This document shows, in pieces, positions 1 through 64,000 of a stretch of 64,000 bases of DNA (position 1 is the first letter of the stretch; every line of letters starts with the position of its first letter). Where the stretch lies: assembly GCA_004764695.1 (NCBI GenBank), contig SMSO01000032.1, forward strand, positions 5,178,483-5,242,482, read 5' to 3'. Origin of the DNA: Schizochytrium sp. TIO01. Its lineage: Eukaryota; Protista; Bigyra: Labyrinthulomycetes. Under the pieces are notes generated by a model. That model ran no database searches. It saw nothing but the letters and a program-made list of their open reading frames with translations, and was not told the DNA's origin. Both the position numbers and the translations under genes were made by a program.

Positions 1-806
1 ATCGGTAGTCGCTCATGTATGATTATTTTCCACTGCATCTACTTGATCGAGGGTCTGTTCAGAGCAAACCAGCCGATTCTGTAGCAGCCATTTACGATCT
101 ACATGATACTACACATAGTAGGTTGCACCGTGAATAAATCAATACCAATCCTCCAAATCGTCTGTCTTGTTCGTCGTGATACCTAGGTCCACAAAAATCT
201 GGTCTTGCTATGGCTGCGATCAAGATTAGATCATAGTCTTAATTTTCAATTTCTTGTCCTTTTCGTGTGCACCTTGCTTAAACAAAGCTTTAAAGAACTG
301 TTGCTTCCAATCAAAACTTGGCAACAAGTTCTTATAAGCTATTTCTTTACCTTTCACAAAGGTCAAGTTATTAGAGATAATACCTAACTGGGGCCTAACT
401 CCAGTGGCCTATTGGAGATGGCACAGTTTTAGTGTGTTCTCTTACTATGTACGTAGTGTATCGCTAGTAACAATCTTTGGACTGTTCATAACTCCTGAAC
501 ATCCCGAGTTATTCGCTATGAAATAACGCGTGTGTCGCAAGTTTGCACATAGTACAGTGTTGATCGCATTGCCTGGGCACTCTTCCTTGGCCACGTACTA
601 AGCAAACCCCCTTCTCATGCAATCACAATCATACAACCTAGCTGTCACTCTTGGACGCACGCCAGAATAGCTAGGTATGCACGTGCGCCATTGAATCCTT
701 AAAATCACATCACTTCCACTTCCCTTAACTAAGACCACGCGTGCAGAAGAAGCCTTTGTGCAAGTTGGAGACTATCAGTAGACAAGAAACGATTGTCGAG
801 TTCCTC

Positions 807-1919
807 ATGACGTCTAAGCTACAGGAGCTGACACTTCTCGAGCCACACCTTGTACGTAGCTATACAGAAGATGAGTGCTTGAGTCAGGTCTCGCTAGGCT
901 CTATCAAACAAAGTCAAAATAAACAGCGCAAAGCGTCAAGGGCACTATTTAGAGGTCTTTGTGTCTTAACATCACCTGTCCTTGTGCCTAGTGGGTGGAG
1001 AGCTCTGGGAGGTATCGAAAATGCTTGCAGAAAAGGAATGTCTACTACGGCAGTCTTGCTGCTGCTCTCACGCGTAATTTGGCACATTCTTGGCGATAGA
1101 GAGGACAACGCGGCGATCCAGCTCGCTGGAGCTGTGCCGGGAATCCGGCTCCGTGCCATGCATTTATATTTTGGCATAATTAAAAGACTTGAGAAAGCAT
1201 CAGGTTACCGTCATCCACAAATGCACATTGATGCAAACCGAGGTATGCGATCAATCATGGGACTTCGTGCAGTAACCATTGACCACGCAGTCGAGAAAGC
1301 TGTAAGGACGCAGGGCCTGCGACAACTAGTTGTTTTCGCCGCTGGCTTTGATGTTACAAGTCAATCCCCCTGCGTACTTGATCGTATTGAGGAAGAGCCA
1401 GGTTCGCTGTGTTGTTTTGAAATTGATAAGCCAGAGGCGCAAGAAATCAAACAAACTGCTGTGCGCGAAGCAGGACTCCCGACTGGTCATGTCACTTTTG
1501 TGAGTAGTGATTTAAGTGAGGGTGATTGGCTGGAAAAGGCAATTGCTTCTGGTTTGGATCCTGATCTCCGTACTATTATTCTTTGGGAAGGTGGTACATA
1601 TTACTTGCCACGAAATGTCGTGCATGGTATTCTAGCATCCTTTCGGAGAAAATTTACAGCAGGGTCACAGATTATCTTTGATTTTCCGCTCACTAATCGA
1701 GTTGCTGAATCTGTGCTCGTATGGCTTGAATGCATTGGCGAATCGTGGCTATTTGATTTACACGGAAATACGGACTCTGTCGAAAGTTGTACTCAAATCA
1801 TTGCTAATTTTGTTGCTGGAGCTGGGCTGAACCTCGTCAACGTTGAGTTCATTGAACAATCGTCTGCACAGCTGAAGTCCCGTTTTGCAGGCTGTGCGGT
1901 TGCACAAGTTCCTCTTTAG
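807..1919 (+). CDS. SAM-dependent methyltransferase, leucine carboxyl methyltransferase (LCM)-like / TIGR00027 type
   Basis: Single long ORF, first ATG at 807. Motifs LRAVTIDHAV, QLVVFAAGFD, FEIDKPE..EIK, VSSDLSEGDWLE..IASGLDP, IILWEGGTYYL and SQIIFDF follow the LCM/ML2640-like family pattern. Confidence 0.85.
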   Translation: MTSKLQELTLLEPHLVRSYTEDECLSQVSLGSIKQSQNKQRKASRALFRGLCVLTSPVLVPSGWRALGGIENACRKGMSTTAVLLLLSRVIWHILGDREDNAAIQLAGAVPGIRLRAMHLYFGIIKRLEKASGYRHPQMHIDANRGMRSIMGLRAVTIDHAVEKAVRTQGLRQLVVFAAGFDVTSQSPCVLDRIEEEPGSLCCFEIDKPEAQEIKQTAVREAGLPTGHVTFVSSDLSEGDWLEKAIASGLDPDLRTIILWEGGTYYLPRNVVHGILASFRRKFTAGSQIIFDFPLTNRVAESVLVWLECIGESWLFDLHGNTDSVESCTQIIANFVAGAGLNLVNVEFIEQSSAQLKSRFAGCAVAQVPL

Positions 1920-2356
1920 ATGGGTTTTCAAACCTGGTCGTCCTCAAACCCAGAAAAGAAGCGATCAGAATTGCCTGGGGCATTGTCTACTAAATGCAAC
2001 ATTCTGACTGAGACTGATTCTATGGAAGCGTGGTGACTTCTGTATGGCATTCCCCACACCATACTACGCGAGTTGAATAATCTTTCTATAGGCTAAACGT
2101 CGTTCCGAAGAATCCCCATGAAATGTTTGATGGGTAAGCGGGTATATTCATTACTCTGAACGGCTTAATTTAAGATAAGGTTTGATCTGCAAACTTTTAA
2201 AATTGGATTCTCAACTCTAATATGTTTGAAAGGAGCAACATCGTTGTAAACTAAATGACAAAAAAAACTGATTCGATTAGATTCGATAATGATCTTGTAG
2301 TGATATAGTACTGTTCATGAGGTGCGCTTTATTGTGGGGAGCCCTGCTCAAATTTT

Positions 2357-2842
2357 TTACTGTGCGCGGGTTTTACGGGGCTGAGGTACGCCTGGCACAG
2401 AAATTATGTTTTGGGAGGACATCTTTTTCTCAGTGCTCATCGAGTTTCGTGCCGAAGCTCTCTTTCCACGACCGATACCTAAGAGTGTAAGGATTCGCTC
2501 CCAGAATCGACGTCGCTGCTGGCTTGACTCGGATCCAGACCGCCCAGACCGCCGTGAATGCTGCGAGGCATCAGTAGAGCACGTGGATACAGATGAGCTT
2601 CTGTGTGTCTTCTCCCTCTCCTCCTTTCGCGTTAAACTTTCTTCGACCCACTCCTTCGTAATGTATTCTCTCTGACGGTCGATATTCGCGATGAGCTTCA
2701 TGTGTTCAGCCTGGCGAGGAAACGACTTGCGGTGTTGTTTCCATTGAACTTGACCCACTAGCCATGCCTTGTTTTTGCTCGCCTCTAAAAGAGTGAAGCT
2801 CGGGTTTTGGGACAGCCACTCCTCCTGTGTCATGTGCGCCAT
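2357..2842 (-). CDS. Small basic hypothetical protein (161 aa)
   Basis: ATG-started ORF with coding-like composition and a GCAAAACCAAAAC motif on the same strand about 110 bp upstream (2953-2965). No recognisable domain. Confidence 0.5.
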   Translation of the reverse strand: MAHMTQEEWLSQNPSFTLLEASKNKAWLVGQVQWKQHRKSFPRQAEHMKLIANIDRQREYITKEWVEESLTRKEEREKTHRSSSVSTCSTDASQHSRRSGRSGSESSQQRRRFWERILTLLGIGRGKRASARNSMSTEKKMSSQNIISVPGVPQPRKTRAQ

Positions 2843-5800
2843 TCTGTACTTTTGCCGGACTCGAGCCTGTTGCCTCTGCTGTCTCGTCTTGCAATCAATT
2901 TATTCTTGCGATCTGTTGATCCTCAGGTGCTTGGTCTTCTTCTCGATCTCACGTTTTGGTTTTGCCAGCCTCGCCGAGCCCACGTTGTCAACCTCGCTCT
3001 TTTGCGCGCCGTTTCCAGAGAGCCCACGTAACGCTCCCCTGCTTCTTCTGCTTTTTGGTATCATAGGATCCAATTCCTCTCATATCTGTTCTTTTCGCTC
3101 TGTCCCACTCACTCTTATTTCCCATATCTTCTCCCTTTCCGTTTCTATGAATTAATCCAAATCTCGCCGCCTCCCTCACATCCCCACTGCAGAATTTTAG
3201 ATAGTATGGCTGTGTTCTGTCTCCTCCTGGCCCTCAAAATCTGCAAAAAATGCTCGCATCGGCAGTTGGCTTCTAGAGTAAAAGATAGCGAATGGGCTAG
3301 TCCGTTCTTCGAGCTTTCGTCTTTGAGAACACCCCTCGAACGGGGTGCTACTGAAAGCAGTAGGGGGGGTCCTAGTCCCGCTTGGTTGGATAGGCAGCTA
3401 AGAATGAAGATCGTTTTCGTGACGATTGCTGGTTGCCCACATGTTTGAGGCAGCTGGGTTCTCCAATTGGATACCTTTAATTCAGCCCTCGCATTGGCAA
3501 ATGGACAGACTCGAGCTCGGGCCAGAGCAGAAGAACCTTCTTCATCCAAACTGGATCTGAAGATACGCAGCAGCTCAAAGAATGCGTACCGCAGGCTCTC
3601 TAGCAGCAGCTACGCCGCACTAGGAGTGCTCATAATCTCTGAAAGACGATGGTGGTTCTCCAATTAAGTATGTTCACGGCTCTTAGTGTCAACATGGGGT
3701 TCTCAAAGCTGACAACTGAGTCCGAAAACTTGAACCTGTAACTGCTAGTGCCGGAGTCACGATTCAAAGGAACTTGCTCGGAGATGGAGGATTCCTTAGG
3801 AGCTAGGGCGCGTTGAATGAATCTGAGAGCCCGGGTAGTAGTAGGCACCTGCCTGGGCAACTATGTAGGAGTCTAGCTGCTAAAATTGACGCATGCCGGG
3901 GTCCTGAAAAGTAGCAAATTTGAGAAGGAGGAGAATACCTTTGGAAAGATCATGATGCGTGTTGGTTGCTGCCAAACCTTAAGGAAATTGAGCTGGTATC
4001 TGCTTGGCACTGGACATTTCGTGGAGCTCGTGCAGGAGGCTCTGACTTAGAGGAATAATAAGCTCTAGGTACTTAAGGACTGAGACTTAAAGTACTCGCA
4101 TATGGTGCTACCACGAACCATGTCTGTATTATTCAACAATGTGATCATATTTCGTGAAGCAGCTGCAATGAGCCAGGTGCCAAACAAAAACAATAGTAAT
4201 AGCAGGTCGTTACAACTGGTACTAGTACGTTATGATATGAAGGGGTGTACTTAGTAACGAGTTAGGGGCATCATTTAAAGCACTTAAGGGCAATACTTAT
4301 CAGGCGGGTCTAGGCAGCTGATGTAATGGTTAAACTTCAAGTTTGTCGCACACTAATTCGAGTTGCTGATGCCGCCTAGCTAGAAGGTAACAAACAATAA
4401 AAACAAAATAATTTGCATGATACGTGTGTTTCGGAGGTTTGCTGAGGAATTATCTTCGTGAATACAAACTAATGTATGCAAGTAAGGTATGCCACTGCAA
4501 TAGAACTATAGCGATTCTGCGTAAGAAATTGTATCAGTTTTAAATTTCACACCAATAAGTCAAAACCAAATGGGCATATTCTTGACAAAACACGTTACCT
4601 CCACTGCAGGAGAAAAACTGCAATCGAATCCTCCAAAGTCGACAAATTAGGTAGTCATCTTTAAGATCGCAATTTATAGTTATATATGGTTCTACCGAGT
4701 TCTCGAACAGTAGGTACCAGGGAACATTATACTGCCAGAGTACTTGGCTTCTGTTTTCAAATCTTAAAAGATTACCGTTCGTATAGGAGTAGAATCAGAC
4801 AAGGGTACAGGAAACTGAGAACACAAGGAGCACAGCCACATATCCAATAGTGTGAAACACAGGAAAATACACTACATAGTTGAGCGAGCAAACCCATCCT
4901 CCCCCCCCCATTCGCGGGATAAAACAAGCCTGGTCTGATTCAGGCCACTAATATGTTATTGTCTAAGTACTTCCACCTTGCAATATATCCCAAAGGTCAG
5001 AAGATCAGCAAAATAAAAATTAATAAAGCTTTATGTATGACTCCTAAGCCTTCGTAAATCTTGCCAATAAACTTTCAACGCACCAGAACTTCGCGAAGAC
5101 CAGTCACCCCAGTTATCAAATTTCTCAAATATTGTACTGTGCCTTTCAAAACCTGATTGGGAGTGTCTCTACAACTTGACTACTCGCAGTCTCCTATGTG
5201 TCTTTACTCTAGCTTGTTACTAAGCTGCATAGATAATTTTATTAAATAATTAAAATAAATAACCTCAGTCTTCGTCGAATAGAATCTCACACAAAACGTG
5301 GCTTTCAATATTCTTTCTCCTCAAATGTTTCTTTCTCGTCTTCTTACTAGTTTTGGTCCTCTCGCAGCTATTCCTGTATGCTTTGAGAGATATGCTACTT
5401 CGCAATGCTAGATGACAAATATTCTTCATGCGGCCCACTGAACATCATTGATGGAGAGATTTTTTACATGAAATATTGCCAGAGCTCTCAGCAAAGCATA
5501 TGTATGTTTTAAGGGAATTGCGCAAGTACAATAGACAACCAGAGAGCTCTCTTACTAGTCAGGGGTACTCCTGACCTCAAGTAAATGCATATCAATATAC
5601 GGACAAAGGGCGACGGGAACTAAGGGTACACATAGCGTATATAAAAATGACCTTCATGTAGCTTTAAAAAAGTAGCTAACCATTGAAGAGCCGACGTAAT
5701 CTGAACTTTCTAAATCGGTGCAAAGTCTGTCATAGCATTGAATGTTCATTCGGTAGTACTTTGAGAGGCTGTTTTTGATAGAATTTGCGTCAGCCCGACT

Positions 5801-6586
5801 CTTCGTATATTTCATAGTAGGTGTCACTACTCTACGTCATCGCACGTCCTGGGCTATTCAGTGAAAGTGGCCTCATCTAATGATAATATTAATGGAAAGA
5901 ATTTGACAGTAATATTCTTGATTTCTTAGAATGTCTTGCCCAACTACAGCACCTTACAAAGGGTTTCATCGGCTCGGCTGCTTCCTGAATGCCTGGCCTG
6001 GGTGGAGCATACTGTGGTAGATAAAAACGCGCTGTGGCATGAAAGTCTGGTTGAAATTTCCTGCGGTATATCGTATTGCTTGAGAACGAGTCATCTTTAG
6101 TGTTCCTTCAACACTTTTATCTTCAATTAATAATCATTTGTTGAGGTTTCATTTCTCTTCATTCAACTTGAATCATGGTAGTATTGAAAGAGAGAGAGGA
6201 AGTATCTACCATCTAGGGATAAAAACAAATTGGAAGTAAAGAAAAGTTGGAACCCTTAATACCTATCTATGCGACTTCAAGAATAAATAATAGATAACTC
6301 TCAGGACGTGTGTGAAGTGGCCCCATATGCTTTTAAATGATAATTTAAGATGCGAGAGGAGAAGCTAATCTGTAGCTTGACCCAGAGCCAATGAAGTGAC
6401 TATTACTTGCAGCAGACGTAAACATCTGGTGGCATTTCTTGTAGACATAGTGAAGCAGAAACGTCTCAGCTTGCAGTGCTATGAAGGTTTAAAAAAAAAC
6501 ACATAACGCTGTCATTAAAAGGGGTTTGAAGTTTCTTTAAACAATGAATACAAAGTTACGGGGGAATGGCGCTTCTGCTTAGATAA

Positions 6587-6682
6587 TTTGTTTGTTTGTT
6601 TGTTTGTTTGTTTGTTTGTTTGTTTGTTTGTTTGTTTGTTTGTTTGTTTGTTTGTTTGTTTGTTTGTTTGTTTGTTTGTTTG
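6587..6682. repeat. (TTTG)n microsatellite, about 24 units
   Basis: Perfect tetranucleotide run. Confidence 0.97.
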
Positions 6683-7283
6683 CACAATTGACCCAGAATA
6701 ACGCTCGCATTTACCTCCAACAGGTGAGGATTGGATGGTGTTATATCCCGACCTCCTGCTTCCGGACTCCAGTTTATCAGAGTTGCCTATTCCAGAGACT
6801 ATCTGCTAGGTAGGATACGTTAAGCCCTGCAATCAAATGCTGCTTCTTTTTGATAGCCCCACTATTACACCAGACAAACCCGACGTTAGAATAAAAGCTT
6901 CAAGAGCCGGAGTTACGATATGGAAGCCTTTTCTACCTTTTTACAAAAAAGAAAAAGAAAAAGAAGAAAGGTTGGCACACCACCACATAATTTGCACTAA
7001 GGAGTATCGGTTGCGCGCGTGTCTAAAGGGTAACATAAGCCAGGTGCCTCAAACTGATGCTGAACAGCTCATTTGCACTGCCTTCTTTCTGCACGTGTCT
7101 AACTCATTGCAGTATTTGTTAACTAACATAGAGCGCCATTGCTTCCTCGCTCCATTTATATTTGGCTCTTCCTTTCTATCAGGTCTATTGTGTAAATACC
7201 GGTTACTATGGGTCAATAGGAGTCTGTTCACTTGGGGCATCAACATTTTTGGAAGAAAACTACCCTGTACATTAAAAAAAATA

Positions 7284-7316
<33 letters not shown>
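7284..7316. repeat. (TA)n microsatellite
   Basis: Dinucleotide run about 260 bp upstream of paralog 1. Confidence 0.9.
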
Positions 7317-7574
7317 TTTAAAATATCCTTTTGAATTTTATTTTTTTTGGTAAAATAGATAAATGCTTAACTAAAAATTGAATCAAGATGCATGCGCTAT
7401 TCTTACTTTACCAATTCATCAAAAACAAATCAAGATCAACATCAAACGAAGGCAAAACCCGAACTCAATCAACTTCAAAGACTGGAGATACAATTCCATT
7501 GAGACTGAACAACGATACATTGGTAAAGCCTATTAAGCTCTTAGACTTCAAGGTCTTACAGTGGATTGTAAACC

Positions 7575-10117
7575 ATGCAATCTACTAAAAGCATCCTCTG
7601 GCTAACGGTGCTGGCAACTCTGACAGTCTTTACGAATGGCTGTTTAGAGTCAGGCGTTACATGCACGGGCAAGCTTATTAAAATCAAAGGTGCCACAACC
7701 ACTGTTTGTGGCGATTCAAGCGAATGCTCAACCATATGCTCAGAATATGAAGCATGTGTTGCATGGACTTACAATGTTAACAACAAGAAATGCTCCATCT
7801 ATTCAACACGCACTGGCACGAAAAAGAACTCTAAGTATTTAACCGGCGCTCGAGACTGCGCTGGAGATGCTGAAAGTAATACACCTGCACCTACGCTTGC
7901 GCCTACGCCCGAGCCAACGGAATGTGCATCTTGGAGCTATGGCCAGTTTATTGGGTCTGGTGACGAGTTCGTGCTGTCTGTGAAAGGTATTGCCGAGCCT
8001 GAAGACTGTGAAGCACTTTGCGCTGCAGAAACTGATTTTACTTGTGTGTGCTGGTCGCACCACCGCAATGGAGCATCCAAGAACAGAATTTGTGAGCTTT
8101 ATGAAAGTAGGCCTAAGTTCGTGCCACAGAAAATGTCTAGCAAGTGGACATCTGGTCCATTCGGCTGCCCTACTCCTGCTCCTACGCATTTCCCGACTAA
8201 TTTCCCGACTGTCCACCCGACTGCTTATCCGACGGATTACCCGACCGCCTTCCCAACTGCAGAGCCTACACAGTTTCCGACGGCCTTCCCAACTGCAGAG
8301 CCTACAGAATTTCCGACTGCCTTCCCAACTGCAGAGCCTACAGAATTTCCGACGGCCTTCCCAACTGCAGAGCCTACACAGTTTCCGACGGCCTTCCCAA
8401 CTGCAGAGCCTACAGAATTTCCGACGGCCTTCCCAACTGCAGAGCCTACACAGTTTCCGACGGCCTTCCCAACTGCAGAGCCTACAGAATTTCCGACGGC
8501 CTTCCCAACTGCAGAGCCTACACAGTTTCCGACGGCCTTCCCAACTGCAGAGCCTACACAGTTTCCGACGGCCTTCCCAACTGCAGAGCCTACACAGTTT
8601 CCGACGGCCTTCCCAACTGCAGAGCCTACAGAATTTCCGACGGCCTTCCCAACTGCAGAGCCTACAGAATTTCCGACTGCCTTCCCAACTGCAGAGCCTA
8701 CAGAATTTCCGACTGCCTTCCCAACTGCAGAGCCTACACAGTTTCCGACGGCCTTCCCAACTGCAGAGCCTACAGAATTTCCGACGGCCTTCCCAACTGC
8801 AGAGCCTACACAGTTTCCGACAGCCTTCCCAACTGCAGAGCCTACACAGTTTCCGACGGCCTTCCCAACTGCAGAGCCTACAGAATTTCCGACTGCCTTC
8901 CCAACTGCAGAGCCTACAGAATTTCCGACTGCCTTCCCAACTGCAGAGCCTACACAGTTTCCGACGGCCTTCCCAACTGCAGAGCCTACACAGTTTCCGA
9001 CGGCCTTCCCAACTGCAGAGCCTACACAGTTTCCGACGGCCTTCCCAACTCCAGACCCTACAGCATTTCCGACGGCCTTCCCAACTCCAGACCCTACAGC
9101 ATATCCCACTCTGTCTCCTGTTACAATTGAAGAATTGACTCCTGCTCCTACGCAAGCCCCGATTTACCAGTGCCCTGATCGAAAGCTTGATATCATGTGG
9201 ATCATGGACAACAGTCAATCAATTTCTACCACTGGATCACAGACGCTTCAATCACTACTCCCTCGCTTGGCTGAGGCTTACACTTTGTCTAGTGCCGATA
9301 CACGTTTTTCTGGGCTTGCCTACAGCACACAGATTAGTGGCGTCTCAACAACAATCAACAGTAGTTACCCCCTTGGATCAAACCCATTCAATTCGTAAGT
9401 TTACAAAACTCGAGACCAGCGCAACATCATTAGATACGTGCCAACGTGAAAAACATATGACTGAGAGGTGCAATAAACACCATACTAACTCTCTGCATCC
9501 GATGTAACGATTACAGTGAACAAAACATTTCGCCATTTAACTTTGCTATGGATCAATCTGTGAACACAAATGGAAAATGGGACGATTTTGGAGCTGCAAT
9601 GATTGCTAGTGGAAAAACTAACACCCCTCAAGCTTTGCAGGCCGCCAAGTATATCATGGGCCTCACGTATGATGAGGGAGGTCCACGAAGCGACGATGAT
9701 GAAATTATTAAGATCGTCATTCTTTTTACAGATGGCAACCCCAATCTTCGAACAGGCGTGACATGTGGTAACATCAATGATTCGACAAAAAATGCTGATA
9801 CATCCAAGTATTTCATGGCATGCACAGAATGGCTAGTATATGAGCTTATTACCGAATACAAAGTCTACTTTATCGACGTACAGATCGGTAGCGACATTGA
9901 CTCAAATTTTCTCAACTATTGCATAAATCTTCCCACTGCAAATGGTAGTCAGCCACTCCCAATCCAAAGCATCCAGGCTACTTTTGACAACATTCAAGAA
10001 ACAGTCGACCAAATCATTCAAGCAAGCTGCTTTAGCTCAAGCTACGCGGAACCCCAATCCGTATCTTTCAAATATACGAGTACAACTGAGTGTGCCAAGA
10101 AAATCACTGTGTCTTAA
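7575..10117 (+). CDS. Secreted PAN/Apple-PAN/Apple-PT-repeat stalk-vWA protein, paralog 1 (exons 7575-9394, 9517-10117; about 806 aa)
   Basis: Signal peptide MQSTKSILWLTVLATLTVFTNG; PAN-like C..C....C.(A/C)W......C..Y motifs twice; about 24 x 12-aa PT repeats; vWA with DIMWIMDNSQS (DxSxS), TNTP and IVILFTDG. Intron GTAAGT(9395)...TACTAAC(9483)...TTACAG(9516) joins the two ORFs in frame. Confidence 0.9.
8250..9113 (+). repeat. Coding 36-bp tandem repeat, about 24 units (PTAFPTAEPT[Q/E]F)
   Basis: Unit ttcccaactgcagagcctaca(cag/gaa)tttccgac(g/t)gcc; 22 AE-type units followed by 2 PD-type units. Confidence 0.97.
9395..9516 (+). other. Spliceosomal intron, phase 2 (paralog 1)
   Basis: GTAAGT donor, TACTAAC branch point, TACAG acceptor; splicing restores the frame. 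Confidence 0.9.
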
Positions 10118-13100
10118 AACCTCAAGGTTATTCGATAAACAAATCTTACTCTTGACAATCTATTGATGTAAGGAAACGCAAGGCATGCGGATATACCCTT
10201 CATGGAACAATCATCTTGACATCGGTTCTACAATAGCTAGATCCCTTGTGAGGAACTATGTATGCATGGCCATAATTGGTAAAGCGTAGGCGAGCGTGTA
10301 TACTTCCAGTTTGATGTCTGATAGGTCCTAGCCATTCAGAATAGATCTACACAGATAGTTGATTTAGACGAAGTACAATTTTTCGGAATATATATTAGAA
10401 CAAAAAACCTATCTTTATCAAAATATTTCCTTCATCAGGCAGAACCAAGCCTGCACAGTGAAGTGGTCTTAAAATAAGTCTGGGTTTATCGGATCTTCTG
10501 AACAAGGCGAATGTGATAATCAGGTGTTTAACAGCATGAAATTAAGGATGATGTCTTTCATTGCTCTGCCTTAATCTAGACTTAGCATAAGCTTTAGCAA
10601 TTTTCACAACATAATTTATTATTCACAATTCATGAAGCAGGTCAGCAACTTAATATGATTGTCTAGTTTCATATTGTTGTATACTCGCCAAAATAACTAA
10701 TCGAAGATATTTGAAGATGAGAGCCCTTCCCAAATATTGCAACTCTAGATATATCTGAAAGAGAGTATGTGGGTATAATGCAAACTGATATGGAGGAGAC
10801 AGGACAGCCTCCTCTCTCTAAGTATACATAATCGGTATCAAGGTTAAGCTTGACTTAGTCTGTATAATATGTTATAGAATAGTCCACCCTTATATTTATC
10901 TCCAAGGTCAATTACAAAAGCGAAGGCTGAAAGAGGCCTCCGAGATCTTCTTCAAGGCTTACATATATTCTGTCTATATCTTGCCAGATACCCTTTATCT
11001 AATTTAAAGGTGGCATTCAGAGATGTTTAAGAGACTAACAAAGACATCTCTCTGGAATTGAATTCGCAGAAGCTCTCTGTATACATTTTTACAAATGCAT
11101 ATTGATTTTCAAGGAAATGAGAAAACAGGATGCCTGCGCATAGGTGTAACTATAAAAGCTGAGAACGCTTCGCGATATGCGCTAAAATATGCACAATCAT
11201 CCTACCATCGCAATTGCGTGCATTTCTTAATGAACATTTTGGGTACTTGAGCATTTACAAATCATTTTGAAGTCCTAACTAAAATCTCTATAACAGCCAA
11301 ATTGCTTGAATGAGGAATTACGAAGACAAAGAGCATGTCAATGTGAAATAAGAATTGTTTAACAATTAATATTATTAATATTTTATTTGAGAATGGTGGC
11401 AATTCGAAGTGATTTTCTTCTCTAATTTGCAAACAAAGCCCATAACGTGCAGATGTTAGTCTAAAATTACCGACAAACTGCTAGCCGAAGCAAGATTCTA
11501 GTATCGTAAGGATCATACTGGGATGCTTCAACTTCATCCCGATTCTACACTCAACCATTGGTGTACAGTAATTATTGGAATATGACTGTGACCTATTTTA
11601 TTTATTTTTGAATTTAGCTAACTTTAGACTCCTTAAATTTGGAAAGTCGTATTCAATTGGAATACCCTCAAAGTTGCATATTTCACAAGATTCAACGATA
11701 TGTCTCATCCTGTGCAGAATTAAAAAAATATAAATCGTTTCTTGGGTATACATGCAGATCAAACAAAACGAGTTCGAAATGGAAGCAGTCTGTATACCAT
11801 GTATTCATCATAGAATTGGGCTCTAGAAGAATACGAACTGTAGCCTTTACCAAGATTCATTTACAATCATCATTCGATTCATTTGAAAGTACATAATTTC
11901 CGAATCTATCTTGAGATCATTATAAGATTGAAAAGTATTATTGATGTTAAAGAACGGATACGACAAGATTCGTGAGTGATGGTCTTCAGAAATCGTTTTG
12001 GTATATTTTCTATTTTGCTATAGCCACACGAACGCTTTTTAAATATAGGAAAACTGTTCTCCATATTTGAAGTGTTCAATGAGAGAGGTTGTATGACTTA
12101 ATTTTCTTGCTAAAAAGTGGCGAAATTTCAAAACTGAACTGAAAAAAATGCTTGAGCACTTTATAGCAGAGTGCAAACTAGATGCGTTTCATTTTATATT
12201 GGGACACTCCACTTGGTTTTCAGCATTTATTGATTAATCTGTATTTTCTATTTAGGAACTATAAAGAGAACATGCTTAGCTCTTGCTTTTCTTTCCAAAA
12301 TTTATACAACGCTTTGTCTGTATTTTTTTCTTCAAGCTTCTTAACCATACTAGAACAGATGCGTTTCATTCCATTGTTCACTGGTAAAAGCAATTAAATT
12401 TGATATTCAGATCCTACAATACTAGTGTAAAATACTGGTGTCTCTGCTTTTCACAGACAGGTTAGGAGAAGATTCGCACTTTGTTCTTGAAAACCCTCAA
12501 AGATTCCTCAAGGAGCTCCAGTTCCTTTTTCTATCTTTCGCTTCTGTTTTGCCCATCAACGAAAGAAAAGTGTCCATAGCGTGGGACATGTTTTTAACTT
12601 TGTCTCGGTGCGATGATTATCTTGCACTTTGAAAGTTATAGCGACGATCTTTCCCTTTCGACCGCACTCGAATTCGCAAGGGCAGTTCTTCTGTCGTCCG
12701 GGGCTGCTCATTAATTCTTTTTTCTATTTCAAGGGACGTCTCAAACCTGTCAAAGTCGCGGCTATAGACAAAAGGAGCAAGTGTAGAATCAGTTTGATCC
12801 AGGGACAGGCGAGCCTCGTGCAGGCCATCCAACAAGCACGGGTTCCTTGAAGTATTACTGTCCACGTACACACCACTATGCACCTGTGAGAATCGCATCA
12901 GCTCCAATATACAAACGATCTTTTGACCGAAGTAGGAAGAATGCCTCGCAATCTGTTCATGCACTAAGAATTGAGGGGATCATTTAGAAGGAAAGATGGT
13001 TCATTTACCCTTCTTAACATCTATAACATATAATTTAATTCCAAATTATAATTTCTTTTTATTTAAAAAAAATGAAAGAGAAAAGAGAATATATATGTAT

Positions 13101-15839
13101 TCTTTATTAATGGTACGCTCTGCTCTTAAATATATATATATATAGCACTTTTACTTAAAATTGTAAAGCTCGCTACTCTAATGATCTTCGTTTTGTTTGT
13201 GGCCTCAGCGGCCAGCCGTATTAGCAGGAGCCATCTTCGTGCTATTCCCATAAGAACCGGATAATCTTCTGCGCCGCGTGTTGGATTGACAAGAAGAATA
13301 TTTATTTACATTATATCTTTAAAAATAAAAATAAAAATAAAAATAGACAAAGACAAAGCCTTTAAAATGCTGTTAAGAGGGCTGATACGGGTGTTGTGTA
13401 AGTTTAGTCGCCATGGCGTTTGTTCCTGGACGACTTATTTGCGATCAACTGTGGTAAAACCAACGCGATTCCTTCCTTTGTGACCTCATTTATTTTCCTC
13501 TTTTAAAATATCATGGGAGTATTACGTAAGAGTGTGAACACATACATACTTTTTATTTACTTATTTGTATATATTCTTTTCACTCTTCTTTGAAATTGAC
13601 TGGTTGGTGCATAAGAGTCCGAATTCCGAAGACAGCGGGGAATCGGAACGTGTTCAAGAAATGAACTGTTCGCCATTTTGTAAAGCAGCGCGAAGAGAAG
13701 CATATAAAGATGTCTCAGAACACCACCTAAACCAACTGAGGCGTCCGCGTTTCGAGTGGCTTTAATTTTACTGTCATCCCAGCGGTGAGGGAATTAATGC
13801 CTTTTCCAAAAAGAATAAAAAGGAAGTCAAGTCACATGTGTTTCTTTAGAGTGCAAAGGCCGAACAGAAAAGACGCAGGTACACAAAGCTGAAGTACTGT
13901 TAAAGTTTTTTCTTTAAATTAAAAAAAAATATTATATATATTTTAAAAAACAATTTTAAAAAGAGATGAACGCTTTTTCGAGCGATTGCGATACAAAGGG
14001 ATCAGGACAGGTTGACAAGGCAAGACTCTACTTCAATAGTTGGTAACTTGTATAGCATTTAGAGCAGGGCTGCAGCGTGGTTTTGATGGTTAACGTGATG
14101 AATTTTTCATCACGATTTGAATCAAAGGGTCAAATCCCTGCCATGTCGCGTAATGCATAAAAACTACTTGAAGGTTGTAATGATTATTCGTCCTTGCTAT
14201 TCTGATATGATACGTATATGTGTAAATAGCCCAAGGGATCAGTGTGAAATTAAAAACAAAAATAGTAAAGCAATAAAAGCGAAACATCCTCAATTCTCCA
14301 TCTCAAAAAACAAAACAAAACATTATCATTGTGAGTTATGTGGTGTCGGTCTTGTAGCCAGAGCCATGCAAGGCACGAAAGTTTCAAATAGAGCAAATTT
14401 ACATTCCGAAGCAGGTACAAAGCGCATTTACGAACAAAATGAAAGAAATGTTTTGCGACGCTGCTTCTAACGCCTCAAAGGGCTCATTTTCGTGGCCGTG
14501 CTTTAAACAGAGGTCGCTCTGGAATCATTAGCCTATGTGTAACATCTTGCTCGGGTTGCTTCCTCGTACTTTGCTCAAAAGGCACAACAACTACAAACGC
14601 GTGCATCTCTGGAAGATGAGTTAAAAGATACAGGTACCACCTAGCGCCAGTATGGAGTGATTCTTTTGACTTGAGCTTTTACCCAAGTTAAAAGATTCGA
14701 ACTCAATACCTCTGCCTGGCGAGAGAGGCCTACTGCCGTACTCCAATTGCACTGCTGCATCAATGAGACGACAGCGGTTCAAACAGCAGGCTTATACTAC
14801 AGATGAAAGAACCTCATGTGCTATTCAAGCCAGTAATGAGAGCAGCCATTCTTCTTAAATCAAACCCGGTCCAACCATTTCATCGTCTTCGCGTGCCTTC
14901 AAAGATGGCCTTTCGAGATATAATTACGCCCACACTAGAGCAGCGACTTCGCTCGCTTGCTTGCCAGCCAGCCAGCCAGCCAGCCAGTGTAAGAGCGACT
15001 GGGGCGAAGAAGACTGGCGAGGCTTGAATAACAGGAACAGAGCCGTCTTTCCACACAGAAACAGAAGCAAGCTTGCTTGCGATAATTTCCTTCGAAAGCT
15101 GACTGAGTTAAAGTCTTTCAACTTGGGGTGAAGATCTCATGTGAAAACAATCACTCAAATGATGGCCAAGCGAAGGGAATGCTGTAGTAAACTCTGCACG
15201 CTATTGTTTTGATTGATTGCAGCAGCCCCAGTCTTGGCCAAAGATGTTGCACCTCTCTCACGGGCCCGAAGGAAGATTGTTCTTAGCGAGAGTGGGTGAG
15301 AATAACAAACTCTGCATAATCTATCTATCATTCGTCCCTGTCCTGTCGGCACCTACCAGCACGCTGTCTGTGCGAGGGTGCTGTCTGTTGTTCTCCCAGC
15401 ATGAGAAAGAGAATCAGCTGCTTTAATCGGCAGCCTTCTCCCGTCTTCCGTGGGTGCTCGGGAAACGAGTGGTCAATACCAAAAGGGTAGATATCAACCA
15501 AAATCCAAATCGCCGCTCATCAACATTATCTTATATGTCTAAATTGCAAAGTATATAAATAAAATAAAATAAAATGAATGAATGAGTGAATGAGTTAAAT
15601 AAAACCAATCGGAAAAAAGTACATACACGATCGATAAGTATTTTCATTATTCTTCACTATTCTTCATGTTAAATCCAAAGAGTCAAGGTAACACTGAGTG
15701 TTGCTTCCTCTGCCGCCACTGGTTACCAAGTAAGCCTTCCGCCGCTTCTTCGCTGAGACCGCAGCGGAGCCCTTTCCCACCCGCGCCGCACTTGCCCCCA
15801 TACATACATACATGCATACATCCACATCCACAAATAGAT

Positions 15840-15842
<3 letters not shown>

Positions 15843-15875
<33 letters not shown>
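15843..15875. repeat. (TA)n microsatellite
   Basis: Perfect dinucleotide run. Confidence 0.95.
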
Positions 15876-15878
<3 letters not shown>

Positions 15879-18800
15879 TCACATATATACACATTCCAAG
15901 TTGTAGTAGGTTGTCCAACCTTGACTACGAAATTACATCCTCTCTGTTGGTTGCTGGGGACTCCCGGGGGACGCCTTGGCCCCCTCCCCTCTGAAAGACA
16001 GACCTCTATTGACACCTTGAAGGGCAAGAACACACACGCAGAAAGAGGCGCAGTCCAAGCTTGGAGAGTAGTACGCTATAGTACGCTAGTTCTTCAGGAA
16101 TAATAAATAAATAAATAAGGCCTTCGGCGCCGAGGCCGTCACTGAAAGCTGGACGGTCGACGGCTTTGGGGCAAGTCTTCCAGTATGCGTACGTGGAATA
16201 CGTCGATCGCTCAAGCGAATAGCTGCCATTCACGCGCGATCGGACGAGCGCAGCCTTCGATGTGGGCGCTCTTGTCCTTGAGAGGTTAAAAGAGCATGTA
16301 ATTTCATCTCTCGAAGTTCCCTTTTCCTGTTCGCTATTTGTGTTGCCATTTCTCGTATTTTTGAAAACTCCATTCCACTCGAATTGTTTTTAATTTTAAT
16401 TTAATTTAAAAGAAAAGAAAAGACACCCAATAATTTATTCGCCATAGTAAAGTTTGACGGCAAAAAGAAGCTCTCACTTGAACTGGCTGGCTCCTTCCTG
16501 GTAGCTCGTGCCTGTGCTGTCGCAAGCAGAAGGGGGTACGCGATAATATCTTGGCCTTAAAAGCAGTGAAACTACACCCGAGGGCTTCCTTTCGCCTCTT
16601 TTTGATGTTTCTTCACGGAGCCAACGACGTCCAACCTTTTCACCTGCGTGGTTCTCTGTAAACTGCGAGCTTTTCAAGGCTGCTTTCGCATTAACGCAGC
16701 TGAGGCCGGGGGGGATTTCGACAAAGGATCTCCGCAAAGCCAGCTCGCTCCAAGGTTTAGCTGCAGCCTCAGGCGCCGCTGGAGCACCTTCAAGTGGCAT
16801 CAAGGAACTCAAAGGGCTGCATCTGCAGGTATACATGTATGTATACGAGCTGGGAGTTCCAACAAGATTGCCTTTTTCAAAAAGGCAGAAGAAAACGCTT
16901 TAAACTGGGAAGCGTTTTTTGACTGAAGATAGGCAGTGGAATGCGCCTTTTCATCTTCGTTATCTGAGCAGTACCTTAGCTGGTGTCTTGTATACCAGGA
17001 ATCGCCGTGTCGGCAATATCAATAAGTGAATAGATGAGGTAGGAACTCTCTACAGAAATCGAAAAAAAGGAAAAAGAAAAGAAGAAGTAAGAGGCATCTT
17101 CGATGAATAACAAAGATATATTGCAAATAGGGAGGGCGTGGCTGCAAACTGCTCGTAAGTTTAAACGCATAGTTGGCGCCATTCTCAGCAAGTTTATTAG
17201 ATCCTCGCTCTGCGGGTGTATGATCAGCCAGCAATAAGCACAGATAAATCGCGGCCCCTCATCCCGACCATTTGAACGCTGTGCTAGCCACATACTCAGT
17301 GAATATTGAATCAATATCTTCATAGTTTTAGGTAACCATTTCCTTCAAGTTCTTCAGTGCTGTCAAGTGCGCAGGCGGTATCATTATCACCATTGTTATA
17401 TTATGACTATTATCATCGCTGCTATATGTTGTAATTGTGTTCATCATTCCCTGTGCAAGGTTCTCTGTGCAAAGTGTGGCACTTGAAACACCTACGAAAA
17501 CATGTCAAAGTGGGCAAAAAGTGGCGACTGTGCGCTTATTCCTTTACAATATTCCGTGCAGGACGTCCCAATCGCTAAGTCCGCCTGCCCACCTTTCATC
17601 ACGTGTTCGTCTTTGCCACGAAGAGAGAGAGAGAGATAGAGATAGAGAGAGAGAGATTCTATCATTGTTGGAGTGCGTTTCATTCGCCTTACATGTTTCC
17701 CTTTCTGTTTCCCTTTACAGACCGTAGCTACCGCGAGCGCTAGTTGGTGCGCTAGGAGGTCCAGGTCCCTATCGTTTACTTGTAAGTCTATCTTGGTCTT
17801 CGCTAGAAGTGGCTATTCGCTGTTAGGGTTCCCGGGGTCCTGGTGAGGGGCCTCTTTACAGTGCCTTTATGGTCCGTCCTATCTCCACTGTTCACTTCTT
17901 TCGAGTCATGTTTCAGCGAGGAGGCGGGAAAGGAAAGAGTCCTAAACTAAAAAGAAGAGGCGCAGATTCATTCATCCGTGTTGGCCCTTCGATCCGAGTT
18001 TGTCCTGGCGAGAAGGCCCTCGAAAGCACGCCTTGCTTCGGCTCCGCTCCCGATCTCACAGCCTGCGCTCGTGTTCCTGAGCTCGCTCGGGCTGGTTGAC
18101 AAAAGGAGGCGAAGCTGCCTGCTTTCGGAGTCGCCCTTGAATGGAATCGCACTCAAGTAGAACTAGGTACTACCTACCTTCCTCCTCCCTCTTTGTAGAG
18201 TAACTCCGTCATAGGTATATGCCCGGATTCAAAGAGAGAAAGCATGTTTGGATATTTGGCATGCAGGCCTATATTTGAAAAAAGGAAAGAAAGAACCTAA
18301 GAAAAGGTAAAAAGATTGAACACTTGACACTTCCTGGCTCCTTCCTGATTTTAAGTTTTAAGTTTTAAGTTTTACATTTTACATTTTACATATTAATATT
18401 TATTTTTAATTTTAGAATGTAAATTAAAGTAACAATTAGTTTTTAATAATTAGTTTTTAATAATTGGTTTTTACCGGGGAACGTGCTCTCTGGGGCCCAA
18501 TGCAGCCACTCTTTGCTCCCTCTTCAAGCATTCGCGTTATTCCGTACAAGGAATTATCACGCCGTAAGCGGTTCTTAGACCTTCTAAACAGCCTTTGAAC
18601 AGATGCTTTTCAGAATGCTGAAAGAAAGAGCCTTTTCAATTTGTTCAGGCTTTTCAACCAACTAGCGCCGATGTCAACACAGCAATAAAAAAGGAAATAA
18701 GGTCTTACATACCGCCTCAGCGATAGCACGAAGAGATACGGACGAAGCAAACATGGAGCGATCCTTTTCCAGCTTGCCATCCATCGAGTTGAGCCAGGTG

Positions 18801-19977
18801 ACGCACAACTTTGAACCCACCGAAGCCGTGATGGAGGGAACGTACTCGATTGTGAGTAAGCGCAGCAGCCGTCACCATTGCTTTCCTGCCTGAATTTCCT
18901 GCTTCAAGCAGACAGCGCCTACGTAGATAACACAAGACTAGGCCCGGTTTACTATCTTGCCGTGGCCAGAAAAGGCCTCCTCTGGTTTCCCGGCATGTGT
19001 TAATTAATAGCTCCATAGCTTTCTCTCTTGCTGGCACCATGTGAAAATGAAGTTGACTCCTTCGAGCGAACTTGATTCACTTTTTATTCACTTTAACCTT
19101 GGTGCACTCTTCTATGCTCATAAAAGCTGGTGGAAACGCCAGTAATGATGATGATGACTGCGTCGCTGTCACTCGCTCAAAGGCAGCGCGCGGCCTTTCG
19201 CATGGATGAGTGAACTAACTTATGCAAGGAATGGGAACCCCGCGTGTGCAGGCGAAGGCCCCGCGTACCCCTTATTTGGTAGGAGGGGGCACTGACCGCA
19301 CTTGTTCTTTGAAGTGAGAACTTCAGTCTGCATTCTACAGAAGTTTGGAATTACTCTGTTCTCCGCTTTTCCAACAAGTGCCGGGCCAATAAATATAAAT
19401 GAAGAGAACGAATGAACCTTGAAAGGTGAAGCTGATGGAGCACGATGGATGAAGCGCGTTACTGGTGCTTTCCAAGCATCCTCATGGACGAGGCAGCGAG
19501 CTCTTGAGAGGCGTTTGAGCTTGAAGACAAGCGGGCGGCGACTGTTGTGTTGATTCTCTTTTTTGGCACTTGAAATGAATGCAAGGCAAAGGCTCACTGT
19601 TCTGCGAAAAGATCGATTGCTATTTGGTTGTAAACAAAGAAAGAAGAGTGCTAGTGCACTACAGGCCAGCCACGGAGCCCCTTTTTTGCACAATTGTTGA
19701 ACGAAACCAACCATCGTGATGGACTTCCTGGACTCAACTTCGCAGTTAGTTTCACCTGGGTTTGGATTCATCCACAGGAGGCCTACCGAATGCGAGCCCA
19801 GGCCTGAGCAACTCGAAGGCGAACGAGGGAGGGGAAAGCTGCTCTTCGAAAGAAAGATAGAAAGAAAGAACTGATGATCGCTCAGGCCGTTCGATTGATA
19901 GGCACACTCAGTTGTCTGAAGCAAATGAAAGGCCAGCTTTGCTTAAGCTCAGGCAAATGGACAGGCATGAATCGACA

Positions 19978-20250
19978 ATGAACGAGTGAATGAATAAGTG
20001 AATGAATAATTGAATGAATAATTGAATGATTGAATGAGTGAATGAGTGAATGATTGAATGAGTGAATGAGTGAATGAGTAAATAATTGAATAATTGAATA
20101 ATTGAATAATTGAATAATTGAACAATTGAACAATTGAATAATTGAATAATTGAATAATTGAACAATTGAACAATTGAATAATTGAATAATTGAATAATTG
20201 AACAATTGAATAAATGAATGAATAAATGAATGAATAAATGAATGAATGAG
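19978..20250. repeat. Compound (TGAA)-derived microsatellite with TGAATAAT, TGAACAAT and TGAATGAG 8-mers
   Basis: Visible 4- and 8-bp periodicity. Confidence 0.93.
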
Positions 20251-21031
20251 TCGTTTTGAAGAGAGAAAATCGAACGCCAGGCTCTTTTCAGGCAGCGAGT
20301 GATCTTTGCGATTCAAGTACAGGCATGCGCCACATAATCAGCCTATACATTCGAACGCGTGTGATCCAAAGCGGCACTAGCGCCGCCGAATCGCGCGTGG
20401 CACAGTGCTTTTGGGGCAGAGTGTTGAGGAAGATCAATCACTTTGTGAGTTCGAAATTATCAACACTATGGACGTGCTGCGTTGGTAGTTGGATTCCAAC
20501 AGCTGCAGGTGCTTAGATAGCTATAGCTATAGCTTTGTTAATTACCCGCTTATTATATTCTGTATGGAGCCATGAGTAGGAAGCCTGGGTTTTGTATAGT
20601 ATAGTATAGCATAGTATGCCCCAGAGGCAGATGATATCTTTTGGATGACTGAAAAGCCCATCACGCGCGTGTTTTGTTGTCTATACTTTTTATTTTGGGG
20701 AGACAGGCAACAACGACGTCGTGGATCATTATCATTCGCAACTCGATGGAGTGCCTTTTTCTTGGCACGTCTGAAGTTGATTGGTTCCAAAGAATGGCTT
20801 GGCGGCAAAGTGAGTGCATTGGAGAAAGGACCTCCTTATCGCCGCCAGGTTCGTATATAATTGATTGGAAGCTGGGCTCGCATTCGCATTGATGGCTTTG
20901 AGTTCTTCTTTGGAAACTGCTGTGGTATATATTTGATATGTACATGCTATCAGTCATTACAGTGCGCGACAATCAATGAGTCAATCGATCTCTTGTGCTA
21001 TGTACCTACTTCTAAAAAAGAACTTAAACTT

Positions 21032-21064
<33 letters not shown>

Positions 21065-21490
21065 AGGAACGAAGGTCAAGGCGAATTTATTACTAAGAAC
21101 GGGAAGAAAAATGGAGTTCAAAGCTCTTGCGCTCCCTCTTCCATTTAGAGGGCATGATCAGCCCCATTGATTGGAGTAGGAAACTAACGAATTGGACGTC
21201 CATAGTTCATGATTCATGACGCTAACCCTTTCATTTTCATTCGTTCGTTCGTTCATATATCCATCCACTCATTTTTTAATTATTGCACATGATGATGCCT
21301 CGTGCCAGTGGCCAACTTGAAGTTCGAGTTGGTTGGCTGCTGGTTAATCAGCAACAATGTAGCTAAAGTTCCTCAAGACGCCGCCTTCCGTGACGCCCGA
21401 AATCCAATCTGTAAGCAAATGAAATAAAGTCATGCTTTAAATCCAAATACATTTCAAACCAAACAATTGTACCTTCACTCTACAATATTG

Positions 21491-21503
21491 CTACTACTAA
21501 TAG

Positions 21504-21540
<37 letters not shown>
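21491..21540. repeat. (TAC)n microsatellite, imperfect
   Basis: Trinucleotide run. Confidence 0.85.
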
Positions 21541-21776
21541 ATTACATAGCTAGCTAGTAGGCGTAGGCATGCAGGTCCCTACTATAGCTTTCGTGGGAAA
21601 AACTTTGTTGCTCAAGGAAGGAAGTGGAGAGCCCATACAGGAGAGCTTCCTTCCAGGTTCGCCTTGTTAAGTGCTGGTTCACTAATGGCTCCTTCCTCTC
21701 CTCGAATCCCTCGAGTTGTACATGCAACAGAGCAGCCAAACTAGCCACGAGTGCCGCTGCATCTGCCCTGGTCTGT

Positions 21777-22035
21777 GTATGTATGTATGTATGTATGTAT
21801 GTAAGTATGTATGTACGTATGTATGTATGTATGTATGTATGTATGTATGTATCTATGTATGTATGTATGTATGTATGTATGTATGTATGTATGTATGTAT
21901 GTATGTATGTATGTATGTATGTATGTATGTATGTATGTATGTATGTATGTATGTATGTATGTATGTATGTATGTATGTATGTATGTATGTATGTATGTAT
22001 GTATGTATGTATGTATGTATGTATGTATGTATGTA
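21777..22035. repeat. (GTAT)n microsatellite, about 65 units
   Basis: Near-perfect tetranucleotide run. Confidence 0.97.
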
Positions 22036-22274
22036 CGTGCGTACACGTCTGTGTGAGTGTAAGGTCCACTCACTTTTCTCTCGTCGCGCTCGTGAATTCA
22101 CGCATTTATCGGGCAGCTCCAAATGTTCGTGGCCTCACAGGGCGGTAAACCAGCACGAAAACCGCAATCATTCACCGGTTGGGCCAATTCCACTGCACTG
22201 CTGCGTCGCTCCATCTTGTTTACAACACGGAGTCAGCGATTAGAATCAGCGGCGGAGTACAGCGCTGCTCTTGC

Positions 22275-22316
<42 letters not shown>
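22275..22316. repeat. (TAGA)n microsatellite
   Basis: Perfect tetranucleotide run. Confidence 0.95.
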
Positions 22317-25087
22317 CGCAGAGCTCTGCGATTTAGATTCAAGTCGGAGTAAATCTCAGACGAAGAATGGATATTCGAGCTAGCTAGCTAGAAACTTGGG
22401 TTCGGGGCAGGCTCTGAACGCGACGGGCCCAGCGAACCGAGGCTCGTGTCGCTGGTCTTCAGACAGTTAGTTTGCGAGCTGAGCTGAGCTGAGCTTTGCG
22501 GCGGCCTTGCGATCGATGCCTCGGGTCTCAAGTTGTCCTCTCCTCGTGCTGAGAAGGTACACGTTCTCGGCATGGCTCCTGAGATAGTAGATATTGCAGT
22601 CTGCAATGCGAAGGGCGACCTTCGTTTGGTCTCGCATGATGTGTATCGTTGGCCAGGCAGCTTTGTGGCGCGGTTCCTGAGGTTTTGCAGAAGAAGACAG
22701 ACCTCCTTCACATTCAGGGTCCAAATCTGTGGAGCAGCGGCTGGGAACGTCAGACAGGCAGAGAGAGAGAGAGAAAGAGCGAGAGCTGCGTGAATCGTGG
22801 CAAAATCTTGGCGCATCTTGAAAACAGCCCACCATTTCCTCAGACCCGCACGCCGAAGCATTCGCAAACCCGGTCCGCTAGGCAGCCAGCTGGCTGGACG
22901 TGGCCCGAGCAGCCTCGAGATCCCCCGCTTGCCGCAAACCTCTTCGCCATCGCCTCGAGATTGTCGCGGCCCTGCCCGCATTGTCAGCACTGGATCTCGA
23001 CGCTTCAAGTTCGACGGAAAGAATTTGAAAATTCAAATCAAATCAAATCGAAGCGAGCGTAGCAGAGCCGTAGCCAGTGCTAGGCAGGTAGCGCTGGCTA
23101 GCAATCTAGCTAGCGATCTAGCTGTAGCTAGATTGCGACGGATGCGCTGCGGTTCTCGCGTGTCGTTGCTTTTGCATGCGCTTCAGCTTCCCTCTGAGGA
23201 GGCAGAGCCGCGATTGCCTGCCAACGCGCTAGCGCGTGATAGCCTCGGCACTTTCCACGTCGAAGCCGGCCGCTGCGGTATGGAAAGCACTGGTTTGTTT
23301 CATCGTGAATCAGCCATGGATCAGCCACGATTAGCTAAGTTTTTCGGAAGAATGTATCGGTTTAAGTATTTATTTTCAAAAACTACTCATTTAAACCTGT
23401 TTTTAAGTTTCGAAATTAGAAGTGTTTTTTAATGCCTGTTGGGATCAAAAAAGAGTGGTTAGTAATGAGGATGGATGGAGCTTTCGCGTCGATTTCTTGA
23501 GTTTTGGCTGATTTGGCTCGATTATTGGAGGCCAAGGATGCGATATGCGCTCAACGGCGAGGCCAAAACGAGTACAATGCCATCATAGGGAACACCGCCA
23601 ATTTGCCGAGGTGTTTGTGCGCCGTGTTCTCTGTGCCAGGCTTAAAAGGGCTGCTTGTCACAGCGTAGTGTCGCCGCTCGCGAGGAAGTGGGTTTTTTCT
23701 GTGCTCGAATTTGAACTTCTTATTTATTGCACGCTCTGAAACAAATAGATATCTAAGATGCCTTCAATCGTTCAGCAAAGTCTGTCATTTAAAGCACCCT
23801 CCTTCTGTCGGCTATACGAATGGGCACGTTCGAGTAGACCCTTCGAACGCATTCGTTTCTTCTTTAGCCATTCTTTCGTGACGCGTTTGCGTCACAGAGG
23901 GGGGGCTCCGGTTCGCCTTTTTTAATGGCCCCCAATGCAACTTTGGCGATGCGGACTCATTCCGAGGCATTCAAGTACATTGTCTGTCGTGTTCAGGACA
24001 CGGAAAGTGGCCTTGTCCTTGTCCCTGTTAGTCTCTATTTTAAAATATATATAGATTATTATAAAAAAAAAAACAAAAAAAAACTTACGAAAACAAGAAC
24101 AAAATAAAAATGTGGAGAGAACTGGAGGAAAAGAGTCCGATGGACCCAGAGAAGGACAGGGAAGAGACCCGGAAAGGAGAGCGCTGAAGGGCCCACTCTT
24201 TTCCCCCTTTTCTTTCACGGGGCTGAACCGCCGAAACCTCTCAGAAAGTAAGCGCTGCATGTCGTTGCTTCTCTTCTTTCCTGGACCGGGAGATCGATCG
24301 TTGGTTGCCTGCCTACCTACCCATGTAGTAGGACTTTCTTAAAATCTTGCTTGATTATGCTCTAGAGGGCATTCATGTATTTCCTCACTTCCAAGCTTTC
24401 TGATTTTATTGTTAATGTTGATGTTGCTGTTGGTTTCTCAGAAGAACAAAGGTAAAACAGTATTTCCGGGGGGGAAGAGTCATAAGTAGATAGGTGTTAC
24501 CTTCCGTGAATGGACTCTCTTCTTCCCCTTCAAAAGTGGCATTCCCTGCACTCTCTTGAATATTCTTATGGATTCTCGATGTAGTAGTGCTTTATGATCC
24601 TGTATTAACTTCTCCCTATGCATATTAATATATGGTTTCGCTTTAATTAATTTTTTTAAAATAAAAAAGAAAAGGAAAGAAAAAAGAGCCATTACTTTGT
24701 TAAAGTGAAAAAGAAAAAGCTGCGGCTACACAGCTGTGACTTCTCACTTTCACCTTTCTTTTGGCTCGGGTCACCTTTATGGCTCTCATTTCGAGCTAAC
24801 ACCACCACAGAAGAAGTACCTAGTGCTAGGAGAGAGAGAAAGCAAGCCATCTGAAGATTGGAGTTTCTGAGGCAGTTAGGTCGAAGGGAAGGGCCACGCG
24901 TGCGAAAGCAAGGCCCGAGATCCTCTCCAACTGGCCGGCCTCAGACCATCCCAGAAGGCCCGTGTTCGGATCAGGCAGGCAGAAGACGCAATATTCTGCG
25001 TCTACTTCTGCCTTTATCCGAAAGAAGAAAAAGACAAAGAAAAGAAAAGAAAAGAAAAGAAAAGAAAAAACACGTACCGTACTACCT

Positions 25088-25118
<31 letters not shown>

Positions 25119-28100
25119 TTGAACTCTCTGAAGGTTTGTGGTTTAACTGAGCTGTTGAACATATTCCTTAATTGGCGCGAGTTTCAAGAACAATTGTAGC
25201 GAACTATGAGCGCCGAGGCAGCTGCTTGGCACCTGCACATCAAGGCTGGGTTGGACCTGGCTGGGGATTCGATATTCCAGGCCTCTTCGCCAACGCTTGC
25301 GAAGGAAAGGGCGCTCTTGCCTCGAAGGAGGTCGGTTTCCTTCCACTCAGACTCAGGGAGCGAATCATTGTTTCAGGTGCCGCAGTTCGTTTGTTGGATT
25401 CGAACTGAAAAAAATGTTTTTGAATCAAAACTCTTGTTTTCCCTCATTTTTTGACACTCGCCACGGATAATGGCCGCCGCTCGGTCGCTTGGCTCAGTGA
25501 ATGTAGAGCGAAACATATAGTAGCAAAGCAAAGGGAATTGATCGCCTCGAGCTCTGATGACAATATCTGGGAATGAGGCGACGTGTCGCCGGCAGTGAGT
25601 GCTAAGTTGAATGTCTTTGCGGCATGAAATTCATATCTCACTACCCTTTTTTCTTTTCTTTTTAAAAATAAATTAAACGAAAACATGCGCGAATGAATTC
25701 ATTAAAAAGGAGAACCTACCTATATTAGGTATGCCTTTGTTTGCGAACCCATAAGACTCATGTCCAAGTATTTGCACTTAATGATGGCGTGCGCGAAGAT
25801 GACAGTGTGAAGAGCAGTGTAGTTCCAGCACTAGAACTTACATAGTATTCATCGTTATGTCTTCTTCAGTTTTTTGTTTTTTTAATGAAAGGAAAGGATC
25901 AAAAATGGAGAAGAGTTATTTGGAAGACGCAATTTTATGGTGAGGTACGTATAGTGTTCCAACAGTTAATTTACTTTTCAAAAGAGTGCTAGGGACTGCA
26001 CAAGAGGAGACTGGATTCGAGGAGCCCATTTTTATTTGTTTCATTTAATTTAAAGAAATGATCCCATCGAGAGTAGTCGTGGTAGAGCATAGGAGTAGTA
26101 TGCATGCACTACCTAATAGCACGCGAGCAGTAATGGCTGTGGCAGTAAGCAACGTGCAGGGCACGTTATGGCTATTATATTGGACTTTTATCCGATTTGA
26201 ACTTGAAGAATGCAAAAGATCTGTTGACACCTGTTGTCTCTGGCTCGTTCTGGAGCAGTCTAATACTGTTTGCTCAATTTTCACTTACTCGCAGCTTAAA
26301 AAAGTTAATGCGGTGTTTGTTTGCTTGATTGTTTTGTTTGTCTGTTTCTTAGTTAATTTGGTGATTTCTTTCTGACTGTGACGAAGTGGTTTACGTGAAG
26401 TTCATCTCTTAAAATAGGTGCGCATAATATTAGGTGCAGACTTGGTGGGATCTTAAGATATATAGGTACATAGTAGGTACGGATTTGGTGGAACTCGTTA
26501 ACCCCTATATCTGAAAAGATTTCAAGAGAGCTATACTTTAATTTAGCGGCTCAAAGTCAGCAGATTAAGGAATGGCCGCCATAATATACCCATCCATATA
26601 CTGCTTTGGGGTATCATCGCGACGCTTGACGTTCGGATATTTGTTTTTTGTTTTTATTTTCCCAAAAGCTGCGTAGTGTGGTGAGTAAGTAATCGTCCTT
26701 CGAGGCAAAATGAAGACCGCCTGACCTTGCCCGGAATTGAATTGGTAACAGGAATCGATCGAGAATCAGGTCAATTAATTGCGCGACGCAAAGAGTGTAC
26801 AGACTGAGAGGTAAGCTTTACCCCCGCTGAACAGAGAGAGCCCAATCGCTACGATAGATAGTGTGGCAAACCGAAAGCTACGTCTTCCTGTAAGGCCGAT
26901 TCCTCGTCGATGTTCATTGTACGCTGTGAGGAGCGGAGAATAAGCAACAAATTGATAACTTTGTTTCTAAATTCTTCTGTGGATCATCACAAATGTAATT
27001 ATTTTTACAAAAAGTATTCCTTTAATTTTTAAAAAATTGTTTTTTGAATATTTGTTTGTTGCTGCGGATTTTTAATATGTTTAATTCAAATGACTCATTC
27101 GAATAAATAGGTGGTTTATTTATTGTAATAATTATTCATCCGTAGAATATTATCGATGAATTCGGACTTCAAATGGAGTGCGAAGTGCCATGAATCTCAC
27201 CCATCTCTGTGGCGGAGAGCCTGAGCTCGCTTGTGCAAGAACTTTGCATTGGCCTGTTCGTTCACGAACGTCGTCTCTACTCATCAGGGAGCGAAGGGGT
27301 TGACATGGAGAGCCTTCGTTCAGCTCGTCCCTCCCTCTCCCTCGCGCTTGCCCGTCAAGCGTGCAGGAGAAGGTAATCTGCGACTGCAAATTGCAAATCG
27401 TAGGAAAACGGAGAGAAAGAAAAGCTGGAAATGAGCGGAAACTTGAAGGCTGAAGAACACTCAGGGAGGCACGAAATGAGTTGGAGAGAAGCCGAGTCCT
27501 GTGGCCAATATTAAGCGTGCCTAGCTCTGAAGTTATGTGTTTGAGTCATGGAGTATGCGATCTAAGAGCCCTTGAATTAAGGTCGGTGGGTAGGGCTTTC
27601 TAAGTTTTATTTTTAAAAAAAGTGTTGGTGTTAGGTGTTTCTACTTTTATTTAGTATCATTATTATCATTAATATTTGTTATTTAGGTCAGGGACCTTCC
27701 GAAGGCACGATTGAAAGGCTCGAGTAAAGCAGAGCGAATGATTGGGGGGCTGTGCTCATTCCATGATTCAGGATGCGGACACGTGACATAATCTTCAAGT
27801 AGTCTACTAGCCACACGGTGCATCAAAGGTACTGAGGCAGCGCATTCGGTTCTTTCATTCAAAGTATATGACTTCTCTCTCTTTCTTTCCTGAGTATTGA
27901 ATTTTTACTTTAGAAGTACCTATAGGGTATCAATTTAAAAAAAATCTAAAATGATTTTTATGATGTTAATGATTTTGAGCATTGAGAGTGTGACAATGTG
28001 CCACAAAGGCCAGTTCCAAAACCGGAACAGGTTGGCTGGCGCAGACAGATCGAGATCAGTGCAAACCACCAACCTTCTGATTTGCAAAATCTCGAGACCA

Positions 28101-28168
28101 AATCAAAACCTTAACTCAAGTCAACTCAACTCGTCTCCCAAACATTGTCGTCTGGGACACATCACACC

Positions 28169-30221
28169 ATGACCTGGCGACTCTGGCTAGCTGTGCTGGC
28201 CACTATAGTGGCTTCAACTGTCGCGAAAAAGCCTACACCTGAACCGACCTCTTCACCGACAGAATGCACAGGCTGGAAATATGGTATATTCGCTGGTTCG
28301 GCCGTTGTCAAAGACACAGTAACTGTAAGCACTGTCGAGGAGTGCGCAGCGGCTTGTGATGCACAAACGAGCTTTGATTGCATTGGCTGGTCGTTTCATA
28401 CCGATGGCGAGTCTGGAAACCATGACTGTAAACTTTACTCCAAATACAATAAGTTTACTCCTCAGACCGAAAATAGCAAATGGATATCTGGCCCATTTGA
28501 ATGTACAGATGCGCCCACTCTCTCGCCCACCCCGTTGCCTACAACGCCTTCGCCGACGGAATGCACAGGCTGGAAATATGGTATATTCGCTGGTTCGGCC
28601 GTTGTCAAAAACACAGTAACTGTAAGCACTGTCGAGGAGTGCGCAGCGGCTTGTGATGCACAAACGAGCTTTGATTGCATTGGCTGGTCGTTTCATACCA
28701 ATGGCGAGTCGGGAAGCCATCAATGTAAACTTTACTCTCAATACAATAAGTTTGTTCCTCAGACCGAAAATAGCAAATGGATATCAGGTCCATTTGGTTG
28801 TTCAACTTCCGAGCCTACAGCCCATCCCACTCATGAGCCCACGCCTCAACCCACTCATGAGCCCACGCCTCAACCCACTCATGAGCCCACGCCTCAACCC
28901 ACTCATGAGCCCACGCCTCAACCTACTCATGAGCCCACGCCGGAGCCCACGCCCCAGCCTACGCCGGAGCCCACGCCCCAGCCTACGCCGGAGCCCACGC
29001 CCCAGCCTACACCGGAGCCCACGCCCCAGCCTACACCGGAGCCCACGCCCCAGCCTACGCCCCAGCCCACGCCGGAGCCCACGCCGGAGCCCACGCCCCA
29101 GCCTACACCGGAGCCCACGCCGCAGCCCACGCCAGAGCCCACCAACGAGCCTACGCCCCAGCCCACTGTCGAGACCACTATTGAAGAGCTTACACCTTCT
29201 CCTACGCCAATGCCGATCGCACAGTGTCCCGATCGCAAACTTGACATCGTTTGGGTAGTTGACAACAGCGGATCGATTGATGATAATGGTTCCAATGGCC
29301 CAACAGTTCTGAAAGAACTGATGTATCGCCTTACAGATGCCTACACACTCTCTCAAACCCAAACACGATTTGCTGGCCTTCGTTTTGCTAACACAATCAT
29401 AAACACAAAAACAACACCTACCGTTAACTACCCCCTGGGTAAGCCCGCATTCGGAACGTAAGTTAATCGAGCAACCTCACTTTAAAAAGGCTTGCTTCTT
29501 TGTAAACTCGTGATCATGAAATTAATTACACTGCTGAATATTATTGAAAGAGGTACTAACTGATAGATTCTGCACTTGTGCGCGTGCTTCAACGTTGAAA
29601 TTAATTTTAAAATACAGGACGAAGCCAGGTCGCCCCTTCAACTTCATAATGGATCAATCAACAAATGTCGATGCTGCTTGGGATGATTTCGCTGCCACCA
29701 TGAAAGCTGATTCAAACACAAACACGCCTGTAGCTTTGCAAGGAGCAAACTATATTCTTGGTCTCTCTGAAGAAGATGGTGGTCCACGTACTGCAGATGA
29801 AGATACCATTCGCATTCTGATTCTTTTTACAGATGGCAACCCGAACCGTTACAAGAACGCCTATTGTGGTGATAAGGGAACGTATACTGGCAGTGAATCA
29901 GGCCAAGCAACAAAGCCAATTCATTTGGCGTGCACAGAATACTGGGTTAAGGAGATCATCAATAACCATGATGTCTACGTCATCTTTGTGAAAATTGGCG
30001 CAAATATTGATGCTGACTTTCTCCAATACTGTATTGAGCTTCCCAGTAAGAATGGTGCCCAACCACTGCCAATTCAGACCGTCGAAGCAACATTCGAAGA
30101 TATTCAAGAAACGGTGGATTCTGTCATTGAGGCCAGTTGTATTGATGAAAGTTTCATGACTCCTCAGACTGTTGGATTTAAGTATGATGGGTCTGTAAAA
30201 CAATGTGCCAACAACATCTAA
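28169..30221 (+). CDS. Secreted PAN/Apple x2-PT stalk-vWA protein, paralog 2 (exons 28169-29457, 29618-30221; about 630 aa)
   Basis: Signal peptide [19 protein letters not shown]; two near-identical PAN-like domains; [16 protein letters not shown] stalk; vWA with [15 protein letters not shown] and ILILFTDG. Intron GTAAGT(29458)...TACTAAC(29554)...TACAG(29617) is in frame. Confidence 0.9.
28256..28800 (+). repeat. Direct internal duplication (297-bp spacing) of a PAN/Apple-like domain
   Basis: 28256-~28500 and 28553-~28797 are nearly identical at DNA level ([18 protein letters not shown]...SKWISGPF). Confidence 0.95.
28826..29165 (+). repeat. Coding 12/24-bp PT repeats ([16 protein letters not shown])
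   Basis: cccactcatgagcccacgcctcaa units followed by cctacgccggagcccacgccccag-type units. Confidence 0.93.
29458..29617 (+). other. Spliceosomal intron, phase 2 (paralog 2)
   Basis: GTAAGT/TACTAAC/TACAG at the same position as in the other paralogs. Confidence 0.85.
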
Positions 30222-33200
30222 GACTTTTCATTTCTAAGACAAACAGATTCTGCAATAACATATGATAAGGTATTCAATATTTTTGAACTCATTTTCCAGT
30301 TTTGATTCAATTTACAGTATTCGAAATACTTAAGCTACTTGCCAAGCATAATAGATGAGTACACTTTTCACAGAATATTAGATGCAATAGTATTTATTTT
30401 TATCATTATTCCTGAACATCCTGACAACTACAGGAATTTGAAATTACCTTTGCTATTAGCTCTTTATCTTCCTCATATTTTATTCGTAGTGAAGACAAGT
30501 CTAGTCTAGAAATTTGGCTTGGGCAAACTCTAGTTCATATGATCTGCGAGATGTTTTGATCGTTTCGTTTGGCATCTATTGCTGCTCTCACGATATAAGA
30601 TTTAGCAATCTCTGTTATTCAAAAGCATTATGAGAGTCTGCCTCATGGTGGAACGATGTTATCCTAGATTAAAACTCAGGATTTGAGCGAGCCGCTGGAA
30701 CGAATCCGTATAATACTTTCCCAAACCTTCCGATCAGCTTAATTGATTACATGTTGGTAAAAAGGTCATCGTTTGCAATCCTCAACCAGGATCATACAAT
30801 AACAATGACCAATGAACGGATTTTCGGCATGGTTTTAAGGCTACACATCATCTGACATTGAGAATAAAAAATACCAAAGCAGCACATCAGTATACAAACC
30901 AGGCTTTTACTATCTCGGTACTAAGTAATCTTTTGCACGCAAGATGTATTTTTAATTAAAAACCTATTAATCCTAATGCTACTGCTATTGATATTGCTAT
31001 TGCTATTGCTATTGCTATTGCAATTGGTGATATTCCTGTTCCTATTCCTAATGCGAGTGAATATGGAAAATAAACGTATGTTCTTCTTATCACTTATCAG
31101 TGTGGCCTTCTATATTAAATTAATAACGAGATGACCTAATCATGGTAATCAATTTATCACAAGAACGAAACGGATCAATCGGGGTCTCGTAAAAGCACTC
31201 TGTTTTATAGCGATGGTACCTTATGTGAAGTCATCATTCTTTCAAATTGGTCTTTAATTTGAACTTGCATAATGAAGAGCCCTACAACCAAGTAACCTTC
31301 AACCTGCGCGCTGCAAGTTACTGTGCATAGAAATCGGTTCAGAATAACTACACTTTAATGTAATCAACAAATAAGACTTATATTGAAAAGCTTGATATTT
31401 CTCTGTGATCTTGGTTTGTTGATGTAATCAAAATAATACGTTGTGTTATACTACCCAGATTAAAAGTATAAAATGCATCAGCAACTATTCTAATGTCCGG
31501 GATTAATTTGAAGTGTTAGTTCTGATTATTTTAGTATGAGTGGAGTTAGCATTGCAGTTTTTAGTTACCAAAGTTGAGCGAAATATTGCCAGATCCTCAT
31601 CCGGACAGAGTAATATTTAATAAGTTTTAAGACCTGATACGCTTGTCAAATTTTTAGCAACATATAAAAGAAAATCCTCCTGGAGCTAGCTCGGCTGCAT
31701 GCGTTAGTCTTTCTTAATAATCCCACAAAACCTTTCCGAAAGGAAGTCCTCTTCAAGACTCGTCAATGCTATCGAAAGTCAGGAGTTCAAAGAAACATTC
31801 AGATGCTTCAAACTGATACGGAACCTCAGGTATCATGATCTAATATAAAGATGTATCGCAACGTATTTATGAAGATTTCCACCTGCTAGTGATGCGAAGT
31901 CGTAGAATCTCCATCGACATATTACACTGTCCAGTCCTTATGTCCATGATGCGAGAAAGTTTGTAAGAGAATTCTATTCAAAAGGGCTCTGCGGACTTTT
32001 CATTTTTTTTTGTTATCTATAATATTGTGCCAGCTCATTTTCCTCTTTTTCGCTATACATAACATACAGTATGAACATTCATGTTGACGCGATAAAACTG
32101 AAGCAACGCTTTATTAGTAAGGCTACGCATTGCCCACGCCGCGATGATCTGAAAAGGTTGAGATTTGTGTAGTCACTCTGTGTGTGCCAAAAGATTAGCG
32201 CAGCGAGACAGAAGTTATTTGGAAGTTTCTCGTGACGAAATTTAAATTCTTTCCTTTTTGTGAAACTTTTCCAGAAGATTTGAAGCGCGTTCAGGCGTAA
32301 AATTCAACGCGGCTTTCTCTCTTCTGGTTAAAGAGAGGGGATCCTGGTGCACAATAAGTGAACAGCACTTTGAAGCTAAAACGGGTCAAGTAGGTACCTA
32401 GTGATTTGTATATACATAATAACAATTATTAATAAATATACTGTAGGAAATATTGTTTAATTTTAAAATGTTTTAAAAAAAAGGGGGGAGGGCCTTAGGT
32501 TTACCTTCGTAATGCCAAGTACGACTATCATGTCGCATATGTTGTTTGCCAGGGAGTGACTACGCTCTACTGTATGCAATCAGGGTTTAATTCGCAAAGC
32601 ACGAAAGGTAGAGTTGTCTTTGAACATAGCATTCCTGGAAAACATATGTTTTTTTGTTTTGTTTTTCAATATGCTCGGCAACTAAGACATTGGCTTTTAC
32701 TATTCATTTCGTCGCAAGACCCACTTTCATATACCGAAACTTCTTCGAATCGGTTTATCCGTCGCCCGCAAACGCCCCCTCCGAAAAGAAGCGCGTGTGC
32801 AAGAGATTCCTCGCTATTGAAACGACCATTTCAGTTTAGTATGGCTTTCAGAGTGTAGATATCGCATTATTTTTATTCTGAAACTTACGACTTTAAAAAG
32901 AAAGCAAGAATATACTATAGCAGTAGTAGTTTTAATAGTTTGTTTTTGATTAAAACAATTGATTTGTTTGACTGACGTAGGGCCTCCGGGATCTGCAAAG
33001 AGCCGTGAGACTGGTTAGTTGAACCCCGCAACATCCTTGATACCTTCTTCTCTTGGTGTCGCCATGCAGGCTGGCACATGTCCGAGGGCTCGGCCTTGAT
33101 GCCATCAACAGCTTCAGAGAAGGCCGCATTTACAAGACCATGACTAGGACCTACTACAGTTTCATTCTCTGATGGAAGTATTGTGCAGCGCATGGACACT

Positions 33201-35685
33201 TTGTTTCTGTAGCTAAGCATTGAAATAGCACAAACAAACTGAGGTCGATTTGATTGGTTGGTGGGCTTAGCAGTCAAATACGAAAGGAATCCTAACCGAG
33301 AACAAATAGGCACCACGAAGGTTCTGTTCTCGCTCCCTCCGGTGTGATAGCTGATTGGACTTTGACTTTAGTTTCTACCCACTTCGTCGATGAAGTAGCC
33401 TCTGACTATTGAGAGTGTTGTCCCCTCATTCGCCAATTGTCAATTCAGCACTTTCTGGTCCTACGTATTTTTTTTAATTTCCAATCTTTTAGAAACATGT
33501 CTTCTTCTTTTTTTCATTTCTTTATCTTATTCGTAAACTGTTATTTATAATCTGGTAGGGAACGGAGCCTTTCGGCAATTTGCATCATTTGAAGATTGTT
33601 GGTCAAACGAAGTGCCCAATGCTGACTTATTCGCAACCTATTATGGCACCGAGTGATTATGTAATCTTCAAGGGAGGGAAAATGAAGACACACTTCGTGT
33701 AAGGAAGCGGCTGGCATGTTCATCTATGTAGTAGTTTATAGATGCTGTGGCTTGTTGATAGAAATCGACTTGACCAGGAAACTGAAAAAGCGAGTACATT
33801 TAGATGAGACAGTTCCAGTTTTTTAGAGCGTGTCAAACGACTTTCTAAACCACTGGATTAGTGCAAAAGGCTCCAGAATCCATGTGCATAAAGAGGTAAA
33901 CAGAGAACTTGATCGAGGCTCGTTTTTTTTGTTGGATTGTTGAAAAGTTTTATTCCCGTTTACAAATCATGTTAGATCATATTTACTTGACTCTCAAAGC
34001 TGTAGATGTAAGGACGGGAGTTGTTCGGAAAATAGTATGCTTAATCTCTCTCTTTACGGAATAGAGTATCTTTCTATAGTATATTGTCTGTACTCCGAGG
34101 CTGCCCCTGAGTTTTATCAAAATAAATAAAACTTTCAGGACTTTATTATGGGGGTTAGCACCCTTCCTTTATGCTTGAGATTAAAAACAACAAAGTGGTG
34201 TACATGTTCATTTATTTATACTACAAGGATGCAAAAGTTTCCAGAGCCTGATCTGTACAGGAAAAGCGCTGTAGTTATATATACTTCTATGTTTTTTTAT
34301 TTGTCTTTTTTTTTTTTTCTCATTTTTTTCTTTCCTCTACTAGCTAGGTAGTTCTGGAATATGAATAGATTGTATTGGTAGAGAATTATGTTGGTTTTCT
34401 CGAGGCAGTGCTGGAGTTTTATTTTAAAATATAAAAAAAGTAGGCAGCGACAAAGAAGAAAGGGCAGTAGAAGTATTGCCCTGTTAACTAGCACATGGTT
34501 TCTTGGTTCCTAAAGGCCCAAATAAAAACTATGATAGTACACTTTCTCTCATACAATCTATGGAATTGACGTGCGGCACTTTTAGCTTCTGGCTAGTATA
34601 TTATAAGGTAGGTGTGCTGAGTAAGAGCCGACGGCCTGATTTGCCTTAGTGAAACAACCGTGCTGGAGCACAGCAGTTTATACTCAGCTTGTTTGTATCT
34701 ATACAGCTTGGCGATAAAACCATGAAAGTAGCCTACTTTATGGTGCTTTAGGTGTACATTCAAGCAACCACTGACCAATATGATCGCAGTCAGTGGCCAC
34801 CATTTCTCATTACTTATATATGGGAAAACTGAATACATAAAAGCAATTTTGAAGATATAGCTGCAAGTTTGAGGACACCAGAACCGCTATCCTTCTAGCT
34901 TCGAATGTGTGGAAGTGGCCTGGAAGCTTGCTTATCATACAAAAAGTTCGGCCAAGGGTGTTGGCCGTGGAATAGTTCCGCACCTTATTCCTCTAGAATA
35001 CATGCCTGTATTTCCCTGAATTCTACCAAAAACCCCTTGAGGACCCCTCTTGGAAAGGAATTATGAGAAGTATATGCAAGAGTCAGGGTGCGACTTTTTT
35101 GCTGTTCCGGATATACATCTTGAGTTCGAAATTAGAGTTATAGGCATAAGAAAAAGCCATACCTCCGACCGAGCATCGGTCTTGCGCGTGTGCAGATTTC
35201 AGAAGTCGATACGTACATAACGTCGCTGCTTTTAAAAGTTGCTAATAGGCCTGATTCTTTGTTTTAAAAGGCTCGAAGATGCATTCGATTCCACGGCCAG
35301 GTCTTTTGCTTTAGACCTGTTCATCGACTCTTAATGAATAGGCTTTAACTCCCTTCACATTGAACACTGAAGCATCTTGCTTGTTAGTAGGTAAATCTAG
35401 TATTAATAATTTACAGAATACAAGCTTTCTAGAGTAAGTGATTGCTGCGTTGCTGTGTTCAATTGTCTGGAAGATTTGGTGGGTAGTAAATATCAATGAT
35501 TGAGGTATATTTGCAGGGTAAATATTGCTTATTTTTAATTTTTAATTTAAATACAACTAGGGTAGTTACTACCTACCTGCTGATAGAATTTGAAATAAGA
35601 AAAAGGATGAATTCGTGAGAGTGAAAGTCAAGCCAAAGCAAAACCCAAACGCGAACAACTTCAAAATCTCAACCATTTGCAAACA

Positions 35686-37328
35686 ATGTATTCTGCTAAA
35701 AGTATACTCTACCTTATTGTGTTAGCAACCCTGGCAGCCTTTACGAATGCTTGTGTAGAATCAGGCGTTACATGTACAGGCAAGCTTATCAAGATTCACG
35801 GTGCATCAACTACAAGTTGTGGTGACTCAAGCGAATGCTCAGAGGTGTGCTCTGAATATGATGAATGTGTTGCGTGGACTTACAACGTCAACAGCAACAA
35901 ATGCTCCATCTATGCGACACGTACAGGTACTAAAAAGAACTCCAAGTATGTAACAGGCTCTCGCGACTGCGACGGAGAGACCACCAGCGAAGGTAACACC
36001 CCTGCTCCTACTTTGGCGCCTACAGCTGCGCCGACGGAATGTTCAACTTGGCAATACGGCATGTTTGTTGGGTCTGGTGATGAATTTATGCTATCCATTG
36101 GGGGTATTGCTGAGCCGGAGGACTGCGAAGCGCTTTGTGCTGCGGAAACGGACTTCGCTTGCGTGTGCTGGTCACACCATCGCAATGGAGCCTCCAAGAA
36201 CAGAATTTGCGAGCTTTATGAGACAAGACCCACATTTGTCGAACAGCCTCAATCAAGTAAGTGGACATCTGGCCCATTTGACTGCCCTACTGCAAGCCCG
36301 ACGATCGCACCCACAGATGCCCCAATTACAGTGGAGGAACTCACACCTGCCCCTACACCGGCCCCAATCTATCAATGCCTTGATAAACAACTTGATATTT
36401 TGTGGATACTTGATAATAGTTGGTCAATCGATCAAAATGAAGGAAATGGGTCGGCGGTTCTCCAGGATCTTCTCCCGCGCCTGGCCGATGCGTATAACCT
36501 TTCCCAAAGTGAGACACGTTTCTCTGGACTCGCTTATAGTACAAACATTAGAGGTGTGACATCGGCTGATGTCAATAGCTCCTACCCTCTTGACACAAAA
36601 CCTTTTGACAGGTAAGTTTAAAGAAACGTTATACACACATGCAAAGATTAACACAACGTGTATTTATCGATTAATTCTACGAACAACACGACACTAACAT
36701 TATTTGGATGATCATACCACCACACAGTACTTACGCTGTTTCGCCATTTAATTTTCAAATGAGCCAATCCACGAATGAAGGTGGGACATGGGACGCATTT
36801 GCGAGCAAAATGAAAGCCATGTCGACAACCAACACCCCTCTAGCATTGCAAGCCGCAAAGTATATCATGGGTCTTGATGAATCCGCGGGAGGGCCACGAC
36901 AAGATGAGGCTGTCAAGATTGTCATTCTTTTGACAGACGGCAGTCCCAACATGCGAGCCAAGACAGAATGCGGTGACATTCCTGCTGATGAAACATTAAA
37001 TTCGAAGATTGATCAGTTTGACATGGCCTGCACAGAGTGGCTAGTGTATGAGCTCATCAACAAGCTTGGTGTCTATTTCATCGATGTTCAAATCGGTGGT
37101 GATGTTGATGAAAACTTTCTCAATTACTGCATTTCTAATCCTGAATCAAACAATGGCCAACCCCTCCCACTGCAGACTATCAAGGCAACTTTTGAAAATA
37201 TTCAAGAGACAGTTGATAGTATTATCCAAGCAAGCTGCATTGACTCTAGTTTTAAGAGCCCCCAGAACATTGTCTTCAACTATGAAACCGCAAATTCCTG
37301 TGCTTCGGCAATTGAGAGCTTCTTTTGA
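35686..37328 (+). CDS. Secreted PAN/Apple x2-short PT linker-vWA protein, paralog 3 (exons 35686-36611, 36728-37328; about 508 aa)
   Basis: ATG at 35686, signal peptide MYSAKSILYLIVLATLAAFTNA; two PAN-like domains; vWA with DILWILDNSWS, TNTP and IVILLTDG. Intron GTAAGT(36612)...CACTAAC(36692)...CACAG(36727). Confidence 0.9.
36612..36727 (+). other. Spliceosomal intron, phase 2 (paralog 3)
   Basis: Canonical donor, branch point and acceptor; splicing restores the frame. Confidence 0.88.
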
Positions 37329-39687
37329 GTACTGATTCTGCTTTCCTAAACTAATTTGCTTTAGTCCAAAATTTGAACCACAAGAGTTTTCACTCTTTTC
37401 CTCTAGAGTTGACTGTTTTATTTCAGCCTATTCTTTCCAGCAAAAAACACATTTTTCAGGCTCATAGAAATCTTGCATAGTTTGGAAAGTGAACATCATT
37501 ATGCAAGCAATACTTGATGATAAGATAATAAAGGCAAAATACTGAAAGTTTTAAAAAGACTTCAGAGGGCATTCTAAATTTGCATTTTAGAGCTTGTGAT
37601 CTTCTTATCTGTGACAAGTTGGACTGATCAGATATCGTTGGGAGTTCTGTGACAGACTTAAGTTGTACTGTGCATTACTAAAAAGGTTAAGCTTAACATC
37701 TTTCCTTATCCATCACATCATATGAAACCTTCTCTTACAGATCTTCCTAAATATCTGGCGTACTATCAACACTCGAGTCCCTTGGTTTCACACCTCCGTA
37801 CGTATCTGATCATCTATATATGTACTATACATTTCATCTATACATTTTATATTATTTCCGAGTTGATGTCAGTATGTGTCAAGGAAAGTGGCAATGTCTT
37901 GTTCACACAGTTTTTGGACTGGTGATTATATTTTATGGTCATAAGCGTTGTCACCCCCCCCACACCCTCCCCCAAAAAATAAAAATAATCAAGGTACGCT
38001 TGAGACGATCTTAAGGCATTCTATTTTTGGTGATGAAGTGCGCTTCCAGTGATGTCGCTTCTAAAGTCAGTAGTGACTTATGCTTATGTTTAGCACCCAC
38101 ACTGAACATATTCATGAGGCATGGATACGGTCTATAATATGTTCACTCTCTATGTATAATCAAAATGATTTCCGAGGTTAGATACGAGGGCAACCAATCG
38201 CTAAGTTTTTTGTATATTTCGTTACGTTTCTCTTTTCCTGTAAGCTTTTTAGTAGTTATAAAGACTCTACTCCTCATCTTTTGAGGTTTGACCTCAAGCG
38301 TGACAAGTTCTGACCTGCAGTAGTGACGTAAAGTTGAGCATCTAAGACTCTGGTGATAAATACTACCGTGATAAATCCTTGTTTCAAGATCGCATGGATC
38401 GTTCTTTATTATTAAAAAAAGTATAACCTTGTACACTCAGAATTTTGAAGGTATCGGGGTTGTTTAAGGGCGACTTATTCAGAAGTGGGATCTTCAGGAA
38501 AGTGTTAATATTTGGAAATACATTTAATCCGCCACCGCAGAAAATATTTCAAGCTGTACTATGATAGCTTCAGTCCCACGGACTGATACGTAACTTGGCT
38601 ACTTTCCATCTTGTAAAGATCCACCGCATTCAAAAATTCTTACCTAAACGTCCGCATAATGTATTCCCTGGTCTGAGTTTCTATAGAGCTTCCGGCGTAC
38701 CGAGCAGTAAATACAGAGTAATCAGCAATTGAAGATATCTTATGGCGTGAATTCAGGAGAAAAATAAGAGCAATCAATTAATAAATATATAACAAATTAA
38801 GCTTTGTTACCATGCCGCAGTTCACTACGATGCTTTATGTTGCTGGCACTACTGACAGAAATAAATGAAGGCACTGAATTCATTCAAAGCAAAATGTGTA
38901 ATGAAGCACATAATCATGCATCACACACACACTACGAGACGAGCTAAGCTGGTTGAGATCTTACGTCGTGGGTGCAGAACTTTGTGAAGTGCTGGTCGAG
39001 GTAAGCCGCGCCCGGACAGAAATAAACTGTGGGATGCCTCTCCTGATCGATCACCCCGGCGAGGATTCTATTACTCTACATAATTTAGAAACAAATGATC
39101 ATCTTGGCAATGATCTCACATAATAAAAATTATGCTGTAGCTTTTCGACAGCTCATAGGGGAAAGCTAGTACTAGCCTAATAAGCGAATAAAAGTGTGTA
39201 TTACCAATAAGTGAACAGTACCAATCCAGGTTACGACATACAGATATGAGTTTTCATCAAAGTAAAAAGGCATTCTCAGTAGAAAGAGGTACCGAGTTAA
39301 CACCATTTAGCTTGAGCAAAATAAAAAACTCAAGCCAAAACAATCACTCAATTCTGGTAAAGGGGTTGATAGGATCACCTAGGTACTTACCTACCATCTT
39401 TGAATACTGAGAGAGGGAACCTACGAATACCATGTCAGAGGGCCACAATGGAACCCTGACAATAATTTAGTTTGAAACAGGGAAATGGCGACAAGATGAA
39501 CATGTGAATCAACCAGAAACTACTTTTCTTTTTATTTAAATGCAATTTATAAATAATAAAAAGATAGGCAGCAAAAACACTCCATCATTTAGACACACTG
39601 GCTCTTCCTTTTCATTCTTATATTATTAATTTTAAAATTATATGAAGATAATATTAGGTACTATTAAATGCTAGCATAGAAATAGAC

Positions 39688-39790
<103 letters not shown>

Positions 39791-41502
39791 GCTCTATGGG
39801 TATGCAGGCTAAACCTTCTACAGATTCACCTACAATCGCCTTCAAGCACGCGCCCGAGTGATTCCTGGGTATCGAAGCGTCTTTTGGTTGTCTGAGAGGT
39901 GAAAATTATTATTGTTATTGTTATTTTAAGATTAACATAATTTTTTTTTAAGGATAGTAATAATAGACAGAGAATAAACAGAGAATAAACAGAGCATATA
40001 ACAGATAAGGGTTTGGAGGCTGGGTCTGGTTTCAAGTTGAGGTGGCTTAGAGACTCCCGGAACTGCAAACAGCTTTTGGGTTGCCTGACGCAGGGATCCC
40101 GCAGCTGCGATGATGCCGGCTTCGGACGGGTTCCTCACGGAGCGGATCACGACAGATGATTTTCCCGAGGATAACAAGCGCAGTGGTTTATTTCTGTGTT
40201 CACAGTAGTAGGTACGAGTCCTGACCAAATCTAACCAACTAAATGTTTAATTTTTGTTTTATTTTATTTGAAATCGAGTGAGATATTTTTTTAAGGTTTG
40301 TTTCTGTAATGGAAGCAAAGGGCCAACTCTGAGCCTTTCATTTCGCGCATGGAATCGCTTCTGCATTTTAAAGGCCGAAGACCAATTAAAAAACCACCCG
40401 CCACCGGATGGTTGGGGTTTTTGATACGAGGGCTGCCTCACTTTAGGCCACAAGACACCGTCTTCAACAGGTTTTTGTTTCCATGCGTATCCAAATCTGA
40501 AGGCCTACTTACACTTGTCAGGGTACTTTTCAGTTTATATCAGGGTAGAACTCATCATCTTTTTGTAATTGCAAAGTGAGCTCTCTGCGCTCGAAGTGGC
40601 GACGGCACTATCTCTGCCAGCGAGTGAGCAGTGGGAGTGCCTCCTTCACATCATGGCGACACTTTTTGGCCCCAGAGCCCACCTCGTGTAAAGTCTGGGG
40701 CAGTCATTGTGCTGTAATCTTTTCTTTTTATACGTAGAATAATGCCTACCTAGAAGACCTCCTTTACGTCTGGAGCTAGTAATTTTATTTACTTATTTAT
40801 CTTAATTTTAAAGGCGTTGAAGTAGTTATCTATCTGCATTTCTCCTTCTTTTCTGTTTCCTGCATTTGGCCTTTTAGAAAAAGAAAAAGAAAAAGAAAAG
40901 AGTGAGCTGACACTTTCAACTTGGGGTAGGTAATTTTGTTTCTGCTGCTTTCGTTGTTTATCGCGTGACTTGAAACCTTAAACACAAACCAACGAAACAG
41001 AGACAAAAGCCGAGTTTGATGCACTTTCCAAGGCCTGCTACGAATAGACAGACGGTATATACTATACCTACGAAATGGGTAAGTAAGTATAGGTCCGTAC
41101 CCACCTTCGCGCTCAGATCAGAGGGCGCTGTTATAGCCCTGTGCACCTATGCACATTTGATAGATAGGCGTATGCATCATCATCATAAACGCCCGTTTGG
41201 TAGATGGTCTACGGGATGTACTCTTGGACCTACTTCGCTAATATGTGGCCACTGATAATATGTGGAGTATGGATGGCTCGCCGAAGAAATGTGATTCAAC
41301 TTGACCAGGACGCGGAGTAATGCATGCGCATGGCGCCATTCGGAGACGTGTTGAACATGTATTTGGCTGAACCGAAACCCAGGGCTCCGGAATCCATACT
41401 AGGAAAGAGCTCTGGTAGAGTTGAGGTATGACGCTGCTCAAGGGACTTGCAATAATTCGCTTCGTTGCCTTGTCGAACCAGCGGTGGTGATCTTGACAGA
41501 AC

Positions 41503-41589
41503 CCGAGTCTGAGTCTGAGTCTGAGTTTGAGTTTGAGTCCGAGTCCGAGTCCGAGTCCGAGTCCAAGCCCGAGTTTGAGTCTGAGTCTG
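41503..41589. repeat. (T[C/T][C/T]GAG)n hexamer repeat
   Basis: tctgag/tttgag/tccgag tandem units. Confidence 0.9.
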
Positions 41590-44500
41590 GGTCAGACTAT
41601 CTTCTATTCTCTTTCTGAGTTAAGATGGGCTCCTGTAGTTTTACTGGGCAAGTTACTCTTTAGGACGTAGGATTGAGCCCTCCAGGTAGTATTACTTAAT
41701 TTCATCGATGGAGATTCAAGTCTCCTCGCGATGCGCTCGAATATTGATATAATGGCATCAGCGGACTCTAAAAATCAGGAGGGTGCACTAAATTGAGTAC
41801 GCGGGTGACAGGAAAACCTCCATTAGTTCTCAATCGTGTAGTGAAGTTCCGCTCTAAAAATAGCGCTTCTTCTTCTTCTTCTTCTTCTTCTTCTTTCTTA
41901 TATTAATTTTATATACCAGTTAAAAGAATAATTATTATTTTAACTTTAATATATATATAGGGGCCAATATTTAGGCTTGTATGTATACCTCTATATTTTA
42001 TGATATCTAGTCAAGGAAGGAGATTTTACTTTCACAAATCTTAAAGGTGTCATTTGTTTCGGAAGTGTGCCGGCAGGGATTTAGAACTATTAAACAAACC
42101 ATGTTATTGAGCACACTCAGTTATTGGTTCATGCCGGGACTTTGAACATAAACTTTTACCTCCAAATTAATACCGAGACAAACTTAGCTGATGCTTTCTT
42201 TCATATATTTTAAACAGGGGATTACACTAAAACCACAGAAGACCTTAACACAGCAGAGGGGGAGAAGGGAACAACCATCTATACCTTTCTTAAGTCCTTA
42301 GAAAAAAATATCATGGTTAGATATTGTCTCTCTGAGGACATGTTCGTATCAGACTACGATGCAGAAGCATTGAATTATTTGTTCTTATCTAGTAATTTGC
42401 GATTTTTTTTAATTTTATTTTTAACTGCGAAAAGTCTATTGTTTAAAAGGCCTTGACATTCATAACTCGAGTCTTCGTATAGTAAGAATCTTCAAGGCAG
42501 ACCTCAGAGGCCGTCCATTGCCAAGACCACAACTTCGCCTCCCCAGTAAGAGGAAGAAGAGCGAGCTCAGAAGTATTGGTCAGATAACTCGATCTTAGCG
42601 TTACACTTATTGTAAGTAGTGCTGGAGCGAAATAAATAAATGTCTGTCGTTGTCGCTTCTTGTTCAGCTTTTTTTTTTTTTTTCCTTTTTCTCTTCCTTA
42701 ACTTGCATGTTGGTTTCGGATTCAACTTTTTAAAATTTGAATTAAATAATAATGATTTAAAGGTTTTTTGAAATCTTTTTTTTTCTGAAGCCGCTCATAC
42801 TTGCACTCTCAGTACCATGTCGCCTAGGACAGTTAAGTTGGAAGGGTTGCTGAATGGAGGCCATGATCGAAAACACACAAATTAAGCTCATTATAATGAT
42901 TAATGATTCTCTAATTTCATGAAGGTCCAGCTTAAATATGTCTAGTCTTGTTATGCTATTTTTATATTTTATCTATTTATTTTTTATTATTTAATAATAA
43001 TAATTTTTATAAATATTATTTTAATAATAATAAAAGCAGCTCCAGGCTCGAGACTCAGATTGGGCGATGCAAAACACAGCTTCACTGCAGATTAGCCTCT
43101 GGATTGTTTACTCTCCAGCCATCATACCTCCTTTTTTATTAGACCCCCTGGCCTACTGCTACTGCATATCAGTCTACCACGATTTGTAATCGATTGCAGC
43201 AGACACTTTCCCAACCACGACAGTCTGAAATGACCGGTTCTAAAAGTAGTGTGTGCGACCCCATCCCTGGGACAACGTCTAGATGAATGGTGAAGACATG
43301 GGTAACAACGCAATGGATTTATACATTTCGAATAAATATCCAATAAATTAAAAAAGCGCTCAATAGTGTTTCGAAGGTTAAGTCAACCACAAGGTCATTA
43401 AAATATGTGAAAAGTTTGTTCAAGTCATATTATAACCAATTTACTTGGATTTTTCATTTTGTTTGTTTCAACAAGTCAAACGTAGAAGAGCGCCGAGCAA
43501 AATAGACATCTGATTCTACTTGTATCCGGCTTACTAACCCGCCAAAATCGGTGCCCACCTCCACCCCCAGCCCAGGCGTGTATGTCTGATTGATGCTTCG
43601 TTCTTTGCTACTCAGGAAAACTTCTTAATTTTGTTCTTCAACTATAAATCTAGCAGGTATGTCTCATCACCTCGTGTACACAGTAGTAGTAGTAGGATTT
43701 ACCAACAAGTACAGAAACAAACCATCGACAAAGCTCAATAATAAACAAGAAACAAAAAAGCTGAAATTTAATCTTGGCTTTTAACTTTGTACTGTCAACT
43801 CCTGACCAAGTATTGCTTTTTTAACTTTTTATCATATGAGGTTACACAGGCAGTAGAAACTACTGTTACGCAGGGTGCTGTGATGAGTTTAGGAGGCGAG
43901 CTTTGAAGTATTTTCAGCTCAGATTGAAATTCATGAAGCGGAGTGAAAGTCTGGTGAATTTAGGGAACTTAGTCTGGCTTGCATGCTCTTTGTACTTGGA
44001 TGTTAGATGTGCTCTACGTGATATACTAAGACACGCGTAATGCATTCATATCTTATGCCTCGGCACCGAATGAAAGAGTGAGATTGGCTTTTTTTTTTTT
44101 TTTTTTTTTTAATAAGAAAAAATGTTTTTATGGTTTTTATATCTATTTTAAATGAGAAAACAAAAAATGTATTAGTTTGACATTTTAATTTCTTCAATGA
44201 TCCTTTTGTAGCCGCACAGCTAGCAAGATTCACGCGTAACTGCAAAAAGAGAGAGTAGGGCTCCAGAGACTGCTTCGTATTTAAAACGTGTCTATAGCCC
44301 CGGGTCTAGGATGAAGAGAGTACGGATTTGGGAATGAGTGGCTAACTTTTCCTAAGTTGTGATGTTAGACAGGGAAAGCCAGAGGCAAAGTAAGGAGACG
44401 AGCATAAAAAACGTTTGTTAATTTTTTTATTAGAAAAAGTTATAGAATATATAATACTTCGTTTTAATCTTTAAAACATTCTTTTAAATAAAAATGAGCA

Positions 44501-44619
44501 AAAAGAAAACATAACAAAGTAAAGGCATGTAACAATTGAGAGTTAGGTTCGGAATATACGAATCTGAAAAATATGGAGCCATATACTATCAAAATAGCCC
44601 CAGCCATTCAATAGTACAA

Positions 44620-44706
44620 CATCAAAATTAAAATCAAAATCAAAACCAAAACCAAAATCAAAACCAAAACCAAAACCAAAACCAAAACCAAACCAAAACC
44701 AAAACG
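44620..44706 (+). repeat. (CAAAA[C/T])n hexamer tract upstream of paralog 4
   Basis: Tandem caaaac/caaaat units ending about 105 bp before ATG 44812. Confidence 0.92.
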
Positions 44707-44811
44707 CAAGCGCAAGCGACTCTAAGGATTTGCATCGACGAGAGCATTGTGCAATTCTGGCTCAACTAAAGAAGTTTATTGCTCTTACGGTTTTACAGTG
44801 GATTGTAAACC

Positions 44812-46680
44812 ATGCAATCTACTAAAAGCATGCTCTGGCTAGCAGTTCTGGCAACTCTGGCAGTCTTTACGAATGGTTGCGCAGAGTCAGGTGTTACATG
44901 CACGGGCAAGCTCATCAAGATCAAAGGTGCCACGACCACGGTTTGTGGCGATCCAAGCGAATGCTCAGCTGTGTGCTCTGAATACGATGAATGTGTTGCA
45001 TGGACTTACAACGTCAACAACAACAAATGCTCCATCTATGCGACACGTACAAGCACCAAGAAGAACTCCAAGTATGTAACAGGCTCTCGCGACTGCGACG
45101 GAGAGACCACTAGCGAAGGTAACACCCCTGCTCCTACTTTGGCGCCTACACCTGAGCCGACAGAATGTTCAACTTGGCGATATGGCATGTTTGTTGGGTC
45201 TGGAGATGTATTTATGCTATCCAAGGGGGGTGTTGCCGAGCCGGAGGACTGCGAAGCGCTTTGTGCTGCGGAAACGGACTTTAAATGTGTTTGCTGGTCG
45301 CACCACCGCAACGGAGCATCCAAGAACAGAATTTGCGAGCTTTACAAGACCCGACCCAAATTTGTTGAGCAGCCTCAATCGAGCAAGTGGACATCTGGCC
45401 CGTTTGCCTGCCCCACTGCTAACCCCACTGCTAAGCCAACTTCCTACCCGACAGACGCTCCAACACGCTCCCCTACTCCGGAACCTACTGCCTTCCCGAC
45501 AGACGCTCCAACACGCTCCCCTACTCCGGAACCTACTGCCTTCCCGACAGACGCTCCAACACGCTCCCCTACTCCGGAACCTACTGCCTTCCCGACAGAT
45601 GCTCCAACACCCTTCCCTACTCCGGAACCTACTGCCTTCCCGACAGTCGCTCCCACTGATGCTCCAATCACAGTTGAAGAGTTGACACCTGCTCCTACTT
45701 CAGCTCCAATCTATCAGTGCACTGGGCGAGAGCTTGACATTATGTGGATTATGGACAACAGCGCTTCCATCGATCAAAATAGTGGAAAGGGATCGGCGGT
45801 TCTTCAGGAACTTCTGCCTCGTCTGGCCGATGCTTACACGCTCTCAAATGCAAAGACACGTTTTGCCGGGCTCGCGTACAGTACAAAAATTCGTGGCGTT
45901 TCATCAGCTATTAGCAGTACTAAACCCGTTGGTACGAGCCCATTCAATTCGTAAGTTTTCAAAGATTCTAATCCGGCAGAAGGTTGTTTGTTTCTGCGGC
46001 CTAAAGTGGAAATGTATATACTGAAAAGTTATACGCTACGCGAATACCATACTGACTTTTTCATTCGAATGTGATGTAATAACTACAGGGAATCAGCTAT
46101 TTCACCATTTAACTTTGCGATGGACCAGTCTCTGAACACGGGTGGAAAATGGGACGCCTTTGCAGCTGCAATGACTGGAAATGGAAACACTAACACCCCA
46201 CAAGCTTTGCAGGCCGCAAACTACATAATGGGTCTTAGCTCTGCGAATGGAGGCCCTCGCAGCAGTGCTATTAAGATTGTGATTCTCTTTACAGATGGTA
46301 ACCCCAACATGCGAGCATACACATCTTGTGGTGACATCCCAACAGATGATAGTTCTAATACAGTTTCAGATATGAAAGACATGGCATGCACGGAATGGCT
46401 AGTATATCAGCTCATCAACAACAATGATGTCTACTTCATCAACGTGCAGATTGGTAAGGACATCAAGGCTAAATTTCTCCAATACTGCCTGGATCTTCCC
46501 GCTGTGAATGGTAACCAACCACTCCCGATTCAAACCATCAAGGCTACCTTCGACAATATCCAAGACACAGTCGACAATATCATCCAAGCTAGTTGCATTG
46601 ACTCGACGTTTGCAACACCTCAGGACGTAACTTTCAAGTACACAACTGCAAATACTTGCGCCAACCAAAATACTCTTTAA
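44812..46680 (+). CDS. Secreted PAN/Apple x2-PT stalk-vWA protein, paralog 4 (exons 44812-45950, 46089-46680; about 576 aa)
   Basis: Signal peptide; two PAN-like domains; about 4 x 16-aa PTDAPTRSPTPEPTAF repeats; vWA with DIMWIMDNSAS, TNTP and IVILFTDG. Intron GTAAGT(45951)...TACTGAC(46050)...TACAG(46088). Confidence 0.9.
45448..45645 (+). repeat. Coding 48-bp tandem repeat, about 4 units
   Basis: Unit ccgacagacgctccaacacgctcccctactccggaacctactgccttc. Confidence 0.93.
45951..46088 (+). other. Spliceosomal intron, phase 2 (paralog 4)
   Basis: Canonical signals; splicing restores the frame to ATG 46120. Confidence 0.9.
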
Positions 46681-48301
46681 TGTCTCAATCTCGCAAATGA
46701 AGAAATCTTACTTTTAACGATACACTATTTTCTTAAGATTGCACAGAGAGGTCGCTCAAACAGGCATGCTTTGACATGTGGTTTCGCGCTGATCTTGCTG
46801 GAGCGGTTTTTTAAATGTGTAAGCAAAACAAATGAGGTTCTTACCCACCAAATAACCATGTAGACAATGCATGGCGGAATGCTCTGTGCCCAGCCTGATA
46901 AACAATAATGGAGTAGACTGTTTTGAAATCAGTGCAAACAGTCATATTGTAATAAGGCAACTCCTGGGACATACTGAGCAATACATATACCGATTTTAAA
47001 GCAAAGTCTGAAGTAATGACCTTGGAGAAGAAAATACGAAACTAAACGCTTCATATCTGTACCATGCAAACGATATCTCTTTTCATCTAGTTAATGTAAA
47101 TTGAATTGCGTCAAAGAAAATAAGGGTTTGTAGATCGTTAAATCTTAGGATTTTCTTCCCCAAACCGTTTTCAACCATTTTTAACTAATCACAGCTCGCC
47201 TTTACCATCTAAGGCAAGCCCCCTATACTCAAAAAAACAACTTTCAGCACTAACAAATAGAGTATAGATACCTCCAACTATTTAGCGATACTTCATCTAT
47301 GTGTTTTGCTGGACTATGAAGTGGGGAAACCTGCAGTTAAGCTTAATTATGTTGCGGAGGCTTCGCAACGCATACTCTTTTCCCATGAATATCCGCTCCC
47401 AATTTTTATTATATAAATAGTTTATATATCTTGTTACGAGCACTGAAAAAAAAATTAAGATCTTCGATCGAGGGAATTTGTCGACAAGACTTCACCAGAG
47501 TTCAGGGCAGCCTTTGGTCAAGACCTCATGGGCACAAGGCTTGCAATAGAATAAAACTAGACAAGTAGACTTACATGGTTGAGAAAGTAAGAATTAAAAG
47601 TGTGACTGCACATTTCCTATAACCATTTATGGTGCAACTTGAATTGATGGCTGAAGAGGTTGTGTTAACCTAACCCGTCAATTTTTATCTAACACAGTTC
47701 AAGGATGCTGGATCCTCCTAACTCTTACATGAATTAGTCTGCCTTGATATTCGTTTCGCAAGGGCAGCAGCTCGCTGACTCTTAAATCTAACCTTCCCAA
47801 AGATTCTTGGCTTCATCTTCATTGTCAACCTCCAGCTGACCAGATTTATCCTACAGGACTATAGAAAATTCTTTAAATGTAATACAATTACAAAACATCA
47901 CGTGGCAACGGTGCAATTACCTGGTATGGTTTCACACCCCAAAAAAGATTTTTTACATGCACTTCATTGTCGTACGTATGGAGAGTTTGAATCCTGGCGA
48001 AACTATGTAGGCCAAAATTAATACGTGAATATTTGTGCCACATTATGAATGACTATGAAAGCCTATTTAGCCTCTATCGAAGCATTCCGCGTGTTTGAAC
48101 AGTTCCATTTTTGATTCAGCAGTTCATGGCATCAACACTGCCATATGTTTCAACGGTTTATACATAAGATATTATTTTCGTCTTATTTTCGTCTTAAAAG
48201 ATAGAAACTTTTAAACCAACAATGTAATTTCTTGAAAGGGTAGAATAAACAAACAATCAAACAACGAAACATAAAGTTATTTAGTCTGGTATTTACATCG
48301 T

Positions 48302-50248
48302 CTACTCATGCAAGGTAGATGACGAGGGGTCGATTTTAGCTTCATCTGAAGGGCTCAAAGCTGTAACCTCTTGTTGGTCTTTTTTAATGTCAAATCGTGC
48401 CACTACGGTGCACACAATTCCTAAAATAAGTGCGTAAATTCCAAGAAGAATAAAGGGAGCTTGAACAATCCAGTCATCGAATAAACGACCTCCTGCGTAG
48501 GAAATGAAGATAATACCAAGAGAACCAACAAAAGAGTACATGCCTGCAATTCCGCCCCGCTGTTGGGGATGGTAAGTCATCTGACGAGCAACAGCGATTT
48601 GAGCAACCACCACAAGACCAATTTCGCCCACTCCCCAGATCATAGCAATTCCATAGGTACTGGTTGCAGTTGGGTCCGAGATCGCCAGCGTACATAGATA
48701 CCCAATACCGGCAAAAACAGCTGCTACGGCTAGAGCATTATAAATGTTTTTAAAGCGTCCACCGTAGTATCCAATCCAGATTGCTGCAATGAGACCAAGA
48801 GCTTGAGCAGTACCAGTAATTCGCGAAGCTCTTGTATAGGCGCTTGGACACGCCTGTTTACTGAGATTCTCCAACAACTCGCCACAGACAGAGGAATCGC
48901 CAGTTGTGGACTCTACACAAAGTCCTGACTCCTGGTATTGTAACGCAACCCACAACGGAAGGTATGTAGTCACCACCACTGTAGCACCGCGAGCAGCGAA
49001 ACCTGAGAGATAAGAAACAAGTAAATGAGGATCCTTCCGAGAAATTTGATATAGTTCAATGAGACGTTCTTTGAGAGGGCGCCTCTCAACCAATTTTTCA
49101 AGCTCACCGTTGTCATCAGAAACTACAGCACGATTGTCCACAGCCCAAAAAGTCAAAGCAATCATAAGAAGTGGCATAATCATGTAAATGTAATATGCTG
49201 CCTCGAGACAAGTTGCTGTGGCTACTGGTCCCATGAAAACAAAGACTCCAACAAGAGCTCCGCAACCAGAGGCAACTCCTACCAAGCCAGTACCAAGTCC
49301 AAGTGAAGAGCTCGCTACCACGTCGGCGAGAATGATTGTCATTCCGCAAGTGAGGGATGAAGAACCGAACGCAAATATGATGCGTGCCATGAGGAGTCCT
49401 GGGTAAATCGTATTACCATTTGGAAAGACAATGAGCGAAATGATGGTAAGACCAAGTCCGCCAACAAGAAGCACTCGGCGACCGAAACGATCTGCTACAA
49501 ATCCCCAAAACAATACGCCTACCATAGAAAAGAGTTCATCGACCACGCCTAGCGTGCCGGTCAGCGTACCAAATTCGTCAGAACTCGCTCCGTAGATGTC
49601 GGCAAGAAGAAAGGCTTGCATTCCATTGACAAAAGCAAGGGTCATGATGGCAATAAAGCACAAAAAGAGGAGTGCTGCAAAATGCCGAAAAGTCTTGCCT
49701 GGGTTCAAATCAACCGCTTTCTTAGGGTTAATATTAAGTCCCCTTTTTTTTCGCCAGCATAGCCAACATCCACACACAGATCCAACCAAGACAAAAATCG
49801 CAAGGAAGACAAGACCAATAAAAAGTCTAAGGTTTGCCAGGATCCAATTGCTGCTTCCTTCAACGGTGTCATAAGCATCAAGCAACACGCAAGTTTGGGC
49901 TGCTTGGGATGCAATACCACTCATCACGTCCGGATTGTAGTAGTTGCATGGTTCGCTCGTGCTGTTGACCTGAAGTGCATCAGGGTCCGTAAGGTAAGTC
50001 GTGTTATCACAAAGGTAAAGAACTTGGCTTCCACTCGCCGCCGTACGTAGGCGTTCAATAATATCATTCACCACATTACCATCCTCATCAAGCTCTGCGC
50101 ATCCAACTGCTTGGCATAACTTATAGTCAATACCTACTAAGCTCGAATACGAGTTGTATCCATAAGCAATCAGGCAATAGGTGTCACAGCTTGTTTCAAC
50201 AAGATAGCCATGGTTTTCAGTTGTGGAGTCAACACATGTAAACGTCAT
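48302..50248 (-). CDS. Major facilitator superfamily transporter with an extra N-terminal Cys-rich domain and an additional TM helix (about 648 aa)
   Basis: First in-frame ATG at 50248; MFS motif A GFVADRFGRR; about 12 hydrophobic segments plus one upstream helix (FIGLVFLAIFVLVGSVCGCWLCW); GGRLFD in the C-terminal half. Confidence 0.9.
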   Translation of the reverse strand: MTFTCVDSTTENHGYLVETSCDTYCLIAYGYNSYSSLVGIDYKLCQAVGCAELDEDGNVVNDIIERLRTAASGSQVLYLCDNTTYLTDPDALQVNSTSEPCNYYNPDVMSGIASQAAQTCVLLDAYDTVEGSSNWILANLRLFIGLVFLAIFVLVGSVCGCWLCWRKKRGLNINPKKAVDLNPGKTFRHFAALLFLCFIAIMTLAFVNGMQAFLLADIYGASSDEFGTLTGTLGVVDELFSMVGVLFWGFVADRFGRRVLLVGGLGLTIISLIVFPNGNTIYPGLLMARIIFAFGSSSLTCGMTIILADVVASSSLGLGTGLVGVASGCGALVGVFVFMGPVATATCLEAAYYIYMIMPLLMIALTFWAVDNRAVVSDDNGELEKLVERRPLKERLIELYQISRKDPHLLVSYLSGFAARGATVVVTTYLPLWVALQYQESGLCVESTTGDSSVCGELLENLSKQACPSAYTRASRITGTAQALGLIAAIWIGYYGGRFKNIYNALAVAAVFAGIGYLCTLAISDPTATSTYGIAMIWGVGEIGLVVVAQIAVARQMTYHPQQRGGIAGMYSFVGSLGIIFISYAGGRLFDDWIVQAPFILLGIYALILGIVCTVVARFDIKKDQQEVTALSPSDEAKIDPSSSTLHE

Positions 50249-50410
50249 GAGTTTCTTCTTGCTCAGTAAGATACGATCACCTTCTCTCTCTCTAACGTAT
50301 TTGTTCAAAATTCGTAGAGTTGTCTTCTAGACTTCCTCTGCTTCAACCCTGATCAAAGCCTTGATCTTGAAACTTGCAACCCCAAGATTCCTCGAAAGGT
50401 GCAATTGTAC

Positions 50411-50424
50411 GTTTTGGTTTTGCT
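50411..50424 (-). promoter_or_regulatory. Putative promoter/5' leader motif AGCAAAACCAAAAC
   Basis: On the MFS sense strand, about 163 bp upstream of ATG 50248. Confidence 0.4.
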
Positions 50425-52789
50425 GGTATTAGGTACTCCTTTTCTCTGCCGGATCCTGAAGAACTACAGTTTGTTAAGTATGAGGGAGGTAGCTGGCGCT
50501 TGCAGAAAACATCGATTAGCCTTGTTTGAGCTGAGGAATTGCTGTATGTACTCGGAGAATGCTCACTCTACCTCTGTTGGTACGTAGCGGGTTGACGTTG
50601 AATCGGCCGTCTCCTTTCAACTGACCTTAAGACGCAACAAGTATCATGGGTCTTGGGATTTCTAGCGTCTGAAACATCTATCCATCAGACATCCTTAGGT
50701 AAGTAAGTAAACTCAATAGAAAATACCAAGGAGGGTTCTTCCTTGGTTGCATTGCATTGAAAGCGCGACTTACTCCTACAATATCAAATCTAGCGCTATC
50801 AATCAATCAATCCATCAATTAACACACTGCAAAACACCTTATCTCAGGTCCTGCACGTGCGCAAGGATGTTTCAGTGCTCGCATATGTTATGTGCACCCA
50901 ATCTTAGAAACCTTACTCAGTAGTGCAGATGCCTGACCTACTACCTAGGCTGCGTTTCGAGCTCGAGCATTGCAACCCTGTATCGGCGAGCGACCAAAAG
51001 CAAAACCTGCGACAGTGGATGTGTGCACAAGAAAACCAATGGAAGCACGCACGCTCGTGCTCAGGTCGGAAGTGTAATAAGCATTTCGACGTCAGGTGAG
51101 TTTTTGCGACTTCAATTTGCAGATCAAAGTTGCGAAGGCTCGGGAGACGGGCTTTCGTGGAGTCCTGCACTTTCTTCCTCCAGATTGTTTCCATCTTCCT
51201 CTGGTCTGGTCGTGAGAGTGTGCTCCTTAAGAGGGAATAAAGGCTTCACTTCACGCGGTTGCCCATCCTCACATCACGGGCATGCCATGGACCGAGCCCT
51301 GCGCGAGAGAGACTCGTAGGAAAGGGGCCTTTTACTTCGATGGCCTGCAACTTAATTCGCTGCGACCCTAAATTAGAGGCGCAATACTTCTTCGCGCTTT
51401 GGAGGAAACGTAGAAAACCAGGGTAAAAAAGCAGGCCTGATCTCCTGCCTAGAATCTCGAAGTTGTTTCCCCTTTGAGTCAAGACATGGTGTTAGAAAAG
51501 GACTTGAAAGTTCCCTGCCGCTCTAAACGTGGAACTTGTGACAGCACCATCGTATCAACTCCCACCCGTGTTTTCTGAATAACGCCATGGCCTTGCGAAT
51601 AGCAACCCACCAGCTCAAACGAGGGAAATGCACATCATCACCACCTGCGTATACCTACCTAGCATTTTTCAAGTGAAAGATCTTTCATTTGCTGCAGCCG
51701 TCTACTTCGCTGCGTCTTCTCTTGTTTCAACTCAGAGTCGAGCAACCTCGGGCCCACAGCCTGAGTCCATTCATACATCTCCTGGCCTTGAAGTGGCTTT
51801 CTCTGCACCTATTTTTCAATCAGAGAAACCTCTTCAGTCTGATGCCTTCCGGGTCTTTGCTATGTGTATCAGGAAAAACTTCAGACTGGTGGCCAGGGAG
51901 CATGGAGCTACCGCTTTCCTTCTCCTTTTCCTGACTTTGGCTCACCAAAACAGTGGCAGATAGATCGCTTTCAGGCAAGACCTCAAGGTATTTCAAGGTT
52001 GCGTTTCGACTCAGACAGAAATACGATCTGTCAAAAGACAGAGAATAGCTAGCTAGGTCTTGAAACAAAAGCCAATCATTTATTTTAAAAATAGATTGCC
52101 CACCTCGCGATGTGATGACACAACTTCAGGTCGGTGTCGACCGAGTTGATGTATAAGATTGTGCACACCTCCCCTACTTTTACTTTTTCCCATCAATAGG
52201 CGCCAACTTTCAGAGAAATGCTGGCATGGGGTTTGACTGCATCAGATATCCACACGTTCGAGCCACCAACCTATCTGTCGAGCAGGTGCAGGAGCCCCAA
52301 ATGCAAAGCATTCAAGGATTTGAGACGCGTTCTGACGAAGACTTTGTAGTTTCCACCATTCACGAGAGAAGGGACCAACAAAAGTGGGAAAAACGCTTTT
52401 GGCACCTTTTACGAGATCTAATTCGTCGCTCTTTTCAAGCTTTTCATTTCTTTTTACTTCTTCTTCTTCCTGAGAAGAATGGAAAGAAGCCCTGTCTCAG
52501 AAGATTGCATGAAGGAATGCATTCATTTCCAACCACGCGATTTAAGGGCCGATCAAAACTTGCTCGAGCCTAGATCCTTCTGCCGTGCAGTGCAGCGAAA
52601 ACCAACCAGAGCAGAGCAGAGCAGAGCAGAACCTCCACCTCCGGCGGAGACCATATCGTCCATCTTCACCTCACGATGCATCAGATTGGCCAGCCAATGC
52701 GCAATCCAACTAACTAACTTCCTCTGTCTGTACCTTCTGCCCACGCCGTGACAGTCAGTCTCGCGGGTTCCCTTAAGTCTCGTGCACTC

Positions 52790-53360
52790 ACGCGCCGGAC
52801 CCCATTATAAGGGAACCCGCACGTCGTGTGGGGTCACACGATGCCCACAGATGAGCGATGACGGAGGACGGGATGAACTGCGCGAGGGAGGCCAAGGCGG
52901 CGAAGCGTGCAGGCGTGTGCTCCTCGACAGGGACCGCCTCGAAAAAGCCCATGCACGTCTTCAAGATCGCAGTCGCTTTCTTGGAAAGATCTGCCCAACG
53001 CGAAGGTTCGATCTCCGGTCGGTTCCCTTGTTCAAAGTCCGCCTGACTCAGATTAGATACCTTAGGTGCGCACATACATCTTCGCAGAATGGATTCTCTC
53101 GCAGCACGAAGAAAACAAAAACGCGCCGCTGCAGCACGTGCAGATGGCTAGCTTCCTGTTGGCATGGATAGCACTGCCCTTGGACACCTGCGATGGTTTT
53201 GGTTTTCGCAACATCCTCGCATGCATGAATGCAAGCAAATACCTGCTCAAGCCTGGCAGGTGAGATGGCAAGCGAGCTGCACGAGGCATGGGATGCTCTG
53301 AATCGCTCGGTTCAGATCGATACCGAGTGGCTGCCCATCTTCGAGGTGCACACATGCAAG
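52790..53360 (+). mobile_element. Possible decayed hAT-like DNA transposase fragment
   Basis: Frameshifted segments MASFLLAWIALPLDTCDGFGFRNILACMNASKYLLKPGR / EMASELHEAWDAL...IDTEW resemble the hAT LPF.VE..GFR.LL..L.P.Y..PSR...D.W region. No TIRs identified. Confidence 0.35.
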
Positions 53361-54337
53361 AATGTCAGCATTGAAAGTCGAGATCGAACATTCAAAGCTG
53401 AAAGTGATGGAGAAACCTGCCCGCCTGCCTACCTATTTACCTACCTTGGAAACTAGACAGGAAGCAGGAGGTTGATTGTGTAAAAGCAAAAGGACGCACA
53501 CCTTAAAGCAGAGGAGGAATGAGGAAAGTAGATGGAATGCGATTTTGTGTCTCCTGCCTGTGATGAACTTCATCGCAACCTAGAGATTCCTGCCTCGCTG
53601 TGCAAAAGTTGGTTGCAAATGGTCGAGGCTTGGAGCTTTAGGGGCGGCGCGTGCAGAAACGAGGCACGAGTGTGGGAGATAAATAAATAAACAACTATAA
53701 AACTGCTTCGATGAGGAGTGAAGTACATACACTCTAAGCGGAGGTGATTGATTTCAGGATACCTAATGGTCTGGCGGTAAATGAGTCCTAATAGGCTGAA
53801 AAGTTGAATCGAGAAAATGAAAAAAAGGTTTTATATCGAGACACAACAGCTCAAGGTCCCATCGACGCTAGACATGATTCCCGGGAGCTCTACTTGCTTA
53901 AGAAAATATTGGACCCAGAGTTACCTGTAGGTTTCAATGTCAACTTCAAGCCAAGAAAGCTCTGGAAATGAAGACTACTGCATAAACGTCTGAAGTTGAT
54001 TTTTGTTAGCGCGCGCTGCACAGTAGAAATACTGAGAAGTTTGCGCACTTGCAATTAACCACGTATTTTACTGCTCAGAGCGAGACATACGTCAACATGA
54101 AAAGTAATAGCTGGGCTCCTTTGTGTACAAAACCTCCCTTCAGAAAAGCTTCTTAAAGGGGGGGGCGCCTTGTAAGAAGACGGACCCGACATTAAGAAAA
54201 ACGCTATTTTTTTTTTCTCTTTGATACCCTGTATGCTATAAAACTATCACTAGAGAGAGACAAAATGAAGTAGTACTTAGATTAAGGCATGCAATAGCAC
54301 GTTTCTGTGATACTTCAGATTGGAATTGCAGGATTGA

Positions 54338-54351
54338 AGCAAAACCAAAAC
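54338..54351 (+). promoter_or_regulatory. Putative promoter/5' leader motif AGCAAAACCAAAAC
   Basis: Ends 73 bp upstream of ATG 54424; an identical 14-mer lies upstream of the divergent MFS gene. Confidence 0.4.
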
Positions 54352-54423
54352 TCTAAACCGCAAGGTCTAGACTAAAACAGACTCGAATCTGAGTATATAG
54401 TAAACAGATTAAATTAGAACAGT

Positions 54424-55197
54424 ATGGCCCCCTTCGCCTTCCTTGCGATTGCCTTTGCTCTTCTTGGCTTTGCCAAAGCTGAAGAGAGCAGTGGTGAGGC
54501 TTGCTATGTTCTGAGTACGCATGCAATCTACTGCGCAGTCAATGAGACCACTTGCACCGCTGGCAACCCAGAAACTGGAATGCCTTCCTTTATTCACCTT
54601 GATGAGGGCTACTTGTATGATGGCTGCTGTGTTTGTTGCAATGGCTGCAATCATACTCTTGAGACTGGTTCTGATTGCGGAACGTACTATGTTGACGGCG
54701 AATGCGGTCATGAAGGTGGACCATCTGAAGATAGCATCTTTTACGAAGGAGAAACCAGCTCTAACAGCACTGATGGATCTGGAGACAGTAATTCTACGAG
54801 TACTAACACTACCAGCGACATTGGTGCAGGCGATAACGCTGGATCTTGCTACAGCGTTTCGGATCATTCCGTATACTGTGCCGTAGACCAGACAACTTGC
54901 GAATCTGGAAACACTGAAGACAGCTACCTTTACGCCTGGTATGAACCGGGCTACATTTCCACTGCAGTGCAGTCTGACGGTTACGGGTGCTGCCATTGCT
55001 GTGGTGGCTGTAACCACACAGCTGAGTACGGCACCAATTGTTCCACTCATTACTACCCTGATGGCGAATGTGGGCATGATGGTGGCCCGTCGGAGGACAG
55101 CCCTTACTATGAAAGCACCACTGCTACACCATCTTCTGCTGTGCGAAACACCATGAGTGCTGCTTTTCTCTTTCTTTCTGCTGTTCTTCTGTTGTAA
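54424..55197 (+). CDS. Secreted, probably GPI-anchored, acidic Cys/His-rich protein with two internal repeats (257 aa)
   Basis: Signal peptide MAPFAFLAIAFALLGFAKA; two ~85-aa repeats CY..S.H..YCAV..TTC..GN.E...CC.CC.GCNHT.E.G..C...Y.DGECGH.GGPSEDS..YE; S/T linker; C-terminal small-residue site plus hydrophobic tail. Confidence 0.9.
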   Translation: MAPFAFLAIAFALLGFAKAEESSGEACYVLSTHAIYCAVNETTCTAGNPETGMPSFIHLDEGYLYDGCCVCCNGCNHTLETGSDCGTYYVDGECGHEGGPSEDSIFYEGETSSNSTDGSGDSNSTSTNTTSDIGAGDNAGSCYSVSDHSVYCAVDQTTCESGNTEDSYLYAWYEPGYISTAVQSDGYGCCHCCGGCNHTAEYGTNCSTHYYPDGECGHDGGPSEDSPYYESTTATPSSAVRNTMSAAFLFLSAVLLL

Positions 55198-55975
55198 GTG
55201 CTAGCATGCCACATTGCATGTTTTAAGTTGTTCTGCGTTTTCACCATTCTACCTTTTGCCGCACTTCTGCGCTTGTTAGGGCGAGGGGGTTTGGGTAAAG
55301 AATAAGGCAATATACTGTTTTTGGATTTTGTACTTCATGATTTTTTCAGACTTATTGTCTTGCATACTGAAACTCTTGCTTTTTTTGGAGAAGCTCTTGT
55401 GAATGAAGTCCTGCTTTGGTAAAGTAAGATGATGTTGGCCGTCCAAACTATTAAAGTTGTTATCATTTACAGTTGGTAGTGATGCAACCCTTACACTTGA
55501 AGAAATATTGAAACAGCAGATAAGATCATGCCATAGAACCATGGTCGACGATCAGTTCGAATAACAAAATAATTAAATACAACTGCGCAGACCTAATGTC
55601 ATATAAGGATCTCGAGCTCGCTCTTAGGAATTTCCATCGATACAGGCCAGACACGAACTGTAAATTCAAATAGATTGCTCCAGGAATCATATACTAGGCA
55701 GGTGCTCACTAGTAAATTGAAGTACTTTGAGAAAACATGCAATCGAGCTCGGTCAATCACCAAGCAAAGTACCATTTCAATATCCATAGATATGACAAAT
55801 TCCTGGTGGATTTCAACTATTATTGAAGATAAACTTTTGCAGAAAATTTCCTTACAGCATTCCTTGGCCGAGTGGAATCAAGTCTTAGTACCTGTTCTTG
55901 TATTACTAAAGTCTCGACTATATATTTATCAATATATATATAGTAAAATGTGCCAACATTAAAGCATAAGTGTTT

Positions 55976-56212
55976 ATGAGCGTCAAGGAGCACGAGCTCC
56001 CGGATCGGAGTCCTAATGTTTCTGGTATACGTGCGTTCTGGGTCCTGTCGAGGCGCCAAGTCTGCAATGTCAAGATCGTGATGGACGCCATTGACGAGCT
56101 CGTGCTCACGCACGTGCTTCCTCGGACGCAGACGTGGCTAAATCACATCGAGTTTGGCAGTACGTTTCCCTGTCACACAATATCTCTACTGCAGGGACCT
56201 GTTGCTTTTTAA
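55976..56212 (+). pseudogene. Possible degenerate Eco1/ESCO-type acetyltransferase C-terminal fragment
   Basis: GC3-rich short ORF containing SGIRAFWVLSRRQ....IVMDAI, resembling the Eco1 GI(R/S)(A/R)IWV...RR.GIA..LLD motif. No N-terminal part seen. Confidence 0.3.
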
Positions 56213-56640
56213 GATCAGGCAACCGATGCAGTCTCCTCAACGGATGACAGAACGCTGTGCGAGCCGACGCTGCTCTTGGCAACGGCGACAATGATGGGTG
56301 GGAGGGACGAATACAGGTTTCCGAGTGCAAACTAGAAGAACTCATCTTATCCTGCTTTGTGGTGTTGCCTGGCCTACCTTGGATTGGGGGAGCAACTGCA
56401 TTGGGTTGACTTATTTCATCAATTTTTTGAATGAAATATGGGTCTGTCGCACGTTCTGATCAAATTACAAAACTATAGGAGGCGCTAGTTGCACTGCGAG
56501 GAAGGCTTGTATGTAAGGAATATTTGGGGAAATACTGAGTGACTAACAGTTCTAGGCTTTTTACAATGGTACTATCGTACGAATTCTTGAATACATCGAA
56601 ATAATTTTATTCTGTCTTGCCAAAATCGTCTGCTGATGAC

Positions 56641-57741
56641 ATGCCATATACAGGATTCCGACCTTTCGTTGTGAGCCTTGTGATTTGTTTGAATGTCACT
56701 CTTTTGTGGTGCAACCTCGTGTTTTTTGTTTATAACTCTACCACCGAAGCGGTCCTATCAAGCTGGAGCCCAGTGCTCGTCCCGCCAATTCTAGGTCGGA
56801 TATCCCAAAGCGTTTCCCCAGAATATAATCCCTCTGTGTTTGGTAGTAGCATTTTGATTCGTGGAAATGCAGGGCAACTACATGAAGACAGTGAGCATCC
56901 TGATGCAGTAGAGTATGAGGACGAGGAGGATCAACTTTTTTACGATGAAAAGTCACTTGTTGAAGAGGTAGAGCATGCAAGACTTGCACAACGCTTTGGC
57001 AAATATATTGGTGCAGTGTCAAATTTACGTCCAGGTTTGGTTTTACTCGCAGATCATCCACATCTGCCACCATCCCAAGCAAGCCCATCCAAAAAGAGGC
57101 AAGCAGACCGATCTAGCTTCGGGCAAGAAAAGGAAGTATCTAATAAAATTGAAGACACTTCTGAGGATGGTTCAATAGATATACTTTCGTTACATCACCC
57201 ATTTCAAGCAGATGTTATCCTCCTTACAGCGCATGGAGGTGACAAACCGTCCGTCGGCTTTGTTATGAATTCTAAACTACCCGAGGCTGAGTCAAAACAA
57301 GCACGTGAAATGCTCCGGGAAAATACAGATGCAAACATGTTTGATGGTTCTGAACGCCGTGACCTTGTCCGAGCTGCAATACGAGACCGGGGTCACCTCT
57401 GGCTTGGGGCAGGTGGGCCGTTACGGAATGCTGCTCATTTGTGGACTCACATTCATAACTGTAGTCATGTGAACGGAGCTCAAAAGCTCGCTAAAGGAGT
57501 TTACTGGAAAGGTGATATCCTTGAGCTTTTAATTGATGATACATGCTTCATCAAACTTTTGTATGGTTCAGCAGCCTGGAGTCCCGGGCAATTAGATTTG
57601 GAAATCATTAATGGTTTGTGGACACTTCGCAAAGCTGTCGATAAAACTGTTCTTGAACCCTCCGCGGATTCTAAGTTGAGCTTACTTCAAGCAACGATGC
57701 AACCCGAAGTTCCAACTCGATTGAAAGGATCGCCACCATGA
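56641..57741 (+). CDS. DUF179 (YqgE/AlgH-like) domain protein with N-terminal hydrophobic anchor; 5' end uncertain
   Basis: PGLVLLA, FQADVILL..H....SVGFVMN, GGP, GVYWKGD and YGSAAWSPGQLDLEI..GLW match the YqgE/AlgH motifs; N-terminal TM segment FVVSLVICLNVTLLWCNLVFFVY. A TACAG just after the ATG could instead be a splice acceptor. Confidence 0.8.
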   Translation: MPYTGFRPFVVSLVICLNVTLLWCNLVFFVYNSTTEAVLSSWSPVLVPPILGRISQSVSPEYNPSVFGSSILIRGNAGQLHEDSEHPDAVEYEDEEDQLFYDEKSLVEEVEHARLAQRFGKYIGAVSNLRPGLVLLADHPHLPPSQASPSKKRQADRSSFGQEKEVSNKIEDTSEDGSIDILSLHHPFQADVILLTAHGGDKPSVGFVMNSKLPEAESKQAREMLRENTDANMFDGSERRDLVRAAIRDRGHLWLGAGGPLRNAAHLWTHIHNCSHVNGAQKLAKGVYWKGDILELLIDDTCFIKLLYGSAAWSPGQLDLEIINGLWTLRKAVDKTVLEPSADSKLSLLQATMQPEVPTRLKGSPP

Positions 57742-59731
57742 ACTAAGTGATAGAGCTTATCCACATCAACAGCTAGATTATGGGAGCTTTCCATAACCGA
57801 CGCCACCTAAACTCCCGCTTCCTTCTTTTCTTTTCTTTTTTTTTCTCAAACTCTAAACAAGGAGCATTGTACAGTGAGAAGCGACGAGGTCCTTCATAGG
57901 ACCTTAAGGCGGACGCCCTTGTGCTGCAAGAAGCTAACAGTTACAGTTTAATATATATCCTGATTAAACTAGAATAATTTTATCTATTCGAGTTTTACAG
58001 TGCCATTTCACTTCAGAGACCTTCTTCCTGCAATCAAAAAGCATGACATTTCTTTTAAACCATCTCAACGTTGGGTTAGCAACCCGACTAGTACCTTCTC
58101 ATATTTACAACCTTTTGCTATTCCATTTTATCGTTTATGAATTGTAAAGAGCATGGCTCTTTCCATGACTTGAATCGGAGAATTGCATGTAGGCAGCGGA
58201 GAACATGTCTTTTCACTAAATTAGGCAAAGAATTTGGAAGGCACGTTTTATTTGGACTGAGAAAAGGGCCTGGGAAGAATTTAAAAAGAACCTTGTTAAT
58301 CTTGAATGCAAACTTGGCTGGCTTTGCTAATCTTGAAAGCTGATTTGATCTTAAGTTTTTGTTCCCTTCCAACGCGCTTGAGGAGCTCATTACGTGCAGG
58401 CAGGTCGTACAAGTCTTGAGTGTTTGGCCTATAGATTTAATCAGGAGCATCTGGGGGAAACGTGAAATACTTATCGGCAACACAAGTTGGGGTTTGGATT
58501 CTTTCATAGCTTTCACCAGGTGAAGAAGTGAACGAATGGCGAAGTCCATACAATTATGCAGTAAGCTCCTCTTGTTTTCTGCGAGGTAAAACTATCCCCG
58601 GCTTTGTTCAGAGTGCGAACGGTTTTGTAATCATTCTAGGTGACCGCAACCTGTCACCATGCACTTCCAGGGAGCGTCTATAAAAATAAGTGCAGTCGTC
58701 CTTGGTAAAATGGACCAGACTGTACATGCGTGTTACCTGGGCTGGGTGGTATATGAAACCAGGCTCTCCAATTTAGCGATTCGTGTAGTGCCAAATGTCT
58801 AGCAGGCGAGACGAAGCGTTTTTTATTGTTGGCTCATTAAGCACCGCAGTGAGTGTGGCAACTATCCTTCATTTAGTCTCGTTGCAACTTCACAATACCT
58901 AGAACTTGATGTTTTCTACTCATTGTTCTTAGGCGGGAGGGGAACGCTTCCTTCTTTAGGTCCCATCGGCCCAAGTATCTACTCTTATTTCCTTACATTG
59001 AAGGTTTCTGATTCTTAGTCTTGAGTAGGCAGTTTATTAAAAACAACATCATGTACAGCAACAATGAAAGAAAGCACAAGAAATTTCACTGAAGGAATGC
59101 CTAGTATTTTGGTGTTTTCCTTTAGCATACGTGGAATATAGAGGAAGCTTGTGAGAGCTATGCCCACACGAAGCCCTATGTAAAGAGCAGAACTATTCTT
59201 ATTCACCATGCCTTTTATATTCAAACTTTCCCTTGATGAGAGTCTATGCACCTTTTGGATCTTGGCTTTTCAAACTCTTCAAGTTGAGAAAATGGACTTT
59301 CACATTATTTACCATAACATTCTTGTCACCCTTGATACCCTTGGTCATAACATCACAGACGTCGCAAGTGAAGCGCCTTGCCATTCTTAAATGATCCAGT
59401 ACATAGAGGCATACCCTTTTGCTTGAACTTTTGGGGTTAGGTTTTCCATGTTGGCCATGTGGGTTTACTACTCAACATTCTTCATTTAAAAAATTAAAAA
59501 AAAAGCCTGAGACATCCATTATCGAAGTAGCAAAAAAGAAGAGGGGAAATTTATAACTTGCAATTCAAAGCATAATATGCAAATACTCCACGCACATATA
59601 TCTCATCAAAACAATCCTGATAAAATGGTTTCAATAACTTTTAATAGAAGATAAAAAAGAAAACGTTGAAGCGTATCGAAAATGAGTTTAGGAACTACTA
59701 CTACTAGGAAATTTCTTTTCAGAAACTTTGC

Positions 59732-61060
59732 TCATGACGAACCATCAAGCGCCTTACGCACCCATTCATCAAAGTACAGCTCTTCCTTGTTCTCTTCATC
59801 TGTACGACCACTATCGAACGGATTGGCCGCAACAAAAGCTGGGACGCCTTTAAAGTCCGGGCTTTGTGCAGCATTTGCAAGGTTCTCCAAATATCCGCGC
59901 ATATTTCCGCCAGGGGCGAGAGACTTGTCAGTAAGGTCACCAATACGCCAGTCCTTCGGGTGGATAGCCGTATTAGCAGGGTTCCGAGCTGCCTTGTAAA
60001 GAGAATCATCCACAAGCAAGGTGTCTTGCGGGCCGTGCTGAGGGAAGTTCTTCCAGACTCGCTCAAGTTCTTTAATGAAAAGAGGGCGGTCCGGGTCATC
60101 GGGCCACTGAGCGGCAACCACGCAGTCACTCTGGTCCATGATACCCAAGATCGACTCTTGCTCCTTCGGGCTCAAAATGGAGTTCCTTTTCGAGTTTGTC
60201 AGCACCACACGAAGCATGTGATTGATGTTATCCCGCCGCGCTGATGACCAGATCACCACATCAAACTTCGCAGCAAGGAACTTAATAAAATCCTCAGCAA
60301 AAGGTCTTTTCCACGCATAGTACAGCTTTCCTGCAGGATACGGACCTCCCGGGCGGTTCAATTGTGCCAGCTGGGCTTGAGTGATTTGCTGCTTTTTCAC
60401 ACGGCGTACAACCAATCCGTTCAGGTCCAGAACTATCAATGGTCGAACAGCAGCGCCGCCTAGACGCGTGTTCTCAAGCGAGTTCGCAAGAGCATCCACG
60501 TCCCCAGAAGCAGACGTGGACAGAGATCGCGAGCTCGAGACCTTTCGAGTAGGGTTGTTGATAAAGCCGTTCATCGAGTTAGAGCTCGAAACACTGCCGT
60601 TGGCGCTAGAAAGTGAGGAAGAGGGCCATACAGGGTCGGGTAATCTAGAAGACGGCTTGAGAACAATGACCTCTTCATCATCAGAGGCGCCATCACCGTG
60701 CCAGCCGGCTGCGTCGCATGAGGTCCATGAACTCATTTCACGAGCAGAAGAGCAAGTTTTGGGGGAAAGCGGGCGTGCAGTGGAGGAAAGTAAACGCCCT
60801 GGGAGCACGGAGAAGGCCGCAAGTGCGCAGACTGATGAGGAGAGAGAAGATAAAGAGGAGGAAGACGGCCTCTTCAGGGAAGGTGACGAAGATGGCGATG
60901 CTAACCACGACAACGACCTGGCGCCCAGGAGCGACCAGGCGCTCGGAGGCGCGGTAACGGCGGCAGATAAAGGACTCTTTGACCTTATGGAGGTATAGCG
61001 TGAACAAACGCGGGCTCCAGCACGCCACGCACGGGCGGAGGCGGCCAAGGATAGACTCAT
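59732..61060 (-). CDS. FCP1/NIF-like HAD-superfamily phosphatase domain protein with putative mitochondrial targeting peptide
   Basis: LIVLDLNGLVV, KRPFAEDFIKF, VVIWSSA, PLFIKELERVW and TLLVDDSLYKAARNP. Arg/Ser/Ala-rich N-terminus from ATG 61060. Confidence 0.85.
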   Translation of the reverse strand: MSLSLAASARAWRAGARVCSRYTSIRSKSPLSAAVTAPPSAWSLLGARSLSWLASPSSSPSLKRPSSSSLSSLSSSVCALAAFSVLPGRLLSSTARPLSPKTCSSAREMSSWTSCDAAGWHGDGASDDEEVIVLKPSSRLPDPVWPSSSLSSANGSVSSSNSMNGFINNPTRKVSSSRSLSTSASGDVDALANSLENTRLGGAAVRPLIVLDLNGLVVRRVKKQQITQAQLAQLNRPGGPYPAGKLYYAWKRPFAEDFIKFLAAKFDVVIWSSARRDNINHMLRVVLTNSKRNSILSPKEQESILGIMDQSDCVVAAQWPDDPDRPLFIKELERVWKNFPQHGPQDTLLVDDSLYKAARNPANTAIHPKDWRIGDLTDKSLAPGGNMRGYLENLANAAQSPDFKGVPAFVAANPFDSGRTDEENKEELYFDEWVRKALDGSS

Positions 61061-61625
61061 CAGATTTGCTTTGCCCTTGCTGAGGCTGGCGCTCTTTTGA
61101 TTGAAAAAGTAAAAACTTTTCAGTCTCCCTCTGTACTTCATTAAGGTGCTGTTGGCCTCTATGTGCCTCATACCATTTACTATAGTCTCAAAGTCCTACC
61201 GGAAAATAGTAAGTACTGCTCTTAAATAGATATTTTTGCAAAGTTTTTATTAGAAAAGAATATATGTTTAATTAAAAAAAAACAAAAAAACGATCTTAGT
61301 AACCTTACCTGAAACGTTTATATAGCTATGCTGTCGTAAAGATAAAAATAAATCCTCGCTGCGGTGTTCGTTCCGTTCTTTCAGGATTTAAGTGCTATAG
61401 AAGGTTGATAAATTGACACGAAGAGAACGGGTCTGTCTCAACGGCACTTTTTATTTTGCACAAGTGGTGACATACATACACATCTTGGTCGTGTAAGAAA
61501 GCGGAATGCAAGAATTGGGAATAGAGAAGCAATATTAGATGTATATCAGAGGTTTTGTTCGCAGTTGCAGTAGCAGATTCGTGGATTGAAGAGCAAAAGT
61601 CAGTCTTCGCAGGGAGCTTGAGACT

Positions 61626-62604
61626 ATGATTGCGTGTGAAGAAATTCTGGCACAGAGGTTTGCCCATGATGACCGCGTATTTGTAAGTCAATGTCTGAGA
61701 AAACGTAAATAGCGACATAGCTCGTGATGTGCAGAAAGAACTTACAGGCTGGCCCTTTACGAGCCATTGTATCGTGCGGGATAATTATACGCAGGTAAAC
61801 AAGAGACCGTTGTCACGCCGCGAGCGGCATGCATCAAAAGATAAGGAATCCAAGGAAAAGGCTCTCCTGGAGCAGGTAAGTTGAATTTCGATATTCTTGG
61901 CACCTTCGTAAACCCTTCGTGACTAACACCCTGATTGTTCTCCTTTGCTGCTTGATTACGATTCAATAATAATATTTACACAGAGACCACCTGTGAAGGG
62001 GCAGCGCTACATTAATTACGGTCGAAGTATCGCTTCTGCTCAAGCAGGAACAGTAGCGTAAGTCAAACTCTAGTTCGGCCTATAAGGTATAACCAAACAG
62101 AAAAGCTGACTCAAATTGTTTTACAAACTCATGTCTATATACAGCTACATTACGGAGCAAGACCGATTCATTACAGATTTTGCAGCGGAGGAGAAGCGGC
62201 GTCGTGAAGAGCAAACGCGTCTCCGAGACATGCAATTGACCACAAGGCGATCCAAAAATGTGGCTGCTGAAGAACAGCGCTGGAAGAAGATAGAAGGTGA
62301 ATGGTCCGAACGGGAGGCACGTGAAGCAACGCGCAAGAGCCGTGCAGTTCCTCGTAATGGAAACAGTGTGCCTTATAATCCTCTTACTCTCCAGTACGAG
62401 CCGACCCAAGCCGGTGATATGCTTCGCTTTACAGATGACCAAATCAGATTCCGTGCTGCTTTGCGTGCAGAACGCCTTCGTTACCATGAGGCAAAAGAAG
62501 GTTTTAATCCGATCACTGGTGAGGCAATGCGGCCAGTTCAAATGCCAAAGGAACCTCAGCCACCAGTTGGGATAGAACAGCCGTCATCGGGCCGTCCGTT
62601 CTAG
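61626..62604 (+). CDS. Multi-exon hypothetical coiled-coil protein with PYNPLT/GFNPITGE motifs (exons ~61626-61682, 61795-61875, 61984-62057, 62145-62604; about 223 aa)
   Basis: Introns 61876-61983 (GTAAGT, GACTAAC, CAG) and 62058-62144 (GTAAGT, GCTGAC, TACAG) join in frame. First exon and intron 61683-61794 are less certain. Confidence 0.7.
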
Positions 62605-63108
62605 GCGAACTTACCTTTAAAGTGGTACATTTATTCAGACACCTCTGACCAATCTTGATATCTCTACAACTGTATCTTTGTCTTTGCTTTGACTTTTTTG
62701 TACAAATTATTACCTTGTTGGAGGCTGAGGCTGTTGATTATGACATTGAACCATGAAGTACAGAACTGCACGAGTTTTCAAGAGTTTTGTTCGTCTGATC
62801 CTTGTCACATTACCTCATTATCTGTTTTATGATATAATGCCAACCATACATGTATCCAAATTAATTTCATTAAAAAGAGAAAAGAAAAAAATCTTTATTT
62901 GTCTCAGGACATAATTATCGATGGTTTCTCGTTGTTTGGGTTTGCAGAAGTATGTTGACTCTGAAGTCAGTCTGAAATTAGTAGAAGGGTTTGTCAGTTT
63001 TTCGTTATGAGTAGAATAGAGAAACGGTTGAGTTTCTTTCAACAGGTTGTAGGGTTCAATATTCCTACTGAAGGTTATAGCTTGTAAATACCAAGATCAC
63101 TCTCATAT

Positions 63109-64000
63109 CTACGCAGATACTGTGTGGTATTGCTGCATGCAAAAAGATAAAAATGCGCGCAGCTGAAGGTCTTCGTTTGCTCCATCCTCAATTGCTTTGT
63201 CCACTTCACCAAGTCTCACCATAATGTTCGCCTTCTTGTCATCTGTAAAGCTCTCATCAGTCGTGTCTAGCAAGCGCTCTTGGAAACGACGAATCAACGC
63301 ACTAAGAGCAAAACCCTCTGCCTGGAGTTCATCCGCGCAGGTGACAACATCAGCAAAACGCTTAGACTGAATGGCAGACCAAATTTTGTCCATGAACTCC
63401 TCCGGTGGAACGCCGGCAGTTTCTACAATGCTCTCTACGGTAATGCGGCCTTGGTTGTACTCTGATGAACTCTGCAAAAGAGTAATTCCCGAACGCATAT
63501 CACCCTTTGAAACATCGACGAGGGCTTCCATGGCTTCATCCTCAACAGTGAGCTGCTCCGCTGCAGCCACCTCACGAATCTTTGCCGTAAATGACTCCTT
63601 AGAGAGTGGCTGGAATCGGAACTTTGCGCAACGAGAGGCCAGTGGCTCGATAATGCGACTCACGTAGTTACAAATAAGACAAAAACGCGTCACGCGGGTA
63701 TACAATTCCATGGTCCGACGCAGTGCGCTCTGAGCATCTTCTGACATTGAGTCAGCTTCATCAAGAATGATAAGCTTGAAGGGAGGTAGCTTCTTTCCGT
63801 TCAGGGTCGCAGTTCCCACAGAAGTCGAAGCAAAACCTTTCACCTTCTCGCGAACTACCGAAATACCACGCTCATCAGAAGCGTTAAGCTCAAGCACGCG
63901 TTTTTTGTACTCAACAGGACCAAAGATTTGCTTGGCCACTGCCAGAATTGTAGATGTCTTACCAGTTCCAGGGGGTCCATAGAAGAGCAAATGAGGAAGT
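63109..64000 (-). CDS. RFC4: Replication factor C small subunit (human RFC4 / yeast Rfc2 type), 5' part outside window
   Basis: PHLLFYGPPGTGKTST (Walker A), ELNASDERGI, PPFKLIILDEADSM (Walker B), DAQSALRRTME and SRCAKFRF. Confidence 0.93.
   Translation of the reverse strand, partial: LPHLLFYGPPGTGKTSTILAVAKQIFGPVEYKKRVLELNASDERGISVVREKVKGFASTSVGTATLNGKKLPPFKLIILDEADSMSEDAQSALRRTMELYTRVTRFCLICNYVSRIIEPLASRCAKFRFQPLSKESFTAKIREVAAAEQLTVEDEAMEALVDVSKGDMRSGITLLQSSSEYNQGRITVESIVETAGVPPEEFMDKIWSAIQSKRFADVVTCADELQAEGFALSALIRRFQERLLDTTDESFTDDKKANIMVRLGEVDKAIEDGANEDLQLRAFLSFCMQQYHTVSA

Follow-up and report, generated by a model that had tools for sequence, protein, structure and literature searches.

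Four co-oriented genes for putative secreted, two-headed PAN/Apple-vWA adhesion or matrix proteins in Schizochytrium sp. TIO01

Thraustochytrids are abundant as decomposers in the sea and are used in industry to produce DHA, and to our knowledge the molecules of their attachment, and of the ectoplasmic net that is specific to the labyrinthulomycetes, are essentially unknown. A stretch of 64,000 nucleotides of Schizochytrium sp. TIO01 (contig SMSO01000032.1, positions 5,178,483 to 5,242,482 of the forward strand; hereafter the window) contains a group of related genes that combine PAN/Apple with vWA domains. This raises the question of whether these genes code for adhesion or matrix proteins of this kind. 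So far a single proteomic list of candidates is available (PMC12221091), and it includes just one MIC4-like protein.

Exactly four copies (g1 to g4) were located in the window by tblastn, all co-oriented on the plus strand, and the junctions read from the sequence give each of them two exons and one intron: g1 at 7575-9394 and 9517-10117, g2 at 28166-29457 and 29618-30221, g3 at 35686-36611 and 36728-37328, and g4 at 44812-45950 and 46089-46680. In each protein a signal peptide precedes a pair of PAN/Apple domains, after which a Pro/Thr linker (30 to 334 aa) leads to the vWA domain at the C-terminus. The first exon of g1, delimited by its translation, its Pfam matches and a donor GT at 9395, carries the signal peptide, PAN-A, PAN-B, the linker and also the initial third of the vWA domain, where the DNSQS loop of the MIDAS lies. 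The second codes for the remaining vWA (MIDAS Thr in TNTP, MIDAS Asp in TDG), with a Cys-bounded variable loop at approximately 9764-9823, and for a C-terminal extension that lacks a hydrophobic tail. The same division applies to g3 and g4 (signal peptide, PAN-A, PAN-B, linker and N-terminal part of the vWA in exon 1, C-terminal part in exon 2) and to g2, where exon 1 instead contains two B-type PAN/Apple domains and exon 2 the C-terminal two thirds of the vWA.

The introns of g1 (9395-9516), g2 (29458-29617), g3 (36612-36727) and g4 (45951-46088) measure 122, 160, 116 and 138 nt, respectively. All are in phase 2 with GTAAGT..YAG borders (CAG in g1), contain a CTAAC/CTGAC branch-like motif and split the vWA domain at a homologous codon in all four genes. 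Splicing is confirmed for g2 and g3. The g3 intron is missing from spliced contigs of three public studies (runs X1, X5 and X10), the contig joint at 36607>36724 being equivalent, within a 4-nt ambiguity, to 36611|36728; the 1689-nt X1 contig spans 35642-37439, so that the transcript ends 111 nt past the stop codon and has no further exon. The g2 junction (...FGT|TKPGRPFNF) occurs in two natural proteins, P0002 and P0006, the latter also being consistent with the start codon and N-terminus of the g2 model, and the g2 transcript protein originates from an MMETSP/JGI Aurantiochytrium limacinum data set. The g1 and g4 introns are predicted from sequence reading, that of g1 at a position homologous to the confirmed g3 intron. 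The first-pass annotation, which had described four co-oriented paralogs each hidden as two ORFs joined by one intron, is thus borne out in its copy number, orientation and splicing. Its guess that the DNA came from a labyrinthulomycete was also right, as the g2 transcript protein is from A. limacinum and the sole foreign relative from Hondaea fermentalgiana. Transcript-like contigs were recovered in several unrelated culture data sets and are of a kind that cannot rank expression.

These observations bear on the view that the loci are duplicates in decay or wrongly modelled, each consisting of two ORFs that are unrelated or non-functional. The vWA halves do individually fall below the Pfam cut-off (exon 1 matching profile positions 1-49, exon 2 positions 72-154), but they are colinear, and the whole domain in the spliced natural protein P0002 scores 29.2 bits against Pfam VWA (PF00092; cut-off 23.8) and has a vWA fold. 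Together with the spliced transcripts, a reading frame kept in all five loci (the four window genes and a fifth paralog described below) and dN/dS ratios of 0.1-0.3, this refutes that view, which retains a negligible probability.

The two PAN domains claimed for each protein were confirmed by Pfam PAN_1 (PF00024), which matches two stretches in each of g1 to g4 with 28.0, 46.8, 32.3 and 29.7 bits, respectively, against a cut-off of 21.4; g1, g3 and g4 combine one A-type with one B-type domain, and the pair in g2 has to be corrected to two B-type domains. The latter pair is the product of a recent tandem duplication, visible as a 297-nt unit in 1.8 copies with 94% identity at 28251-28796 (TRF). 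Exactly six Cys residues with Apple-like spacing are present in the g2 PAN-B copies, seven in PAN-B of g1, g3 and g4 and eight in PAN-A, so that the six-Cys Apple framework, with a putative disulfide pairing, can be recognised. A PDB profile search with the PAN region matches MIC4 and SML-2. The AF2 model of the PAN pair is of low confidence (mean pLDDT 51, with PAN-B at approximately 70-76), and Foldseek with this model returns only PAN/Apple structures as top matches (best E 9.5e-4), among them MIC4 apple 1-2, factor XI, prekallikrein and SML-2. The PDB titles describe SML-2 as galactose-binding and MIC4 as an adhesin.

The Pro/Thr linker that follows is the most variable in length, with 334 aa in g1, 141 aa in g2, 30 aa in g3 and 102 aa in g4. 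The Pfam PT repeat exceeds its cut-off in g1, g2 and g4 and is undetected in g3 in the same scan. A stalk in each gene, as first described, therefore holds for the three long linkers, while that of g3 amounts to merely 30 aa or so. TRF identified a minisatellite with a 36-nt unit (12 aa) in 23.8 copies and 95% matches in g1 (8241-9098, plus strand), 24/48-nt units in g2 (28821-29166, plus strand) and a 48-nt unit in 4.5 copies in g4 (45439-45653, plus strand), the repeat units being unlike between the paralogs.

The C-terminal domain is a vWA with an intact DxSxS/T/D MIDAS, as had been proposed. DNSxS, the leading T of TNTP and the D of TDG, which make up the MIDAS, do not vary among the five members in this genome. 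They align with the MIDAS of PTMP1 and ITIH4 and have counterparts (DxSxS, T and D) in the Hondaea protein. The MIDAS is thus complete, and metal binding is predicted. An AF2 model of the vWA of P0002 (pTM 0.75), which includes a disordered insert of 57 residues, gave 67 Foldseek matches at E<=0.001. Among the matches listed, all are structures containing VWA or I domains, with PTMP1, ITIH1, factor B, MIC2 and the integrin alpha-X I domain at E about 1e-5. VIA-align superposes approximately 150 residues on CMG2, collagen VI, the alpha-M I domain and TRAP (Z 12-12.8, rmsd 2.6-3.0 A), and the model has the Rossmann-like alpha/beta fold of vWA domains.

The sole hydrophobic segment of g1 to g4 is the signal peptide: no TM helix, GPI signal or hydrophobic tail was found in these proteins, which end within about 25 aa of the vWA domain. 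This bears out the original description of secreted proteins without a membrane anchor, and the g3 transcript leaves no room for an additional tail. The family proteins are only putatively soluble, and because the Cys count is odd (21) in g1, g3 and g4, covalent oligomers or wall linkage are possible.

Comparison of the paralogs gave dN/dS values of 0.09-0.33 with dS near saturation, indicating purifying selection on the domains, with conservation strongest in the PAN heads (dN/dS 0.11). The Cys-bounded loop directly after the MIDAS Asp differs, with pN of 0.34-0.64 versus 0.19-0.29 elsewhere in exon 2, and its pN is about equal to pS for g1 to g4. Between g3 and g4, PAN dS is 0.43 and vWA dS exceeds 1.7, a contrast that suggests a mosaic or gene-conversion history of the heads.

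The description as a four-gene family stands for the window, but not for the genome, where the family is a branch of a larger set. A fifth member on another contig has the stalk and split vWA of the window genes but a different Cys-rich head, for which there is a weak VWD lead (Atlas score 0.81) and no Pfam match. Beyond the window, at least 20 more loci combine PAN and vWA; 21 of the 44 genomic VWA matches have a PAN match within 3 kb on the same strand, and PAN(-PAN) lies upstream of a C-terminal vWA in nine other loci. Examples of these uncharacterised PAN(-PAN)-vWA genes are G000:C31:3.327-3.359 Mb, C3:2.295 Mb and C13:0.116 Mb. They resemble the window genes in having a signal peptide (L015 and L016), PAN domains upstream of a terminal vWA and short PT linkers, and in lacking a TM helix. 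Both groups have a Cys immediately ahead of beta1, a loop past the MIDAS Asp that is bounded by Cys and, towards the C-terminus, an II(S/Q)xxC(I/D)D motif. The hhalign comparison of the two vWA groups gives 98.7% (E 2.7e-16). The other genes differ, however, in a further N-terminal region (all three fully scanned ORFs) and in a single-exon vWA that scores 57-72 bits against Pfam VWA versus 29 bits in the window family. The latter alone has an insert of approximately 25 aa with the intron, a longer hypervariable loop, a C-terminal extension of about 25 aa with an extra Cys and, except in g3, a long stalk between PAN-B and the vWA. The window family is a divergent offshoot of a large, lineage-specific PAN+vWA expansion. 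Outside the species, a search among 1.84 billion representatives found only one partial protein of H. fermentalgiana, labelled 'Integrin alpha-X, partial', an annotation by similarity.

The component domains are well-known adhesive modules, and it is the PAN+vWA family and its expansion that are undescribed. No characterised family with a PAN-PAN-stalk-vWA architecture was found, and no paper found describes this one, in agreement with the first-pass annotation, which had not recognised it. The same two modules occur in the apicomplexan proteins TRAP/MIC2 and MIC4/SML-2, with PDB sequence and fold matches to MIC4, SML-2, MIC2 and TRAP, and TRAP likewise has an intact MIDAS. In Apicomplexa, however, the vWA and Apple modules are on separate proteins, whereas they are joined here, and the TSR repeats, TM helix and acidic tail with a Trp near its end of TRAP/MIC2 are all missing from the window family (none of the exons matches TSP_1 at E<=1), so that membership of that family was rejected. 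CBEL of Phytophthora parasitica is a secreted stramenopile wall glycoprotein with CBM1 and two PAN/Apple domains and no anchor, reportedly plays a role in wall deposition and is also implicated in substrate adhesion. It has cellulose-binding CBM1 modules and neither a vWA nor a long PT stalk, and a CBEL-type lectin was rejected as no CBM_1 match occurs in the g1 to g4 exons (Pfam). The mussel byssus protein PTMP1, a secreted marine matrix protein with MIDAS vWA binding units, ranks first among both the PDB sequence matches and the Foldseek matches of the window vWA, at only about 15-20% identity, but contains two tandem vWA domains and neither PAN nor stalk. Fungal Als/Epa/Flo adhesins present a single binding head on a Ser/Thr/Pro-rich, glycosylated stalk of variable repeat length and have a C-terminal GPI/wall anchor; in the window family the C-terminus is instead a second head without a GPI signal. 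Integrin alpha subunits (no FG-GAP match and no TM, only an I-domain-like vWA) and gel-forming mucins (no VWD, C8 or TIL match in the four window genes; Pfam) were also rejected. A0A6S8AHQ2, the published MIC4-like candidate for the ectoplasmic net (PMC12221091), is distinct from the window family, and the accessible portion of the A. limacinum settlement proteomics supplements of that study contains no VWA or PAN annotation.

Taken together, g1 to g4 are paralogs, presumably all expressed and with transcripts for g2 and g3, that probably (at about 0.6) code for secreted, anchor-less, two-headed adhesion or matrix glycoproteins. The PAN pair would form a head with lectin-like or protein-binding activity, as in MIC4, SML-2 and CBEL, and the vWA MIDAS would hold a divalent cation from seawater and bind an acidic ligand residue, as in integrin I domains, TRAP/MIC2, CMG2 and PTMP1, with the fast-evolving loop past the MIDAS Asp tuning the ligand specificity of each paralog. 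An O-glycosylated PT stalk may serve as a stiff spacer whose length sets the reach. Having no anchor, the protein could bridge two extracellular partners, a wall or scale glycan on one side and substrate, matrix or another cell on the other; alternatively, one head may hold it on the cell's own wall while the other is presented. A role as a soluble cross-linker of the ectoplasmic net, as first suggested, would be plausible.

Three other roles were weighed. The proteins may have a structural role in the wall or scales, as glycoproteins in the form of HRGP/extensin-like Pro/Thr rods capped by globular domains, which would build or cross-link the scale wall of the cell itself rather than adhere to foreign surfaces. 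The long rods with independently expanded minisatellites, the missing anchor, the odd Cys that could give intermolecular disulfides in three paralogs and the precedent of CBEL as an oomycete PAN wall protein would fit, but g3 is nearly rodless while both its heads are under purifying selection, and an intact MIDAS beside a diversifying loop suggests ligand recognition over a purely structural role, making this reading unlikely. Rod and heads also recall the Chlamydomonas agglutinins, which are head-shaft-hook HRGPs, and a function in cell-cell recognition, as gamete or zoospore agglutinins or in self/non-self discrimination, could draw its specificity from the heads and from the paralog-specific loop at the binding face, with pN near pS, and would accommodate the mosaic history of the heads. 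It is nonetheless quite improbable, since the contigs from unrelated cultures give no sign of stage or mating restriction and the sequence appears, on a first comparison, near-identical across many strain-labelled runs, against strong allelic diversity. Equally doubtful are lectins for capture or defence, whose PAN end would bind bacteria, viruses, prey or detritus and whose vWA end would link to a cellular receptor; the SML-2 and MIC4 precedents, the large, quickly duplicating repertoire and the variable loop are compatible with such a role, but the strong conservation of the PAN heads is unlike typical arms-race recognition domains.

The preferred reading, of two-headed adhesion or matrix proteins, has a more speculative extension, in which a thraustochytrid-specific extracellular 'glue' is secreted when the cells settle, perhaps along the ectoplasmic net, with the PAN end bound to the cell's own scale or wall glycans, the MIDAS end to substrates or neighbours, stalk length setting the spacing and the loop diversifying ligands across approximately 25 genes, the vWA/Apple combination having been assembled independently in a free-living stramenopile. 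This fuller scenario is rather unlikely as a whole, although somewhat less so than a structural wall role. The locus and the at least 20 related loci provide a candidate set of adhesion or matrix proteins in a genetically tractable species. Two modules best known from apicomplexan invasion adhesins are here joined on single secreted proteins of a free-living stramenopile, with a stalk of evolvable length and a variable loop at the predicted metal-dependent binding face. Elsewhere in the genome, one gene (L018) encodes a TM-anchored vWA+PAN protein with an acidic tail that has a Trp near its end, as in TRAP/MIC2.

Eight long open reading frames (ORFs) on the + strand of the window are paired into four paralogous loci, g1 (7575-9394 and 9517-10117), g2 (28166-29457 and 29618-30221), g3 (35686-36611 and 36728-37328) and g4 (44812-45950 and 46089-46680), and no further copies or fragments were found in the window when it was searched with each exon by tblastn. 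All four translations are laid out alike: a signal peptide, hydrophobic and N-terminal, precedes two Cys-rich domains, and these are followed by a region of Pro/Thr repeats and the start of a vWA domain. The first ORF of each locus includes a segment opening with C-P-D-R-K-L-D-I-x-W-x-x-D-N-S-x-S-I and is ended by an in-frame stop within GTAAGT, while the second, 120-160 nt downstream, encodes a conserved PFNF-x-MDQS, followed by TNTP and then L(F/L)TDG(N/S)PN. The junctions read from the sequence delimit + strand introns at 9395-9516 (g1), 29458-29617 (g2), 36612-36727 (g3) and 45951-46088 (g4). All four take the form GTAAGT..YAG, lie in phase 2 and contain a CTAAC/CTGAC branch-like motif, and exon 2 begins 31 nt 5' of the MDQS/MSQS codons in every gene. 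From the exon lengths, the predicted products of g1 to g4 are calculated to be 806, 631, 508 and 576 aa, respectively.

The one-intron splicing predicted in the first-pass annotation was corroborated for both g3 and g2. The g3 sequence is near-identical in public sequencing runs, and contigs from four runs of four studies were placed on window positions 35400-37700. A single joint is observed over this gene, in three runs (X1, X5 and X10), where 116 nt with GT..AG borders are skipped at 36607>36724, which given a 4-nt ambiguity is equivalent to the predicted 36611|36728. One X1 contig of 1689 nt covers 35642-37439 with the intron as its sole gap, so that the g3 mRNA extends from ~44 nt 5' of the ATG to 111 nt 3' of the stop codon and includes no extra exon able to supply an anchor. 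The g2 junction is carried by two natural database proteins, P0002 (283 aa, JGI), which represents the entire g2 vWA domain, and P0006 (499 aa), a MMETSP0961 peptide which runs from the predicted Met of g2 to its predicted stop. MMETSP0958-0961 is Aurantiochytrium limacinum ATCC MYA-1381; the taxon id in the record, 87120, belongs to a fungus, whereas that of A. limacinum is 87102, and the former is probably a misprint. These two proteins served as the full-length and whole-domain queries in the searches below, and the spliced models of the four genes were searched exon by exon.

The Pfam PAN_1 model exceeds its cut-off in two stretches of each of the four genes, and in the PDB a profile built from the PAN pairs of g1 to g4 matches the apple domains of Toxoplasma gondii MIC4 and Sarcocystis SML-2 (E 0.002-0.005). 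AF2 modelled the PAN pair poorly (pLDDT 51; ~70-76 for the second PAN), and the best Foldseek matches of this model are all PAN/Apple structures. In g1, g3 and g4 the first PAN is of an A type with eight Cys and the second of a B type with seven, while in g2 the A-type PAN is replaced and two B-type PANs, each with the classic six Cys, are present. The latter pair forms a tandem duplication (window 28251-28796) with a 297-nt unit and 94% identity between the copies. P0006 shows one PAN where the genomic sequence of g2 has two, which may be ascribed to the collapse of these 297-nt, 94% identical copies during short-read assembly or to a strain difference. The B-type PANs of g1, g3 and g4 contain a C-V-C motif (8048-8053, 36159-36164 and 45285-45290, respectively), with one Cys more than in g2. 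The mature proteins of these three genes contain an odd total of 21 Cys, leaving room for intermolecular disulfides, and the extra Cys could represent either a free thiol or such a bond.

Exon 1 matches positions 1-49 of the Pfam VWA model and exon 2 positions 72-154, and the spliced natural protein P0002 exceeds the cut-off of this model (29.2 vs 23.8 bits). The AF2 model of P0002 (pLDDT 65.7, pTM 0.75), which includes a disordered insert around the splice position (residues 60-116), matches only structures containing vWA/I domains among the hits listed by Foldseek and VIA-align. These include PTMP1, ITIH1, factor B, MIC2 and the alpha-X I domain in the former (E ~1e-5), and CMG2, collagen VI, the alpha-M I domain and TRAP in the latter (Z 12-12.8, rmsd 2.6-3.0 A over ~150 residues). 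The residues of the metal site (MIDAS) are invariant across all members and are aligned by HMMER with DxSxS and (L)TDG in PTMP1 and with GGT...LTDG in ITIH4. The initial assignment of a PAN pair, a Pro/Thr stalk and a MIDAS-bearing vWA domain is upheld. Secretion without a transmembrane (TM) segment or other anchor, which had likewise been proposed, also stands, as the signal peptide is the sole hydrophobic 19-mer in the four proteins and their C-termini are polar.

The stalks differ markedly among the paralogs. The Pfam PT repeat is strongly matched in g1 (260 bits), and the stretch separating the final PAN Cys from the vWA Cys nearest to it measures 334, 141, 30 and 102 aa in g1 to g4, respectively. 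The underlying minisatellites have a unit of their own in each gene, of 36 nt in g1 (x23.8), of 24/48 nt in g2 and of 48 nt in g4 (x4.5), with almost no repeat in g3, so the stalks expanded independently. The four genes are old duplicates maintained by selection, with dN/dS values of 0.09-0.33 in every domain and dS mostly at least 0.9. At the nucleotide level the loci resemble one another only where they code for protein, and flanking DNA was rejected as part of the duplication unit. The PAN heads of g3 (35686-36300) and g4 (44812-45430) share 86% DNA identity and are much younger (dS 0.43), whereas the vWA domains of the same two genes are saturated (dS >1.7) and the closest relative of the g4 vWA is that of g1. 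Such a pattern is consistent with gene conversion or with g4 being a mosaic. After the MIDAS Asp, the loop enclosed by the next two Cys evolves faster than the remainder of exon 2 (pN 0.34-0.64 vs 0.19-0.29), and in this loop pN approximates pS among the four genes.

The description of a four-gene family proved too narrow, as a fifth member of the vWA subtype is encoded on another contig of the same genome and 21 VWA matches of this genome lie within 3 kb of a PAN. The fifth member, L006 (G000:C13:4816000-4825999, with an ORF at 2612-5887 and exon 2 at 6006-6641; 45% identity), has the same split vWA, preceded by a stalk of ~370 aa of PT(D/N)A repeats. Its Cys-rich head of ~600 aa is unlike those of g1 to g4 and has no Pfam match; within it, a C-W-G-D-P-Y motif recalls the GDPH with which VWD domains start, and only a weak VWD lead was obtained in the Atlas (0.81). 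The stalk and vWA, found here behind another head, thus act as a cassette with varied heads.

Across the 64 Mb assembly (37 contigs), PAN_1 matches number at least 89 and VWA matches at least 44, and 21 of the 44 listed VWA matches have a PAN nearby, on the same strand and no more than 3 kb away. These 21 fall in two orders, with the PAN or PAN pair upstream of the vWA in nine other loci and the vWA first in eleven matches. They are found at G000:C31:3327000-3366000 and ~20 other places, many of them in tandem clusters. Among the ORFs scanned from five of these loci, one encodes a signal peptide-PAN-PT-PAN-vWA protein and three encode an additional N-terminal region followed by PAN-PAN-vWA; among these three, an N-terminal signal peptide is found in L016 only, the ORFs called for L017 and L019 having none. 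In all four PAN-first ORFs the vWA is C-terminal, encoded in a single exon and without a TM segment. The vWA-first order is exemplified by L018 (G000:C31:7985000-7990000, ORF 1460-4180, minus strand). This protein of 907 aa has its vWA at the N-terminus, together with two PANs, a TM segment around residue 807 and an acidic tail that ends in FTEPSEWN-SKR. This membrane-anchored layout is similar to that of TRAP/MIC2, here in a free-living stramenopile. In a profile-profile comparison, the vWA of the g1 to g4 family matches that of the PAN-PAN-vWA group over 199 columns (98.7% probability, E 2.7e-16), and the two have in common a Cys before beta1, a loop enclosed by Cys that follows the MIDAS Asp, and a C-terminal II-x-x-x-C-(I/D)-D motif. 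These features indicate that the four paralogs form a divergent sub-branch of the PAN and vWA set of this genome, set apart by the insert that bears the intron, by a loop of greater length, by an extended C-terminus and by the long stalk that separates the second PAN from the vWA.

A profile of the five exon-2 pieces returned five matches among 1.84 billion representatives, four of which are pieces from the genome itself or from Hondaea; the fifth is a multi-vWA protein of generic type (2132 aa). The only foreign vWA relative found is a fragment from the thraustochytrid Hondaea fermentalgiana (GBG35314.1), named 'Integrin alpha-X, partial' through annotation by similarity, in accordance with the labyrinthulomycete host guessed in the first-pass annotation. 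Word-based protein searches yielded no match for g3 exon 1 and P0002 alone for the vWA region of P0006, the output for the PAN-first sister protein L015 was dominated by PT-repeat hits, and a scan of metagenome contigs recovered no relative. In the ESM Atlas, a query with P0006 yielded generic VWA clusters alone (0.76-0.80), none of which joins PAN and VWA. The literature search found no paper linking Aurantiochytrium with von Willebrand and no description of a PAN and vWA family in labyrinthulomycetes. The paralogs are modular, adhesin-like PAN/vWA proteins that, within these searches, are lineage-restricted and undescribed. In a settlement proteomics study, a secreted protein similar to MIC4 was put forward as an adhesin of the ectoplasmic net (PMC12221091). 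This candidate, A0A6S8AHQ2, was rejected as one of the four paralogs as its N-terminal sequence differs, and the accessible portion of the supplements to that study contains no VWA or PAN annotation.

The four proteins, secreted by means of a signal peptide and anchor-less, are under selection, and g2 and g3 are expressed. PAN/Apple domains bind glycans or proteins, vWA domains with a MIDAS coordinate an acidic ligand side chain via Mg2+ or Mn2+, which are abundant in seawater, and PT-rich repeats form extended, O-glycosylated spacers. By analogy, the simplest mechanism would be that of a bivalent extracellular bridge, with one head attached to a glycan, possibly on the scale wall of the cell itself, while a protein or surface ligand is bound by the other. 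The length of the stalk (30-334 aa) would set the reach, and fine specificity would derive from the variable loop that lies next to the MIDAS and is bounded by a disulfide. By analogy only, this loop would correspond to the specificity-determining loop of integrin beta I domains. The proteins may act as soluble cross-linkers, as wall-retained 'lollipops' or as covalent wall components. The rivals to such a bridge are a structural wall protein, a role in cell-cell recognition, and particle capture or defence. As adhesin-like proteins, the four paralogs and their relatives provide a concrete candidate set for the study of thraustochytrid attachment and matrix biology.

The flanks of the window contain ordinary genes, coding for an LCM methyltransferase, an MFS transporter, a NIF phosphatase and an RFC subunit. 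A functional link between the paralogs and the genes in their spacers was considered and dropped, the spacer ORFs scanned (~12.6-33.3 kb) being without an informative Pfam match; a weak RRP7-like piece occurs at 24858-25196. The spacers also contain long simple repeats, namely (TGTA)65, an AATG-rich 24-mer array and (TAA)34, at 21776-22035, 19977-20249 and 39688-39789. Upstream of the cluster, a minus-strand ORF (2357-2839) has a below-threshold match to an SBSPON-like C-terminal domain (22.9 vs 27 bits) and may represent a piece of another extracellular protein.
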